From the NCBI GenBank assembly GCA_964419395.1, contig CAYQPL010000001.1:1-62919 (forward strand): a stretch of DNA of 62,919 nucleotides, read 5' to 3'. Both the position numbers and the translations under genes were made by a program. Shown here one piece after another: positions 1-62,919 of the stretch (positions are counted from its first letter, which is position 1; each line of letters begins with the position of its first letter). The notes under the pieces were generated by a model. It had not been told where the DNA came from. It saw only the letters and a list, made by a program, of their open reading frames with translations, and did no database searches. Origin of the DNA: an uncultured Phenylobacterium sp. GTDB taxonomy: Bacteria > Pseudomonadota > Alphaproteobacteria > Caulobacterales > Caulobacteraceae.

Positions 1-1317
1 GGTGAGCCCGCCCGCCACGAGCGCGGCGATCCAGCCGCCATGAACATAGGCCAGCACGTCTCCGCGCTCGGCCTTCCGCAGGAAGGCGATCATGGCGATC
101 ACGATCAGCAGCGCCTCGACGCCCTCGCGCAGGAGAATGGTGAAGGCGCCGAGGAAGCTCGAGGCGGCGCTAGCCTGCTCTGGGGCGAGCGCCTGGCCCG
201 CCTGATCGAATAGACTTTGCAGCCGGGCGACTTGGGCGGAGACTTCGGTTGGCGGTGCGCCGCGGCCGAGGCTCGCCCGCAGCGCGCCCATGGCGCCCTC
301 GATCCTGGCCATCAGCGCGCCGTCGCGCGCCCGGAGCAGGGGTTCGACAGGCTCGAACCCGTCGAGATAGGCTGACAGCGCCAGTTCCTCGGCCCGCTTG
401 CGCTCGCCGGCCTGGTAGGCCGCGAGGCTCTCGGCGAGCTTTCGGCGCGCGACATCCAAACCGCCGGATGACGGGGTCGCCACGGCCTCGGGATGACCGC
501 GCAGATAGGCCATGAGTTGGGTCGCTTGCGGTTCGCCCACGCGCGCGGCGAGGCTCGCGGGCGTGGTCTGGGTCAGGACCTGCAAGTCGGGCACGACGCC
601 GTGCATCTGCGGCCCTGCGCGCCAAGCCTGCTCGCCGGCGCGCTCGGCCTCCCGCGAATAGGCGAGGGTCCCCACATAGAAGGCGAGCGACCAACGATCG
701 TCGGAGGGCAGATGGGCGAAGCTCGCCATCGCCGTGCCGTCGAGCCCCTGACCGATCACCTGATAGAGACCGAAGAGGCTGCGTTCCCTTGCGCGCGCCA
801 CGTCGGTGAAGGCGATCGGCGGCGGCTCCAGCCCTTTGGCGTTCGGACCGTCGCCCTTGCCGGCTGCGCCATGGCAGGACGCGCACTGTTCGGCATAGAG
901 GGCCGCGCCCCGGGCGAGGTCCGGCGCCTGCCGCGGAGCCAGAGGCACGGGGTAGGCCTTAAGCAGATCGGTTGCGAGGGTCCGGGCCTGTCGCGCCACG
1001 TCCGCTGGCTCCGCGCGCTGATCCACCGATGCGATGAGCGCGTTGACCTCCGCAAGGAGCTGCGGCTTGGCGGAACTGGCCGGCAGGGCGCCGATACGGC
1101 TGCGCACGGAGGCGGAGAATTCCCGCATCTCCGCATACTCGGCCTCGCTGATGATGCGGCCCTTGGAGACGGCGCCCGGGTAGTCGACGGCGATATAGTC
1201 CAGGAGGCGCCAAGCGACCTCCGCCGAAGGGGCCGTGTCTTGGGCCCTGGCGGCCTGGGGCAAATGGGCGAGCGCCACGAGGGCGACCGCAAGGAAGAGG
1301 CGAGCGAGCGCCGGCAT
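1..1317 (-). CDS. Cytochrome c / FTR1-family iron (lead) permease, PbrT-like; 3' end runs off the window
   Basis: Not in the ORF track; translated by hand from ATG 1317: MPALARLFLAVALVALAHLPQAARAQDTAPSAEVAWRLLDYIAVDYPGAV, heme motif LYAEQCASCHG, FTR1 motif FTILLREGVEALLIV. Confidence 0.9.
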   Translation of the reverse strand, partial: MPALARLFLAVALVALAHLPQAARAQDTAPSAEVAWRLLDYIAVDYPGAVSKGRIISEAEYAEMREFSASVRSRIGALPASSAKPQLLAEVNALIASVDQRAEPADVARQARTLATDLLKAYPVPLAPRQAPDLARGAALYAEQCASCHGAAGKGDGPNAKGLEPPPIAFTDVARARERSLFGLYQVIGQGLDGTAMASFAHLPSDDRWSLAFYVGTLAYSREAERAGEQAWRAGPQMHGVVPDLQVLTQTTPASLAARVGEPQATQLMAYLRGHPEAVATPSSGGLDVARRKLAESLAAYQAGERKRAEELALSAYLDGFEPVEPLLRARDGALMARIEGAMGALRASLGRGAPPTEVSAQVARLQSLFDQAGQALAPEQASAASSFLGAFTILLREGVEALLIVIAMIAFLRKAERGDVLAYVHGGWIAALVAGGLT

Positions 1318-1337
1318 CGAAGCGTCCTGAGTGCGAC

Positions 1338-1352
1338 TGAGAATAGGTCTCA
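1338..1352. promoter_or_regulatory. Candidate Fur-type box TGAGA-N5-TCTCA
   Basis: Perfect palindrome TGAGAATAGGTCTCA between the promoter and start of the FTR1 gene; resembles the Caulobacter-type TG(C/A)GA-N5-TC(G/T)CA Fur box. Confidence 0.5.
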
Positions 1353-1357
1353 ACAAC

Positions 1358-1388
1358 AGGATACATGCTCAAGCCGCTAGAGGATCAA
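1358..1388 (-). promoter_or_regulatory. MerR-type (CadR/PbrR/ZntR-like) promoter-operator for the FTR1/PbrT-like gene
   Basis: Minus strand: TTGATC, 19-bp spacer beginning CTCTAGCGGCTTGAG, then TATCCT. Confidence 0.8.
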
Positions 1389-1430
1389 GAGGCGCCGCCT
1401 CAAGCCTACGAAAAAGCGCGCCGAAACGGC

Positions 1431-1461
1431 TTGATCCTCTAGCGGCTAGAGCAAGTAGGGT
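1431..1461 (+). promoter_or_regulatory. MerR-type (CadR/PbrR/ZntR-like) promoter-operator for the cation transporter operon
   Basis: TTGATC, 19-bp spacer with perfect dyad CTCTAG-CGG-CTAGAG, then TAGGGT. Confidence 0.85.
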
Positions 1462-1483
1462 GGCCGGCTCAGGAGGAATTCGC

Positions 1484-2356
1484 ATGTCGAGTACGACAGC
1501 CGCCACAGGGTCGCTCCGCTACCGGGTCACCGGCATGGACTGCTCGAGCTGCGCTGAAAAGATCCAGTCCGCCGTGGCCAAACTGCCGGGTGTGGAAGAG
1601 GCGCGTGTTTCCATCGCCTCGTCGATGATGACCGTGAAGGTCGATGACGCGGCCAGGCGCTCGCCGGCGCTGGAGGCGACGGTGACGGAACTCGGCTACC
1701 ATCTCGATCGCGAAGGAAGTTCGGCGACGGCCGACCCGGACGAGCTTCCGAAGGACCTTAGCCATATCACGCCCGCCTATCGGCGGGCCCTCTGGATCGT
1801 GGTGCTGATCAACGTCGGCTACGGCCTGGTGGAGATCGTCGCGGGCTTTGTCGCCCGTTCCCAGGCGCTGAAGGCCGACGCCCTCGATTTCATGGGCGAC
1901 GGGCTGATCACGTTCTTAGGTCTGCTGGCGATCGGCTGGTCGCTCGTCTGGCGGGCCCGCTCGGCGTTGATCCAAGGACTCTTCCTGGCGGCGCTGGGCG
2001 TGGGCGTGCTGCTGAACACGGCCTACCGCATCCTCGTCCTGAACCAGCCGGAAGCCGAGCTCATGGGGGTGTTCGGGGTCATCGCGCTCGTGGCCAATGT
2101 CGCAGCGGCGCTCGTCCTGATCCCACACCGCGCCGGCGACGCCAATGTTCGCGCCGTCTGGCTCTTCTCGCGCAACGACGCCCTGGGCAACCTCGCCGTC
2201 GTGATCGCCGCCGGCCTGGTGTTCTGGACCAAGACCGCTTGGCCCGATCTCGTGGTGGCGGTGATCATCTCGGGGCTCTTCCTCCAGTCCGCCTGGTCGA
2301 TCATTCGCGACGCCCGCACGGACCTGCGGGAGGCGCGGTCGCTGAGCGCCGCGTGA
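1484..2356 (+). CDS. HMA-domain (GMDCSSC) fused CDF-like Co/Zn/Cd cation transporter
   Basis: ATG 1484 after AGGAGG; GMDCSSCAEKI HMA motif; SQALKADALDF and VWLFSRNDALGN motifs; about five TM segments. Confidence 0.85.
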   Translation: MSSTTAATGSLRYRVTGMDCSSCAEKIQSAVAKLPGVEEARVSIASSMMTVKVDDAARRSPALEATVTELGYHLDREGSSATADPDELPKDLSHITPAYRRALWIVVLINVGYGLVEIVAGFVARSQALKADALDFMGDGLITFLGLLAIGWSLVWRARSALIQGLFLAALGVGVLLNTAYRILVLNQPEAELMGVFGVIALVANVAAALVLIPHRAGDANVRAVWLFSRNDALGNLAVVIAAGLVFWTKTAWPDLVVAVIISGLFLQSAWSIIRDARTDLREARSLSAA

Positions 2357-2363
2357 ACGTCGG

Positions 2364-4640
2364 ATGAGACAGCTTCCGCCTCCAGTGCGGGCCCGGGCGC
2401 CAGACGGTCCGCCACCGCAGGTCCTGGCCGACTTGCAGCAGGCGGTCGCGCACGCGAACGCCGGTCGATGGACCGAGGCCGAGCTCCATGCCCGAAGGAT
2501 TCTTGCGGCCCAGCCGCTGGACCCCTCGGCGCTGAACGTCCTCGGCACCGTCGCCATGAGCACCGGGCGCTCGGCCGAGGCGATCGCATGGTTTCAACAG
2601 GCGGCAGACGGCCAGCCGAGGAATCCGTTCATCCAATTCAATCTGGGCGAAGCCCATCGCCGGCTGCAGGCCTACGAGGCGGCGGCGAAGTTCTTCCGGC
2701 AGGCCGCGGCCCTGAAACCCGACTTCGCCGAGGCCCATGCCTCTGGCGGCGACGCTTATCGTCTGATGGGGCAGGGGACGCAGGCCGAGCGCTGCTACCG
2801 CGCCGCGTTGCAACGGGCGCCCGCAATGTTGGCCGCGCTCAACGGTCTGGGCCTGTTGCGCCTCCAGAAGGGCGACGCCGCCGCGGCTGCGGAGCGCTTC
2901 GAAGCCGGCTGCAAGGCCGCGCCGGCGGGCCATCCCCTGCGGGCGATCCTGCTGGCGAACCTCGGGCTGGCGCGCCTGCAGCTCGGTCAAGGCCCGGATG
3001 GGCTGGCCCTGCTTGCCCAAGCCGTCGAGGCCGCGCCGGGGGACGCCGAGGCCTGGCGGCGACTGGCCGGCGCGCTTCGCCACACGCGGGTGGCGCCCGC
3101 GACGGCCCGCTTCCGGGACCTCCTGCGGCAGCTGTTCGATCGGCCCGACGTCAATCCGCGCAACCTGGCGACCGCGGCCCTCGCCGTGCTGCGGCAAGAT
3201 CCAGAGATCAACCAGCTTCTGGAGTCGATCGCGCGGGCCCCCGGCGGGCTCGTGCAGACGCTGGAGCGCGAGGCGGCGACCGCCTCACGGCTCATTCAGG
3301 ATCGCCTGTTCCAGACTTTGCTCGCCTCAGCACCCGTGCCGGACGTGGCGATCGAACTGACGCTCGTCCAGCTGCGGGCCGATCTTCTGAATCTGTCGAA
3401 TGGTGCGGCCCAGCCCCTTGAAGAGGAGCTCGAGATTGCGGTCGCGCTCGCCCGCCAGGCGTTCCTCAACGAATACGTTCTGTTCGCCGCGCCTGAGGAG
3501 CAGGCCCGTGTCGCCAACCTGATCACGGCCCTCGATCGAGACGACCTCGGAGGGCAGGCCGGAGATCTCACCAGGATCGCGATCGTCGCCGCCTATCGCC
3601 CGCTGGCCGCGACGCCGCTCGCTGCGCGGCTCGAGGGCGCCGCCCTGCCGGCGCTTGCCGAACTACTTGGCGAGCAGCTCGGCGAACCCGCGGAGGAAGC
3701 CGAACTGCGCGCGCAGCTGCCAATGCTGAAAGCTCCCACCGACATCATCTCGCGCGCTGTCCAGCAACAGTACGAGCAGAGCCCTTATCCTCGCTGGACC
3801 CGCTGCAGCTTCGCCGAGCCGCTCCCCTTCCGAAGGGCGATCCAGAGCGCGTTGCCTGACCTTCCGGCCGGCGAGATCCCCGATCTCGACCGCCCCCGTG
3901 TGCTGATCGCCGGCTGCGGCACGGGCCTCGAGACCCTGCGCGTGGCGACCACCTACCGCGGCGCCTCCATCCTGGCGATCGATCTCAGCTCCGCCAGTCT
4001 CGGCTACGCCATGCGCAAGGCTCGCGCTTACGGACTCGCTGAGGTGGAACATCTGCAGGCCGACATCCTGGACCTGCCGACGCTAGAGCAACGGTTTGAC
4101 CTGATCGACAGCTTCGGCGTGCTGCATCACATGGCCAATCCAGCGCAGGGCCTTCAGATCCTTGCCGGACTGCTGAGACCAGAGGGACTTCTCTTCGTCG
4201 GGCTCTACAGCGAAATCGGCCGACGTGCGGTCGTCGAGGCTCGCGCCCATATCGCCCGCGCCGGTTACCGGGACGACCCGGACGGCATTCGGGCGCTGCG
4301 CCGATCGCTGATGCTCGACGGAACGCCCTCTGCCTTGGACGGCGTGATGAGCCCGGCATCGGACTTCTGGACCCTTTCGGACTGTCGCGACCTCCTGTTC
4401 CACGTGAACGAGCACCGCTTCACCCTACCGCAGATCGGCGAAATGATGAGCACAGCCGGCCTTGAGTTCCTGGGCGTGCAATTCGGCCATCCCGCCGACC
4501 GGACGCGCTATCTGGCGCAGAACGCCCGCTCCAGCGCGCTGCGTGATCTTCAGAACCTGCACCGCCACGAGCTCGAGCACCCGGAGATCTTCGGGGACAC
4601 CTACCGGCTCTGGGCCCGTCGGAAGAGGCCATCCCGGTGA
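2364..4640 (+). CDS. TPR-repeat protein with C-terminal class I SAM-dependent methyltransferase
   Basis: N-terminal TPR-like repeats (ALNVLG, FNLGEA, ALNGLG, LANLG); QYEQSPYPRW; SAM motif VLIAGCGTG; GVLHHM. Confidence 0.85.
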   Translation: MRQLPPPVRARAPDGPPPQVLADLQQAVAHANAGRWTEAELHARRILAAQPLDPSALNVLGTVAMSTGRSAEAIAWFQQAADGQPRNPFIQFNLGEAHRRLQAYEAAAKFFRQAAALKPDFAEAHASGGDAYRLMGQGTQAERCYRAALQRAPAMLAALNGLGLLRLQKGDAAAAAERFEAGCKAAPAGHPLRAILLANLGLARLQLGQGPDGLALLAQAVEAAPGDAEAWRRLAGALRHTRVAPATARFRDLLRQLFDRPDVNPRNLATAALAVLRQDPEINQLLESIARAPGGLVQTLEREAATASRLIQDRLFQTLLASAPVPDVAIELTLVQLRADLLNLSNGAAQPLEEELEIAVALARQAFLNEYVLFAAPEEQARVANLITALDRDDLGGQAGDLTRIAIVAAYRPLAATPLAARLEGAALPALAELLGEQLGEPAEEAELRAQLPMLKAPTDIISRAVQQQYEQSPYPRWTRCSFAEPLPFRRAIQSALPDLPAGEIPDLDRPRVLIAGCGTGLETLRVATTYRGASILAIDLSSASLGYAMRKARAYGLAEVEHLQADILDLPTLEQRFDLIDSFGVLHHMANPAQGLQILAGLLRPEGLLFVGLYSEIGRRAVVEARAHIARAGYRDDPDGIRALRRSLMLDGTPSALDGVMSPASDFWTLSDCRDLLFHVNEHRFTLPQIGEMMSTAGLEFLGVQFGHPADRTRYLAQNARSSALRDLQNLHRHELEHPEIFGDTYRLWARRKRPSR

Positions 4641-5203
4641 CCCAGCCGCTCACCCCGCCGCATGTTGATCTCCCGAAGGAGCAGCGGGCCGTCCTTCGGC
4701 GATCGCTCCTGGCCTTCGCTGTCTGCGGACCGACCCTCGCGCTCGCCAGCCTGGGCCTCCCCAAGATCTTCACCTTCCCGGAGGCCCTTGCGGAGCGCCT
4801 CGCCTTTGCGTTGCGGGCCGACCTCGTGATCGCGCTGTGGTTCGTGCTGGGCGTCCGGATGGTGGCGAAGGTGCGATTTGAGTCCGCCGAGGACAACGCC
4901 GGTTCGGCCTACAGCCAGCCGAGCCCCCGCCTGGCGATACCGAAGGCCTTCCTGCAGAACACCCTCGAACAGGCGTTCATCACAAGCGTCGCCATCCTCG
5001 CTCTCGCGACTGTCGGCGGAGACGCGGCGCTCGCCTATATCGTCGCGACCGTCGTCCTCTTCAGCCTCGGGCGGGCGACCTTCCTGCGCGGCTATCCGCA
5101 TGGGGCCGGCGGCCGCGCCTTCGGCATCGCCACCACGGCGCTTCCGGCAGTCGGCGCCTATGGCTGGGCGCTCATCGACATGGCGTCGGACGTGGCGGTG
5201 TGA
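4637..5203 (+). CDS. MAPEG-family membrane protein
   Basis: GTGA overlap with the upstream stop; hydrophobic helices; FLQNTLEQ and GRATFLRGY motifs. Confidence 0.7.
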   Translation: MTQPLTPPHVDLPKEQRAVLRRSLLAFAVCGPTLALASLGLPKIFTFPEALAERLAFALRADLVIALWFVLGVRMVAKVRFESAEDNAGSAYSQPSPRLAIPKAFLQNTLEQAFITSVAILALATVGGDAALAYIVATVVLFSLGRATFLRGYPHGAGGRAFGIATTALPAVGAYGWALIDMASDVAV

Positions 5204-5222
5204 GCCGAGCCTCCGGACAGGA

Positions 5223-6596
5223 TCAGTCCTCGAGCGGAACGACCGCCCGGAACTTGCCGCCCTTGGTCTTCTCCGGCGGCTGATCGTCCCGTTCGACGGC
5301 GACGACCTGCTCCAGTCCATGTTCGGCCAGCAGGCGTGCGGTTTCGCGCAGCGCAGCGGCGCGCACCTGCTCCGGATCGGCCCCTGGCTCCGCCTGGGCC
5401 CGCACCGCGACCGCGTCGGGCGCGCGCTGGACGATCTGGAAAGTCCGGAGGCCGGGCACGCGGTCCTCCAGGGCGGCGAAGGTGAGCGGCGAGAGCGACA
5501 CCGTGCGGCCGTCGGGACGCGGGAACCGGATCGCCTCTCCGGTTCGACCTTCCACCCGGATCGCCGGCAATGGGCTGCCGCAGGGACAGGGATCGGGCCG
5601 CACCGTGATGCGGTCGCCGAGGTCATAGCGCAGGATCGGTTGCACCCGGTTGGCGAGGTTGCTGAGCAGCACCGTGTGCGAGGGCTCCCCGGCCGGGACG
5701 GGCCGATGGTCGGCGTCGACGGGCTCAAGCACCGCCCAGTCGCTGTTGACGTGCAGCCAGCCTTCGGAGCAGCACTGACTGAGGTGCATGCACTCGGTGC
5801 AGGCGTAGCTGTTGCCCACCTTGGCTGCGAAGACCTGCGCGATCCGGGCGTACTCGGGCTGCGGCAGCCCTTCGGCGGCCAAGACCAGCAGGACCGGCCG
5901 GATGTTCAGCCGGCCTGCGGCCTGCTCGTCGGCGAGCAGCGCCGCCACGCTCGCGTAGGGCGCGACAACCGCCGGCTGGAAGCGGTTGAGTGCCGCCACG
6001 ATCTCGTCCAGCGGCATGTGCACCGAGAGGACCTGGAGCCGCTCGCTGACGCGGCCGGACTTCTGCAGCCGCGCGGCCGCAACGGCCGATGCGAAGTGCC
6101 CGCCGGTCGCCAGCACCAGCGACGTCCGCGCACCACCCCTGACGATCCGCAGGACGTCTCGTGGGCGAAGCCATGCGCCCAGCATGCGCAGCATCATCGC
6201 ATTGGTGACGGCTAAGGCGCGGTCGTCGATCAGGAAGACGCCCGGCGTGCCCGTCGTGCCGGAGGTGGTGGCCAGGACGTAGCGGTCGAGGAATTGGTCG
6301 CCGATCCGCGCCGGGTCAGCCGCAAAGGCGCGCGCCTTGTCCAGCGTCGCCTCAGCGTCGGTCACCCAGTCGTCGAAGCGCGCCATCAGCGTCTTCTTGT
6401 CGGTCACCGGAAGCAGGCTTGCGTCCGAGACGCGATCCGGGAGGTCTTTGTAGAGATCGCGATAGTAGGTCGAGTTGGCGCGCGCATAGGTGACCATGTC
6501 GCCGAGGCGGGCGCGCTGGCGGCGCTCAATGCCCGCCTGATCGCCTTTGGCGGCTCTGCGCGTATCGAGCAAGATGCTCAGGGTGCTCTCAGCCAT
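5223..6596 (-). CDS. Phenylacetate-CoA ligase (PaaK/CapK/F390 synthetase-like) adenylate-forming enzyme
   Basis: TTSGTTGTP P-loop, YACTE, ILRYDLGD, VEGR, GKFR; GGAGG RBS upstream. Confidence 0.85.
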   Translation of the reverse strand: MAESTLSILLDTRRAAKGDQAGIERRQRARLGDMVTYARANSTYYRDLYKDLPDRVSDASLLPVTDKKTLMARFDDWVTDAEATLDKARAFAADPARIGDQFLDRYVLATTSGTTGTPGVFLIDDRALAVTNAMMLRMLGAWLRPRDVLRIVRGGARTSLVLATGGHFASAVAAARLQKSGRVSERLQVLSVHMPLDEIVAALNRFQPAVVAPYASVAALLADEQAAGRLNIRPVLLVLAAEGLPQPEYARIAQVFAAKVGNSYACTECMHLSQCCSEGWLHVNSDWAVLEPVDADHRPVPAGEPSHTVLLSNLANRVQPILRYDLGDRITVRPDPCPCGSPLPAIRVEGRTGEAIRFPRPDGRTVSLSPLTFAALEDRVPGLRTFQIVQRAPDAVAVRAQAEPGADPEQVRAAALRETARLLAEHGLEQVVAVERDDQPPEKTKGGKFRAVVPLED

Positions 6597-6620
6597 CAGA
6601 TCGGCCTCCGAAGGCTGGGT

Positions 6621-6651
6621 AGCCTACGACCTCAAGCCGCTAGAGGATCAA
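6621..6651 (-). promoter_or_regulatory. Third copy of the MerR-type promoter-operator, driving the PaaK-like gene
   Basis: Minus strand: TTGATC-CTCTAGCGGCTTGAGGTCG (19 bp)-TAGGCT, 24 bp upstream of the ATG. Confidence 0.85.
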
Positions 6652-6805
6652 GCGGCTCGTGTGCGCGTCGAACCGTCGCCAACGACGCGGCCAGGTGTTC
6701 GGGGCTCCGATGCGGCCGGATCGATTCCGCGCCAGCCAGCGTCTGGCGCTTCAACCCAAATGGCCGCAGATTCGTCTCGACTTAAGTTATTGATATAATT
6801 CGGTA

Positions 6806-6833
6806 ATTTCCGATAAGATATATTCGGCGCGAA
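6806..6833. other. Degenerate dif-like (XerC/D) site in an AT-rich patch
   Basis: ATTTCCGATAA-GATATA-TTCGGCGCGAA: left arm and 6-bp core resemble dif/pdif; right arm is poor. Confidence 0.35.
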
Positions 6834-6917
6834 ATGTGTTTCCCCGCATTGTCGCGTCCTGGGCGCTCGACGCGATCCGCCCTTTGGCCGGGCCTTGCGC
6901 GCGACCTGCGGAGAATC

Positions 6918-6945
6918 TGAGGGGCGCATCCCGCGCCGCGCGTAT
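6918..6945 (+). promoter_or_regulatory. CnrH-type ECF promoter upstream of copC
   Basis: TGAGGGG-N16-CGTAT. Confidence 0.75.
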
Positions 6946-6978
6946 GGGAAGACAGGTACACCAAGCTCGGGGAAACCT

Positions 6979-7353
6979 ATGTTCAACCGCAATCGTACTT
7001 CCATCTTCGCCGCAGTCGGTATCGCGGCCGCTCTTGTGGCGACCCAGGCGTCGGCCCACGCCCAACTGGTGAGTTCCAACCCGGCCGCCAACGCGACCGT
7101 TGCGGCCGCGCCGAAGACGATCACGCTCACCTTCAACGAGAAGCTCGCGCCGGCCTTCTCCAAGTTCGAGATCACCATGCCCGAGCATGGCGGCATGAAG
7201 GTCCCCGTGAAGACGACCGTCTCCGCCGACGGCAAGTCCATCACCGGCACGCCTCAAACCGCACTCGGCAAAGGCGCCTACAAGGTCGTGTGGACGGCGG
7301 CCTCGTCCGACGGCCACAAGATGACGGGCGAAGTGGCTTTCAAGGTTGGCTGA
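6979..7353 (+). CDS. copC: Periplasmic copper-binding protein CopC
   Basis: Signal peptide ending ASA, mature N-terminal His (HAQLVSSNP), C-terminal SSDGHKMTG. Confidence 0.92.
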   Translation: MFNRNRTSIFAAVGIAAALVATQASAHAQLVSSNPAANATVAAAPKTITLTFNEKLAPAFSKFEITMPEHGGMKVPVKTTVSADGKSITGTPQTALGKGAYKVVWTAASSDGHKMTGEVAFKVG

Positions 7354-8284
7354 CGTGCTCGAGCCTGCGGTCATCATCCTCAGGCTGCTGCAGTATGCCG
7401 GAGCGATGGTCCTCATGGGATCATCGCTCTTCTTCATCTATGCCCTGCCCCCCGCCGGCGCCGGCTCGGCCGCAGAAGCGCCCTGGGCCCGCCGGCTCTT
7501 GGCCGGCGCGGGCGCGCTCTTGGGGCTCGCCACCTTGCTCTGGATCGCCGCCCAGGCCAGCGTGCTGGCCGGATCCGTGGCGGAGGGCCTCAAACCCGAG
7601 ACGCTCGGCGCCGTGGTGACGACCATGGACCTCGGCAAGGCGGGCGTCCTTCGGGCCGGGGTCGCCGTCCTCGCGACGATCCTCGCGCTTATGCTGAAGC
7701 CGGCGCCGACCAGCTGGTTCATGGCGGCCGGATTGGGGGCCATTGCGACGGCCACCTTCGCCTGGATGGGTCATGGGGCGGCGACCGAGGGGCCGGGCGG
7801 ATTGATCCACCTCGTCTCGGACATCTTTCACAGCTGGGCGGGCGCAGTCTGGATCGGCGCGCTCGTGGCGTTCGCGCTGATCTTGCGCACCCGCAGCCCT
7901 ACGCCCGCAGGCCTGCTTGCCCTGCACCGAGCACTGCACGGCTTTTCAGGCGTCGGCACGCTGCTGGTGGCGGTCCTGGTGGCGAGCGGGCTCGCCAACA
8001 GCTGGTTTCTGGTCGAACCGGATCGGATCACAAGCCTTTGGACCACGCCCTACGGGCGGCTCCTGAGCCTGAAGTTGCTCCTGTTCATGGCGATGCTGGG
8101 TCTCGCGGCCGCCAACCGCTTCCGACTGACGCCTGCCCTCGCCCATGGCTTGGACGAGCCATCGCGGCAGGGCGAGGCGCTCGCTGATCTGCGCCGCAGC
8201 ATCGCGCTGGAGACCGCCGCGGCGCTCGGCGTCGTGGCCCTCGTGGCCTGGTTCGGCACGCTGGCGCCGCCGGCCTCGATGTGA
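7346..8284 (+). CDS. copD: Copper homeostasis membrane protein CopD
   Basis: Overlaps copC; WMGHG, HSWAGAVWIG, YGRLLSLKL and LAAANRFRL motifs. Confidence 0.9.
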   Translation: MADVLEPAVIILRLLQYAGAMVLMGSSLFFIYALPPAGAGSAAEAPWARRLLAGAGALLGLATLLWIAAQASVLAGSVAEGLKPETLGAVVTTMDLGKAGVLRAGVAVLATILALMLKPAPTSWFMAAGLGAIATATFAWMGHGAATEGPGGLIHLVSDIFHSWAGAVWIGALVAFALILRTRSPTPAGLLALHRALHGFSGVGTLLVAVLVASGLANSWFLVEPDRITSLWTTPYGRLLSLKLLLFMAMLGLAAANRFRLTPALAHGLDEPSRQGEALADLRRSIALETAAALGVVALVAWFGTLAPPASM

Positions 8285-8354
8285 AGTCATGACGCCCCGC
8301 CGCGACACGCGAAATCGGATGACAACGGGCGCCGGGGCGCTACCCTCGTGGACG

Positions 8355-8735
8355 ATGCGCTTCCTGCTCGCCCTGCTGGCGGTGATCGGCCTCCTGGCCA
8401 GCCCGGCGTCCGCCGCGGCGGCCCAGGCGGTTTGCCTGGGCCATGGCGAGGCGATGATGCCCATGGCGATGCCGGACATGCCGGGAATGGACCACGCCGA
8501 CGGCAAGGCCGACCCCTGCTGCGACCCCGCCAGCGACAAGGCGCCCTCCCACCACGACGCCATGCCCTGCCTTCTCGCCTGCATGGCCATGTGCGGCGTG
8601 ACCGCAGCGCTCCCCAGCGCCGCACCTGTCAGCCTCGCGAAACCTGACCATGGCGCGCCGCCGCCCGGGCGGATGGCGTCTTTGACGCCTCATGACCCGG
8701 AACGCCTCGAACGACCTCCCAGACCGATCTCCTGA
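8355..8735 (+). CDS. Exported Cys/Met/His-rich CopL/DUF2946-like leader protein ending RLERPPRPIS
   Basis: ATG 8355 within ORF 8145..8735; signal peptide; MMPMAMPDMPGMDH, PCC, CLLACMAMC. Confidence 0.7.
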   Translation: MRFLLALLAVIGLLASPASAAAAQAVCLGHGEAMMPMAMPDMPGMDHADGKADPCCDPASDKAPSHHDAMPCLLACMAMCGVTAALPSAAPVSLAKPDHGAPPPGRMASLTPHDPERLERPPRPIS

Positions 8736-8828
8736 ACCCTGCGCCGCCTCTACGGCGGCGCATCGCGTGCAGAACCCGGCCGGATTCCGTCCGGCCACGA
8801 TGATCGATCCCACTCGGGAGAGTTTCCC

Positions 8829-9089
8829 ATGACCTATCGCATTCACCTGACCGTAGCGGCGCTGGCCCTCGGTCTCGTCGCGGCCGCAGGCGCCGCCGCC
8901 GCCCAGCCCTACGGCAAGGGCGGCAATTACAGCATGGCGCAGGCCCAAAAGCCGCCGGCGGCCGAAGCCCGCCCCGCGCGGGACTGCGACTGTCCGATGA
9001 TGAAGGGCGACCAGGCCATGCGCGAGCAGTGCATGACCATGATGCCGGAGCATGCGCCACCCGCGCCCAAGAGCGGCCCGGCCCGTTGA
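8829..9089 (+). CDS. Small exported Met/Cys-rich putative metal-binding protein
   Basis: GGGAG RBS; signal peptide; CDCPMMKGDQAMREQCMTMM. Confidence 0.65.
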   Translation: MTYRIHLTVAALALGLVAAAGAAAAQPYGKGGNYSMAQAQKPPAAEARPARDCDCPMMKGDQAMREQCMTMMPEHAPPAPKSGPAR

Positions 9090-9209
9090 TCGCGACCGCC
9101 GCGCGCCCCCTATCCCCTTGGGCGCGCGGTGAGCGAGGGCGTCGGCGGCCGGTTAACCTGGCCGCCGGCGCTTACGCGTCATCTCCTGTTCTTTCCGGAG
9201 GAAATCCTC

Positions 9210-10436
9210 ATGCGGCCCCTATGGCTGATGCTGGGCGCAGCGCTTTTGTCGAGCGCCGCTCAGGCCGCCCCCCTCACCTATTCAGCCGCTCTGGAGTTGG
9301 CCAGGACAGCGCCGAGCCTCCAGGCCAGCGCGCTTCAGGCCGACGCCGCCAGGGCGGCGGAACGTGCGGCCGGCCAACTGCCAGATCCGAAGCTCACGTT
9401 CGGTGTCGACAACTTTCCGATCTCCGGCCCGAACGCTGGTCGCCTCGGCTCTAACGAGATGACGATGGCGCGGATCGGGATCATGCAGGAATTCCCGAAT
9501 GCAGGGCGGCGACGGGCCGCCACCGCGACAGCCCGCGCCGAGACGCAGATAGCTCTCGCCGACACGGACCTGCAGCGGCGCAAGCTCCGTGCCGCGGTCG
9601 CCCTAGCCTGGATCGATCTGGCTTATGCGGAGCGTCGGGTCGCGGAACTCGATCAGCTCGTCGGGGGGCTCCGAGAGCTCTGGGAAGGCCAGCCGGCGGG
9701 TGTCGCGTCCGGCGCGGCGCGTCCGGCGACGGGCATCGAGCCGATCCGGCTCAAAGCCGAGTTTGCAAACCGGCGCAGCGAGCTCGTCGCCGAAGCCGCC
9801 AAGGCTCGGGCCGAACTCACCCGCTGGACGGGAGACCCAAACCCGACGACGGTCGGCGCGCCGCCACACCTGGAAATCGAACCCGCCGTCCTGCGGACCG
9901 AGGTGACGGACCATCCCGCGCTTGCCGTCCTTGCAGCTTCGACGGACCGCGCCGACGCCGAGGTCGCCGGCGCACGCGCGGCCAAGCGTCCCGACTGGAG
10001 CTTTGAGGTGATGTATGGCCGCCGCGACCCGATGTTCGGGGACATGGTCTCCGCAGGGGTCACGGTGAGCCTGCCGTTGTTCGCCAGCCGACGCCAGGAT
10101 CCGCTGATCGCAGCTCGGACGGCCGAGGCCGGCCGCGCCCGCGTGCTCGAAGAGGAGATGCGGCGCGAACTCGCCGCATCCCTCGAAGCGGATCTGGCCG
10201 CCCACGCCGCCCACCACGAACAGTGGCTGCGGGCCAAGGAGATCCTGGTCCCCACGGCGGAGCAGAAGGCGCACCTGGAAGTCGCCAGCTACGCCGCCGC
10301 CCGCGCGGACTACGCCGACCTCGTCGAGGCCTTCACCGGCCTCGCCGACGCCAAACTCGATGCGCTTGCCCGCGAGGCGATGGTCGCCCGCGACGGCGCC
10401 CGCATCCTGCTCACCTACGGGAGCGACAATCCGTGA
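9210..10436 (+). CDS. cusC: TolC-family outer membrane factor of a Cu/Ag RND system
   Basis: GGAGG RBS, signal peptide, GQLPDPKL, SLPLF; directly upstream of MFP and RND genes. Confidence 0.85.
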   Translation: MRPLWLMLGAALLSSAAQAAPLTYSAALELARTAPSLQASALQADAARAAERAAGQLPDPKLTFGVDNFPISGPNAGRLGSNEMTMARIGIMQEFPNAGRRRAATATARAETQIALADTDLQRRKLRAAVALAWIDLAYAERRVAELDQLVGGLRELWEGQPAGVASGAARPATGIEPIRLKAEFANRRSELVAEAAKARAELTRWTGDPNPTTVGAPPHLEIEPAVLRTEVTDHPALAVLAASTDRADAEVAGARAAKRPDWSFEVMYGRRDPMFGDMVSAGVTVSLPLFASRRQDPLIAARTAEAGRARVLEEEMRRELAASLEADLAAHAAHHEQWLRAKEILVPTAEQKAHLEVASYAAARADYADLVEAFTGLADAKLDALAREAMVARDGARILLTYGSDNP

Positions 10437-11923
10437 CCCTTCCGAAATCTAACAGGGCCCGTCTGGGCCTAGGCGCCGCTGCGGCCGCCGTCCTCCTGGG
10501 CCTCGGCTTCGGCGCAGGCCGCCTCCTCGATGGACACGTCGGCGCGGCGCCGGCGGCGGACCAAGCCGCCTCCGGCGAGCGCAAGGTCCTCTACTGGTAC
10601 GATCCGATGGTGCCGAGCCAGCGGTTCGACAAGCCCGGCAAGTCGCCGTTCATGGACATGCAGCTCGTGCCCAAGTACGCCGACGAGGTCGCTGGCGGCG
10701 GCGGGGTGCAGATCGACCCGGCCGTCGCCCAGAACCTCGGGGTGCGGCTGGCGACGGTCGAGACCGGATCTCTGCCAAGCGGCCTGACCGCCACGGGCGT
10801 GGTGGAGTTTAACGAACGCGACGTGGCCGTCGTCCAGGCGAAGGCCGGCGGCTTCGTCCAGCGGGTTTACGGCCGGGCTCCGGCCGATGTGGTGCCTGCC
10901 GGCGCCCCGCTGGCCGACCTGCTTGTCCCGGAGTGGGCCGGAGCCCAGGGCGAGTTCCTCGCGGTTGTCCGCACGCGCGATCCAGCCCTGATCCGCGCCG
11001 CGCGAAATCGCCTGCGCCTGCTCGGGATGTCGCCTGAGCTGATCGCCGCCGTGGAACGGAGCGGCCGGGTCCGCAACGTGGTGACGGTGACCACGCCGAG
11101 CGGCGGAATGATCAAGACCCTGGCCGTGCGCAACGGCATGACCGTGATGGCGGGCGAGACCCTCGCAGAGGTGAACGGCCTGGCCCGGGTCTGGCTGAAC
11201 GCCGCCGTCCCGGAGGCGCAGGCCTCGCAGGTGCGTGTCGGCGAGACCGTGACGGCGAACCTCGCCGCCTATCCCGGAGAGACCTTCAGCGGCCAGGTCA
11301 CCGCCATCCTGCCGCAGACCGAGGCGGCCAGCCGCACCCTGACCGCACGCATCGAGCTCGCCAACCGTGGCGGTCGCCTGCGTCCGGGCATGTTCGCCAC
11401 CGTCGAGTTCGGCGGCCAGTCCCGGCCCGCCCTGCTGGTCCCCTCCGAAGCGGTGATCCGAACCGGCCGGCGGGCGCTGGTCATGGTGGCCAAGGACGGG
11501 GGCCGGTACGTCCCCGCGGAAGTGCAGGTCGGCCGCGAGGCCGGCGGCAAGACTGAGATCCTGGCCGGCCTCGCCGCCGGGGAGAAGGTGGTCGCCTCGG
11601 GCCAGTTCCTGCTGGACTCGGAGGCCAGCCTCGCCGGGCTGCATGCGCGTCCGATCACCGGCGCCGACACGCAGGCGAAGGCGGCCGCCGCCCCGGCGCT
11701 GCACCGCTCCCACGGCCGCGTCGAGCAGATCTCGCCCACCTCGGTCACCCTCTCTCACGATCCCGTCCCGGCGTTGCAATGGCCGGCCATGACCATGGCG
11801 TTCAAGCTCGCCTCCCCGCGGCTGGCGACCGGGGTCAAGACCGGTGACCGCGTGAGCTTCGCCTTCGCGCAGACCCCGGCCGGCCCGGTCGTTCGCGAGA
11901 TGACCAAGGCGGGCGCGCAATGA
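10433..11923 (+). CDS. cusB: CusB-type membrane fusion protein with N-terminal metal-binding domain and C-terminal CusF-like domain
   Basis: GTG overlapping the cusC stop; YWYDPM...[13 protein letters not shown]; LRPGMF; C-terminal [18 protein letters not shown]. Confidence 0.9.
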
Positions 11924-14900
11924 TCGGCGCTCTCATCCGCGCCTCGGTCCGGGGCCGCTTCTTCGTCCTCTTGGCCGCGCTCGCCTTCACTGTGGCCGGC
12001 GTCTGGGCCGTGCGAACCACGCCGGTGGACGCCCTGCCCGACCTCTCGGACGTGCAGGTGGTGATCCGCACCACCTATCCTGGACAGGCGCCGCAGATCG
12101 TCGAAAACCAGGTCACCTATCCGCTGACCACGACCATGCTCTCGGTGCCCGGCGCCCGCATGGTCCGCGGGTACTCCTTCTTCGGCGACAGCTTCGTCTA
12201 CGTCCTCTTCGAAGACGGCACCGACCTCTACTGGGCCCGCTCACGGGTGCTGGAGTACCTCAACCAGGTTCAGGCGCGCCTGCCGCAGGGCGCCGAGTCC
12301 TCCCTCGGGCCCGACGCCACCGGCGTCGGCTGGATCTACGAATACGCCCTCGTCGATCGCAGCGGCCGCAACGACCTCGCCCAGCTTCGGAGCCTGCAGG
12401 ACTGGTTTCTTCGCTACGAGCTGAAGACCGTGCCGGGCGTGGCCGAGGTCGCCGCCATCGGCGGCATGGTGCGCCAGTACCAGGTGGTGCTCGATCCGGT
12501 GAAGCTGGCGAGCTACGGCGTCACCCATCAGGAGGTGGTGGAGGCGATCCAGCGCGCCAACCAGGAGGCGGGCGGCTCGGTGTTGGAACTCGGCGAAGCC
12601 GAGTACATGGTCCGCGCCGGCGGCTATCTGAATGATCTCGAAGACTTTCGGGCCATTCCCTTGCGCACGGCCGCCGGCGGCGTGCCCGTCCGGCTCGGCG
12701 ACGTGGCCTTCGTGCAGATCGGCCCGGAGATGCGGCGCGGCATCGCCGAGCTCAACGGCCAGGGCGAAGTGGCCGGCGGCGTGGTCATCCTCAGATCCGG
12801 CGAGAACGCCCGCGCCACCATCGCCGCCGTCAAGGACAAGTTGGAAGAGCTAAAGCGCAGCCTGCCCCCCGGCGTGGAGGTGGTCCCCACCTACGACCGT
12901 TCGCAGCTGATCGACCGCGCGATCTCGAACCTGACGCAGAAGCTCGCGGAGGAGTTCGTTGTCGTCGCCGTGGTCTGCGCCCTCTTTCTCTGGCACGCTA
13001 GGTCGGCGCTGGTGGCGATCGTCACCTTGCCGCTGGGCGTGCTGTTCGCCTTCCTCATCATGCGGGTGCAGGGCGTGAACGCAAACATCATGTCCCTGGG
13101 CGGCATCGCGATCGCCGTGGGCGCCATGGTCGACGCCGCCATCGTCATGATCGAGAACGCCCACAAGCACCTCGAATCCTGGGCCCACAAAAACCCTGAA
13201 CGGCGGATGGACGAGCCCACCCGCTGGCGGCTCATCGCCGACGCGGCGGTCGAGGTCGGCCCCGCCCTTTTCCTGAGCCTAGTGATCATCACCCTCTCCT
13301 TCGTGCCGATCTTCGCGCTGCAGGCGCAGGAAGGCCGCCTCTTCTCACCGCTAGCGTTCACCAAGAGCTACGCCATGGCGGGGGCGGCGATCCTGTCAGT
13401 CACCCTCGTGCCGGTCCTGATGGGCTATCTGATCCGCGGACGCATCCCCGCCGAGGACGCCAACCCCATCAACCGCTGGCTGACCCGGGCCTACCGGCCG
13501 GCCATCGACTGGGTGCTGCGCAAGCCCAGGACGATCCTGCTGCTGGCGCTCGTCGTCTTTGCCACGACCGCGTGGCCCCTGAGCCGGCTGGGCGGGGAGT
13601 TCATTCCGCCGATGGACGAGGGCGACCTGCTCTACATGCCCTCGGCCCTGCCCGGCATCTCCGCGGCCAAGGCCGCCGAGCTGCTTCAGCAGACGGATCG
13701 GCTCATCAAGACCGTCCCGGAAGTAGAGACCGTCTTTGGCAAGGCCGGACGGGCGGAGACCGCCACCGACCCTGCGCCGCTGGAGATGTTCGAGACCACA
13801 ATCCAGTTCAAGCCGCGCAGCGAATGGCGGCCGGGCATGACGCCGGAGAAGCTGATCGAGGAGCTGGACCGTGTCGTGCAGGTCCCAGGCCTCGCCAACG
13901 TCTGGGTGCCGCCGATCCGCAACCGCATCGACATGCTGGCCACGGGGATCAAGAGCCCGATCGGCGTGAAGGTCTCGGGCTCCGACCTGGCCCGGATCGA
14001 CCGGGTCGCGGCCCAGGTGGAGGCGGTCGCCAAAGGCGTCCCGGGCGTGAGCTCGGCGCTAGCCGAGCGACTGACCGGCGGGCGCTATGTCCAGGTCGAC
14101 ATCGACCGGGCGCTGGCCGGCCGCTACGGGCTGAACATCGCCGACGTCCAGGCCATCGTCTCCGGCGCGGTCGGCGGCGAGACCATCGGCGAGACGGTGG
14201 AAGGGGTCGCGCGCTATCCGATCAACGTGCGCTACCCGCGCGAGCTTCGTGACAGCCTCGAAGGTCTGCGGGCCCTGCCGATCCTCACCCCCTCGGGCCA
14301 GCAGATCACCCTCGGCTCAGTGGCGCAGGTGGCAGTCACCGACGGCCCGCCGATGCTGAAGACCGAGAATGCCCGGCCCTCGACCTGGGTCTATGTGGAT
14401 GTGCGGGACCGAGACCTGAGCTCTGTCGTCTCGGACCTTCAGGCGGCGGTCACCGAAGAAATCAAGCTGCCGCCGGGCGTCTCGATCGCCTATTCCGGAC
14501 AGTTCGAGTATCTTGAGCGCGCAGCCGACCGCCTGAAGCTCGTCGTGCCAGCCACGCTCGCGATCATCTTCGTGTTGCTCTACGTCACCTTCGGCCGGTT
14601 CGACGAAGCCGCGCTGATCATGGCCACCCTGCCCTTTGCTCTCACTGGCGGGTTCTGGATGCTCTACCTGCTGGGCTACAACCAGTCGGTCGCGACCGGC
14701 GTCGGCTTCATTGCCTTGGCCGGCGTGGCGGCAGAATTCGGCGTCGTCATGCTGATCTACCTCAAGCACGCCCTGGCGGAACGCGGCCCCAACCCCAGCC
14801 GGGCCGACGTGGACGCCGCCGTCCGCGAAGGGGCGCTCCAACGGGTGCGGCCGAAGGCCATGACCGTGGCCGTGATCCTCGCCGGCCTTGCACCGATCCT

Positions 14901-15075
14901 GATCGGCCACGGGGCAGGCTCGGAGGTCATGAGCCGCATCGCGGCGCCCATGATCGGCGGCATGCTGAGCGCCCCGCTGCTCTCCATGCTGGTCATCCCC
15001 GCCGGCTACCTGCTGCTCCGCCGGCGGCAGGCCGATCGACGTTCCCACGCTTCAACCCAAGGAGAACCCCAATGA
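11920..15075 (+). CDS. cusA: CusA/SilA Cu(I)/Ag(I) HME-RND transporter
   Basis: [56 protein letters not shown]. Confidence 0.95.
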
Positions 15076-15464
15076 AGCGTCTTCTGACGACTGCGGCCGC
15101 GCTCGGCCTGACTGTGGCCCTGGCGGCCTGCGGCGGCCAAGCCGACACTGAGACGGCTGAAGCCCCAGCGGCGGCCGAGCCGGCGGCGCCGGCGGGGAAC
15201 ACCGCCATGGACGGCATGAACATGGCCCCGGCGGGAAGCGCCCAGACGGTCCGAAGCACGGGGACCGTGACCGCGGTGGATCCGGCGGCGGGCACGGTGA
15301 CGATCGACCATGCGCCCATCCCGGAGGCCAACTGGCCGGCGATGACCATGGGCTTCAAGGCCAGTCCGGCCGTGGCCCAGAGGGTCGCGGTCGGTGACAA
15401 GGTGGCCTTCGATCTGAAGCTCGAGAATGGCGGCGGGGAAATCACCGCCATCCAGAAGCAGTAG
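15072..15464 (+). CDS. cusF: CusF-family copper-binding lipoprotein
   Basis: Lipobox LAAC; [18 protein letters not shown]. Confidence 0.9.
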
Positions 15465-15474
15465 GTCTCACTTC

Positions 15475-15509
15475 GGCGGCGGGCGAACGCGCGTCGCGCG
15501 CCCGCCGCC
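15475..15509 (+). terminator. GC-rich stem-loop after cusF (no U-tract)
   Basis: GGCGGCGGGCG ... CGCCCGCCGCC, perfect 11-bp arms. Confidence 0.4.
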
Positions 15510-15550
15510 CTCTGCCGCGTGAGCAGCAAACGCCAGTCGGAGATATCGAT

Positions 15551-15697
15551 ATGAACTGTATGAACATGATGGACGGGATGGGCGCCATGGGCGGGATGAT
15601 GATGCTCGCCATGGGCGCCCAGTGGCTGCTGCTCGTTGCGCTTGCCGTCCTCGGCATCGCGGCGCTCGTGAAGTACCTTCGCACCCCCTCGCGGTGA
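15551..15697 (+). CDS. 48-aa Met-rich single-TM small protein
   Basis: Not in the ORF track; GGAG RBS; MNCMNMMDGMGAMGGMMMLAMGAQWLLLVALAVLGIAALVKYLRTPSR. Confidence 0.75.
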   Translation: MNCMNMMDGMGAMGGMMMLAMGAQWLLLVALAVLGIAALVKYLRTPSR

Positions 15698-15724
15698 CCC
15701 CCTGACGACCGGGTCACCGCGAGG

Positions 15725-15750
15725 GGAACCGCATCCAGGTCGCTTGTGTT
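15725..15750 (+). promoter_or_regulatory. Candidate EcfG/SigT general-stress promoter
   Basis: GGAAC-N17-TGTT, 36 bp upstream of the CBS gene. Confidence 0.5.
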
Positions 15751-15786
15751 GGGGCTGGGACTCCGAAAGGCGAGAAGGATCGAGCG

Positions 15787-16230
15787 ATGCAGGTGCAAGA
15801 GGTGATGACGCGCAATCCGGTGTGCTGTGCGCCGGAAACCCGGCTGAGCGACGCAGCCAGGCTGATGGCGGAGCACGATTGCGGCGAGTTGCCAGTTCTC
15901 GACGAGGGCGGACGCCCGATCGGCGTGGTCACCGATCGCGACATCTGCTGCCGCGGCATGGCCCAGGAGAAGGGGCCGGACGCCTCGGTCCGCGAGGTGA
16001 TGTCGCGACCGGCCGTGACCACCACGCCGGACGCGGACCTGGACGACTGCTGCCGGACGCTGGAGGAGAACCAGATCCGCCGAATCCCGGTCGTGGACGA
16101 GACCGGAAGGTGCTGCGGGATGGTCTCCCAGGCCGACATTGCCCGCCACGCGTCGGAAGACGCCACCGCGAGCCTGGTGCGGGACATTTCGCGCCCCACC
16201 GAAGAGGCGTCGCGCGTCGGCTGCTGCTGA
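15787..16230 (+). CDS. Tandem CBS-domain protein, Cys-rich
   Basis: VQEVMTRNP, GELPV, GVVTDRDI, IRRIPVVD, GMVSQADI. Confidence 0.88.
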   Translation: MQVQEVMTRNPVCCAPETRLSDAARLMAEHDCGELPVLDEGGRPIGVVTDRDICCRGMAQEKGPDASVREVMSRPAVTTTPDADLDDCCRTLEENQIRRIPVVDETGRCCGMVSQADIARHASEDATASLVRDISRPTEEASRVGCC

Positions 16231-16291
16231 AGCTCGTTCCCTCGCGTCCGAACCCGCCGAAGCGCGAAAGGCGCTTGTGTGACATCTTCCA

Positions 16292-18124
16292 TCAGATGGA
16301 GTGGTGTCGCTGGCGGCCCCGCTGATCCGCCGGACGCTGCGACAGCGAGAGATTACGGGCCGTGTCCGCCAAGGCCAGGTGGGAGAAGGCTTGCGGGAAG
16401 TTGCCGAGCTGACGCCGGGCGATCAGGTCATACTGCTCGGCGAGCAGGCCCACGTCGTTCCGCAAATCGAGTAGCCGCTCAAAAAGGTTCCGAGCCGCTG
16501 AGCGGCGTCCCTGCAAGACGAGATTGTCAGCCAGCCAGAAGCTGCAGGCGAGGAAGGCGCCCTCGCCTGGCGGCAAGCCATCGTGCGTCTCTGCGGTGTC
16601 GTAGCGCAGCACCAGGCCATCGCTGAGCAAACGCTGCTCGACGGCGGCAACCGTGCCGCGGACCCGCGGGTCCTCCGGCGGCAGGAAACCTACCAGCGGC
16701 AGCAACAAGAGGCTCGCGTCGAGCCGCTTGGATCCATAGGCCTGCACGAAGCTGTTCAGCTCCTCGTCGAAGCCGTTGCGGCAGATGTCCTCGTGCAGGT
16801 CGCGCCGCAGCCGCCGCCAACGATCCGCCGGTCCAGGGAGGCCATAGGCAGCCACGCTGCGCACGGCGCGGTCGAACGCGACCCAAGCCATCACCTTGGA
16901 ATGGGTGAAATGCTGACGGCCGCCGCGGGTCTCCCAGATTCCCTCGTCAGGTTGGTCCCAGATCGTCTCCAGGTGGTCCAGCAACACCCTCTGGAGCGCC
17001 CAAGCTTCATGGTTGTGGTCGAGGTTCGCGCAACGCGCCTGGTAGAACGCGTCCATCACCTCACCATAGACATCCAGCTGTAACTGACCGGCCGCCGCAT
17101 TGCCGATGCGCACGGGACGGGAACGCTCATATCCCGGCAGCCAGTCGAGCTCGAGTTCCGGCAGCCGGCGTTCACCGCCGAGGCCATACATGATCTGAGC
17201 TTGAGCAGGGCTGCCGGCGACGGCGCGCAACAACCACTCGCGCCAAGCTCGCGCCTCATCGAGGTATCCGGCGTCCAGCAGCGACAACAGGGCGAAGGTC
17301 GCGTCTCTCAGCCAGCAGTAGCGATAATCCCAATTCCGGGGACCGCCGATCTTCTCCGGCAGCGATGTCGTCGGCGCAGCGACAATGCCGCCCGTCGGCG
17401 CGTAGGTCAGGGCCTTCAAGACGATATGCGATCCTAGGACAGCTGCGGACCACTCGCCCTCGTACTGGCACCTCGAGGACCATTGGCGCCAAGCGCGCTC
17501 CGTCTCGGCGAGCGCTTGCGTCGGTTCGAGCGCAGGCGGCGGCTCCAAGTGCGAAGCGCCGTGCGACAGAGTGAAGGCCACCGTCTCGCCGGCTTGCACG
17601 GTGAAATTGCTGACGGTCCTGAGGTCTTCGCCTTTCAGCGGTATACCGGTGCGCAGGACGACCATATCTGGACCGGCCACTGCGCGCAGCCCTCGCCCAT
17701 CCTCCAGACGGGTGACCCAGGGAGCGGTGACGCCATAGTCGAAGCGCATCACCAGCTCGGCGTGCATCGCGACTTGACCATGCCGCCCGACCACCAAGCG
17801 CGTCAGGTCCGGGCGGCCCCCCTGGAAGGGCATGAAGTCAACCAGCGTCACTGCCCCGTCCTGCGTCTCGTAATCGGTTTCCAGAATCAGCGTCCCGTCG
17901 CGGTAACGCCGCTGGATACGGGGGCGCGGATCGTCCGGCGCGATCAGCCAGCGACCGTGCTCTGGTCTCCCCAGCAGGGCGGCGAAGACGGCCCCGGAGT
18001 CGAACCGCGGCCAGCAGAGCCAATCGATGGAGCCAGTCCGCGAAACCAGGGCCGCGGAGTGGCAGTCTCCGATCAGCGCGTAGTCCTCAATCCGGGAAGA
18101 GGCGCTGCCGAGCCGATCAGACAA
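16292..18124 (-). CDS. Glycoside hydrolase family 15 (trehalase/glucoamylase-like)
   Basis: IEDYALIGD, APTTSLPE, RNWDYRYCWLRD, GIWETRG, GNFPQAFSH. Confidence 0.92.
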   Translation of the reverse strand: MSDRLGSASSRIEDYALIGDCHSAALVSRTGSIDWLCWPRFDSGAVFAALLGRPEHGRWLIAPDDPRPRIQRRYRDGTLILETDYETQDGAVTLVDFMPFQGGRPDLTRLVVGRHGQVAMHAELVMRFDYGVTAPWVTRLEDGRGLRAVAGPDMVVLRTGIPLKGEDLRTVSNFTVQAGETVAFTLSHGASHLEPPPALEPTQALAETERAWRQWSSRCQYEGEWSAAVLGSHIVLKALTYAPTGGIVAAPTTSLPEKIGGPRNWDYRYCWLRDATFALLSLLDAGYLDEARAWREWLLRAVAGSPAQAQIMYGLGGERRLPELELDWLPGYERSRPVRIGNAAAGQLQLDVYGEVMDAFYQARCANLDHNHEAWALQRVLLDHLETIWDQPDEGIWETRGGRQHFTHSKVMAWVAFDRAVRSVAAYGLPGPADRWRRLRRDLHEDICRNGFDEELNSFVQAYGSKRLDASLLLLPLVGFLPPEDPRVRGTVAAVEQRLLSDGLVLRYDTAETHDGLPPGEGAFLACSFWLADNLVLQGRRSAARNLFERLLDLRNDVGLLAEQYDLIARRQLGNFPQAFSHLALADTARNLSLSQRPADQRGRQRHHSI

Positions 18125-20681
18125 TGTAGCGGTCCCAGGTCCCGTAGTGCTCGCGACTGCGCGGGCCGCGGGGAAGGCTCAATCCGACAAGCGCCAGGCC
18201 TGCAATGACGCCGGCGACGTTCGCCGCGGTTTCGCCGCCCGCGAGAATCCAGGGGGCGATCACCAACCACGCCCCGAAGGCCGCATTGACGAAGCGCAGC
18301 GGGCGAGCCACCTCTGCCATCGCGATCACCGCCGTCGTGACCACCAGGGCGCCGACGAGATGGTCGCTGTCGGCCAGAGGCGGAACAGTTCCGAGGGTGA
18401 CGCGCGACAACATCAGCCAGAGCCCGATCAGAGCACTGGCCAACAGGGTCCATGGAAGGTTTACGCCGCGGGCCGCGGACGCCAGGGTTGCTGCGAATGC
18501 GCCGCCGAAGCCCGGATGCTTGTCGACGCCGCCGCCCGGCAGGGCGTCGCCGCGGAAGAAGGCGCGCCAGAACGGCCGACCCCGACGGGTGTTGAGGACC
18601 AGGAACTGTCCCATGGCGACGAGTTCGTCGAGCGCGAACGGGATCATGATCAGCATGGCCAGAGCCGCCGCAAGACAAATTGTGCAGTAGGTGCCGATAG
18701 CGATCGGCTGGATGATGATGAAGTAAATGCTGATCACACCGAGCGGCACGACGACGATGCCGAACAGCAGCACCATCCAGGGCATGGTGCGCCATCGCGC
18801 TCGCCCGCCCATGACCCCCATCAGAATCTCGGCCATGTAGCTCATGGCGCCGACGCCGCCGTCCGCCACGGGCCAGGCCTTGGACACGTCGGAGGTGATG
18901 ATGAACTCCGTTCCGTTGCGCGTGGCGTCGCCGGCGAAGAACGGTTCCCAAACCGCGTCGACATGACCCAGCTGGTAGGCCGTCAAAATGCGCGCGAGCA
19001 CGAAACCGACCGCGCCGAGGACGATGATCGGCATGCGCTGGACATAGGTGGACGGGCAGTAGCTCCAGCCGGGAGGGACGTCGGTCTCGTCCATCATCCC
19101 TTCCATGCTCATCCCCGGCATCATGGGCACGAGCAGGGTCAAGGCGATGACCAGGGCGCCGACGAGGGTGTCGTTAGCGTACACCGCGGTGCTGGGAGTC
19201 CAGAAGACCAGCGGCGCGGCCAGCAGCCAGACGCCGAGGCAGGCGTTGACCCATTGGGCCCAGCCGTTCCGCGGCGAGATTGAGAAGGCCGCGAACAGCA
19301 TGATCAGGCCGCCGCAGATCACGTCGTTCCAGGCGGTCAGGAGGCTGCGCGCCGCCGGATCCCAGAGGTTCCGGTCGGCCGTCACCCTGGTCACGGCGCT
19401 GGAGAATTCGGATTGCCCGAAGGTTCCGAAGACGAAGGGCGCGGTGGCCAGCCAGAGGCCCAGGCCCATGGTGAGCCAGTGCACCCACAGCATCTGGAAG
19501 TGCATGCCGCGCATGCCCTCCGCGTGCTCGCGCATCATCGTCTGATGCTCCGCCGTCGACATGCCGTGCGGCTCCGCTGCGGCCTTCTCGACCTTGTCCC
19601 CCGCAATTCGAGCTGCGTTCAGCTTGTTGGCCTTGTACCAGGCGTAGGGATCGGCCTTGAGGCGCTCCACCATGCCCGGCAGCTGCTCGCGCAAGCTGTG
19701 TTGCGGCTCCCAGCCAAGCAGCGTCCGCGCCCGCGACAGGTCGAGCTCATAGTGATCGTCGGAGATCTCGACCATCCAGGGGCGGATGAAGGCGTCCTCC
19801 CCCAGAACCTCGTTCTCGACCCAGGCGCCAGCCTTGGCGGCGGGTTTGGGAATGGAACGGGTTTCCCAGATTTCATGGTGGATGAGCCGACCGAGCGTGC
19901 GCTGGATCTCGTCGTAGCTCATGACATCGGTCTCGCCGAGGAGGAGCGGCGCCACCGGCGGCAGGGCTGCGCGGCGATCGACGATCCTCAGAACGGCGTC
20001 GGTCAGATCCTCGAGATGCAGGAAGGGCTGCCCGGTCGAAAGATCGCCCGGGTAGACCTTGGCGGAGAACCGCTTCTCGCAAATGCGCGCGATCTGTTGC
20101 GCGAGAAACGCCGAGTGGCCCCCGTCGTCGTAAACGCCCGCCGGCCTCAACAACACCGCCGGAATTGCGCCGCGCTGGTCTCGGGTCAGCTGTTCGGTGC
20201 GGATCTTGGAGTCGCGGTAGGGTAAGGACGGCTCGATCGGCGCGTCCTCGTCGATCGGCCGTCCTGGCGTCGTCGGAGCATGGACCAGCATGGTGCTGGC
20301 GAAGACGAATTGCTCCAGTTGAAAGGTCTTGAGCTCCGTCAGCAGCCGTTCCGTGCCTTCGACGGTGACGGTCTCGTACTTTTCGTTCGGCTCCCCGGTA
20401 AGGTCGAAGTAGGCGGCCAGGTGAATCACCGAAGCGATCTTGTCGCCATAGGCCATGCGAACCCGTCGGAACGCCGCACGCACGCTCGCGTCGTCGGTGA
20501 GGTCGATGCAGATGCACTCGGCCTCCGCTGGAGGGTGCGGTGGCACGTCGCGATCGAAGCCGACCACGCAATAGCGCTCGGCAAGCCGCTCGACGAGCGC
20601 AGAGCCGATGAAGCCACTCGACCCTGTGACGATCACGACGTCTCTCGGGGAGATTGCTGGTTTGCCGGCGGCAAGGCTCAT
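18117..20681 (-). CDS. NAD-dependent epimerase / SPW-repeat / vitamin K epoxide reductase (VKOR) fusion protein
   Basis: TGSSGFIG Rossmann motif, YxxxK (YRDSK), multiple TM helices, VKOR-type YCTIC. Confidence 0.85.
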   Translation of the reverse strand: MSLAAGKPAISPRDVVIVTGSSGFIGSALVERLAERYCVVGFDRDVPPHPPAEAECICIDLTDDASVRAAFRRVRMAYGDKIASVIHLAAYFDLTGEPNEKYETVTVEGTERLLTELKTFQLEQFVFASTMLVHAPTTPGRPIDEDAPIEPSLPYRDSKIRTEQLTRDQRGAIPAVLLRPAGVYDDGGHSAFLAQQIARICEKRFSAKVYPGDLSTGQPFLHLEDLTDAVLRIVDRRAALPPVAPLLLGETDVMSYDEIQRTLGRLIHHEIWETRSIPKPAAKAGAWVENEVLGEDAFIRPWMVEISDDHYELDLSRARTLLGWEPQHSLREQLPGMVERLKADPYAWYKANKLNAARIAGDKVEKAAAEPHGMSTAEHQTMMREHAEGMRGMHFQMLWVHWLTMGLGLWLATAPFVFGTFGQSEFSSAVTRVTADRNLWDPAARSLLTAWNDVICGGLIMLFAAFSISPRNGWAQWVNACLGVWLLAAPLVFWTPSTAVYANDTLVGALVIALTLLVPMMPGMSMEGMMDETDVPPGWSYCPSTYVQRMPIIVLGAVGFVLARILTAYQLGHVDAVWEPFFAGDATRNGTEFIITSDVSKAWPVADGGVGAMSYMAEILMGVMGGRARWRTMPWMVLLFGIVVVPLGVISIYFIIIQPIAIGTYCTICLAAALAMLIMIPFALDELVAMGQFLVLNTRRGRPFWRAFFRGDALPGGGVDKHPGFGGAFAATLASAARGVNLPWTLLASALIGLWLMLSRVTLGTVPPLADSDHLVGALVVTTAVIAMAEVARPLRFVNAAFGAWLVIAPWILAGGETAANVAGVIAGLALVGLSLPRGPRSREHYGTWDRYIV

Positions 20682-20945
20682 CTAGACGGCCATCGCGGAT
20701 CTTTCATCGGGCGCTCCGGCGTGCACAGGCCCCCTTCACGACCGACGAAGCTCCCGATCTCCACCACATTGCGCCCTAGCCGTTCATATCCCCATCACGC
20801 GCATCGGGCGGCCGTCACTCCCTCGGATACGCCGGCTTCTCCGGTGACGTTATGGCAGCCCGTCGAGCTAAGCTGTGAGACCTCGCGTCCAGCACGCAGA
20901 TGCGACGACGGCGTTCCACCGCCGCCGTCGCGACTCTACCTGCGC

Positions 20946-20970
20946 AACTCACCACCCCCGCTGAGGTTCC
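20946..20970 (-). promoter_or_regulatory. Candidate EcfG/SigT promoter upstream of the VKOR-GH15 operon
   Basis: Minus strand GGAAC-N16-AGTT, about 265 bp from the ATG. Confidence 0.4.
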
Positions 20971-21059
20971 CTTCGACGGGATCAAGTGAAGACCGTTCGA
21001 CGTTGCAGTTATTCAGCCTGCGCCTCTGCTTCAGCCGCGTTCGATCAGACAAGACGATA

Positions 21060-22076
21060 TTGCCTGCATTCTCCAAAACCTCACTGCAGCCAGGCCGCCC
21101 CGTCGTGGTCGTAACGGGCGCCTCCGCCGGCGTCGGGCGCGCCACGGCGATCGCCTTTGCGCTCCGCGGATGGGCCGTCGCGCTGCTGGCCCGAAGTGGG
21201 CCGGGCCTTGAGGGCGCGCGACAGGATGTTGAGACCGCCGGCGGCGAGGCCCTGGTGATCACTGTCGACGTCGCCGATGCCGCCGCAGTGGCGCATGCCG
21301 CCGATCAGGTCGTCGAAAGTTGGGGCCGGATTGACGTCTGGGTGAACAACGCGATGGCCACAGTATTCGGGCCGGCCGACGAGATTCCGTCGGAGGAGTT
21401 CCTCCGGGTGACACAGGTCACCTATCTCGGCGCCGTCCATGGCTCGCTCGCTGCGCTGAAGCACATGCGCAGCGCCGATCACGGCGTCATCGTGCAGGTG
21501 GGATCGGCCCTGGCCTACCGGGCCATCCCACTTCAGGCGCCCTACTGCGGCGCCAAGTTCGCCGTGCGGGGCTTCACCGATTCTCTTCGCTGCGAACTCC
21601 GCCGGCAAGGCAGCCGCGTCAGCCTAGCCATGGTCCAGCTGCCGGCCGTCAACACCCCGCAGTTCGACTGGTCGCGAACGCACATGCTCCACCGCCACCG
21701 GCCGGTTGGCCAAGTCTATCAACCCGAGGCCGTTGCCGAGAAGATCGTGCGTGCGGCGACCTCCCGCACGCGCGAGATATGGCTCGGGTGGACCACCATC
21801 CAGGCGATCCTGGGCGGTATGATCGTGCCGAACTCGCTGGATCAGTATCTCGCCAGAACCGCCTACGATCCGCAAATCGCCAAGGAAACGAGCGCCACTG
21901 GACCTGACATCCTGTTCGGTCCGATATCAGAGGATCGAGGCCCGCGCGGCCGGTTCGGCCAGACGGCCAAGTCCCGCGTGGCGGCCTTTGATCCCCGGGT
22001 TGTTCGCATAGCCTTCGCCACAGTCTTGCTGCTTGCCGCTTTCTTCCTGGGATGGGTGGCGGGCAACGTCATGTAA
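21060..22076 (+). CDS. SDR-family oxidoreductase (start approximate)
   Basis: TGASAGVG, WVNNA, YCGAK, VNTPQF; 3' part of ORF 20280..22076. Confidence 0.85.
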   Translation: MPAFSKTSLQPGRPVVVVTGASAGVGRATAIAFALRGWAVALLARSGPGLEGARQDVETAGGEALVITVDVADAAAVAHAADQVVESWGRIDVWVNNAMATVFGPADEIPSEEFLRVTQVTYLGAVHGSLAALKHMRSADHGVIVQVGSALAYRAIPLQAPYCGAKFAVRGFTDSLRCELRRQGSRVSLAMVQLPAVNTPQFDWSRTHMLHRHRPVGQVYQPEAVAEKIVRAATSRTREIWLGWTTIQAILGGMIVPNSLDQYLARTAYDPQIAKETSATGPDILFGPISEDRGPRGRFGQTAKSRVAAFDPRVVRIAFATVLLLAAFFLGWVAGNVM

Positions 22077-22178
22077 GACGAGCCGCCGGACAATCGGGCC
22101 GTCGATCGAGCTCGAGTCGGGTCAAACTTGGGGACCGCCTCTCTCTCAGGAGCCTCTCACATGCGACGGCTCCCCGCC

Positions 22179-22628
22179 TCAGCCGTGGCGGGCGAACACC
22201 CGCGTCTTGCCGCCCGGCAGCAGAAGCAGCGTCTGGTAGGGCTCCTTGCGTCCGTCAGGCATCTCCATGCCGGGGGAGCCCAGCGGCATGCCCGGCACGG
22301 TGATGCCCAGCGCCTTCGGCCGCTCTTTCAGAAGGCGACCGACATCAGCGGCCGGGACGTGGCCCACGACCACGTAGCCGCCGACCGTGGCGAGGTGACA
22401 GGATGAGAGCTCGAACGGAACGCCATGACGCTTTCCGATCGGCGTGATGTCTTCGACGTTGACCACCTTCGGCCGATAGCCCGCCCGGGTCATGATCGTG
22501 ATCCATCCCCTGCAGCATCCACACGACGCGGTCTTGTACACGGTCAAGGGTGGCGGCGCGGCCGCCCAGGCGTGCGGCGCCGCCAGGACGGCCGCTGTGG
22601 CGGCAAGCAGGTTGCGGCGAAGGATCAT
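22179..22628 (-). CDS. copG: DUF411 / CopG-like periplasmic metal-binding protein
   Basis: Twin-Arg-like signal; SCGCC, SSCH, GHVPA, PGMPLGSPGME. Confidence 0.85.
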   Translation of the reverse strand: MILRRNLLAATAAVLAAPHAWAAAPPPLTVYKTASCGCCRGWITIMTRAGYRPKVVNVEDITPIGKRHGVPFELSSCHLATVGGYVVVGHVPAADVGRLLKERPKALGITVPGMPLGSPGMEMPDGRKEPYQTLLLLPGGKTRVFARHG

Positions 22629-22648
22629 CGAATATCAGCCTCCAAGGG

Positions 22649-22894
22649 TCAGCGCCGACCGCCGCAACAGGTCGCATTCGCGGCCGGCGCAGCCTTCCCA
22701 GCCTCCTGCGGGGTGTAGCCCGCCTCCCGAATAGCATCGCGCACAGCCAAGTCGGCGGCGGTCGTCGCGACCTCCAGCGACTTGCTCGGCAGATCTATGG
22801 CGATCTGGGCGGCCGGGTCGACGCCCTTCACCGCCGCGGTGATCGCCTGCACGCAATGGCCGCAGCTCATGTCGTCCACTTGATAGCGAAGCAT
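22649..22894 (-). CDS. copZ: Copper chaperone (HMA domain)
   Basis: MSCGHC; EAGY; C-terminal CCG. Confidence 0.88.
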   Translation of the reverse strand: MLRYQVDDMSCGHCVQAITAAVKGVDPAAQIAIDLPSKSLEVATTAADLAVRDAIREAGYTPQEAGKAAPAANATCCGGRR

Positions 22895-22924
22895 GGAAAC
22901 CTCCTGGTCAAAGCCTCGCCTCGA

Positions 22925-22955
22925 CAGGTGGGGCTTCCAACGATGGGAAGGTCAA
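22925..22955 (-). promoter_or_regulatory. CueR box/promoter for copZ-copG
   Basis: Minus strand TTGACCTTCCCATCGTTGGAAG. Confidence 0.85.
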
Positions 22956-22968
22956 GACGCCGGCGAGC

Positions 22969-23466
22969 CTAAAGGCGCTCGAGGATCGCCTTCATCTGAT
23001 TTATTTCCCGGGTCTGCGACTCGATGATGCCGCCGGGGCCGTAGCAGAGGGCGCGCAGCTCGGGATCCCTAAGCGAGGCTTCCTTGCACATCAGCAAGGC
23101 CCCCGAATGGTGCGGGATCATCGACTGCACGAACTGGCGGTCGCCGACCAGGCCCTGCGCCCGGATGCCGATCAACGAGAGCAAGAAGATTGCGGCGAAG
23201 GCGACGTGCAAGGCCGCGTTCAGCTTGGCGTTCATGTACATGGACTTCATCGTCAACAACATGATGATGGCCATAGGAGCCCACATCACGAGCGCCATGT
23301 AGAAGAAGTTGATGTTCTGGATGAATTCGCCCCAACTGAATATCATCGTGAACATGGCGAAATACATGATCGCCAGGCTCAGAGCGAGATTGATGGCAAG
23401 CATCACATAGTGACGCCGCCCCTCCTTCGCGCTCATGCCGGACACGGCGTGGTCTGCGTCTTTCAT
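22969..23466 (-). CDS. Membrane-anchored DUF305 (CopM-like) Met-rich protein
   Basis: Three TM helices then FVQSMIPHHSGALLMC and IIESQTREINQM. Confidence 0.8.
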   Translation of the reverse strand: MKDADHAVSGMSAKEGRRHYVMLAINLALSLAIMYFAMFTMIFSWGEFIQNINFFYMALVMWAPMAIIMLLTMKSMYMNAKLNAALHVAFAAIFLLSLIGIRAQGLVGDRQFVQSMIPHHSGALLMCKEASLRDPELRALCYGPGGIIESQTREINQMKAILERL

Positions 23467-23599
23467 GTCAGCCTCCTGAGAGATTTCGCCCCCCGACGAC
23501 TGCAGGCCCAGCGTCCAACGTCGGGGAACGCTTGAGCTCAGACATGACCACGCCCTGGCGCGACGCCGCGGCGCGCCGGACGCTCATCCTGTCCACGAC

Positions 23600-24685
23600 C
23601 TAAAACCATGCGCGCAGGCCGACGACGAAACGCGTGCTCTCCGCGTCTTCCCCGTGGGCGCGCACGAAGTCCGCGGTGTCGCCGAACGCGCGCTCGTAGG
23701 AGACCCCGATGTAAGGGGCGAACTCCCGGCGGATCTCGTAGCGAAGCCGCACGCCGAGTTCGCCAGTCGACAGGCCCGAACCGATCTGGCTTTCAGGAAT
23801 GTCCTGGGCCGCAAACTCGAGTTCCGCCCGCGGCTGCAGGATGAGCCGCTGCGTCAGGCGGAAATCGTAGCTGCCCTCGACGCGAGCGAGCAGATCGCCC
23901 TTCTCGGACAGGAACAGCGAACCTTCGGCCTCGAACCAGTACGGGAACATCGCGTCCACAGCGAGCGTCGCGTAGGCGCGCGAGCGCGGCTCCAGGTCGT
24001 AACGGATGCCGGCCTGCACGTCCGTGTAGCGGGCGACCGCGCGAGAATAGAGGAACTGCACCTCCGCAGCTTCCACCCCTTCGCGTGATTGACCTTCGCC
24101 CTCGGTCTTGAAGACGAACCGATTGATGTCGCCGCCGTACCAGCCTTCGACCTCCCAGCTGTAGCGGTCGCCGTTCGGCGCCCACTCCAGGAGATCCGCC
24201 TGGAGCTTGGAGACGCGCGAGCCCCCGTGCTCGTCCGCGAGAATCCCTCGGGCGCGCTGCATCCGCCCCGACCCGAAGACCTGATCGGCCACATTGTCGG
24301 TGATCACGGCCGGCGCCGGCGCATTGCCGACGGGCAAGTCGGCCGCAGTCTGGCCGCCTTCCATCGGCGCCATCGTGTGTCCCGCGTGGGGATCCGCTGG
24401 GGCCGGCATGGCGTGCCCGGCATGGGGGTCCGCGGGCGCTGCTGAGGCTTCGGAGCCTTGGGTCGGCTGCGATGGGCTCGAGGCCTTCGGCTCCGGCATC
24501 GCGTGGCCGGCATGGGGGTCGGCCGACGGCTTCGGCGCGGCGGGCATGGCGTGGCCTGCGTGCGGATCCGTGGGCCCCGCGGGCTGCGCCGGCATCGCGT
24601 GAGCGGCGTGAGGATCAGCGGCCTGGGCGACGGCGGCTGTGGCCGAGCTGGCCAGCGCCAGCGCTAGGAGGGAGGTCCGGATCAT
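23600..24685 (-). CDS. copB: Outer-membrane copper resistance protein B
   Basis: Signal peptide; repeated DPHAGHAM; GWYGGD; RLRYEIRREFAPYIG; terminal RAWF. Confidence 0.93.
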   Translation of the reverse strand: MIRTSLLALALASSATAAVAQAADPHAAHAMPAQPAGPTDPHAGHAMPAAPKPSADPHAGHAMPEPKASSPSQPTQGSEASAAPADPHAGHAMPAPADPHAGHTMAPMEGGQTAADLPVGNAPAPAVITDNVADQVFGSGRMQRARGILADEHGGSRVSKLQADLLEWAPNGDRYSWEVEGWYGGDINRFVFKTEGEGQSREGVEAAEVQFLYSRAVARYTDVQAGIRYDLEPRSRAYATLAVDAMFPYWFEAEGSLFLSEKGDLLARVEGSYDFRLTQRLILQPRAELEFAAQDIPESQIGSGLSTGELGVRLRYEIRREFAPYIGVSYERAFGDTADFVRAHGEDAESTRFVVGLRAWF

Positions 24686-26541
24686 GCCGCCGCTCCTTCG
24701 ACCGGACGCACCTTGAAGACTTGGAACATGCCCGCGTGCATGTGGTAGAGCATGTGGCAGTGGAAGGCCCAGTCACCGCCCTCGGCGGTGAAATCGAACG
24801 ATACCTTGCCGCCCGGCATCACGTTCACCGTATGTTTCCGCGGCAGATGGCCGACCGGCCCATGCACCAGCTCGAAGAAATGGCCGTGCAAGTGGATGGG
24901 GTGCGTCATCATCGAGTCGTTGATGAGGGTGACGCGCACGCGCTCACCGGCTCGGAAGGAATAGGCCGGCGGATTCTCGCTGAATTTCCACCCGTCGAAG
25001 CCCCAGATGAACCGCTCCATGTTGCCGGTGAGATGGATGTCCATCGCGCGATCCGGCGGCCTCGGGTCGGGGTTGGGGTCCAGGGCGATGAGGTCCTTGT
25101 AGACCAGCACCCGATGGCCGACGCTTTCCAGCCCAAGGCCGGGATCGCCGGTGCGATCCATCGGCATGGGCGCGATCATCTGCACGCCTGGCCCCTTCTT
25201 GATTTGAGGAGCCTTTGACCAGTCCAGCATGTTCATTTCCATGCCGCCCATGTCGCCCATCACATCCGAGCCACGCTGGCGCGGCGGAGCCATGCCGGGC
25301 GGCGGCGCGGCCGCCGCCATGCCCGGCATCGCGCCGTGATCCATCCCCGGCATGCTGGAGTGGTCCATCCCAGGCATCTGCGAATGGTCCATCCCGGACA
25401 TGGCCCCGTGCGCGGACATGTCCATGCCCATGTCCTTCATGGTCAGGATGGGCCGCTCACGTAGCGGCGGCACGGCCGCGCTCATCCCGGCGCGGGGCGC
25501 CAGGGTCGCCCGGCCCATGCCGGAGCGGTCGATCGCCTCCGAAACAATCGTGTAGGCGCGATCCTCGGTCGGCTGGACGATCACGTCGTAGGTCTCGGCG
25601 TTGCCGATCTGGAACTCGTCCACCTCGACGGGACGCACGTTCTGGCCGTCGGCCGCCACGACCGTGAGCTTCAGGCCCGGAATGCGGACGTTGAAGACCA
25701 TCTGCGCCGCGCTGTTGATGAAGCGCAAGCGCACCCGCTCGCCGGGTTTGAAGAGCCCCGTCCAGTTGTCCTTGGGGCCATGACCGTTGACGAGGAAGGT
25801 CATCACCGCGCCGGTGACGTCCGAGATGTCCGTCGGGTCCATGAGCATCTTGGCCCATTCGATCCGTTCGGCCAGCGTCTGGTCCTTGCCCGCAAGCAGG
25901 CCGGCGATCGTCTGGCGCTGATAGTTGAAGACCCCGCCCTGCTGCTTCAGCCGCTTGAAGATCAGGTGCGGGTGCATCTCGCTATGGTCGGCCAGCACCA
26001 GGACGTGCTCGCGGTCGTAAGCGACTGGATCGGGCCCGGCCGGCTCGATGACGATGGGGGCGTAGTGCCCTTCCGCCTCCTGCAGACCCGAGTGGCTGTG
26101 GTACCAGTAGGTGCCCGACTGGATGACCGGGAACTCGTAGACGAAGGTCTCGCCGGGGCGGATCCCAGGAAAGCTGACCCCCGGAACACCATCCATCTGG
26201 AACGGCACCAAGATGCCGTGCCAATGGATCGACGTGTCTTCGTCGAGGGTGTTCGTCACTGCGATCCGGACCCGCTGACCTTCCTTCAGACGAATGAGCG
26301 GCCCGGGGACGGTCCCATTGATCGTCACCGCGTGGCGGCGCTGGCCGTCGATCGTGATCGGCGTGTGGCCGATCGTCAGCTTGATGTCGTCGCCCGAAAG
26401 GGTCGGCAGGGTCGAGGTCAGGCCCGGCGTCGCGCTCTGCGCCCACGCGGGCAGCAGCGTACTGATCGCCGCTCCGCCCCCGAGGATGGCCGCCCCTTTG
26501 ATCAGGGCGCGGCGGTCAAGGTCAGGTCGTGGCCTGGACAT
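24682..26541 (-). CDS. copA: Tat-exported multicopper oxidase CopA/PcoA
   Basis: ATG 26541 (MSRPRPDLDRRALIKG); HWHG, WYHSH, HPIHLHGH, HCHMLYHM; Met-rich MDHSxMPG insert. Confidence 0.95.
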   Translation of the reverse strand: MSRPRPDLDRRALIKGAAILGGGAAISTLLPAWAQSATPGLTSTLPTLSGDDIKLTIGHTPITIDGQRRHAVTINGTVPGPLIRLKEGQRVRIAVTNTLDEDTSIHWHGILVPFQMDGVPGVSFPGIRPGETFVYEFPVIQSGTYWYHSHSGLQEAEGHYAPIVIEPAGPDPVAYDREHVLVLADHSEMHPHLIFKRLKQQGGVFNYQRQTIAGLLAGKDQTLAERIEWAKMLMDPTDISDVTGAVMTFLVNGHGPKDNWTGLFKPGERVRLRFINSAAQMVFNVRIPGLKLTVVAADGQNVRPVEVDEFQIGNAETYDVIVQPTEDRAYTIVSEAIDRSGMGRATLAPRAGMSAAVPPLRERPILTMKDMGMDMSAHGAMSGMDHSQMPGMDHSSMPGMDHGAMPGMAAAAPPPGMAPPRQRGSDVMGDMGGMEMNMLDWSKAPQIKKGPGVQMIAPMPMDRTGDPGLGLESVGHRVLVYKDLIALDPNPDPRPPDRAMDIHLTGNMERFIWGFDGWKFSENPPAYSFRAGERVRVTLINDSMMTHPIHLHGHFFELVHGPVGHLPRKHTVNVMPGGKVSFDFTAEGGDWAFHCHMLYHMHAGMFQVFKVRPVEGAAA

Positions 26542-26572
26542 TCGAAATCCTACGATCGGAACAACAGACGAG

Positions 26573-26603
26573 GTGATGGGGCTTCCCACTGTGGGAAGGT
26601 CAA
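26573..26603 (-). promoter_or_regulatory. CueR box/promoter for copAB
   Basis: Minus strand TTGACC followed by perfect dyad CTTCCCAC-N-GTGGGAAG (26582-26598). Confidence 0.88.
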
Positions 26604-26623
26604 GCGCCCCGCCCACACAAGCT

Positions 26624-26651
26624 CTACGCAGCTCGGGGTCCTCGCCCCTGA
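26624..26651 (-). promoter_or_regulatory. CnrH-type ECF promoter for copAB
   Basis: Minus strand TCAGGGG-N16-CGTAG. Confidence 0.6.
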
Positions 26652-26662
26652 ACTTCTGAGGC

Positions 26663-27235
26663 TTAAATCGCCGAGCGGTCGAGAAGCTCCGCAAGCTGCT
26701 GGCGGGCACGGTAGACGCGCGTCTCTACGGTCTTGACGCTCACCCCCAAAAGCAAGGCCGCCTCCTGCTGGGTGAGCTCGTCGAAATAGGTCAGGAGCAG
26801 CGGCTCCTTGAGCTTGGTCGGCAGGCGGTCGATGGCCTTCTGAACGGCGGCCCGGCGCTGCGCCGAGACGACGGACTCCTCCCCGTCGGGCGCCGGATCC
26901 GCTTGCGCCTGCGCCTCGCTCGATTGGTCGTCCTTCTCGCCCAGGATGAACCGGCGAACCGCCAGGCGGCGGGCGCGATCACGGCACTTGTTGAGGGCGA
27001 TGGCGCGCAGCCAAACCGGGAACGCCCGCCGATCGTCGAAACGCGCGAGCGCCTTCCACGCCGCTACGAAGGTCTCCTGCACGACGTCGACGGCCGCGTC
27101 GGCGTCGCCCACATAACGGCGCACGAAGCCGTACAGCGCAGGCTTGTGCCGCCGCATGAGCGTGGTGAACGCCCGATCCTCCCCGCCCAGGGCGCGCAGG
27201 ACGAGATCGGCGTCCGATTCCTCACCAACCGTCAC
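26663..27235 (-). CDS. ECF sigma factor, CnrH/NccH-like
   Basis: DVVQETF, WLRAIALNKCRD, LTQQEAALLLGVSVKTVETRVYRAR; third gene of a cnrYXH-like triad. Confidence 0.9.
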   Translation of the reverse strand: MTVGEESDADLVLRALGGEDRAFTTLMRRHKPALYGFVRRYVGDADAAVDVVQETFVAAWKALARFDDRRAFPVWLRAIALNKCRDRARRLAVRRFILGEKDDQSSEAQAQADPAPDGEESVVSAQRRAAVQKAIDRLPTKLKEPLLLTYFDELTQQEAALLLGVSVKTVETRVYRARQQLAELLDRSAI

Positions 27236-27672
27236 GGGGTCTGTTCGGTGAGGGCCTCGGCGACGCGTTTGTCGAATTGCGCAGCCTGGTCCGGCGTCAA
27301 CACGGTGCGCATCGCCAGGACGTGCAGGATGGTTTCGTTCTGAAGCGCCCCCATGGCGTCGTGGAAGCGATCCACGGCGGCCTTCACCTCCGGCGAGTAC
27401 TCGTGGCGGACCTGGATGGCCCGGGCGAGCTCGGCGTTCGCCGCTCTCAGTTCGGCCTCTCGCGCGCGGCGCCGGACGGCGAAATCCTGCTCGAGCACGT
27501 CCAGCCGCTTCCGCTGCTCGGCCGACAGCTTCAGTTCTTCATGGACGAATTCATGAAGCGAAGGTTGGTGACGCTGATCGTAGATGTAGCGCGCGCCGAT
27601 CCACGTCCCGCCGGCGGCGGCGATGACGGTCAGGACCAACGTGAGAATAAGCCCTCGGCCGAAGGAGCTCAT
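27232..27672 (-). CDS. Periplasmic heavy-metal sensor, CnrX/NccX-like
   Basis: N-terminal TM; HEFVH, LDVLEQDF and LHVLAMR match the CnrX His/His/Glu/His/Met ligand pattern; VLTPDQ. Confidence 0.85.
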   Translation of the reverse strand: MSSFGRGLILTLVLTVIAAAGGTWIGARYIYDQRHQPSLHEFVHEELKLSAEQRKRLDVLEQDFAVRRRAREAELRAANAELARAIQVRHEYSPEVKAAVDRFHDAMGALQNETILHVLAMRTVLTPDQAAQFDKRVAEALTEQTP

Positions 27673-27962
27673 CCGTGGTGATCCAACAGCGTCGAAGGCG
27701 CCAGTTCCGCCTGAATGGAAAAGGCGGACACCTCCTGGGATTGCGAGGCGACGGCGGCCGCGGTCGCGCCGCCGCTCGCCACGCCCAATCCGAGGGCGCC
27801 GCCGACGGCTGCGGCCCGCACCGCTAAGAGCGTGGGGGCGGCCGCCCGCGCCTGGCGCACGCGCTCGACGCCCTGCCAGACCCTCGACTCCAGCTGCTGA
27901 TAGCCGGCGGGCGTTGGCTCGGATCGAAGCGCTCTCAGTTCGTCATCAAGTCTGTCGTTCAT
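27669..27962 (-). CDS. Small single-TM anti-sigma factor, CnrY-like
   Basis: MNDRLDDELRAL...LESRVW, one TM segment, C-terminal LAPSTLL; ATGA overlap with the sensor gene. Confidence 0.75.
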   Translation of the reverse strand: MNDRLDDELRALRSEPTPAGYQQLESRVWQGVERVRQARAAAPTLLAVRAAAVGGALGLGVASGGATAAAVASQSQEVSAFSIQAELAPSTLLDHHG

Positions 27963-27993
27963 GGCAAACACCCCGACCAATCTGCATGAATCT

Positions 27994-28021
27994 ATACGCA
28001 TGCGCTGCGGCGCGCCCCTCA
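27994..28021 (-). promoter_or_regulatory. CnrH-type ECF promoter (autoregulatory) for the cnrYXH-like operon
   Basis: Minus strand TGAGGGG-N16-CGTAT(A). Confidence 0.8.
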
Positions 28022-28023
28022 AC

Positions 28024-28050
28024 TGAGGGCCGCGCCGGCGCCCTGCGTAT
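28024..28050 (+). promoter_or_regulatory. CnrH-type ECF promoter for the acyltransferase
   Basis: TGAGGGC-N15-CGTAT, back-to-back with the previous promoter (2-bp gap). Confidence 0.7.
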
Positions 28051-28083
28051 CCCGCATAGAGGTCGGGATATGGGGGCGCTGCA

Positions 28084-29256
28084 ATGGTTCGTCGCGAGAT
28101 CGAGGCGCGCGAGGCTGAAGGCGCGTTCCCAGCCGATCTCCCGGCCCTCACCAGCGTCCGCTTCGTCCTGGCCTTGGGGGTGGTGCTCTTCCACTACCAG
28201 CTGCAGTGGCCGTGGGACGCCATGTCGTCGACCGGGTTCTTCGACCGGGCGCGGCTCGGCGTGGACGCCTTCTTCATCCTCTCCGGCTTTGTCCTGACCC
28301 ACGCCTATCGCGATGCGATCGCCGGGAACCGCCTGAACTACGGCAGGTTCCTGGTCGCTCGCTTCGCCCGAATCTACCCGGCGCACCTGGCTGTGCTCGC
28401 GTTCGTACTGGTGATGGTCGCCACGGCGAGCCTGGTCGGCGCTCAGTTCGACCGCAATCTTTACAATCCCGCCGGCCTCGTCACGACACTGCTCCTCGTC
28501 CACGCCTGGCTTCCCGAGGTGGTGAAAGCGGAGTGGAACGGTCCGTCCTGGTCGCTGTCGGCCGAGTGGTTCGCCTACCTGTCCTTCCCCGCCTTCGCCT
28601 GGGCCGGCTTAAGGCTTCGCCGCCGGCCGATCCTGCTCCTCGCCTTAACCGCCCTGCTCTTCCTCGCCCTCGATCAGATCTATCAAGCCCTCTTCGGTCG
28701 CATCCTGGTGCATGCGGAGGCGAACATGGGGATCCTGCGCATCATCCCCGAATTCCTCTACGGCGTGGCCCTCTACCGATTGGGTGAACGCCTGCTGCTG
28801 GCTCGACCCGTCGCCATCCTGCTCGCCTGGGCGGCGGCGATCCTTCTTGTCGGCTTGATGCACCTGAAGGCCGATGACCGATGGGTGGTCGCCGCGGCGG
28901 GCCCGCTCATGCTCGCCCTGGCTCTGCTGTCCAAAGTCCGAGCCGAGGGGTGCCTAAAGGCGCGGTGGCCGCGTCTTGGCGGCGAAGCCTCCTACGCGCT
29001 TTATCTCGTCCACATGCCCATCCTGATCGCCTGGAAGGGCGTCTGGTCCGCCGTCCAAGGCCGCGACAGCCACTACGTGCTCGCCTGGTGGGAGGTCGCC
29101 TGCCTTCTGGCGATCTCGCTCGCAGCGGCGGTCGCTCTCCACCTTTGGGTCGAGGGACCGGCTCGAGCCTGGATCCGGGGCCGAGCTGATCGTCTTTGGC
29201 CGCCGCCCGAGGCGCGGGCCCAGATGCGACCTGGCTCACAGCCGCCCGATGTCTAA
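28084..29256 (+). CDS. Acyltransferase family 3 (OafA/YrhL-like) membrane protein
   Basis: LTSVRF...LFH, GVDAFFILSGF, RFARIYP, WSLSAEW, GEASYALYLVH. Confidence 0.9.
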   Translation: MVRREIEAREAEGAFPADLPALTSVRFVLALGVVLFHYQLQWPWDAMSSTGFFDRARLGVDAFFILSGFVLTHAYRDAIAGNRLNYGRFLVARFARIYPAHLAVLAFVLVMVATASLVGAQFDRNLYNPAGLVTTLLLVHAWLPEVVKAEWNGPSWSLSAEWFAYLSFPAFAWAGLRLRRRPILLLALTALLFLALDQIYQALFGRILVHAEANMGILRIIPEFLYGVALYRLGERLLLARPVAILLAWAAAILLVGLMHLKADDRWVVAAAGPLMLALALLSKVRAEGCLKARWPRLGGEASYALYLVHMPILIAWKGVWSAVQGRDSHYVLAWWEVACLLAISLAAAVALHLWVEGPARAWIRGRADRLWPPPEARAQMRPGSQPPDV

Positions 29257-29285
29257 CTCCAAATCCGCGGGCGATCTCGCGCCGT

Positions 29286-29639
29286 TCAACGCTTTGGCGC
29301 GCGCCCGCCGTTCTTGTCGAGCCACGCCTGCAGCTCGGCGATCTCGCGGCGCTGCTCAGCCGCGGTCTCCTGCGCCATTTTCTTGATCTCGGCGTTGTCG
29401 CCGTGTTTCAGCACAGCTTCCGACATGGCGACCCCGCCCCTATGGTGCTCGATCATCTTGAGCGCCCAAGCCCGATCGGGATCGGCGTCGTTGGCGGACA
29501 TCATCTTCTGATGCATGTCCTGCATGCCCTTCATCATGTCCTGCTGCGCCATTTGGCCGTGCTGCATGCCGGCCTGTTGGGCGAGCGCAGGCGCGGCGAG
29601 CAGCGTGGCCGCAGCCGCGAGTATGGCGATCGTCTTCAT
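29286..29639 (-). CDS. Exported DUF305 (CopM-like) Met/His-rich protein
   Basis: ATG 29639; signal peptide; DPDRAWALKMIEHHRGGVAMS; QRREIAELQAWL. Confidence 0.85.
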   Translation of the reverse strand: MKTIAILAAAATLLAAPALAQQAGMQHGQMAQQDMMKGMQDMHQKMMSANDADPDRAWALKMIEHHRGGVAMSEAVLKHGDNAEIKKMAQETAAEQRREIAELQAWLDKNGGRAPKR

Positions 29640-29655
29640 CCTCGGTCCCCTGTGA

Positions 29656-30057
29656 TCAATGGAAGGTCTGCAGGGCCGCCTGACAGGCCTGTTCGCACCG
29701 CCGGCAAGACTCGGCGCACACGCGGCAATGCTCATGCATGCTGGCGTGGCGTTCGCATTCCTCGGCGCACAGGCGGCAGGCTTCCTCGCACGCGCGCAAT
29801 ACGCTTTGGATGATCGGCTCGTTCGACCCGGTGCGACGGGAGGCGATATGGCCCGAGGCCGAGCAGATGTCGGCGCAGTCGAGGTTCAGGCGAATGCACT
29901 GGGTCAGTTGCGCCACCATCTGTTCGCCCAGGCAGGCGTCGGCGCACGACGTGCAGCTCTGCGCACAGTCGAAGCATTCCTCAATGCAGCGGATCAGGCT
30001 GTCATTGGTGTTTCCGCGCACCTGGGGGTGCGTACTGATCATTTCATGGGCGTGCAT
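29656..30057 (-). CDS. Cytosolic four-helix-bundle copper storage protein (Csp3/DUF326-like)
   Basis: 18 Cys in CxxC/CxxxC spacing; no signal peptide; GGAGG RBS. Confidence 0.88.
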
Positions 30058-30090
30058 AGCCGGCCTCCGAGTGTAGGTGGATGGCCGCTC

Positions 30091-30115
30091 AACACCTTCT
30101 CGAAGCGCCAGTTCC
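30091..30115 (-). promoter_or_regulatory. Candidate EcfG/SigT promoter for the Csp3-like gene
   Basis: Minus strand GGAAC-N16-TGTT, 33 bp upstream of the ATG. Confidence 0.5.
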
Positions 30116-30151
30116 GGAGATGGAAATAAACCACAAAAGTTCGGCCTCCGG

Positions 30152-30178
30152 TGAGGGGGCGATCGTCATGCTGCGTAT
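30152..30178 (+). promoter_or_regulatory. CnrH-type ECF promoter for Cu-ATPase 1
   Basis: TGAGGGG-N15-CGTAT. Confidence 0.7.
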
Positions 30179-30215
30179 TCAAGACGCTGACCGCGCTCTA
30201 CGCTTCAATGGCGCC

Positions 30216-30246
30216 TTGACCTTCCCACGATAGGAAAGTGCAGGTT
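30216..30246 (+). promoter_or_regulatory. CueR box/promoter for Cu-ATPase 1
   Basis: TTGACCTTCCCACGATAGGAAAG; 19-bp spacer to CAGGTT. Confidence 0.8.
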
Positions 30247-30409
30247 CATCTATAGGGATGCAGCTTGTCGACAGTGACGCCTCGCCGTCTGCGGCGCGTC
30301 TTGCGACGGTGCGAAATCCGCAGGATCTCGAGCCCGGATCAAGGGTTCCGCACCAGCGGCTGCGTAGCGATTGATGACGGCGGCTGCTCCGCCGATGGGA
30401 GCCACACGC

Positions 30410-32782
30410 ATGGCCGATGACCCCGAAAAACACGCCCACCACCATCGTGGCCATGAGCATCACGACGACCAACGCCTGGGAGCGGACGGCGCCGAGACCG
30501 TGAAGGATCCGGTCTGCGGCATGGACGTCGATCCGCGCACAACACCGCACAAGGCGAGCTTTGAAGGCCAGGAGTACTTCTTCTGCTCCGCGGGCTGTCA
30601 GGCGAAATTCCAGAAGGAGCCTTCCCGCTATACGCCAAGCGCGCCACGGCCCACGCCCGCGGCCCCCGTCGGCACGATCTACACCTGCCCAATGCACCCC
30701 CAAATCCGTCAGGTCGGGCCTGGAGCCTGCCCGATCTGCGGAATGGCGCTGGAACCGGAGGTGATGACCTCCGAGACGGGCCCCAGCCCCGTGCTCAAAG
30801 ATATGACCCGGCGCTTTTGGGTGGGCCGCGTCCTCGCCCTGCCCGTTCTAGCGCTCGAGATGGGCGGCCATCTCACCGGCCTGACGATGCGGTTGGGCGG
30901 GCAGACCTCCGCCTGGATCCAGTTTGCGCTCGCGACGCCCGTGGTGCTCTGGTCGGGCTGGCCGTTCTTTGAACGCGGCGCGCGCTCGGTCGCGACCCGC
31001 AGCCTGAACATGTTCACGCTGATCGCCATGGGTGTCGGCGTGGCCTGGCTCTACAGCGTCGTCGCGACCTTGGCGCCGCACTTCTTCCCGCCGGCCTTCC
31101 GCCGCCCGGACGGCTCGGTTCCGATCTACTTCGAAGCGGCGGCCGTCATCACGGTGCTCGTGCTTCTGGGCCAGGTCCTGGAGCTGCGCGCGAGGGAGCG
31201 CACCTCGGGCGCCATCAAGGCGCTCCTCGACCTGGCGCCGAAGACCGCTCGCAGGCTGCGCGAGGACGGATCGGACGAGGAGGTGACACTGGACTTGATC
31301 GCCGCGGGCGATCGCCTGCGCGTGCGGCCGGGCGAAAAGGTGCCGGTCGACGGCGAGGTGATAGAGGGTCGGGTCTCGATCGACGAATCCATGGTGACCG
31401 GCGAATCCATGCCGGTGACCAAGGCGCCCGGCGCAAAGGTCGTCGGCGGGTCGATCAACAAGACTGGCTCGTTCATCATGCGCGCCGAGAAGATTGGCGC
31501 GGACACCCTGCTCTCGCAGATCGTGCAGATGGTGGCCCAGGCCCAGCGCAGCCGCGCCCCCATCCAACGGATGGCCGATCAGGTGTCCGGCTGGTTCGTT
31601 CCGAGTGTGATCGGGATCGCCCTCGTTGCGTTCGCCGTCTGGGCGCTCATCGGTCCGGATCCGCGTTTTGCGTTCGGCCTGGTCGCGGCCGTCTCGGTGC
31701 TGATCATCGCCTGTCCCTGCGCGCTCGGGCTCGCCACGCCGATGTCCATCATGGTCGGTGTCGGCCAAGGCGCGCGCGCCGGCGTTCTCATCAAGAACGC
31801 CGAGGCGCTCGAGCGCTTCGAAAAGATCGACACCCTCGTGATCGACAAGACGGGGACGCTCACCGAGGGCCGGCCGGCGGTTACGGCCATTCGACCGGCC
31901 CAGGGCCATGATGAAACCGAAGTGCTGCGCCTCGCGGCCAGCCTGGAGCGGGCGAGCGAGCACCCGCTCGCCGACGCCCTTGTGCGGGCGGCGACGGAGC
32001 GCGAGCTATCTCTGTCGCAACCGGCCGACTTCGACTCACCCGTCGGCAAGGGGGTGCTGGGCGTCGTCGATGGTCGACGGCTGGCGATCGGCTCCGGAAA
32101 GTTCCTCGACGAACAGGGGGTCGACACCCGCGCCCTGGAGGCGGCGGCCGATGCGCTCCGAGCGGAGGGCGCCACAGCCATCTTCATGGCGCTGGACGGG
32201 CAGGCCGCCGCCATCTTTGCGATCGCCGACCCGATCAAGGCCACGACGCCCTCCGCCGTCCAGGGACTGAAGGCCGAGGGCGTTCGCCTCGTCATGATGA
32301 CCGGCGACAACCGCACGACCGCCCAGGCGGTCGCACGTAAGCTCGGGATAGACGAGGTCGAAGCCGAGGTCCTACCGCAGGACAAGGCAGCCGTCGTCGA
32401 GAAGCTCAGGAGCGAAGGCCGCAAGGTGGCCATGGCCGGCGATGGCGTGAACGACGCGCCTGCGCTTGCCGCCGCCGAGGTCGGCGTAGCCATGGGCGCG
32501 GGCGCTGACGTCGCGATCGAGAGCGCGGGCGTCACCCTCCTGAAGGGTGATCTGGACGGCATCGTCAAGGCGAGGCGATTGTCGCGCGCCGTCATGCGCA
32601 ATATCCGCGAGAACCTGTTCTTCGCCTTTGCCTACAACGTCGCCGGCATCCCAATCGCGGCCGGTGTCCTCTACCCGTTTACGGGCTGGCTCCTTTCGCC
32701 GGCGATCGCTGCGGCGGCCATGGCGTTGTCGAGCGTGAGCGTCGTAGGCAACGCCCTCCGGCTTCGTGGGGCGCGCCTCTAG
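30410..32782 (+). CDS. P1B-1 Cu(I)/Ag(I) ATPase with His-rich N-terminus, YHS domain and CPMHP domain
   Basis: DPVCGM...FCSAGC, YTCPMHP...CPICGM, TGES, CPCALG, DKTGT, GDGVND, YN, MALSS. Confidence 0.95.
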   Translation: MADDPEKHAHHHRGHEHHDDQRLGADGAETVKDPVCGMDVDPRTTPHKASFEGQEYFFCSAGCQAKFQKEPSRYTPSAPRPTPAAPVGTIYTCPMHPQIRQVGPGACPICGMALEPEVMTSETGPSPVLKDMTRRFWVGRVLALPVLALEMGGHLTGLTMRLGGQTSAWIQFALATPVVLWSGWPFFERGARSVATRSLNMFTLIAMGVGVAWLYSVVATLAPHFFPPAFRRPDGSVPIYFEAAAVITVLVLLGQVLELRARERTSGAIKALLDLAPKTARRLREDGSDEEVTLDLIAAGDRLRVRPGEKVPVDGEVIEGRVSIDESMVTGESMPVTKAPGAKVVGGSINKTGSFIMRAEKIGADTLLSQIVQMVAQAQRSRAPIQRMADQVSGWFVPSVIGIALVAFAVWALIGPDPRFAFGLVAAVSVLIIACPCALGLATPMSIMVGVGQGARAGVLIKNAEALERFEKIDTLVIDKTGTLTEGRPAVTAIRPAQGHDETEVLRLAASLERASEHPLADALVRAATERELSLSQPADFDSPVGKGVLGVVDGRRLAIGSGKFLDEQGVDTRALEAAADALRAEGATAIFMALDGQAAAIFAIADPIKATTPSAVQGLKAEGVRLVMMTGDNRTTAQAVARKLGIDEVEAEVLPQDKAAVVEKLRSEGRKVAMAGDGVNDAPALAAAEVGVAMGAGADVAIESAGVTLLKGDLDGIVKARRLSRAVMRNIRENLFFAFAYNVAGIPIAAGVLYPFTGWLLSPAIAAAAMALSSVSVVGNALRLRGARL

Positions 32783-32920
32783 AAGCCGCGCCGCGCGAGC
32801 CGCTTCAGCCGGACGCCCATATTGGACGCGTTCAGGGCGGGTTCAGGCGGCAGACGGATGCTGGTGGCGAGGGGCGCCTGCGGCCGCAATGCGGCCCGCC
32901 ATTATGAGCCGGAGATCCGG

Positions 32921-33265
32921 ATGAAGAAGCTCCTCCTCGCCGCCGCCGTGCTGGCCCTGTCGGCGCCCGCCGCCGCGGCTTTCGCGGACGATGGCGACTA
33001 TCGCTGGCGCAGTCATCGCAGCGACCATCGGGAACACCGCCAGTACCATCGCGACTTGAATCGCGATCACCGCGAGGCGCACCGCGAAGGCTTCTATAGC
33101 CGCCGCGAACATCGCGCTTACCATCGCGACAATCGGGCCGACCATCGTGACTTCCACGACGACCATCCAGGCACTCGACACGATCACCGGCGAAGCTATC
33201 GCAGCTATGACGCCGCCCCCGATTACGGCTACTATCGCTACGGCGACTCCTATCGAGGCTGGTAG
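32921..33265 (+). CDS. Exported His/Arg/Asp-rich small protein
   Basis: GGAG RBS; signal peptide MKKLLLAAAVLALSAPAAAAFA; 13 His in the mature part. Confidence 0.75.
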   Translation: MKKLLLAAAVLALSAPAAAAFADDGDYRWRSHRSDHREHRQYHRDLNRDHREAHREGFYSRREHRAYHRDNRADHRDFHDDHPGTRHDHRRSYRSYDAAPDYGYYRYGDSYRGW

Positions 33266-33451
33266 GCTGACTCGACCGATGGACTAGCCGCCCGGCTGCC
33301 GCACCCCTCAACCGACTGAGGGCCGCAACCACGCCGCTCCTCGAGGCCCCATCACGCGCACGGCGCGATCGTTGCGGACGCCCCGCCGCTTAGGCAGGCC
33401 TGCCGCTTCCCTGAACTGCGCATTGTAATGTGCTTGTCGATTGCCGCTTGT

Positions 33452-33479
33452 CGAGGGGCGCGTCCTTGGGCGCGCGTAT
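33452..33479 (+). promoter_or_regulatory. CnrH-type ECF promoter for the Cu-ATPase 2-cueR operon
   Basis: CGAGGGG-N16-CGTAT. Confidence 0.75.
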
Positions 33480-33533
33480 CCCCAGACAAGACCGATCGGA
33501 GACTCGGCTTGTGGCCGATCATTCTGGGCGCGC

Positions 33534-33564
33534 TTGACCTTCCTATCATGGGAAACTCTATCTG
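33534..33564 (+). promoter_or_regulatory. CueR box/promoter for Cu-ATPase 2-cueR
   Basis: TTGACC-TTCCTATCATGGGAAACTC (19 bp)-TATCTG. Confidence 0.85.
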
Positions 33565-33592
33565 AGCTGGGCATCGCCGTTAGGAGCCGTCA

Positions 33593-36103
33593 ATGCCCGA
33601 ACAAATCCTTCCGCCCCTGGAGATTCCGGTCCTTGGGATGACCTGCGCGAGCTGCGTCGGCCGGGTGGAGAAAGCGATCTCCGCTGTCCCCGGCGTCGCA
33701 CGCGCCACAGTCAATCTTGCCGCCGAGCGCGCGCATGTGGAGCTCACGCCGGAAGGGCACACCCAGGCGGTCATCGAGGCGATCCGCAAGGCCGGCTACG
33801 AGCCGCTCGAGCGCACGCTGACGCTGAAGGTCGAAGGCATGACCTGCGCAAGCTGCGTCGGTCGCGTCGAGCGCGCGCTCCGCGGGGCGCCGGGCGTCCT
33901 TTCGGCCGAGGTCAACCTCGCCACCGAGCGAGCCAGCCTGACCGTGCTTGAGGGCGCCGATCCCGCCGCCCTCGTCCTGGCCGTAGAGAAAGCTGGCTAC
34001 CGCGCCGCGCCGATTGCGGAGCAAACGCCGGACTTAGCCGACCGGGAACGGGCGGCGCGCGAGGCCGAAATCGGCGGCTTGAAGCGAGCGGTCCTCGTCG
34101 CGTCGCTCGCCACCGCGCCGCTCTTCCTGGTCGAGATGGCGCGCCACTTCCTGCCGGGCGCCCATCATCTTCTCGCCAGCACCCTGGGCGAGCAGCCCTG
34201 GCGGCTGATCAGCTTCGCTCTCGCCGCCCTGGTGCTCTTCGGGCCCGGCCTGCGGTTCTATCGCAAGGGCGTGCCGAACCTGCTGCGGCGGACGCCGGAC
34301 ATGAACTCCCTCGTCGTGCTCGGCACGACGGCGGCGTTCGCCTACTCGGCGGTCGCCACCCTGGCGCCCGGCCTGCTGCCCGCCAGCGCCAACCACATCT
34401 ACTTCGAGGCGGCGGCGGTCATCGTCACCCTGATCCTGCTGGGCCGGCTGTTCGAAGCCCAGGCGAAGGGCCGGACCAGCGAGGCGATCAAGCGCCTGAT
34501 GACCCTTCAGGCGAAGACGGCGCGCGGCGAGCGGAACGGCGAGGCCCGCGAGGTTCCGATCGCCGACGTCGTCGTGGGCGACGTCGTGCTCGTCCGGCCC
34601 GGCGATCGCGTCCCCGTGGACGGTGAGGTCCTGGACGGCGCCTCCTTCGTCGACGAATCGATGATCACGGGCGAGCCGCTTCCGGTCGAGAAGGGACCGG
34701 GCGCCGAGGTGGTCGGCGGGACGGTCAACAAGACCGGCGCCTTCCGCTTCCGCGCCACCAAGGTGGGCTCGGCCACCATGCTCGCGCAGATCGTGCGGAT
34801 GGTCGAAACCGCCCAAGGCGCAAAGCTGCCGATCCAGGCGCTGGTCGACAAGGTGACGTCCTGGTTCGTGCCGGCGGTGATCGCGGTAGCGGCCACAACT
34901 TTCGCCGTTTGGCTGGTCTTCGGCCCGAGCCCGGCGCTCAGCTTCGCCCTGGTCAACGCCGTGGCCGTGCTGATCATCGCCTGCCCCTGCGCCATGGGAT
35001 TGGCCACGCCCACCTCGATCATGGTGGGGACGGGGAAGGCCGCCGAGCTCGGGATTCTCTTCCGGCGCGGCGAGGCCCTGCAAAGCCTGCGCGACGTCCA
35101 GGCGATCGCCTTCGACAAGACCGGCACGCTCACCCTCGGTCGACCGGCGTTGACGCGTTTGCAGACAGTCGCGCCATGGAGCGACGCCGAGCTGCTGCGG
35201 CTGGTAGCGGGCGCGGAAAGCCGCTCAGAGCACCCGATCGCCCAGGCCATCGTCGAAGCGGCGCTCGAGCGCGGCCTCGACGTTCCGGCGCCGTCGGCGT
35301 TCGATGCAACGCCAGGCTTCGGTGTGAACGCGCGGGTGGATGGCCGCCGAGTCCAAGTCGGCGCCGACCGGTTCATGACGAAGCTGGGCGTCTCCATCGC
35401 GCCCTTCGCCGACGACGCCGAGCGCCTCGCGGCCGCGGCCGAAACCCCGCTGTACGCGGCGATCGACGGCGAGCTCGCCGCCATCCTGGCGGTTTCAGAT
35501 CCGATCAAGCCGACGACGCCGGAGGCGCTCGCGGCGCTGCACGCCGCCGGTCTGAAGGTGGTGATGATCACCGGCGACAATGGCCGCACCGCCCGCGCCG
35601 TTGCGGGGATTCTGGGCGTCGACGATGTCGTCGCGGAGGTGCTTCCCGACGGCAAGGTCGCCGCCGTCCAGGACCTTCAGCGCCGCTATGGCCGCGTCGC
35701 CTTCGTCGGCGACGGAGTCAACGATGCGCCGGCGCTCGCCGCCGCCGACGTCGGCGTCGCCATGGGCGCGGGCACGGACATCGCCATTGAAAGCGCTGAT
35801 GTCGTGCTGATGCGGAGCGACCTGCGCAGCGTGGTCACCGCCATCCGCCTGAGCCGGGCCGTCCTTCGGAACATCCGCCAGAACCTGGCCTGGGCGTTCG
35901 GCTACAACGTAGTGCTCATCCCCCTGGCCGCTGGGCTGCTCTATCCCATCCTGGGATGGCTGCTCTCGCCGATGGTCGCCGCCGGCGCCATGGCCCTGTC
36001 CAGTGTGAGCGTGCTCGCCAACGCCCTGCGCTTGCGCGCCTTCAAAGCCGACGCTGCGTTCGTCGGGCCACGCGCCGATCTTCTCAAAGGAGCCGTCAAA
36101 TGA
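33593..36103 (+). CDS. P1B-1 Cu(I) ATPase with two HMA domains (ActP/CopA type)
   Basis: Two GMTCASC motifs, TGEP, CPCAMG, DKTGT, SEHP, GDGVND, YN, MALSS. Confidence 0.95.
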
Positions 36104-36540
36104 ACATCGGTCAGGCGTCGAAGGCCTCCGGCGTGACTGCCAAGATGATCCGCTACTACGACGAGATCGACCTGGTGCGGCCGGCGAGCCGGACGGGCTC
36201 GAACTACCGCGAATACGACGATCGCCAGATCAACGAACTTCGCTTCATCAAGCGCGCTCGCAGCCTGGGCTTCTCTATGGAAGAGATCACCCAGTTGCTG
36301 TCGCTATGGCGGGACCGCGCCCGGCCCAGCCGGGATGTGAAGGCGATCGCGGACCGGCACGTGGCCGACCTCGACGCACGCATCGCCGAGATGCAGGCCA
36401 TGGCCGACACGCTGCGCCACCTGTCCCACTGCTGCGCCGGCGACGACCGCCCCGACTGCCCGATCCTCGCAGATCTAACGGAAGGCGCGGAGCCATCCGA
36501 GCCTGCTCGACGGCGGCCCTCCTTCAATCACCAGTCCTAG
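36100..36540 (+). CDS. cueR: Cu(I)-responsive MerR-family regulator
   Basis: ATGA overlap; [20 protein letters not shown]; [13 protein letters not shown]. Confidence 0.93.
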
Positions 36541-36573
36541 AATAGCCGCTCAGACGCAAATGGAGATGCACGC

Positions 36574-36598
36574 GGAACTTCCCGTCTGAAGAAGAGTT
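36574..36598 (+). promoter_or_regulatory. Candidate EcfG/SigT promoter for the RTX-repeat gene
   Basis: GGAAC-N16-AGTT. Confidence 0.45.
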
Positions 36599-36675
36599 GC
36601 GCACTCATGTTGCCACCCCGCAATGAAACGGCAGCAAACATTCCCATCGTAGCAATCTTCACCGAGGGGCCGCCG

Positions 36676-38154
36676 ATGTCACACAAGCTCTCCCACGATT
36701 GGAGGGATGCGCCCCTCCAGCACTTGGCCGATCAGTACATGGCCGCGGACGGCTTTACCTTTGATTTCAACGCGGGCCGAGAGCGGTACGACTACCAAGT
36801 TTCCGTGGGAGATGGAGGTCGCGATGTTCTGGGCGGGCGTGGCGACCGCGACCACTTTTGGGGCCTCGGCGGCGATGACCAGCTGTCCGGCACGCGCCAG
36901 AACGACGTGCTCTATGGCGACCACGGTCGCGACACGCTCAGCGGCGGCGGCGGCGCAGATCGTCTTACCGGCGGCGGCGGCGGCGATCATCTCTATGGCG
37001 GCCGAGACGCCGACGCTTTGATGGGCGGGGACGGGGCCGACTATCTCGACGAGGGCGCAGGGCACGGCGATCTCGAGGGCGGCATGGGGGATGACACCCT
37101 CGTCGGCGGGGCCGGACCCGACGCCTTTGCGGTGGACCCGACCAGCGGAAATGACGTGATCCGGGACTTCACGGCCGGCCCCGGCATGTTCGACCATCTG
37201 GCGCTGCGCGACCTTCGTTGGGAGGACCTGAGTTTCGAGGATACGGCCGCCGGCGTCCGCGTCAGTTGGCAGGGCGGTTCAGTGCTGTTGGAAGGCGTGG
37301 CGAAGTCGCAACTCGCCCAGGACGACTTCATGTTTGCCGACGCGCCCGATCTACCGCCGGCGTCGCGCGATGCGGCCGGCGCCGCTCCGGAACGCGCAAC
37401 CCCGAGCGAGGAAGGCCCCTCCTTCGGACGTCACGAACTGCCCGGCGAACGCTTCGATCATGCAGCGGACGCCGCCCTTCGCAACGGACAGGTCAGTCTC
37501 GCCTTCGTCGGTGACGAGGCCTACCAGGTGATCATCGGCGAGCGCCAGGGAGACGCCCTGACCGGCGCCGCCAGCGTCGACAATGTCTTCGGCCGCGACG
37601 GCGCAGACACTTTGGTCGGCTTAGGCGGCGACGACGTCCTTCAGGGCGACGCCGGAGATGACCGACTCGATGGCGGCGACGGCATGGATCGCCTCGACGG
37701 CGGCATGGGCGCAGACACCCTCGTCGGCGGAGCCATGGTCGACGACGTCATGGGCATGGACGGCGCCGACTCCATCGACGCCGGCGCCGGCCACGACATG
37801 ATCGAAGGCGGGATGGGCGCCGACACCATTACCGGCGGAACCGGCGCTGACGCCTTCATCGTCGATCCCGACAGTGGCTTCGACGTGATCGCCGACATGG
37901 AGGTGCGGGGTGAAGCCGAGGGCGCCTTCGACCATTTGGCGCTGCGAGACATCCGGCCGGACCAGGTGACGGTCGTCGACCGGACGGAGGGCGCGTTCGT
38001 CTCCTGGAATACGGACCAGGACGCTGAGCCAGAAGGCGGCGTTCTCCTTCAGGGGGTCTTCAAGGCTGATTTGCGCCAGAGTGACTTCATGTTCATCGAC
38101 GCGCCCGGCTTTGTCGCAGGAATCAGCGACGCTGGATCTGACTGGATCTTCTGA
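36676..38154 (+). CDS. Hemolysin-type (RTX) Ca-binding repeat protein with two tandem modules
   Basis: Many GGxGxDxLx nonapeptides; duplicated FDHLALRD...QxDFMF; C-terminal DWIF typical of T1SS substrates. Confidence 0.85.
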   Translation: MSHKLSHDWRDAPLQHLADQYMAADGFTFDFNAGRERYDYQVSVGDGGRDVLGGRGDRDHFWGLGGDDQLSGTRQNDVLYGDHGRDTLSGGGGADRLTGGGGGDHLYGGRDADALMGGDGADYLDEGAGHGDLEGGMGDDTLVGGAGPDAFAVDPTSGNDVIRDFTAGPGMFDHLALRDLRWEDLSFEDTAAGVRVSWQGGSVLLEGVAKSQLAQDDFMFADAPDLPPASRDAAGAAPERATPSEEGPSFGRHELPGERFDHAADAALRNGQVSLAFVGDEAYQVIIGERQGDALTGAASVDNVFGRDGADTLVGLGGDDVLQGDAGDDRLDGGDGMDRLDGGMGADTLVGGAMVDDVMGMDGADSIDAGAGHDMIEGGMGADTITGGTGADAFIVDPDSGFDVIADMEVRGEAEGAFDHLALRDIRPDQVTVVDRTEGAFVSWNTDQDAEPEGGVLLQGVFKADLRQSDFMFIDAPGFVAGISDAGSDWIF

Positions 38155-38237
38155 ACACGCCTGCCTGTCCCACATGAGGGCCGTTCCTGCTGAGCCAAGA
38201 TCCTTTGGTCGCAGGCAGAGCGCGGCCGATGTCGGGC

Positions 38238-38870
38238 TCAATGGTCGTGTCCAGGATGTTCCTCGGCCGCCTCGGGAGCCATGGTCATGCCGGCCACCCC
38301 GCCTTCATTCATGAGCTCGTCGTGTCCACGCGGCGCCGCCTCGGTCATCGTCCTGTAGGCGTCCGGCGAAAGGGCCGGCAGCTTGCGCAGGAACGCGACC
38401 ATGTCCCAGATCAGCTCGTCACTATGGGTACGTCCCCAAGCCGGCATCGCCGTCATCTTGACGCCGTGCTTGATGGTCCAGAAGGCTTCGGCGTCGTCGC
38501 CGTGATAGTGGCGCGCCAGCTCCGGCGCCTGGGGATAGAGACCCTGACTCAATTCTGACGGCGCCATTCCCGGTGCGAGGTGACAGCCGGAGCACATTTC
38601 GGCGTAGAGGCCGGCGCCGGACGCGATGCGTGCCGGACTGTCGAGATCCCCTGGCGCCTGGATGCGACTGGCCCGAGCCTTGATCGAGCGCTCCCGGACG
38701 GCTTCGATCAGGGCGTAGACGGGTCGGGTGTGGGGCGCATCGGCGCCAATGTTGTAAACACCCAGGGCTATGACCGCGCCGGCGACGATCGCGATCAACA
38801 GCGCGGCGACCGCAAGCACGGTGAGCGCGAAGAGGTGTGTGCGCGGTTCGCGAAGAGACCAGTTTGCCAA
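38238..38870 (-). CDS. Membrane-anchored monoheme cytochrome c with His/Met-rich tail
   Basis: N-terminal TM; CSGCH; GLYPQAP; HGVKMTAMPAWG; GGAGG RBS before TTG. Confidence 0.88.
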   Translation of the reverse strand: MANWSLREPRTHLFALTVLAVAALLIAIVAGAVIALGVYNIGADAPHTRPVYALIEAVRERSIKARASRIQAPGDLDSPARIASGAGLYAEMCSGCHLAPGMAPSELSQGLYPQAPELARHYHGDDAEAFWTIKHGVKMTAMPAWGRTHSDELIWDMVAFLRKLPALSPDAYRTMTEAAPRGHDELMNEGGVAGMTMAPEAAEEHPGHDH

Positions 38871-38975
38871 CAGGTTGCCTCCTTAGCAGCCTGGGACCTG
38901 ACCCAAGCAGCAGGCTCCGCCATGGCCGGCTGGGCAGGTCATTCCGCAGCCATCCGACCTCGCAGCTCTAAACAG

Positions 38976-39003
38976 ATACGCGCCAGCCCACGGAACGCCC
39001 TCA
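38976..39003 (-). promoter_or_regulatory. CnrH-type ECF promoter for the cytochrome c gene
   Basis: Minus strand TGAGGGC-N16-CGTAT. Confidence 0.65.
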
Positions 39004-39026
39004 ACACGCACAGAGGCTGAGCAGGA

Positions 39027-39689
39027 ATGCCGGTCCTCGCTCAGGACACCACCAGCGGCGACTTGAGGCCGACAGCGACGGGTGCGGGGAGCGCGCCTGC
39101 GGGTGCGTATACGCCATCAGAGGCCGTCGATCTCAAAAGGCCTGAGCTGAACGGGAAACGACGATTGGAAGCAATTGGCGACAGGCTGTTCGAGATCGTC
39201 GCGCGTACTCGGGATGAGGTCGTGATGGGTCCCATGAGCGACCCGGCCGAAGCCCGACTGATAGCGGGCGTCACGCGATATTTCACGGCCGTCGCCTGGA
39301 TCGCGGCGGACGCCGAACTGGCGCGACGCCAGTTACAAGGCGTCAAGCCGAAGGCCTTCATGAGCGCCTTCCTCCAACAGATGCACCAAGAGGTTCGGCG
39401 CCTGCAGCTCGCGATCGAGCCAGGTTGCACCGATGACGAGATCTGGCGGATGCTCTTTGAGGACGCGGACCTCTACAGCCGAGCCTTGCAGGCGGCCAGG
39501 ACCCAACGGTGCGAAGACGTGCCGCTCGCTGCCGGGTTGCGATGGCTCGACGAGCGGTCGCTCTTCAATCTCGCGTCCGCCGAGGCTTACGGCGAGAGCT
39601 TCGCGGTCCTGACGATTGGGACCGCGATCCCGCCTCAGATCGTCGCTGTCTTCGAGATGATGCGCCTAGAGGGGACCGGCTCCAGCTAG
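39027..39689 (+). CDS. Hypothetical protein (start may be downstream, e.g. TTG 39165)
   Basis: Only long ORF in the interval; no motif recognised; an ECF-like TGCGGGG-N16-CGTAT lies at 39083-39110 in its 5' part. Confidence 0.5.
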   Translation: MPVLAQDTTSGDLRPTATGAGSAPAGAYTPSEAVDLKRPELNGKRRLEAIGDRLFEIVARTRDEVVMGPMSDPAEARLIAGVTRYFTAVAWIAADAELARRQLQGVKPKAFMSAFLQQMHQEVRRLQLAIEPGCTDDEIWRMLFEDADLYSRALQAARTQRCEDVPLAAGLRWLDERSLFNLASAEAYGESFAVLTIGTAIPPQIVAVFEMMRLEGTGSS

Positions 39690-39716
39690 GCGCGCAGCCG
39701 ACCGCGGCCCCCCCAG

Positions 39717-40229
39717 CTAGCGCCGCCAGCCAGTCGTAAAGTCGAGAGTCCGCAGCAGCGCGAAGGTGTTGCAGCTGGACGTACCGAGCGTGCGGCAGAC
39801 GTCTGGAACCTTGCGGTTTGCCCTTTGGCGGTTCGGGCTTGAGGTCTCGTTGCTGACGACGCAGCGCTCTTGAGGCGCGCGCAGCGCGTAGGCGATCAGG
39901 AAAGGGTCGCGACCGACCCGCTCCAGTTCCACATCGTTCAAGTCGGCCGCGTATCCGTCGTCGATGACGCGCTGGACGTCCTCAGGCGCGATCACTTCGT
40001 CGAGCACCAGCGCGCGTTTCACCTCCACGCGCTGCAGCCAGCCGTAAAGGAGGTCCTTCTCCGCATCACCCGTCCCGTCCCGCACTTCCTCGAAGATTTC
40101 GAGGGGCATGCAGACCCGCCCCTGCTCCGCCTGGTGCAGCAGCCACTCCCAGAACTCCGGCACCCGGTTGATGGGGTAGTAGTTGTTGTGGGCGGTGATC
40201 AGAACATTCGCGTCGAGCAGGTAGAGCAC
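39717..40229 (-). CDS. DUF4411-family PIN-domain protein
   Basis: YLLDANVLI, YYP, FWEWL, DPFLIAYA, VVSNE, KVPDVC; start overlaps the upstream stop. Confidence 0.85.
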   Translation of the reverse strand: MLYLLDANVLITAHNNYYPINRVPEFWEWLLHQAEQGRVCMPLEIFEEVRDGTGDAEKDLLYGWLQRVEVKRALVLDEVIAPEDVQRVIDDGYAADLNDVELERVGRDPFLIAYALRAPQERCVVSNETSSPNRQRANRKVPDVCRTLGTSSCNTFALLRTLDFTTGWRR

Positions 40230-41413
40230 TAGCCGGCGCCCCCGGCGACCAGCGGCTCCACGTTGCGCGGACGGACCCCAAGGACCTTGCCGGCCTTCGT
40301 TGGCGTGAGAGTGCCTTCATCCAGCGTCCGGCGGACAAGCTGAAGCAGCGCCCCGCCAAGCTTATGACGACGCACGACGTAGTAGTTGGGACCGCCCTCC
40401 GAGGCGCGTTCTCGCTGGCGCCGCTCGTCACGATCCCTGAGATACTCGTCGCGGAACGCCCCGCTGACCGTCCGCCAGCGATCCTCTGTCAGGGCGCCCG
40501 ATAGGCTAAGTCTATACGCCACGAGGGCGCGACTGATGTGGCGCCCGTTCGAAAACTCGGTGATCCGCTGCTGCACGGCCGCGAGGTCCGCATTGCGCAC
40601 ATCGAGGCCGGCAAGCTCTTCGGCGGGGAGCAGCAGGGCGCTGGCGACATCGTTGCAGAAGCGCTCCATGCGCGCCTCCATCGACCCGCCGCTGATGCCA
40701 GTCTGGCCCAAGATTATGTGCGCAAGCTCATGCAGCAGGGTGAACGCCCAGGCCGATTTGGCGTCCTGGTCGTTGATCACGATGAACGGCGCAATCTCGT
40801 CAGCCAGGGCGAAGCCCCTGAAGGCCTCCACGTCGATCGCGCTGTGGTGCGAGCCGAGATTGCCGATGAGCAGAACGAAAACCCCGGCGGCTTCGACCTG
40901 GCGTCGTAAATAGTTGAACGCCAGCTCGGTCGTGCGCTGAGCACGAAACTCGGCCAGGCTGAAGCTGATCGCCCCGCTCACGGCGCGCGCAACGCCGGCG
41001 ACGCCGGCGTTCAAGGTCCGCGACGCGACGAAGCCGAGCGGCGAGGCGTCCTCGTCCTCCAGCAGCGCGCGCACCACCCCTTGGCGTGCGCGGATATCCC
41101 GAACGAGCGCATCTACCGCCCCCGCTGCGCCCGCGCGCTGGTCATCCGGAAGCGTTCGGAAGTCCTCGCCCCGATCGGCTTTCGGCGGCGGCTTGGCAAG
41201 GTAGAAGGTGATCAGCGGCCGCCGATACACCTGCGCCATCTTCAGCAAGGTGGGTCGGCTGACCTCGCCCTCCCCGGCCTCGAGCGCAGCCAGCCGCTCC
41301 GCACCGGGCCCTTGGCGCGTGTCCCGCAGGCCGACCTTCTGGGCAGCCTCCGGCAACGCGAGACCGGCGGTCTCGCGCGCCCAGGTCAGAATGGCCGGGT
41401 TGACGTGGGTCAT
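40229..41413 (-). CDS. XRE-HTH plus ImmA/IrrE (M78) metallopeptidase
   Basis: VNPAILTWARETAGL HTH; FRGFAL; FTLLHELAH; ERFCNDVA. Confidence 0.9.
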   Translation of the reverse strand: MTHVNPAILTWARETAGLALPEAAQKVGLRDTRQGPGAERLAALEAGEGEVSRPTLLKMAQVYRRPLITFYLAKPPPKADRGEDFRTLPDDQRAGAAGAVDALVRDIRARQGVVRALLEDEDASPLGFVASRTLNAGVAGVARAVSGAISFSLAEFRAQRTTELAFNYLRRQVEAAGVFVLLIGNLGSHHSAIDVEAFRGFALADEIAPFIVINDQDAKSAWAFTLLHELAHIILGQTGISGGSMEARMERFCNDVASALLLPAEELAGLDVRNADLAAVQQRITEFSNGRHISRALVAYRLSLSGALTEDRWRTVSGAFRDEYLRDRDERRQRERASEGGPNYYVVRRHKLGGALLQLVRRTLDEGTLTPTKAGKVLGVRPRNVEPLVAGGAG

Positions 41414-41468
41414 GGCGTATCCATGCCCCGAAATGGTTGACGGGGCGAGAAGCTCCCCCATTTGAGCC

Positions 41469-42053
41469 TCAGCATGACCCAGCTTCCGCACCTTCGGCTT
41501 CGTCGCGCGCCAGCCGCCGATAGAGGGTCGCGCGCCCGCAGCCGATCAACTTCGCAGCCGATGGCACGCTGAGCGAGCCGCTGCGCAGCAAGGGTCCGTA
41601 ATGGGCCCACTGGTCGTCGCTGATCTTGGCCGGCCGGCCAAATCTCACGCCGCGCGCCTGAGCGGCCGTCCGCCCCGCGCCCGTCCGTTGAAGGATCAAG
41701 CTGCGCTCGAACTCCGCGATGCCGGCAAACACGGTAAGCACCATCTTGCCTGCCGCCGACGTGGTGTCGGCCCACGGCTCAGCCAACGACCGCAGACCCG
41801 CACCGCGTTCGGCGATCTCTTCCGCCAAGGTCAGCAGGTCGCGCGTCGAGCGCGCCAGCCGGTCCAGCCGCGACACGATGACGACATCGCCTTCTCGCAG
41901 GTGCTCCAACAGGCGATCGAGCTCCGCGCGCGCCCGCTTCGCTCCCGATACCTTTTCCTCGAAGATTTTCCGGCAACCCGCATCTTTCAGCGACGCGCGT
42001 TGCAGCGCGAGGTCCTGATCATCGGTCGAAACGCGGGCGTAGCCGAGCAGCAT
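41469..42053 (-). CDS. Serine recombinase (resolvase/invertase) with C-terminal HTH
   Basis: GYARVSTDDQ, EKVSG, RLDRLARS, AEFERSLI, FGRP, RATLYR. Confidence 0.93.
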   Translation of the reverse strand: MLLGYARVSTDDQDLALQRASLKDAGCRKIFEEKVSGAKRARAELDRLLEHLREGDVVIVSRLDRLARSTRDLLTLAEEIAERGAGLRSLAEPWADTTSAAGKMVLTVFAGIAEFERSLILQRTGAGRTAAQARGVRFGRPAKISDDQWAHYGPLLRSGSLSVPSAAKLIGCGRATLYRRLARDEAEGAEAGSC

Positions 42054-42061
42054 GCGGAAGA

Positions 42062-42173
42062 GTCCCAAAACTCGTGTCGATAGTCAATGCTTTCGAGACT
42101 GACTTTTGAGACACGCCGCCGCGGGCGCAGTCCCCATTCTCCGCCGAGTCTCGAAACTTAGGAGTTTTAGGAC
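42062..42173. mobile_element. res-like site upstream of the resolvase
   Basis: Several GTC(C/T)C.AAA-type half-sites; dyad GTCTCGAAACT-TAGG-AGTTTTAGGAC at 42148-42173. Confidence 0.7.
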
Positions 42174-42907
42174 ACCAGACCTAGGGCTTCATGTTCCATG
42201 GCCGCCGCTGCGAGCTCAGCTCCACGCAGCACTCGACCTTCCGCTTTCCGCTCGCTGTAGCGGTCCACGAGGTAGTCGGCGCGGTCCCGCGTCAACAGGG
42301 TGAACTTGTAAAGCTCCTCCATCACGTCGCCCACGCGGTCGTAGTAGGCGGACGGCTTCATGCGCCCAGCTTCGTCGAACTCTTGGTAGGCCTTGGCCAC
42401 CGAGGATTGGTTGGGGATGGTGATCATCCGCATCCAGCGTCCGAGGAAGCGCAGGGTGTTCACGGCATTGAACGATTGCGAGCCTCCGGACACCTGCATG
42501 ACCGCCAAGGTGCGGCCCTGGGTCGGCCGCACACTGCCGATCTCCAGGGGAATCCAGTCGATCTGCGCCTTCATGATCCCGGAGATCGCCCCGTGGCGTT
42601 CCGGGCTGCACCAGACCTGGCCTTCGGACCACTGTGAAAGCGCCCGCAGCTCCTGCACCTTAGGATGGTCCGGTGACACGGCGTCGGGCAAGGGCAGGTC
42701 TCGCGGATCGAAGATGCGCGTCTCGGCGCCGAAGCGCTGCAGGATGCGGGCGGCCTCCTCCGTCAGCAGCCGGCTGTACGAGCGTTCGCGAAGCGAACCG
42801 TAGAGCAGCAGGATCCGCGGCGGGTGGGTCGCAGTCGATATGGCGTTCAGCTTCTCCAGGCTCGGCGTCTCGAGGAACTGCGGCTGCAGGGCGGGAAATT
42901 CGGTCAT
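42167..42907 (-). CDS. arsH: Arsenical resistance flavoprotein ArsH
   Basis: [44 protein letters not shown]. Confidence 0.95.
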
Positions 42908-42968
42908 TCGGAACCTCGAACGTCGGACGCGACTTCAAACTGTCGTAGACTTCCTATATTGTCGAAAT

Positions 42969-43322
42969 ATGGAAACAAAGCCTGCCCTTGCAAGCCTGTC
43001 CGCCCTCGCTCACGAGGTTCGCCTCTCCGCTTTCCGCCTCCTGGTTCAGGCCGGACCTGAGGGCCTGCCGGCCGGCGAAGTGGCCCGTCGCCTGGGCGTG
43101 CTGCCCAACACCCTGTCGGCGAGCCTCAATGTGCTCAGCCATGCGGGCCTGATCGACTCACGTCGAGAGGGCCGCTCAATCATCTACAGCGCCAACTACG
43201 ACGCCATGCGCGAGCTGTTGGCCTTTCTGATGGAGGACTGCTGCGGCGGTTCGCCGGAGATCTGCGCGCCCCTGGCCGCCATCGTCAGCCAATGCTGCGT
43301 GGCCGAAGGCGCGCGTGCCTGA
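42969..43322 (+). CDS. arsR: ArsR repressor with C-terminal CC...C arsenite site
   Basis: ALAHEVRLSAFRLLV, NTLS, RREGRSIIY, EDCCGGSPEIC. Confidence 0.9.
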   Translation: METKPALASLSALAHEVRLSAFRLLVQAGPEGLPAGEVARRLGVLPNTLSASLNVLSHAGLIDSRREGRSIIYSANYDAMRELLAFLMEDCCGGSPEICAPLAAIVSQCCVAEGARA

Positions 43323-43332
43323 GGAGCCGCCC

Positions 43333-43851
43333 GTGAGCGACAAGACCTACAACATCCTCTTCCTGTGCACCGGCAACTCGGCCCGGTCCGTCATTGCCGA
43401 GGCGCTGATGAACAAGGAGGGCCAAGGACGCTTCAAGGCTTACTCGGCGGGCTCCATGCCCACGGGACGTGTCAATCCACACGCCCTGTCGATCACCCGT
43501 GCCCTCGGCTTCGAGGACATGGCGTTCCGCTCCAAGTCCTGGGACGAGTTCGCAAAGCCGGGCGCCCCGCCGCTCGATTTCATCATCACTGTCTGTGACA
43601 ACGCCGCCGGCGAGGTCTGCCCTGTGTGGCCGGGCCAGCCGATGACCGCCCATTGGGGCGTGCCGGACCCGGCTGCGGTCGAGGGCTCCGAGGCCGAGAT
43701 CGCCGCGGCCTTCTCCGAGACGGCGCGGATGCTGGGCAACCGCATCCGCATCTTCCTCAACCTGCCGCTGGCTTCCATCGACCGCATGTCCCTGCAGGCC
43801 AAGCTGCGCGAGATCGGCCAGTCCGCCGACGAGATCCAATCCACCCAATGA
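43333..43851 (+). CDS. arsC: Arsenate reductase, LMW-PTP fold
   Basis: ILFLCTGNSARS, ITVCD, CPVWPG, HWGVPDP. Confidence 0.9.
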   Translation: MSDKTYNILFLCTGNSARSVIAEALMNKEGQGRFKAYSAGSMPTGRVNPHALSITRALGFEDMAFRSKSWDEFAKPGAPPLDFIITVCDNAAGEVCPVWPGQPMTAHWGVPDPAAVEGSEAEIAAAFSETARMLGNRIRIFLNLPLASIDRMSLQAKLREIGQSADEIQSTQ

Positions 43852-44963
43852 CCACGATCGAGCCGCCGGCCCTGGCCGAAGGGCCCAAGGCCCTGTCCCG
43901 CTTCGAGCGTTTCCTGACCCTGTGGGTGGCGCTCTGCATCATCGTCGGCGTTGGGTTGGGCCACCTCTTCCCAAGCGTTTTCCAGGCTATCGGTGGCGCC
44001 GAGGTCGCCAAGGTGAACCTGCCGGTGGCGGTGCTGATCTGGCTGATGATCATTCCGATGCTCATGAAGGTCGATTTCGGCGCCATGCGCCAGGTTGGCC
44101 AGCACTGGCGAGGCATCGGCGTGACCCTGTTCGTCAACTGGGCGGTGAAGCCGTTTTCGATGGCGGCGCTGGGCGCCTTCTTCATCGGCTACCTGTTCCG
44201 CCCTTACCTGCCGGCCGGCGAGATCAACAGCTACATCGCCGGCCTCATCCTGCTTGCCGCGGCGCCCTGCACGGCCATGGTGTTCGTCTGGAGCAATCTG
44301 ACCCGAGGCGAGCCGCACTTCACCTTGAGCCAAGTGGCGGTCAACGACGCCATCATGGTGGTAGCGTTCGCCCCGATTGTCGGCCTGCTGCTGGGCCTGT
44401 CGGCTATCACCGTGCCGTGGGACACGTTGCTGCTCTCGGTCGGGCTCTACATTATAGTGCCCGTCGTCCTGGCGCAGCTTCTGCGAGGCGCGTTCATCAG
44501 GCGCGGCGGCGAGGCTGAGCTTCAGCGCGTCCTCGGACGCATCGGGCCGCTCTCGCTCACGGCCCTGCTCGCGACCCTGGTGCTGCTGTTCGGCTTCCAG
44601 GGCGAGCAGATCTTCACCCAGCCGGCGATCATCGCCATGCTGGCCGTGCCGATCCTGATCCAGGTCTACGCCAACTCGGCCGTCGCCTATCTGCTCAACC
44701 GCGCCACGGGTGAAGCCCACTGCGTCGCCGGACCGTCCGCGCTGATCGGGGCCAGCAACTTCTTCGAGTTGGCCGTCGCCGCCGCCATCAGCCTGTTCGG
44801 CTTCTCCTCCGGCGCGGCGCTGGCTACCGTGGTCGGCGTGTTGATCGAAGTGCCGGTCATGCTGACCATCGTCGCTATCGTGAACCGGTCGAAGGGTTGG
44901 TACGAGCGCGGCGCGGCCGTTCAACGGGTGGCGGCGCGTTGCGCCTCACCAATCACGAGGTGA
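43848..44963 (+). CDS. acr3: Acr3 arsenite efflux transporter
   Basis: FERFLTLWV, NWAVKPF, AAPCTAMVFVW, ASNFFELAVA, GVLIEVPVM. Confidence 0.95.
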   Translation: MTTIEPPALAEGPKALSRFERFLTLWVALCIIVGVGLGHLFPSVFQAIGGAEVAKVNLPVAVLIWLMIIPMLMKVDFGAMRQVGQHWRGIGVTLFVNWAVKPFSMAALGAFFIGYLFRPYLPAGEINSYIAGLILLAAAPCTAMVFVWSNLTRGEPHFTLSQVAVNDAIMVVAFAPIVGLLLGLSAITVPWDTLLLSVGLYIIVPVVLAQLLRGAFIRRGGEAELQRVLGRIGPLSLTALLATLVLLFGFQGEQIFTQPAIIAMLAVPILIQVYANSAVAYLLNRATGEAHCVAGPSALIGASNFFELAVAAAISLFGFSSGAALATVVGVLIEVPVMLTIVAIVNRSKGWYERGAAVQRVAARCASPITR

Positions 44964-44968
44964 CCTGC

Positions 44969-45379
44969 ATGTCCGCCTTCTCGATCACCATCTTCCACAA
45001 TCCGGCGTGCGGCACCTCGCGCAACACGGTCGCCCTCGTAAGGGCCGCTGGCTATGAGCCCGAGGTCGTCGAGTACCTGCAGACCGGATGGACCAAGCCG
45101 CAGCTGCAGGAGCTGCTCGCGGCCATGGGCGCCAAGCCGCGCGACATCCTGCGCGACAAGGGCACGCCAGCGGTCGAGCTGGGGCTGCACGGTGCGGAGG
45201 CCAGCGACGAGGCCATCCTCGACGCCATGGTGGCGCACCCGATCCTGGTGAATCGCCCGATCGTCGTCACCCCGAAGGGCGTGAAACTCAGCCGGCCTTC
45301 AGAGGCTGTCCTCGATTTGCTCGATCGCAAGCCCGACAGCTTTAGAAAGGAGGATGGCGAGGTCATTCCGCTCGGCTAA
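44969..45379 (+). CDS. arsC: Glutaredoxin-dependent arsenate reductase
   Basis: HNPACGTSRN, HPILVNRPIV, RPSE, KEDGE. Confidence 0.9.
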   Translation: MSAFSITIFHNPACGTSRNTVALVRAAGYEPEVVEYLQTGWTKPQLQELLAAMGAKPRDILRDKGTPAVELGLHGAEASDEAILDAMVAHPILVNRPIVVTPKGVKLSRPSEAVLDLLDRKPDSFRKEDGEVIPLG

Positions 45380-45381
45380 AA

Positions 45382-45457
45382 GTCCCGCAACCCAGTGACA
45401 TTCGAGATCCTTCTGAGACGACTTGTTTGCGCGGCACGAACTTAGGAGTTTCGGGAC
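45382..45457. mobile_element. Second, degenerate res-like site in direct orientation
   Basis: Shares AACTTAGGAGTTT (45439-45451) with 42155-42167, plus AGTCCC, TTCGAGA and TGAGAC blocks in the same order. Confidence 0.55.
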
Positions 45458-45503
45458 CTTCCTCTTCCTGACACCACGCCAAGACGGCTGCGGTCACGCG
45501 GTC

Positions 45504-46904
45504 TCAGACCACAGCCAAGTCTAATAGGTGGAACGCCATACCGACGGCGGCGCAGCCGAGCAGCACCGGGATCACGCCCATCTTGAAGCGGAAGACGGCG
45601 AGCGCCGCGGCCAGGGTGAGGACGAGCGAGGCCCAGTTGATCGTCGACAGCACCGGCACGTCCATGCGAAGCCCCCAGCCGGCCACCTCCCGCACCTCCC
45701 GGAAGAGCACGTGCAGCCCGAACCAGATCGCCAGGTTAAGGATCACGCCCACCACGGCCGCCGTGATGGCGGCCAGGGCGGCGTTGAGCGCCCTGGCCCC
45801 GCGGAGCGCCTCGACGAAGGGGGCGCCCAGGAAGATCCAGAGAAAGCAGGGGGTGAAGGTGACCCAGGTGGTGAGCACCCCGCCAAGCACGCCGGCCAGC
45901 AAGGGCGACAGGCCCTCGGCGCCGCGGAAGGCGCCCATGAAGCCGACGAACTGGGTGACGATGATCAGCGGGCCCGGCGTGGTCTCGGCCATGCCGAGGC
46001 CGTCGAGCATCTCGCCGGGCCGCAGCCACCCATAGGTCTCCACCGCCTCCTGGGCGACGTAGGCCAGCACGGCGTAGGCCCCGCCGAAGGTGACCACCGC
46101 CATCTTGGAGAAGAAGACCGCGATCTGGGAGAAGATGTTGTCCCAGCCGACCAGCAACCCCAGCCCCAGCACCGGCGCCGCCCACAGCGCCGCCAGCAGC
46201 CCCGAAATCTTCAGCGACCAGAGGAGATTCGGCCGGGCGTGAGCGGGCGTCCCTTCGCCGAGGAGACTGTCGGCGTCGAGCACCTCCTTGGCCACCACCG
46301 CGCCATGGCCGCCGCCCACGAGGAAGGCCGGGACGCCGGCGCGCCCGCCGATGAAGCCGACCAGCGCCGCCGCGAGGATGATCAAGGGAAACGGCACGTC
46401 GAAGGCGAAGATGGCCACGAAGGCGGCGGCCGCGATGCCGATTATCACCGCATTCTTCAGCGAGCGACTACCGACGCGCACCACCGCCTGCAGGACGATG
46501 GCGAGCACGGCGGCCTTCAGGCCGAAGAACAGGGCCGCGACCATGCCGACGCCGCCCAGCAGCGCATAGAGGACGCTGAGCGCCATGATGGCCAGGAAGC
46601 CGGGCAGGACGAAGAGCACCCCGGCCAGCAGGCCGCCGGCGGTGCCGTGCATCAGCCAGCCGATGTAGATGGCGAGCTGCTGCGCCTCGGGGCCCGGCAG
46701 GAGCATGCAGTAGTTCAAGGCATGCAGGAACCGCCGCTCGCCGAGCCAGCGCTTCTCCTCCACGAGGATGCGATGCATCATCGCGATCTGTCCCGCGGGA
46801 CCGCCGAAGCTGAGGGCGGCGACCCGAGCCCAGACCTTCATCGCCTCGGCGAAGGACACGCCGTGACCGTGGGATGGAGACGCGACTTCGGCGGCCGTGG
46901 TCAT
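45504..46904 (-). CDS. chrA: Chromate efflux transporter (long-chain CHR)
   Basis: SFGGPAGQI, LLPGPEAQQ, TFGGAYAV, ETTPGP. Confidence 0.95.
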   Translation of the reverse strand: MTTAAEVASPSHGHGVSFAEAMKVWARVAALSFGGPAGQIAMMHRILVEEKRWLGERRFLHALNYCMLLPGPEAQQLAIYIGWLMHGTAGGLLAGVLFVLPGFLAIMALSVLYALLGGVGMVAALFFGLKAAVLAIVLQAVVRVGSRSLKNAVIIGIAAAAFVAIFAFDVPFPLIILAAALVGFIGGRAGVPAFLVGGGHGAVVAKEVLDADSLLGEGTPAHARPNLLWSLKISGLLAALWAAPVLGLGLLVGWDNIFSQIAVFFSKMAVVTFGGAYAVLAYVAQEAVETYGWLRPGEMLDGLGMAETTPGPLIIVTQFVGFMGAFRGAEGLSPLLAGVLGGVLTTWVTFTPCFLWIFLGAPFVEALRGARALNAALAAITAAVVGVILNLAIWFGLHVLFREVREVAGWGLRMDVPVLSTINWASLVLTLAAALAVFRFKMGVIPVLLGCAAVGMAFHLLDLAVV

Positions 46905-47599
46905 GCGGCGCTCGCCCGGGCGAAGCGGGCGTTGGCGCCCTTCCAGGCGAACGCCTTCATGTAGGCGTCGACGTAGGCCGCGGCCCTGGCGCCATAGTCC
47001 ATGTGGTAGGCGTGCTCGTACATATCGAGCGCCAGGAGCGGGCGGCCGTCGGCGAGGGTCTGGGTGTGGTCGGAGGCCCATTGGTTGACAAGCCGCTGGT
47101 CGCGTTCGCTCCAGGTGAGCAGCACCCAGCCCGAGCCGCCGCCCAGGGCCTTGCCCATGCCGGCGAACTCGGCCGCCCACCGCTCATGGCTGCCGAAATC
47201 CCGCTCGAGGGCGCGCGCCAGCGGCGCCGAGGGGGCGTCCCGTTCCCCGAACCCCTCGAAGTGGACCTCGTGCAGGACCATGGAGTTCCAGGCGAGCAGT
47301 TCCTCGCGCTTCAGCCCGTTCACCAGGAAGGTCGGCGCGGCGGCCATGTCGAGCTTGGCGAAGTCCGTCTTGATGGCGCCCAGGCGCCTCACGGCGCCGG
47401 CGTAGTTGTTGTCATAGTGGCTGCGGATGAGCTTCTCCGACAGGCCCGGAACCTTGGCGGGATCGAATGCCAGCGGCTTGGGCGTGAAGGCCGCCGCCGC
47501 GGCAGGCGTCCCTCCAGCGGTTTGTGCGGCGGCGACGGGCGCGGCGGCGGCGAGGCCGGCGGCGGCGGCCAGCAGGGTGCGGCGATCGGGATCGGTCAT
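46901..47599 (-). CDS. chrC: Fe/Mn superoxide dismutase, ChrC-like, with twin-Arg signal
   Basis: DRRTLLAAAAG; SHYDNNY, LHEVHF, GGSGW, DMYEHAY; between chrB-like gene and chrA. Confidence 0.8.
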   Translation of the reverse strand: MTDPDRRTLLAAAAGLAAAAPVAAAQTAGGTPAAAAAFTPKPLAFDPAKVPGLSEKLIRSHYDNNYAGAVRRLGAIKTDFAKLDMAAAPTFLVNGLKREELLAWNSMVLHEVHFEGFGERDAPSAPLARALERDFGSHERWAAEFAGMGKALGGGSGWVLLTWSERDQRLVNQWASDHTQTLADGRPLLALDMYEHAYHMDYGARAAAYVDAYMKAFAWKGANARFARASAA

Positions 47600-47610
47600 C
47601 GGTCTCTCCT

Positions 47611-48120
47611 TCAGAGGTCGGCGGGACGCCAGGCGTGGCGCTCGCGGTCGGGGTTGAGGCTCCAGGCGTAGAGGGCGTCGTAGAGGACCAGGCCTTGGGC
47701 CAGCAGAGCCTGGTCATCCGAGTGGGTGAGCGATAGCCCCAGCGAGACCGCGTGCAGGCCGGCGGCCTCCGGCGCCAGGTCGTGGCGGTCGGTGTCCGCG
47801 CCCCGCACGATGAGGGCGAGCCTCTCAAGTCCGGGGTCGACGAGCCCGAAGTGCGTGAGGAAGGCGTCGAAGCTGCAGAGGTCGCCGACGTGGGAGAACG
47901 GCGCGCCTGGGAGGTCGAAGACGATGGCCCCTTCCCGCTCGGCCGCCTCGAACACGGCGGGCGTCGGGACGTAGAGGATCTCCGCTTCGGGCTCGAGGAA
48001 CCGGCGGATCAGCCACGGACAGGCCAGGCGGTCGATCTTCGGCTGTTCACGGGTCACCCAGCGGGTGGGGCGGCCGCCTGGAAAAAGCTCGGAAAGGCGA
48101 CGGTCGGTCTCAGAGTCCAA
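47611..48120 (-). CDS. ChrB C-terminal-domain (ChrF-like) chromate resistance protein
   Basis: WVTREQPKIDRLACPWLIRRF, CSFDAFL, VRGADT, YDALY; TTG 48120 after GGGAG. Confidence 0.85.
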   Translation of the reverse strand: MDSETDRRLSELFPGGRPTRWVTREQPKIDRLACPWLIRRFLEPEAEILYVPTPAVFEAAEREGAIVFDLPGAPFSHVGDLCSFDAFLTHFGLVDPGLERLALIVRGADTDRHDLAPEAAGLHAVSLGLSLTHSDDQALLAQGLVLYDALYAWSLNPDRERHAWRPADL

Positions 48121-48293
48121 GGCAAGCGCTCCCGAGGGCCCGCGCAAGACGGACGCCTGAAGGAGCGGATCTTGGACGAGCGAACCCGTCTGACCGGGCG
48201 ATCCGCGGAAGCCCGATGACCCTCGGATACCCCGTCGGCGGCCCCTTGGGAAGAGGTGGACGCTAGACGGAAATCAAGGCGTCGACCCGAAGC

Positions 48294-48920
48294 TCAGACG
48301 ACGCGCTTCAGACGGGCGAAGTCGCCTGAGACCCGCAGGGTGAGCGTCACCGGCTTGCCGGCGCGGTTGCGCCAGAACCAGCCGTGGGCGCCGTCGAAGG
48401 CGGCGGTCAACTCGCCTTCGGAAACCGCCTCCGAGCCCTTGGCGTAGCCATGGTACTTGATGCCCTGCCCATCTCCGTGGGTGTCGAAGTTCAGCTTCGG
48501 CCCGTCGGTGCTCCAGCGGTAGTCGACGGTGGCGCCCTTGCGCATCTCGGCCTTGAACTCGACGGCCTGGTTGGGCGCCAGGGTGACGGTGACCTCCTCC
48601 ACCTTGCCCGCAGGCGCAGCCGCCGCGGCCGCGATTGGGGCGGACGCCGACGGCGGGGGCGCGGCGGCGACCGCAAGCGGCGGTGCGACTGTCGGCGCTG
48701 TGGCTTCGACCTCCGCTTCGGCCGCGAGGGCGACCTTCACCTCGCCCATCTGGGTCAGGCCGATGAGGCGGCCGACCCCTGTGGGGTCGATGGCGTATTC
48801 GGCCGGCACGACCACGGTGACGAGCAGCCCCGCGGCCACTGCGGCCGCGATGGCGGTGGAGCGCAGCAGTCGACCGGTGCTCGGCAGTTCGGCGGGATCG
48901 GGTTTGTGGATGTTCGACAT
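48294..48920 (-). CDS. Transmembrane-anchor protein usually paired with HupE/UreJ-like genes
   Basis: PAEYAIDPTG; FDTHGD; AFDGAHGWFWRN. Confidence 0.75.
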   Translation of the reverse strand: MSNIHKPDPAELPSTGRLLRSTAIAAAVAAGLLVTVVVPAEYAIDPTGVGRLIGLTQMGEVKVALAAEAEVEATAPTVAPPLAVAAAPPPSASAPIAAAAAAPAGKVEEVTVTLAPNQAVEFKAEMRKGATVDYRWSTDGPKLNFDTHGDGQGIKYHGYAKGSEAVSEGELTAAFDGAHGWFWRNRAGKPVTLTLRVSGDFARLKRVV

Positions 48921-48932
48921 GAGGATCTCCCG

Positions 48933-49652
48933 TCAGGCGACGAAGAAGCCGACCAGCTGATAGCCGGTGAGGACGAAGCCCGCCGTCATCAGCATGACGT
49001 TGGCGGCGTAGGCGTGCTTCCAGAAGCTCGGCGTGCGTCGCCAGAAGCCCATGGCGATGAGGATGACGCTGAGCGCCAGGATCTGACCGAGTTCGACACC
49101 GATGTTGAAGGCCAGCAGGTTCGGGATCAGCCCGTCGCGGGCGAGCTCGAAGTCCTGCAGCTTCGTTGCCAGGCCGAAGCCGTGGAAGAGCCCGAAGATG
49201 AGGGTGGCCGCCTGGGCGTTCGGCTGCACGCCGAACCAGCGCTGGAAGGCGCCGAGGTTGTCGAGGGCCTTGTAGACCACCGAAAGCCCGATGATCGCGT
49301 CGATCAGGTAGGCGTTGACGCTGATGCCGGTGAGCACGCCCAGCAGCAGGGTCACCGAGTGGCCCACCGCGAACATCGTCACATAGAGGCTGATGTCCTT
49401 CAGCCGGTAGAGGAAGAAGATCACCCCGGCCAGGAACAGCAGGTGATCATAGCCGGTCACCATGTGCTTGGCGCCCAGGTAGACGAAGGGCGCGAACAGC
49501 ACGCCGGAGCTCTCCTGGATGTAGCCCTTGTCGCCCTCGGCGACGCCATGCGCCCAGGCGGCGCCGGCGACAAGGCTGAGGATCAGGGCTGCGATGGCCA
49601 GGCGCAGCGTGCGCCAGGCGGGCCAAGGTGCTGTGGAACGGCTCGATGTCAT
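48933..49652 (-). CDS. HupE/UreJ-family membrane protein (putative Ni/Co transporter)
   Basis: Signal peptide ending AWAH; HMVTGYDHLLF, GHSVTL, GLFHGFG, FNIGVELGQ. Confidence 0.88.
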   Translation of the reverse strand: MTSSRSTAPWPAWRTLRLAIAALILSLVAGAAWAHGVAEGDKGYIQESSGVLFAPFVYLGAKHMVTGYDHLLFLAGVIFFLYRLKDISLYVTMFAVGHSVTLLLGVLTGISVNAYLIDAIIGLSVVYKALDNLGAFQRWFGVQPNAQAATLIFGLFHGFGLATKLQDFELARDGLIPNLLAFNIGVELGQILALSVILIAMGFWRRTPSFWKHAYAANVMLMTAGFVLTGYQLVGFFVA

Positions 49653-49656
49653 GGCG

Positions 49657-51003
49657 TCAGATCCCTGCCGAAGGCCATTGGCGGTGAAGGTCGTCGATGA
49701 CGAAGTCATGAGCGTGGGCCCGGTCGTCGCCTGCCGATCGCCCTTCCCGGAGATGCGGGTGGGCCGGTGGAAGGTCGTCGTGCCGATGGACCACCACGTC
49801 CGGGTCCTCGGCCGGCCAGAGGACCAGGGCCGCCACGACGCCGACGGCGGCCAGCACAGCCAGGGTGATGGAGGTCCAGCCCAGGCCGATCCGCGCCCCC
49901 ACGGCGCCGGCCACCAGATAGGTCAGCAGCCAGCAGGCGTGGGACAGGGCGAACTGGGCGGCGAAGACGGCGCTGCGGTCGTCGGGGCTGGCGGAGCGTC
50001 GCAGCAACCGGCCGGACGGGGTGAGCACCGCGGAGTAGCCGACGCCCATGATCGGCCACAGGATCAGCAGCGCGACCCAACGATCGCCCCCCGGCGCAAG
50101 GCTCGTCGCCGCTGTCGCCAGCAGGGTAGCCGCCAGGAGCAGGGCTGCGCCCGTCATCACCTTGCGGTCGTCCAGGCGCTCGAGCAGCCGCGGCAGGGCG
50201 AGCGCCGCGAGCATCGAGCCCGCGCCGAAGGCGGCCAGCGCCAGGGCGACATCGTTCTCCGAGCGGCCCAGTAGCGAGCGGACGTAGACGACGGTGTTGA
50301 CGATGACCATCGCGCCGCCCGCGGCGGCGGCGAGGTTCAGCGCCAGCAGGCCGCGCAGGCGCGGTGTCTTCAGGTAGATGCGCGAACCGCGGGTGGTCCG
50401 GGCATAGATCCCGCCGGCCTGTGGTTGTCGCTTTGGCTGCGGGACGACGACGGAGACCACCAAGGCGGCGGACGCGAGGAAGCCCAGCACGGTGCCGCCG
50501 AACAGCCAGTGGAAGCTGATGAGGCTGAGCAGCGCCGCGGCCAGCATCGGGCTGACCAGGCTTTCCATGTCGTAGGCGAGCCGCGAGAGCGACAGCGCCC
50601 GGGTATAGCGGGCCTCGTCCGGCAGGATGTCCGGAATCGCGGCCTGGAAGGTGGGCGTGAAGGCGGCCGAGGCCGACTGCAGCAGGAAGATCAAGAGGTA
50701 GATCTGCCAGATCTCGGTCACGAACGGCAGCATCAGCGCCACCCCGGCTCGCACCAGGTCCATGGAGACCAGGAAGGCCCGGCGCGGCAGCCGGTCGGCG
50801 AAGGCGTTGGCGATCGGTCCCACACCGATGTAGGCGACCATCTTGATCGCGAGCGCCGTGCCCAGGATCGCGCCGGCGTCCGCGCCGGCGAGATCGTAGG
50901 CCAGCAGGCCGAGCGCCACCGTGGCGAGACCCGTGCCCACGAGCGCGATCACCTGCGCCAGGAACAGGCGCCGGTAGGTGCGGTCGGCAAGCACGCTCAG
51001 CAT
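49657..51003 (-). CDS. nreB: NreB/NrsD-like MFS nickel exporter with His-rich tail
   Basis: RRLFLAQVIALVGTGLATVALGLLAY; FAAQFALSHACWL; C-terminal HRHDDLPPAHPH...HAHDFVIDDLH. Confidence 0.85.
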   Translation of the reverse strand: MLSVLADRTYRRLFLAQVIALVGTGLATVALGLLAYDLAGADAGAILGTALAIKMVAYIGVGPIANAFADRLPRRAFLVSMDLVRAGVALMLPFVTEIWQIYLLIFLLQSASAAFTPTFQAAIPDILPDEARYTRALSLSRLAYDMESLVSPMLAAALLSLISFHWLFGGTVLGFLASAALVVSVVVPQPKRQPQAGGIYARTTRGSRIYLKTPRLRGLLALNLAAAAGGAMVIVNTVVYVRSLLGRSENDVALALAAFGAGSMLAALALPRLLERLDDRKVMTGAALLLAATLLATAATSLAPGGDRWVALLILWPIMGVGYSAVLTPSGRLLRRSASPDDRSAVFAAQFALSHACWLLTYLVAGAVGARIGLGWTSITLAVLAAVGVVAALVLWPAEDPDVVVHRHDDLPPAHPHLREGRSAGDDRAHAHDFVIDDLHRQWPSAGI

Positions 51004-51043
51004 GGCGCTCGCCTCCGGAGCGGGGTCAGCGGGCCGGCGCGGG

Positions 51044-55477
<4,434 letters not shown>

Positions 55478-55478
<1 letters not shown>

Positions 55479-56773
55479 CAGCGGGGCTCCGCGGAAGGCG
55501 TGGATGCGAGATGGGCGAAGCGGCCGGTGAGCCGGTCGAGGGCGGCCTGGTCGGTGTGGTGTTGGCGCAAGACCGTCACCCGCCGCGCGCGGGCGTCGGC
55601 CAGGGCGCGTTCGGCCTCGGTGACGTCGATGTACTGGAAGCCGCCGCGGTTGAAGCCGTCCCGCACCAGTTCGACGGTCTTGATCGCCGACGGGATCACC
55701 TCGGCGCGGATCCGCTCGGACTCGGCCGCGGAGGCCGCGAGCTTGGCCCGCAGCCGGGCGATCTCCCGGGCCTGCAGGACCCGGGCGGCGGCGATGTCGG
55801 CCTCGGCGGCGTTGCGCTCGGCCAGGGCCCGCTCCACGCCGGCCTTGTTGGTGTCGTAGCGCTGCAGCGGGATGGTGCCGCCAACGATCAGGGCGACGTC
55901 CGAGCCTTGCCCGAAGTAGCGAACGCCGGCGCGCAGGGTGGGATCAGCCACTTGGCGGGCGCGCTCCAGCTCCACTCGCGCCAGGGCGGCGTCGCGGGTG
56001 GCGCCCAGCAGCGCCAGGTCGGCGGTCTCCGCGGGCACCGCCGCCGTGGTGGACGCCGTGCGGAAGAAGGAGGTCTCCAGATCGAGGCTGAAGTCCGGGC
56101 TGCCGCCCCAAAACGCGGCGAGCGCCGCCCGCGCATTGCGCGCCGTGTCGCGGGCTTGGTCGCGGGCGATCTCGGCCTGGGCCGTCAGCGTCTCGGCCCG
56201 GGCGCCGGCGAACAGGGGGTCCCGGGCGCTGCGGACCCGCCGGGCGATGTCGGTCTGGGAGCGTTGGGCGGCGATCAGCCGGGCCTCGGCGATCAGCAGG
56301 TCGGCTTCGGCGGCGAGCGCCGCCGCGTAGGCGACCTGCACCTCCTTGATGAGGTCCAGCCGTCGCACCTCCTGGCGGCGGCGCACCAACTCGATCTCGG
56401 CGGCCGCCACGGCGGTGCGCGCGGTGCGCTTGCCCCCGCGCTCGAAGGTCTGCTGGTAGGTCACCGTGGCTTCGGTGCGGTCGAGGATCGAGTAGGCGCC
56501 GGAGCCTGCGAAGTTCTCCAGCTCCACGCCCAGCGCCGGGTTGGGCCGCAAGCCGGCCTGGCGCTGGGCCGCCCGCGCCGCCTCCACCCGCGCCTCGGCG
56601 GCGGCGGTCGAGGGATCGACGGCCAGCGCGCGCGTCACCGCGTCGGTGAGTGTCAGGGACGGCGCCGGCGCCTGGGCCAGGGCGGCGCCGGGTCCGAAGG
56701 CGAGCGCCAGCGCCGCCAAAAACGGCGCGGCGAGGAGCCGCGCCAGGGCGCAACTCGGACGGAAGATGGGCAT
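55478..56773 (-). CDS. czcC: CzcC-type outer membrane factor
   Basis: Signal peptide; QAGLRPNP; ERGGKR; upstream of MFP and RND genes. Confidence 0.88.
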
Positions 56774-56832
56774 GAGGTCTCTCGAAGCACGATGAAACGG
56801 CGCGCGTGGCGGGGCCTCGCGCGGTCAGGCGT

Positions 56833-57282
56833 TCAGATCGAGAGCGGCTTTGGAGGTCGTTCGAGCCGGGCGCTCAGCCAGGACTCTGGCCCGTCGGCGA
56901 GCGGCAGGTCCAGGGCGGCCCCGGTGGCCACGATCAGCGCCGGCAGCCGCTCGGACTCGAGCGCCGCGAACTGCGAGGCCTCGCCCGCGTGTTGGTGGCT
57001 GCGGACTCCGTCGTCGGGGCCCTGGTCGCCGCTGTCCGGTTGGCGATGATCGTCGTCGTCAGCCGCTGCGGCGTGGTGATCGCCTTGATGGTCGGCGCCG
57101 TGGTCATGCTCGTGGTCGAAGGACACCGCCCCGGCCAAGGCGTTGGGCGCGTGTTCGACGCCCAGCGCGTGCTGGACCCGATCGACGCTGGCCACGGCGC
57201 CCTGATGAGTCAGCACCGCCATCAACGCCAGGCAGCACATGGCGAGGAACGATCGCAGCCGAGGCTTGCGGCGGTTGAACAC
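56833..57282 (-). CDS. Exported His/Asp-rich CzcI-like leader protein ending RLERPPKPLSI
   Basis: Hydrophobic N-terminus; HEHDH, DHH, HQH; immediately upstream of czcC. Confidence 0.75.
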   Translation of the reverse strand: MFNRRKPRLRSFLAMCCLALMAVLTHQGAVASVDRVQHALGVEHAPNALAGAVSFDHEHDHGADHQGDHHAAAADDDDHRQPDSGDQGPDDGVRSHQHAGEASQFAALESERLPALIVATGAALDLPLADGPESWLSARLERPPKPLSI

Positions 57283-57692
57283 TGAGGCGGCAGACTCCCA
57301 ATGGCGCAGTTGTAAGCAGGCAGCAACGACACCGCAAGATTCGGTTCAACTGCAGAACGTCGGTGAGCGACGTTCCCAAACAGGGCGCGCGATTGGCGAC
57401 AATGGCTAGTTCCTGTCGGTTGAACCCACTCTGTGGCTGTCGTAGCGCCCTCCGACGACTGATTGATGAGCGCATCGGCCTGGACCAAAGGCGCGCAGAC
57501 CAGGACGCAACAAAGACTGAGGGCGTAAAGGGCCGAGGTTGACGAATTGGCGAGGGCTGCGCCCTTGCGCCGCAAGGGTCCGTGCCTCGTTTCGCTGCGG
57601 GCGCGCCGACCTCCCTTGCGGAGCTCACCCGCTCATTGGCGCGAGCCTAGTCCCTTTGCGGGACAGGCCTGCAAAGGCCGGCGAGGAGAACT

Positions 57693-58208
57693 TCAGCGCC
57701 AGAGAGGCGCATCCTGCGCGTGAGCGCCAGCGCGAACCGCCGCAGCGCGTTCCTGCGCGAGCCGGTAGTGGCCGCGGGAGAATGCCGGCCAGTCGAGCGC
57801 CCAGCCGGCGCCCACCATGATCTCGGCAATATCGCGGCCCCAGGGGTCGAGGCAGCGCGCCACTATCCGATCGTGCGAGGGCGGCCCCGCCTGGCGGCAG
57901 GTCAGAGGATGGTCGGCGACCACGGCGACCAAGTAGCGGGTCGCCACCGGGCCATTCGGCGTCGAGGCTTCCGGCGCGTCGATCCCCCATAGCCGGATCT
58001 TGTCTTTGCCGATCCAGAAGGTGTCGCCGTCAACCACACGGGTGACCGGGCCGGCGACCGGTCGAAGGGCTGGAAGTGGCGGGGCCTGGTCCCTAAGCCC
58101 GCCGACGACGCGGGGACCGGCCAAGCCGAGCGCCACGGCGCCGAACGCCAGGAAAAGACCGGTGTTCAGCGTCACGCGGGGTCGCGGCAATCTCAGGAAC
58201 CGCATCAT
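57693..58208 (-). CDS. Thermonuclease (SNase-like) family protein
   Basis: N-terminal TM; VVDGDT, IRLWGIDAPE, MVGAGWA. Confidence 0.85.
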   Translation of the reverse strand: MMRFLRLPRPRVTLNTGLFLAFGAVALGLAGPRVVGGLRDQAPPLPALRPVAGPVTRVVDGDTFWIGKDKIRLWGIDAPEASTPNGPVATRYLVAVVADHPLTCRQAGPPSHDRIVARCLDPWGRDIAEIMVGAGWALDWPAFSRGHYRLAQERAAAVRAGAHAQDAPLWR

Positions 58209-58516
58209 TGGGTCTGCACCCCACCCTTCGAGGCAGATGCAGCCCACCGACGCGGCTCACAGGGGCTCTCCAAGTGCGGGCCGGTGGACGTGTGGATGCC
58301 TCCACGCGGCCACGATGGCCCAAAGCTGCGAGTCGGTCGAGGGGTCCCCCGCCGAATTCGTGTTGCTGCGATGTTCCAATCCGGGACTCCGCTCAAAAAA
58401 CACAATGGCTCCGCTTGCCTTCAAGTTCGGTGCGCCGCAGGGTTGCACCAGGCTTTCAGCCGACTCCCCCAAAAATAGCACTTGATCAGCGAATCGCGAC
58501 GGGCTTACTGTCGGAT

Positions 58517-58546
58517 TTGTCAGGAAATACGACATTTTCCGGACAA
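58517..58546. promoter_or_regulatory. Inverted repeat, candidate operator of the virB operon
   Basis: TTGTCAGGAAA-N8-TTTCCGGACAA (10/11 match) in an AT-richer intergenic region. Confidence 0.5.
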
Positions 58547-58706
58547 TTACCGGCTTAGGGCGCGCGGCTGGCGCTGCGCGACGAATGATGGCGCTCGCGT
58601 CGAGATTGCAGTGCAAGAGGAGCGTCACGCGTTCCGAAGCCTTGTTAGGCAAGCGCCTACGCTGTGCGCCTGGAACGCTCGCTCATGTGACGAGGAGCGC
58701 CGGCTG

Positions 58707-59348
58707 ATGGTCTTGGAGTTCGCCGCAGTCCTGGCGCTCGCCCAGCGGTGTGCTCCGTCCGTCGCCCCCGAGACCATGCTGTCCATCGTTCAGGTGGAGA
58801 GCCACAATAACCCGCTTGCCATCAACGTGAATGGCGCGGCCGACCCGGCGCCGGCGCGCACGGCCGAAGAAGCGATCCGCACGGCTGACGCGCTGATCCG
58901 CCAGGGCCGCAGCGTCGATCTCGGCCTCGGGCAGATCAACAGCAAGAACCTTGATTGGCTCGGCATGAGTGTCGCCGACGCCTTCGATCCGTGCCGCAAC
59001 CTGGCCGGCGCGGCCAGGGTCCTCGAAGCCGGCTATCTCAGCGCGGCCCGCCTGGCGCCTCAGCAGCAGGCGCTTCGGATGGCCTTTTCCGCCTACAACA
59101 CCGGAGACCATCGCCGCGGCTTCGCCAACGGCTACGTGGCCAAGGTCGAGGCCGCCGCCAGCCGGGTCGTGCCGGCCCTCGGGGGTGGCAAACCCGCCCC
59201 TCCTCCCGCCCCGACGCCTGCGCAGCTCGCCCAGGAGATCGCCGCGGAGAACCTTTCCGTGCAGGTGCCTTTGGCCGAGCCCGAACCGCCCACGTGGGAC
59301 GTGTTCGGCCGCACGAAGGCCTCGCCCGTCCTGGTGTTCGGAAGGTGA
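58707..59348 (+). CDS. virB1: T4SS lytic transglycosylase
   Basis: GAGGAG RBS; CAPSVAPET, VES, SVDLGLGQIN, FDPCRNL, SAYNTG, NGYV. Confidence 0.92.
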   Translation: MVLEFAAVLALAQRCAPSVAPETMLSIVQVESHNNPLAINVNGAADPAPARTAEEAIRTADALIRQGRSVDLGLGQINSKNLDWLGMSVADAFDPCRNLAGAARVLEAGYLSAARLAPQQQALRMAFSAYNTGDHRRGFANGYVAKVEAAASRVVPALGGGKPAPPPAPTPAQLAQEIAAENLSVQVPLAEPEPPTWDVFGRTKASPVLVFGR

Positions 59349-59437
59349 CCGAGATGCTCGCCTTCCATGACGTCAAACGTGACCACGGCCGCCGACGCGA
59401 CATATGCTGGATCCCTTGTGAGCATGGGGTGTGGCGT

Positions 59438-59737
59438 ATGCCCGAGGCGACGATCCGGGAGCGAATGCTGACGAGCCTGCGGCCAAGAAGCGGCAGGGTC
59501 GTTGGCGTGCGGATCGTCGAGGCGACCGACAGTACATGGACAATGTACGTCACGTTGAGCTGGAAGAGCGGAGAATACCTCGTCTCCGTCTACGGCTCTA
59601 CGAAACCAAAGCGGTACAAACACTTAGCCGCCGCGGTCGCCCATTGTCGGGATGCGTACAAATACTACGGCCCGATAATTCTCGAAACTGAGAAGCAGGA
59701 GCCTCCCCCCCATGATGAGCTCACAAGCCATCACTAG
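59438..59737 (+). CDS. Small basic protein between virB1 and virB2 (KorA-like position)
   Basis: 99-aa 3' part of ORF 58955..59737; PKRYKHLAAAV. Confidence 0.6.
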   Translation: MPEATIRERMLTSLRPRSGRVVGVRIVEATDSTWTMYVTLSWKSGEYLVSVYGSTKPKRYKHLAAAVAHCRDAYKYYGPIILETEKQEPPPHDELTSHH

Positions 59738-60047
59738 TCAGGCGCCGGTCGCGCGGATAACGACCGCGCGCCGGGTCGGCGCAATTGCGTTCGCCACCAT
59801 CGTCTTCACCCTCGGCCTGGTCGAACCGGCCCTCGCCCAAAACGTCGAAGGGCTGCTTCAGAACGTCCTGGACCTCCTCACCGGCAATACGGCCCGGCTG
59901 CTCGCCGTCATCGCCGTCGTGCTCCTGGGGATCGCCTGCATGTTCGGCCTTTTCGACTGGCGCCGCATCGCCATCGTCGTCGTCGGGATCGTCGTGGTGT
60001 TTGGCGCCGCGGAGATCGTCAACCTGCTGACGGGCGGCGCGGCCTAA
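59712..60047 (+). CDS. virB2: TrbC/VirB2 pilin
   Basis: Long signal ending PALA-Q; two hydrophobic segments; VVFGAAEIV. Confidence 0.9.
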   Translation: MMSSQAITSQAPVARITTARRVGAIAFATIVFTLGLVEPALAQNVEGLLQNVLDLLTGNTARLLAVIAVVLLGIACMFGLFDWRRIAIVVVGIVVVFGAAEIVNLLTGGAA

Positions 60048-60111
60048 CGGCCCGCCGTCTCGCCGCGCGGCTCGGGGGGGCTGGCGTGCGGCGGGTGGAG
60101 ATCCCCCCGTC

Positions 60112-60450
60112 ATGGAAGACGACGAACGCATCACCGAAGACACCTTGTTCCTGGCCTGCACGCGGCCGGCCATGGTCCTGGGCGTCCCTGTCGAAGCGAT
60201 GGCGATGAACGTCATCGTCACCGGCTTCATCTACCTGGTCGGACACAGCCTGCTCTACCTCAGCGTTGGCGTGGCGCTGCACTTCATCTTCCGGGCCATC
60301 GTCAAGCACGACCACAACGCCTTCCGGGTGCTGTTCATGTGGTTGGAGACGAAGGGCCGAGCCCGCAACCGCGGCTGGTGGGGCGGAAGCTCGCCTTCGC
60401 CGCTGAAGGTGCTGCGCCACTACAGCAAGAAGGACTTCCCAAATGGGTAA
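60112..60450 (+). CDS. virB3: VirB3
   Basis: LFLACTRPAMVLGVP; WWGGSSPSP. Confidence 0.92.
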   Translation: MEDDERITEDTLFLACTRPAMVLGVPVEAMAMNVIVTGFIYLVGHSLLYLSVGVALHFIFRAIVKHDHNAFRVLFMWLETKGRARNRGWWGGSSPSPLKVLRHYSKKDFPNG

Positions 60451-62848
60451 GGCCGCGGCCCTCCGTGTCGCCCCGACGGCGCGCGCGCCTACCGGCGTCC
60501 TGAAGCGCGAGACCGAGCTGGGGAGCAACCTGCCCTACGCGCGGCACGTCTCGGACCATGTCGTCGCGCTGGACAGCCGGGCCTTGATGATCTGCTTCAA
60601 GCTCGATGGCGCGTCCTTTGAGACCGCCGACGTGCGCGACATCAACGACTGGCACGCCAAGCTGAACAACGCCTGGCGCAATCTGGCCGACGAACGCCTG
60701 GCGATCTGGACGCACATCGTGCGCCGTGAGGATCGCGACTATCCCGAGGGAAAGTACCGCTCCGACTTCGCCCGCGGCCTTGACGCCGAGTACCGCAAGC
60801 GGGTCACCGGGACGCGGCTCTTCACCAACGACCTCTACGTCACCCTCGTGCTGCACCCGGGTCGCGACGCGGCCGAACGCGCGGCGGCCTTCTTCAGTCG
60901 CCTGCGGGTCCGCAGCAAGGCGGGCCTCGAGGTGGACGAGGACGCGATCCGCACCCTCGAAGACAAAGGCCGGGACCTGCTTCAATACCTCTCCCGGTAC
61001 GGCGTGCGGCCGCTGGGCCTCTACGAGCACAACGGCCTTTGGTTCTCCGAGCCCACGGAGCTGCTGCACCTGGTCCTCACCGGCCGCCCGCAGCGCATGC
61101 CGCTCGTCCGCGGTCATCTCGGGCACGCGCTCTACACCTGCCGGGTGATCTTCGGCCGCGAGGCGCTGGAGATCCGCGAACCGGGCGAGGAGAAGTTCGC
61201 CGGCATCTTCGGCGTCAAGGAGTACCCGGCCGCCACCCGGCCCGGGCTGTGGGACGGGCTTCTGCGCGCCAAGTACCCGTTCGTTGCGACCCAGTCGTTC
61301 GCCTTCCTGTCGAAGGCCTCGGCGCGCGCGATCATGGAGCGCAAGCAGAACCAGCTCATCAAGGCCAACGACCGCGCGCACTCCCAGGTCGACGGCCTCA
61401 ACGACGCCATAGACGACCTGGTGAGCAACCGCTTCGTCATGGGCGAGCACCAGTTCTCGATGCTGGTCTACGGCGCCAGCACCAAGGAGCTGGCCGACAA
61501 CATGTCGGCCGCGCGCGCCACCCTGGCCGACTCCGGCCTCGTCGTGGCGCGCGAGGACCTGGCGCTGGAGGCGGCCTTCTGGGCCCAGTTTCCCGGCAAC
61601 TTCGCCAAGCGCAGCCGTCCAGCGGCGATCAACTCGCGCAATTTCGCGGCGCTGGCGCCGTTCCACACCTTTCCGTCAGGCCGGTCGAGCGGGAACCATT
61701 GGGGTCCGGCGGTCGCGCTCCTGCGGACCTCGGCCCTCTCGCCGTTCTATTTCAACTTCCACGCCGGCGACCTCGGCCACACCTTCATCTGCGGCCCGTC
61801 TGGGTCGGGTAAGACCGTCGTCCAGAACTTCATGCTCGCCCAGCTCGAGAAGTTCGGCGTGCAGCAGGTCTTCATCGATAAGGACCGCGGCGCCGAGATC
61901 TTCATCCGTGCGTCCGGCGGAGCCTACCTGACGCTGAAGAACGGGGCGCCCACGGGCTTCGCCCCGTTCAAGGCGCTCGAATACAATCCTGCCAACCTCG
62001 TCTTCCTGTCGCAGCTGGTCCGCAAGCTCGTCACCCCGCACGATCGGCCGCTGAGCGTGCAGGAGGAGCGGCTGATCGCCGACGGCATCGCCGCCCTGCA
62101 GCCGATGGAGCCCCGCCACAGGTCGCTGCTCGCGCTGCGCCAGCTCCTAGGCCAGCGCGACGCCGAAGGGATTGGGGCCCGCCTGGAGAAGTGGACCCGC
62201 GCCGGCGCTCTTGGCTGGGTCCTCGACAACGACGCCGACCAGATCACGCTCGATGGGCGCCTGCTCGGCTTCGACATGTCAGATTTCCTCGACAACGCCG
62301 AGGTCCGCACGCCGATCATGATGTACCTCTTCCACCGCCTCGAAGCCCTGGTGGACGGACGTCGGCTCGTCGTCGACATCGACGAGTTCTGGAAGGCGCT
62401 GGGCGACGAGAGCTTCCGCGGTCTCGCCCAGGACGGGCTCAAGACCTATCGGAAGAAGAACGCCTTCATGGTGTTCGGCACGCAAAGCCCGGCCGACGTC
62501 CTGCGCTCCGAGATCTCGCACACGATCCTGGAGCAGTGCCCCACCAAAATCTTCCTGCCGAACCCCTACGGCCAGGCCCGCGACTACGTCGAGGGCGTTG
62601 GCCTCACCCGTGAGGAATTCCGGCTGATCCGGGAGGAGCTTTCCCCGGAGTCGCGGATGTTCCTCGTCAAGCAGGGGCACAACTCCGTGGTCGTCGAGCT
62701 GAATCTGGGCGGCCTCGAAGACGAGTTGGCGGTCCTGTCCGGCCGGGCGGAGACCGTCGAGCTGCTGGACCGCATCCGGGCCCAGCATGGCGATGACCCG
62801 GCCGTTTGGGGGCCGATCTTCCATCAAGAGCGACGGAGAATCCTATGA
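60443..62848 (+). CDS. virB4: VirB4 ATPase
   Basis: FWAQFPGN, YFNFH, Walker A GPSGSGKT, DKDRGAE, DEFWK, TQSP. Confidence 0.95.
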   Translation: MGKAAALRVAPTARAPTGVLKRETELGSNLPYARHVSDHVVALDSRALMICFKLDGASFETADVRDINDWHAKLNNAWRNLADERLAIWTHIVRREDRDYPEGKYRSDFARGLDAEYRKRVTGTRLFTNDLYVTLVLHPGRDAAERAAAFFSRLRVRSKAGLEVDEDAIRTLEDKGRDLLQYLSRYGVRPLGLYEHNGLWFSEPTELLHLVLTGRPQRMPLVRGHLGHALYTCRVIFGREALEIREPGEEKFAGIFGVKEYPAATRPGLWDGLLRAKYPFVATQSFAFLSKASARAIMERKQNQLIKANDRAHSQVDGLNDAIDDLVSNRFVMGEHQFSMLVYGASTKELADNMSAARATLADSGLVVAREDLALEAAFWAQFPGNFAKRSRPAAINSRNFAALAPFHTFPSGRSSGNHWGPAVALLRTSALSPFYFNFHAGDLGHTFICGPSGSGKTVVQNFMLAQLEKFGVQQVFIDKDRGAEIFIRASGGAYLTLKNGAPTGFAPFKALEYNPANLVFLSQLVRKLVTPHDRPLSVQEERLIADGIAALQPMEPRHRSLLALRQLLGQRDAEGIGARLEKWTRAGALGWVLDNDADQITLDGRLLGFDMSDFLDNAEVRTPIMMYLFHRLEALVDGRRLVVDIDEFWKALGDESFRGLAQDGLKTYRKKNAFMVFGTQSPADVLRSEISHTILEQCPTKIFLPNPYGQARDYVEGVGLTREEFRLIREELSPESRMFLVKQGHNSVVVELNLGGLEDELAVLSGRAETVELLDRIRAQHGDDPAVWGPIFHQERRRIL

Positions 62849-62919
62849 GAACCCGACTCCTCGGGGCGGCGGGGGGCCCCCCCACCCATGCCCCCGCCCC
62901 CCCCCCCGGCCGCCCCCAC
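62845..62919 (+). other. Probable start of the next vir gene (virB5 position) degrading into low-complexity G/C runs
   Basis: ATGA overlap with the virB4 stop; MRTRLLGAA then homopolymer C/G tracts at the window end. Confidence 0.35.

What the first reader, a model, noticed from the sequence alone, without database searches (positions are those of the whole stretch)
6918..39110. A CnrYXH-type ECF system apparently rewired to run a copper regulon of 7-8 promoters
Seen: the motif TGAGGG(G/C)-N15/16-CGTA(T) sits in sense orientation upstream of copC (6918), the multicopper oxidase (26651, minus, TCAGGGG...CGTAG), the anti-sigma gene itself (28021, minus), the acyltransferase (28024), Cu-ATPase 1 (30152), Cu-ATPase 2-cueR (33452, CGAGGGG) and cytochrome c (39003, minus). 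A one-mismatch copy lies at 39083. I did not see it in front of ars, chr, czc or vir genes. Known: it resembles the Cupriavidus CnrH promoter (-35 CRAGGGG, -10 CCGTATA), and CnrYXH is a Ni/Co system. The local triad (26663-27962) keeps the CnrX ligand pattern and adds an HDAM motif. Inference: a periplasmic-copper-sensing ECF cascade, taking the place of CopRS/CusRS (absent from this window), controls the whole Cu module.
Basis: partly seen in the sequence, partly recalled or inferred. Interest (0 to 1): 0.85.

Follow-up and report, generated by a model that had tools for sequence, protein, structure and literature searches.

The report
CnrH-type sigma switch for copper genes
A conjugative plasmid carries a three-gene relative of the nickel/cobalt switch CnrYXH whose promoter motif precedes its copper-resistance genes; it likely senses copper outside the cytoplasm and likely works beside the cytoplasmic copper regulator CueR, a layout common in related bacteria but untested at the bench.

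Summary
The motif is real. All seven sites and the one-mismatch copy are at the stated coordinates, and a further site lies at 30340. A matrix trained on distant loci puts 6 of its 7 best genome hits in this window. The same AGGG-N16/17-CGTA pattern matches cnrYp and cnrCp. It precedes copA in 76 of 88 triad-linked loci but only 1 of 22 in genomes without a sensor match. The triad is ECF291/CnrYXH-type.

Corrections: (1) The sigma does not run the whole module. Four CueR-type promoters were missed; copA and both ATPases carry both inputs, copZ only CueR, copC only the sigma, csp3 neither. (2) 'Rewired' is unproven. The copper-linked form is the common one (76 of 82 sampled loci), and the direction of change is unresolved. 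(3) The copper gene context of ECF291 is already in print (2021 supplement), read there as Ni/Co sensing.

Not found in print: a regulon map, the tandem CueR design, and an HxxM signature (78 of 81 versus 0 of 21 Cnr-type sensors). Copper sensing is inferred. The scan noted this system before in other genomes.

The parts
27669..27962 (-). CnrY-like single-pass anti-sigma factor (97 aa), first gene of the triad
   Evidence: Position -2 from the sigma, one hydrophobic segment 44-62, conserved C-terminal LAPSTLL. No Pfam CnrY hit. Weak profile match to CnrY over 31 N-terminal columns, probability 37%.
27232..27672 (-). CnrX-like membrane-anchored periplasmic metal sensor (146 aa); canonical ligands H40 H44 E61 H117 M121 plus H104-x-x-M107
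   Evidence: PF13801; NccX/CnrX chains E about 1e-19; predicted fold matches CnrX, TM 0.77-0.85; residue table
26663..27235 (-). CnrH-like ECF sigma factor (ECF291 type)
   Evidence: Best PDB hit CnrH 4cxf E 2.9e-30, next 3.5e-21; groups with CnrH against the genome's other ECFs, 99/92
6918..6945 (+). ECF promoter site before copC-copD (34 nt to ATG 6979); cusCBAF lies downstream on the same strand
   Evidence: copC has the site in 38 of 40 related upstream regions
26624..26651 (-). ECF promoter site before copA (multicopper oxidase)-copB
   Evidence: 76 of 88 in relatives
26573..26603 (-). CueR-type sigma70 promoter (TTGACC, dyad, 19-bp spacer) 48 bp downstream of the ECF site before copA
   Evidence: tandem at 44-50 bp in 27 of 88 related copA regions. 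E. coli CueR box consensus recalled, not from a call.
27994..28021 (-). Autoregulatory ECF site before the anti-sigma gene (32 nt to ATG; cnrYp has 31)
28024..28050 (+). ECF site back to back with the autoregulatory one, before an acyltransferase-3 gene (28084-29256)
   Evidence: 12 of 16 in relatives
30152..30178 (+). Distal ECF site before Cu-ATPase 1
30216..30246 (+). CueR-type promoter between the two ECF sites of ATPase 1
30340..30367 (+).
   Evidence: matrix score 15.0; equivalent site in L029, L030, L035, L172
33452..33479 (+). ECF site before Cu-ATPase 2-cueR
   Evidence: both inputs in 12 of 23 related regions
33534..33564 (+). CueR-type promoter before ATPase 2-cueR
22925..22955 (-). 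CueR-type promoter before copZ (no ECF site of its own)
   Evidence: CueR 16 of 23, ECF 0 of 23
38976..39003 (-). ECF site before a cytochrome c gene (38238-38870)
   Evidence: 5 of 8 in relatives
39083..39110 (+). Variant site TGCGGGG..GCGTAT before an uncharacterised ORF (start uncertain)
   Evidence: score 16.7; same variant kept in the two relatives whose alignments were displayed, L172 and L060
36100..36540 (+). cueR, Cu(I)-responsive MerR-family regulator, in the operon behind an ECF site
   Evidence: TIGR02044 171.8 bits, cut-off 147.4
24682..26541 (-). copA multicopper oxidase, followed by copB, DUF305, copZ and DUF411 down to 22179
   Evidence: TIGR01480 above cut-off; Pfam
6979..8284 (+). 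copC-copD
   Evidence: NF033814 above cut-off; PF05425
30410..36103 (+). Two Cu-translocating P1B ATPases (30410-32782 and 33593-36103)
   Evidence: TIGR01511 above cut-off for both

Best explanation
The window holds an ECF291 (CnrYXH-type) sensor, anti-sigma and sigma triad whose promoter motif precedes most of the plasmid's copper operons; it likely senses copper in the periplasm, would release its sigma factor to switch those operons on, and likely shares control with CueR rather than replacing it. Shown: gene identities, eight close sites plus one variant, their match to cnrYp/cnrCp, their co-occurrence with the triad, and four CueR-type promoters. Inferred from CnrYXH: metal binding by the X dimer, signal transfer to Y, release of H, autoinduction from 28021. 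Inferred from promoter layout: a two-compartment design. Genes for exported or envelope proteins (CopC/CopD, acyltransferase, cytochrome c; CusF-like proteins in relatives) carry the ECF site. The cytoplasmic chaperone CopZ carries only the CueR promoter. CopA oxidase and both ATPases carry both. Because cueR sits behind an ECF site, periplasmic copper would also raise CueR levels, a feed-forward loop. The H104/M107 pair is a likely copper-tuning feature; its role is untested.
For: Motif enrichment. Same pattern at cnrYp and cnrCp, with the same 31-32 nt distance to the Y start; the cnrYp start 23 bp before cnrY and -10 CCGTATA are reported in PMC13492112 (passages). In 65 distant loci, 144 of 221 seed matches lie just upstream of a copper-module gene, 1 upstream of another reference gene, 8 inside genes and 68 near no reference gene; the reversed pattern gives 50. 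copA: 76 of 88 near a triad versus 1 of 22 in genomes with no sensor match, that one a 70%-complete assembly; this genome's second copA lacks it. Split of inputs by gene. 76 of 82 profile- or protein-drawn sensor loci have copA/B/C/D nearby. H104 in 80 of 81 and M107 in 78 of 81 non-Cnr sensors, E and A in 21 of 21 Cnr-type. No CopS/CusS or CopR/CusR above cut-off. The cnr cluster itself is fully upregulated by copper in C. metallidurans (PMC7563307, passages), so this scaffold is compatible with a copper response.
Against: No transcription start or induction data exist for this system. All five Ni/Co ligands are intact, so Ni/Co binding is expected. In Sphingobium sp. ba1, 10 mM Ni upregulated copA, copB and a copC (PMC5557971); I could not tie those genes to a triad, and the homologous ALDH-adhP-copAB operon of S. 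cloacae has no site at its head, only before its last gene. HxxM versus E-x-x-A is one clade split with about ten other distinguishing columns, so it is not independent evidence of metal choice. L157 has copAB without HxxM; L166 and L059 have HxxM and drive a TonB receptor-PepSY operon with no cop gene in the locus; L249 drives an RND pump. Related loci are not independent, and loci L021-L100 were selected with an HxxM pattern. ATPase 1 homologues carry the ECF site in only 9 of 44 cases.
Confidence: 0.7

Rival explanations
1. The sites are this sigma's promoters, but the sensor is a broad transition-metal detector (Ni, Co and Cu through the unchanged CnrX site). Copper specificity comes from the target genes and from CueR, and HxxM is only a clade marker.
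For: All five CnrX ligands kept. The cnr cluster is induced by Cu, and a Cu-bound CnrX structure exists (3epv). Ni induces cop genes in a Sphingobium. Some triads drive a TonB receptor/hupE-linked unit or an RND pump instead of cop genes.
Against: H104/M107 are as conserved as the canonical ligands across 81 sensors, and they persist in sensors that have lost H40 or M121 (L152, L237, L252, L258). In this window no site precedes the czc or hupE genes.
Confidence: 0.2
2. The sigma is the single master regulator of the whole copper module and was rewired from a Ni/Co ancestor.
For: Sites head most copper operons; cusCBAF could be reached by one long transcript from 6918, since no terminator-like hit lies between copC and cusC; no CopRS/CusRS.
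Against: Four CueR-type promoters and a cueR gene; copZ, csp3 and cusC lack their own site in all related cases. The best tree nests the Cnr clade among copper-linked sigmas, though a sister position is not rejected (p-AU 0.467). The Cnr form was found in 1 of 401 genomes of its own order.
Confidence: 0.06
3. The motif is read by a chromosomal sigma or another factor, and the triad is a passenger.
For: The genome has 13 sigma70 region-2 matches. CGTAT-type -10 elements are shared by other ECF groups (PMC13492112 Table 4). One high-scoring site lies on another contig (C142).
Against: The motif tracks the triad (76 of 88 versus 1 of 22), precedes the triad's own first gene, and matches the tested CnrH promoters. 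The C142 -10 element is lost in both triad-positive relatives checked and kept in one of three triad-negative ones.
Confidence: 0.04

Closest known systems
CnrYXH of Cupriavidus metallidurans CH34 (pMOL28) and NccYXH; ECF group ECF291 (part of former ECF20)
   Same: Gene order Y-X-H; CnrH is the sigma's best solved relative; sensor fold and five ligands; promoter AGGG-N16/17-CGTA; autoregulatory promoter about 31-32 nt before Y.
   Different: Targets are several scattered copper operons, not cnrCBAT. The preferred promoter is TGAGGG..GCGTAT rather than CRAGGG..CCGTAT. The sensor has H104/M107 where CnrX has E/A. The anti-sigma lacks the Pfam CnrY signature. Several targets carry a second, CueR-type promoter.
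ECF291 group description in Casas-Pastor et al. 2021 (PMC7826278, supplementary text passages)
   Same: States that ECF291 members encode a multicopper oxidase, CopB and a heavy-metal protein at -1, with CopC/CopD in two subgroups, and a divergent CnrY-like anti-sigma at -2.
   Different: Reads the group as Ni/Co sensors controlling an efflux complex. Gives the promoter as TCTCC/TACGCA, and PMC13492112 Table 4 lists ATACGC/CCCTCA; TACGCA, ATACGC and CCCTCA are reverse complements of the elements found here, so the orientation appears reversed. No regulon, CueR link or HxxM in the passages seen.
CusRS/CopRS plus CueR two-compartment copper control (E. coli, Pseudomonas; recalled)
   Same: One input for periplasmic copper and one for cytoplasmic Cu(I), with partly separate targets.
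   Different: The periplasmic arm here is a sigma/anti-sigma/sensor cascade, not a histidine kinase and response regulator.
Copper-linked ECF sigmas CorE and CarQ (Myxococcus xanthus; PMC6851896 passages) and SigAb (Acinetobacter; PMC12153292 abstract)
   Same: ECF sigma activity rises with copper; CorE drives a multicopper oxidase and a Cu-ATPase (PMC10141476 passages).
   Different: CorE binds the metal itself in the cytoplasm. CarQ lacks a CnrX-type sensor in the passages seen. SigAb acts on metal genes indirectly.

Membership tests
ECF291 / CnrYXH-type system | ECF sigma most similar to CnrH | tested here: met
   Best PDB hit 4cxf, E 2.9e-30; one clade with CnrH against three other ECFs, 99/92. 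The ECF Hub group model itself was not available.
ECF291 / CnrYXH-type system | PF13801 heavy-metal protein with a transmembrane anchor at position -1, CnrX fold | tested here: met
ECF291 / CnrYXH-type system | Single-pass CnrY-like anti-sigma at position -2 | tested here: inconclusive
   Position, size and one hydrophobic segment fit. No Pfam CnrY hit, no CnrY hit in PDB, weak profile match. The group description says the Pfam domain is limited to two subgroups. Binding to the sigma was not tested.
ECF291 / CnrYXH-type system | Autoregulatory CnrH-type promoter before Y | tested here: met
   28021(-), same pattern and spacing as cnrYp; sequence match only
cnr/ncc Ni-Co resistance determinant (strict sense) | CnrX ligands H42 H46 E63 H119 M123 | tested here: met
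   H40 H44 E61 H117 M121
cnr/ncc Ni-Co resistance determinant (strict sense) | cnrCBA efflux operon directly after the sigma | tested here: not met
   copAB follows the sigma; no site before the czc-type RND genes at 51044-56773
cnr/ncc Ni-Co resistance determinant (strict sense) | Membership of the CnrH/NccH clade | tested here: not met
   Cnr clade 100/100 excludes the window sigma
cnr/ncc Ni-Co resistance determinant (strict sense) | Induction by Ni and Co | not testable with these tools
   needs reporters or RNA
CueR regulon | cueR gene plus sigma70 promoters with 19-bp spacer and CTTCC..GGAAG dyad | tested here: met
   TIGR02044 above cut-off; four promoters, and 4 of 6 genome matches to TTGACCTTCC lie in the window. 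Box consensus recalled.
CopRS/CusRS-controlled cop/cus system | CopS/CusS kinase and CopR/CusR regulator | tested here: not met
   Best genome scores 175.8 versus cut-off 292.55 and 234.7 versus 279.2; genome 94.9% complete

The most novel reading that the evidence does not exclude
The copper-linked triad is the main and possibly ancestral form of ECF291. It is the periplasmic copper sensor of Caulobacteraceae and sphingomonad metal islands, standing in for CusRS/CopRS and wired in tandem and feed-forward with CueR. Its H104/M107 pair forms a second, copper-selective site in the CnrX dimer, and the textbook Ni/Co CnrYXH is a derived offshoot that lost this pair.
Probability: 0.3. Interest if true: 0.75.

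Novelty: new variant of a known kind. Interest (0 to 1): 0.5.

Why it matters
How Caulobacteraceae and sphingomonads induce their cop genes is poorly known. This gives a readable promoter, a named sigma and a target list that can be tested with a few reporters. The system was found in 62 of 151 genomes of one alphaproteobacterial family and on 82 plasmid records. It also offers a natural pair of sensors on one solved scaffold (CnrX for Ni/Co, this one likely for Cu) for studying metal selectivity in the periplasm, and suggests that the published ECF291 consensus is given in reverse orientation. The gene context is already in print and the signalling mechanism is a known type, which limits the surprise.

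Tried and rejected
Transcript evidence: the run search found only contig-level RNA holders with small shares. Laying four of them showed cover from relatives but no start sites; one contig ending at 26605 is a single-study hint and was not used.

The monomer model gives the fold only.

Chromosomal target: the third-ranked matrix hit at C142:7291, before a cytochrome c gene, was rejected. Its -10 element is absent in both triad-positive relatives and present in one of three triad-negative ones.

Direction of evolution: not resolved (the first tree was the quick version, the second used 47 of 92 rows).

HxxM test: loci were left out because they were selected with an HxxM pattern.

Papers: Sphingobium ba1 Table S2 could not be read, so whether a triad is Ni-induced there is open. 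The original cnr promoter paper was not held. Eight searches found no experimental study of a copper-linked CnrYXH homologue; most subscription papers and bioRxiv supplements are not covered. A sequence search of the scan's notes returned nothing.
Full report
Setting. The window is the first 62.9 kb of a 112-kb contig. The rest of the contig encodes VirB8-11, a VirD4-type coupling protein, a relaxase, ParA/ParB and a RepA, so it is most likely a conjugative plasmid. The closest named relatives of the sensor are in Phenylobacterium. The copper module spans about 6.9-39 kb: copCD, cusCBAF, copAB-DUF305-copZ-DUF411, the triad, an acyltransferase, csp3-DUF305, two Cu-ATPases, cueR and a cytochrome c.

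Observation. The strict pattern has 6 matches in the genome, all in the window. A looser one has 7 of 17 in the window against 0.18 expected. To reduce circularity I trained a matrix on 124 distinct sites from 65 loci, leaving out the nearest relatives (L021-L036, L039, L040) and the cnr locus; the sites were still seeded with AGGG..CGTA. It yields 29 genome hits above 12 bits; 9 are in the window, including 6 of the top 7 and a new site at 30340. None lies outside 6918-39110 in the window.

The triad. The sigma's best solved relative is CnrH. The sensor matches NccX/CnrX, keeps all five ligands and has the CnrX fold in a confident monomer model (pLDDT 93.7). The first gene has the position, size and single hydrophobic segment of CnrY but matches it only weakly. 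The ECF291 description says the same of most members (supplement passages of PMC7826278). The genome has one sensor homologue.

The sites are very probably this sigma's promoters. (a) The same AGGG-N16/17-CGTA pattern lies at cnrYp and cnrCp of pMOL28. The -10 element ends 31 nt before cnrY there and 32 nt before the Y gene here; PMC13492112 places the cnrYp start 23 bp before cnrY and gives CCGTATA as verified (passages). (b) The motif moves with copper genes through many rearrangements. In the training loci 144 of 221 seed matches are just upstream of a copper-module gene, and the reversed pattern gives 50 matches in all. (c) It precedes copA in 76 of 88 distinct upstream regions near a triad, but in 1 of 22 usable regions from genomes with no sensor match (23 loci examined, one without upstream DNA; two near-misses scored 10-12 bits), and not before this genome's second copA. 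Kin are not independent, so these counts are descriptive.

Four CueR-type promoters (TTGACC, CTTCC..GGAA dyad, 19-bp spacer, A at the second -10 position) lie at 22955, 26603, 30216 and 33534, and cueR scores above its cut-off. The CueR box is recognised from recall of the E. coli copA promoter. In related loci the inputs split by gene. copC has ECF 38 of 40 and CueR 0. copZ has ECF 0 of 23 and CueR 16. copA has ECF 76 of 88, with a CueR promoter 44-50 bp downstream in 27. ATPase 2 has both in 12 of 23; ATPase 1 has ECF in 9 of 44. csp3 has neither (0 of 14), nor does cusC (0 of 17). So the sigma does not control the whole module. The pattern fits a periplasmic arm (ECF) and a cytoplasmic arm (CueR) that meet at copA and the ATPases, with cueR itself behind an ECF site. 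This reading is inferred from sequence alone. No CopS/CusS or CopR/CusR reaches its cut-off in the genome.

Distribution and the word 'rewired'. Of 82 loci drawn by protein or profile search and examined (a subset of the hits), 76 have copA/B/C/D nearby, 5 have other or too little context, and 1 is cnr. Twenty metagenome loci sought with a Cnr-type query all have E-x-x-A at 104-107, and cnrC or more of cnrCBA follows wherever the contig allows. In the sigma tree the Cnr clade is solid (100/100) and sits among copper-linked lineages, but monophyly of the copper-linked set is not rejected (p-AU 0.467). The copper-linked form is the common one; which came first is open.

The HxxM pair. H104 is present in 80 of 81 and M107 in 78 of 81 non-Cnr sensors, against E and A in 21 of 21 Cnr-type ones. 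It survives in four sensors that lost H40 or M121. His/Met pairs are typical copper ligands (established knowledge), so a copper-tuning role is plausible. Against it: this is one clade split with about ten other distinguishing columns; L157 has copAB without the pair; and L059 and L166 have the pair but drive a TonB receptor-PepSY operon. A dimer model could not be obtained.

Which metal. Target genes point to copper. The intact five-ligand site leaves Ni/Co possible. The cnr cluster is fully induced by copper in C. metallidurans (PMC7563307, passages), so the scaffold need not be changed to respond to copper. Nickel at 10 mM induced copA, copB and a copC in Sphingobium sp. ba1 (PMC5557971; parts 1-2 of 6 and passages; supplement unreadable). 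I could not link those genes to a triad, and the homologous operon in S. cloacae has no site at its head. I put about 0.93 on the sites being this sigma's promoters and about 0.75 on copper being the main physiological inducer given that.

Prior knowledge. The copper gene context of ECF291 is stated in the 2021 classification supplement, which nevertheless summarises the group as Ni/Co sensors for an efflux pump and lists promoter elements that include reverse complements of those found here. Reviews list CnrH under Ni/Co and only CorE and CarQ under copper (PMC6851896, PMC10141476, passages); SigAb is an indirect copper-stress sigma (PMC12153292, abstract). PMC7689651 passages gave the CnrX Met123 background. 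Eight searches found no bench study of the copper-linked form; other listed papers were seen as listings only. The scan's own notes record the same system in at least four other genomes; these are unchecked AI notes and were read after my analysis.

Verdict. A real, well-supported ECF291 regulon and a new variant of a known kind: a CnrYXH-type cascade attached to copper genes and sharing them with CueR. It is not a member of the cnr/ncc determinant in the strict sense. Interest 0.5.

Noticed in passing
L059:11044-15801, L166:1930-9200, L103:30460-35452 and about 18 other loci; not found in the window or genome: A TonB-dependent receptor-PepSY-PepSY-hutC unit recurs near the triad, with an ECF site at its head where checked; in L059 and L166 it directly follows the sigma with no cop gene in the locus. 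It may be a metal or metallophore transport arm of the regulon.
   Followed up: partly
window 27994-28050: Two ECF sites sit back to back with their -35 boxes 2 nt apart; the same divergent pair (Y one way; copC, acyltransferase, DUF411 or DUF2231 the other) recurs in many sphingomonad and Caulobacteraceae loci and may explain the reversed published consensus.
   Followed up: partly
window 28084-29256: An acyltransferase-3 (OafA-like) gene is a repeated ECF target (12 of 16), suggesting surface acylation as part of the copper response.
   Followed up: no
L152 (G263), L237, L252, L258: Sensors that lost canonical ligand H40 and/or M121 but keep H104/M107, in cop contexts: natural variants for testing which site signals.
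   Followed up: partly
L249 (G926), L154 (G088): Non-Cnr triads followed by an ECF site and an RND pump rather than cop genes; possible intermediates towards the cnr layout.
   Followed up: no
window about 1430-1460: A MerR-type promoter (TTGATCCTCTAGCGGCTAGAG dyad) precedes an HMA-CDF fusion gene; no MerR gene was found beside it.
   Followed up: partly
window 36607-38154: A calcium-binding RTX-repeat protein follows cueR and is kept at that place in L029, L035, L039 and L172; it scores far below toxin model cut-offs.
   Followed up: no
window 18117-20681: A fusion of NAD-dependent epimerase, SPW repeats and a VKOR domain lies inside the copper module with a GH15 gene and a CBS gene, without an ECF site.
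   Followed up: no
G009, G016, G018, G019, G035 and others: An identical 27-nt match to the motif (TGAGGGAAACTT...) recurs in many genomes and looks like part of 16S rRNA (recalled); it inflates naive genome-wide counts.
   Followed up: no
window 39717-42068: An ImmA/IrrE-type (Peptidase_M78) HTH protein with a DUF4411 partner and a resolvase separate the copper module from the ars-chr-czc block.
   Followed up: no
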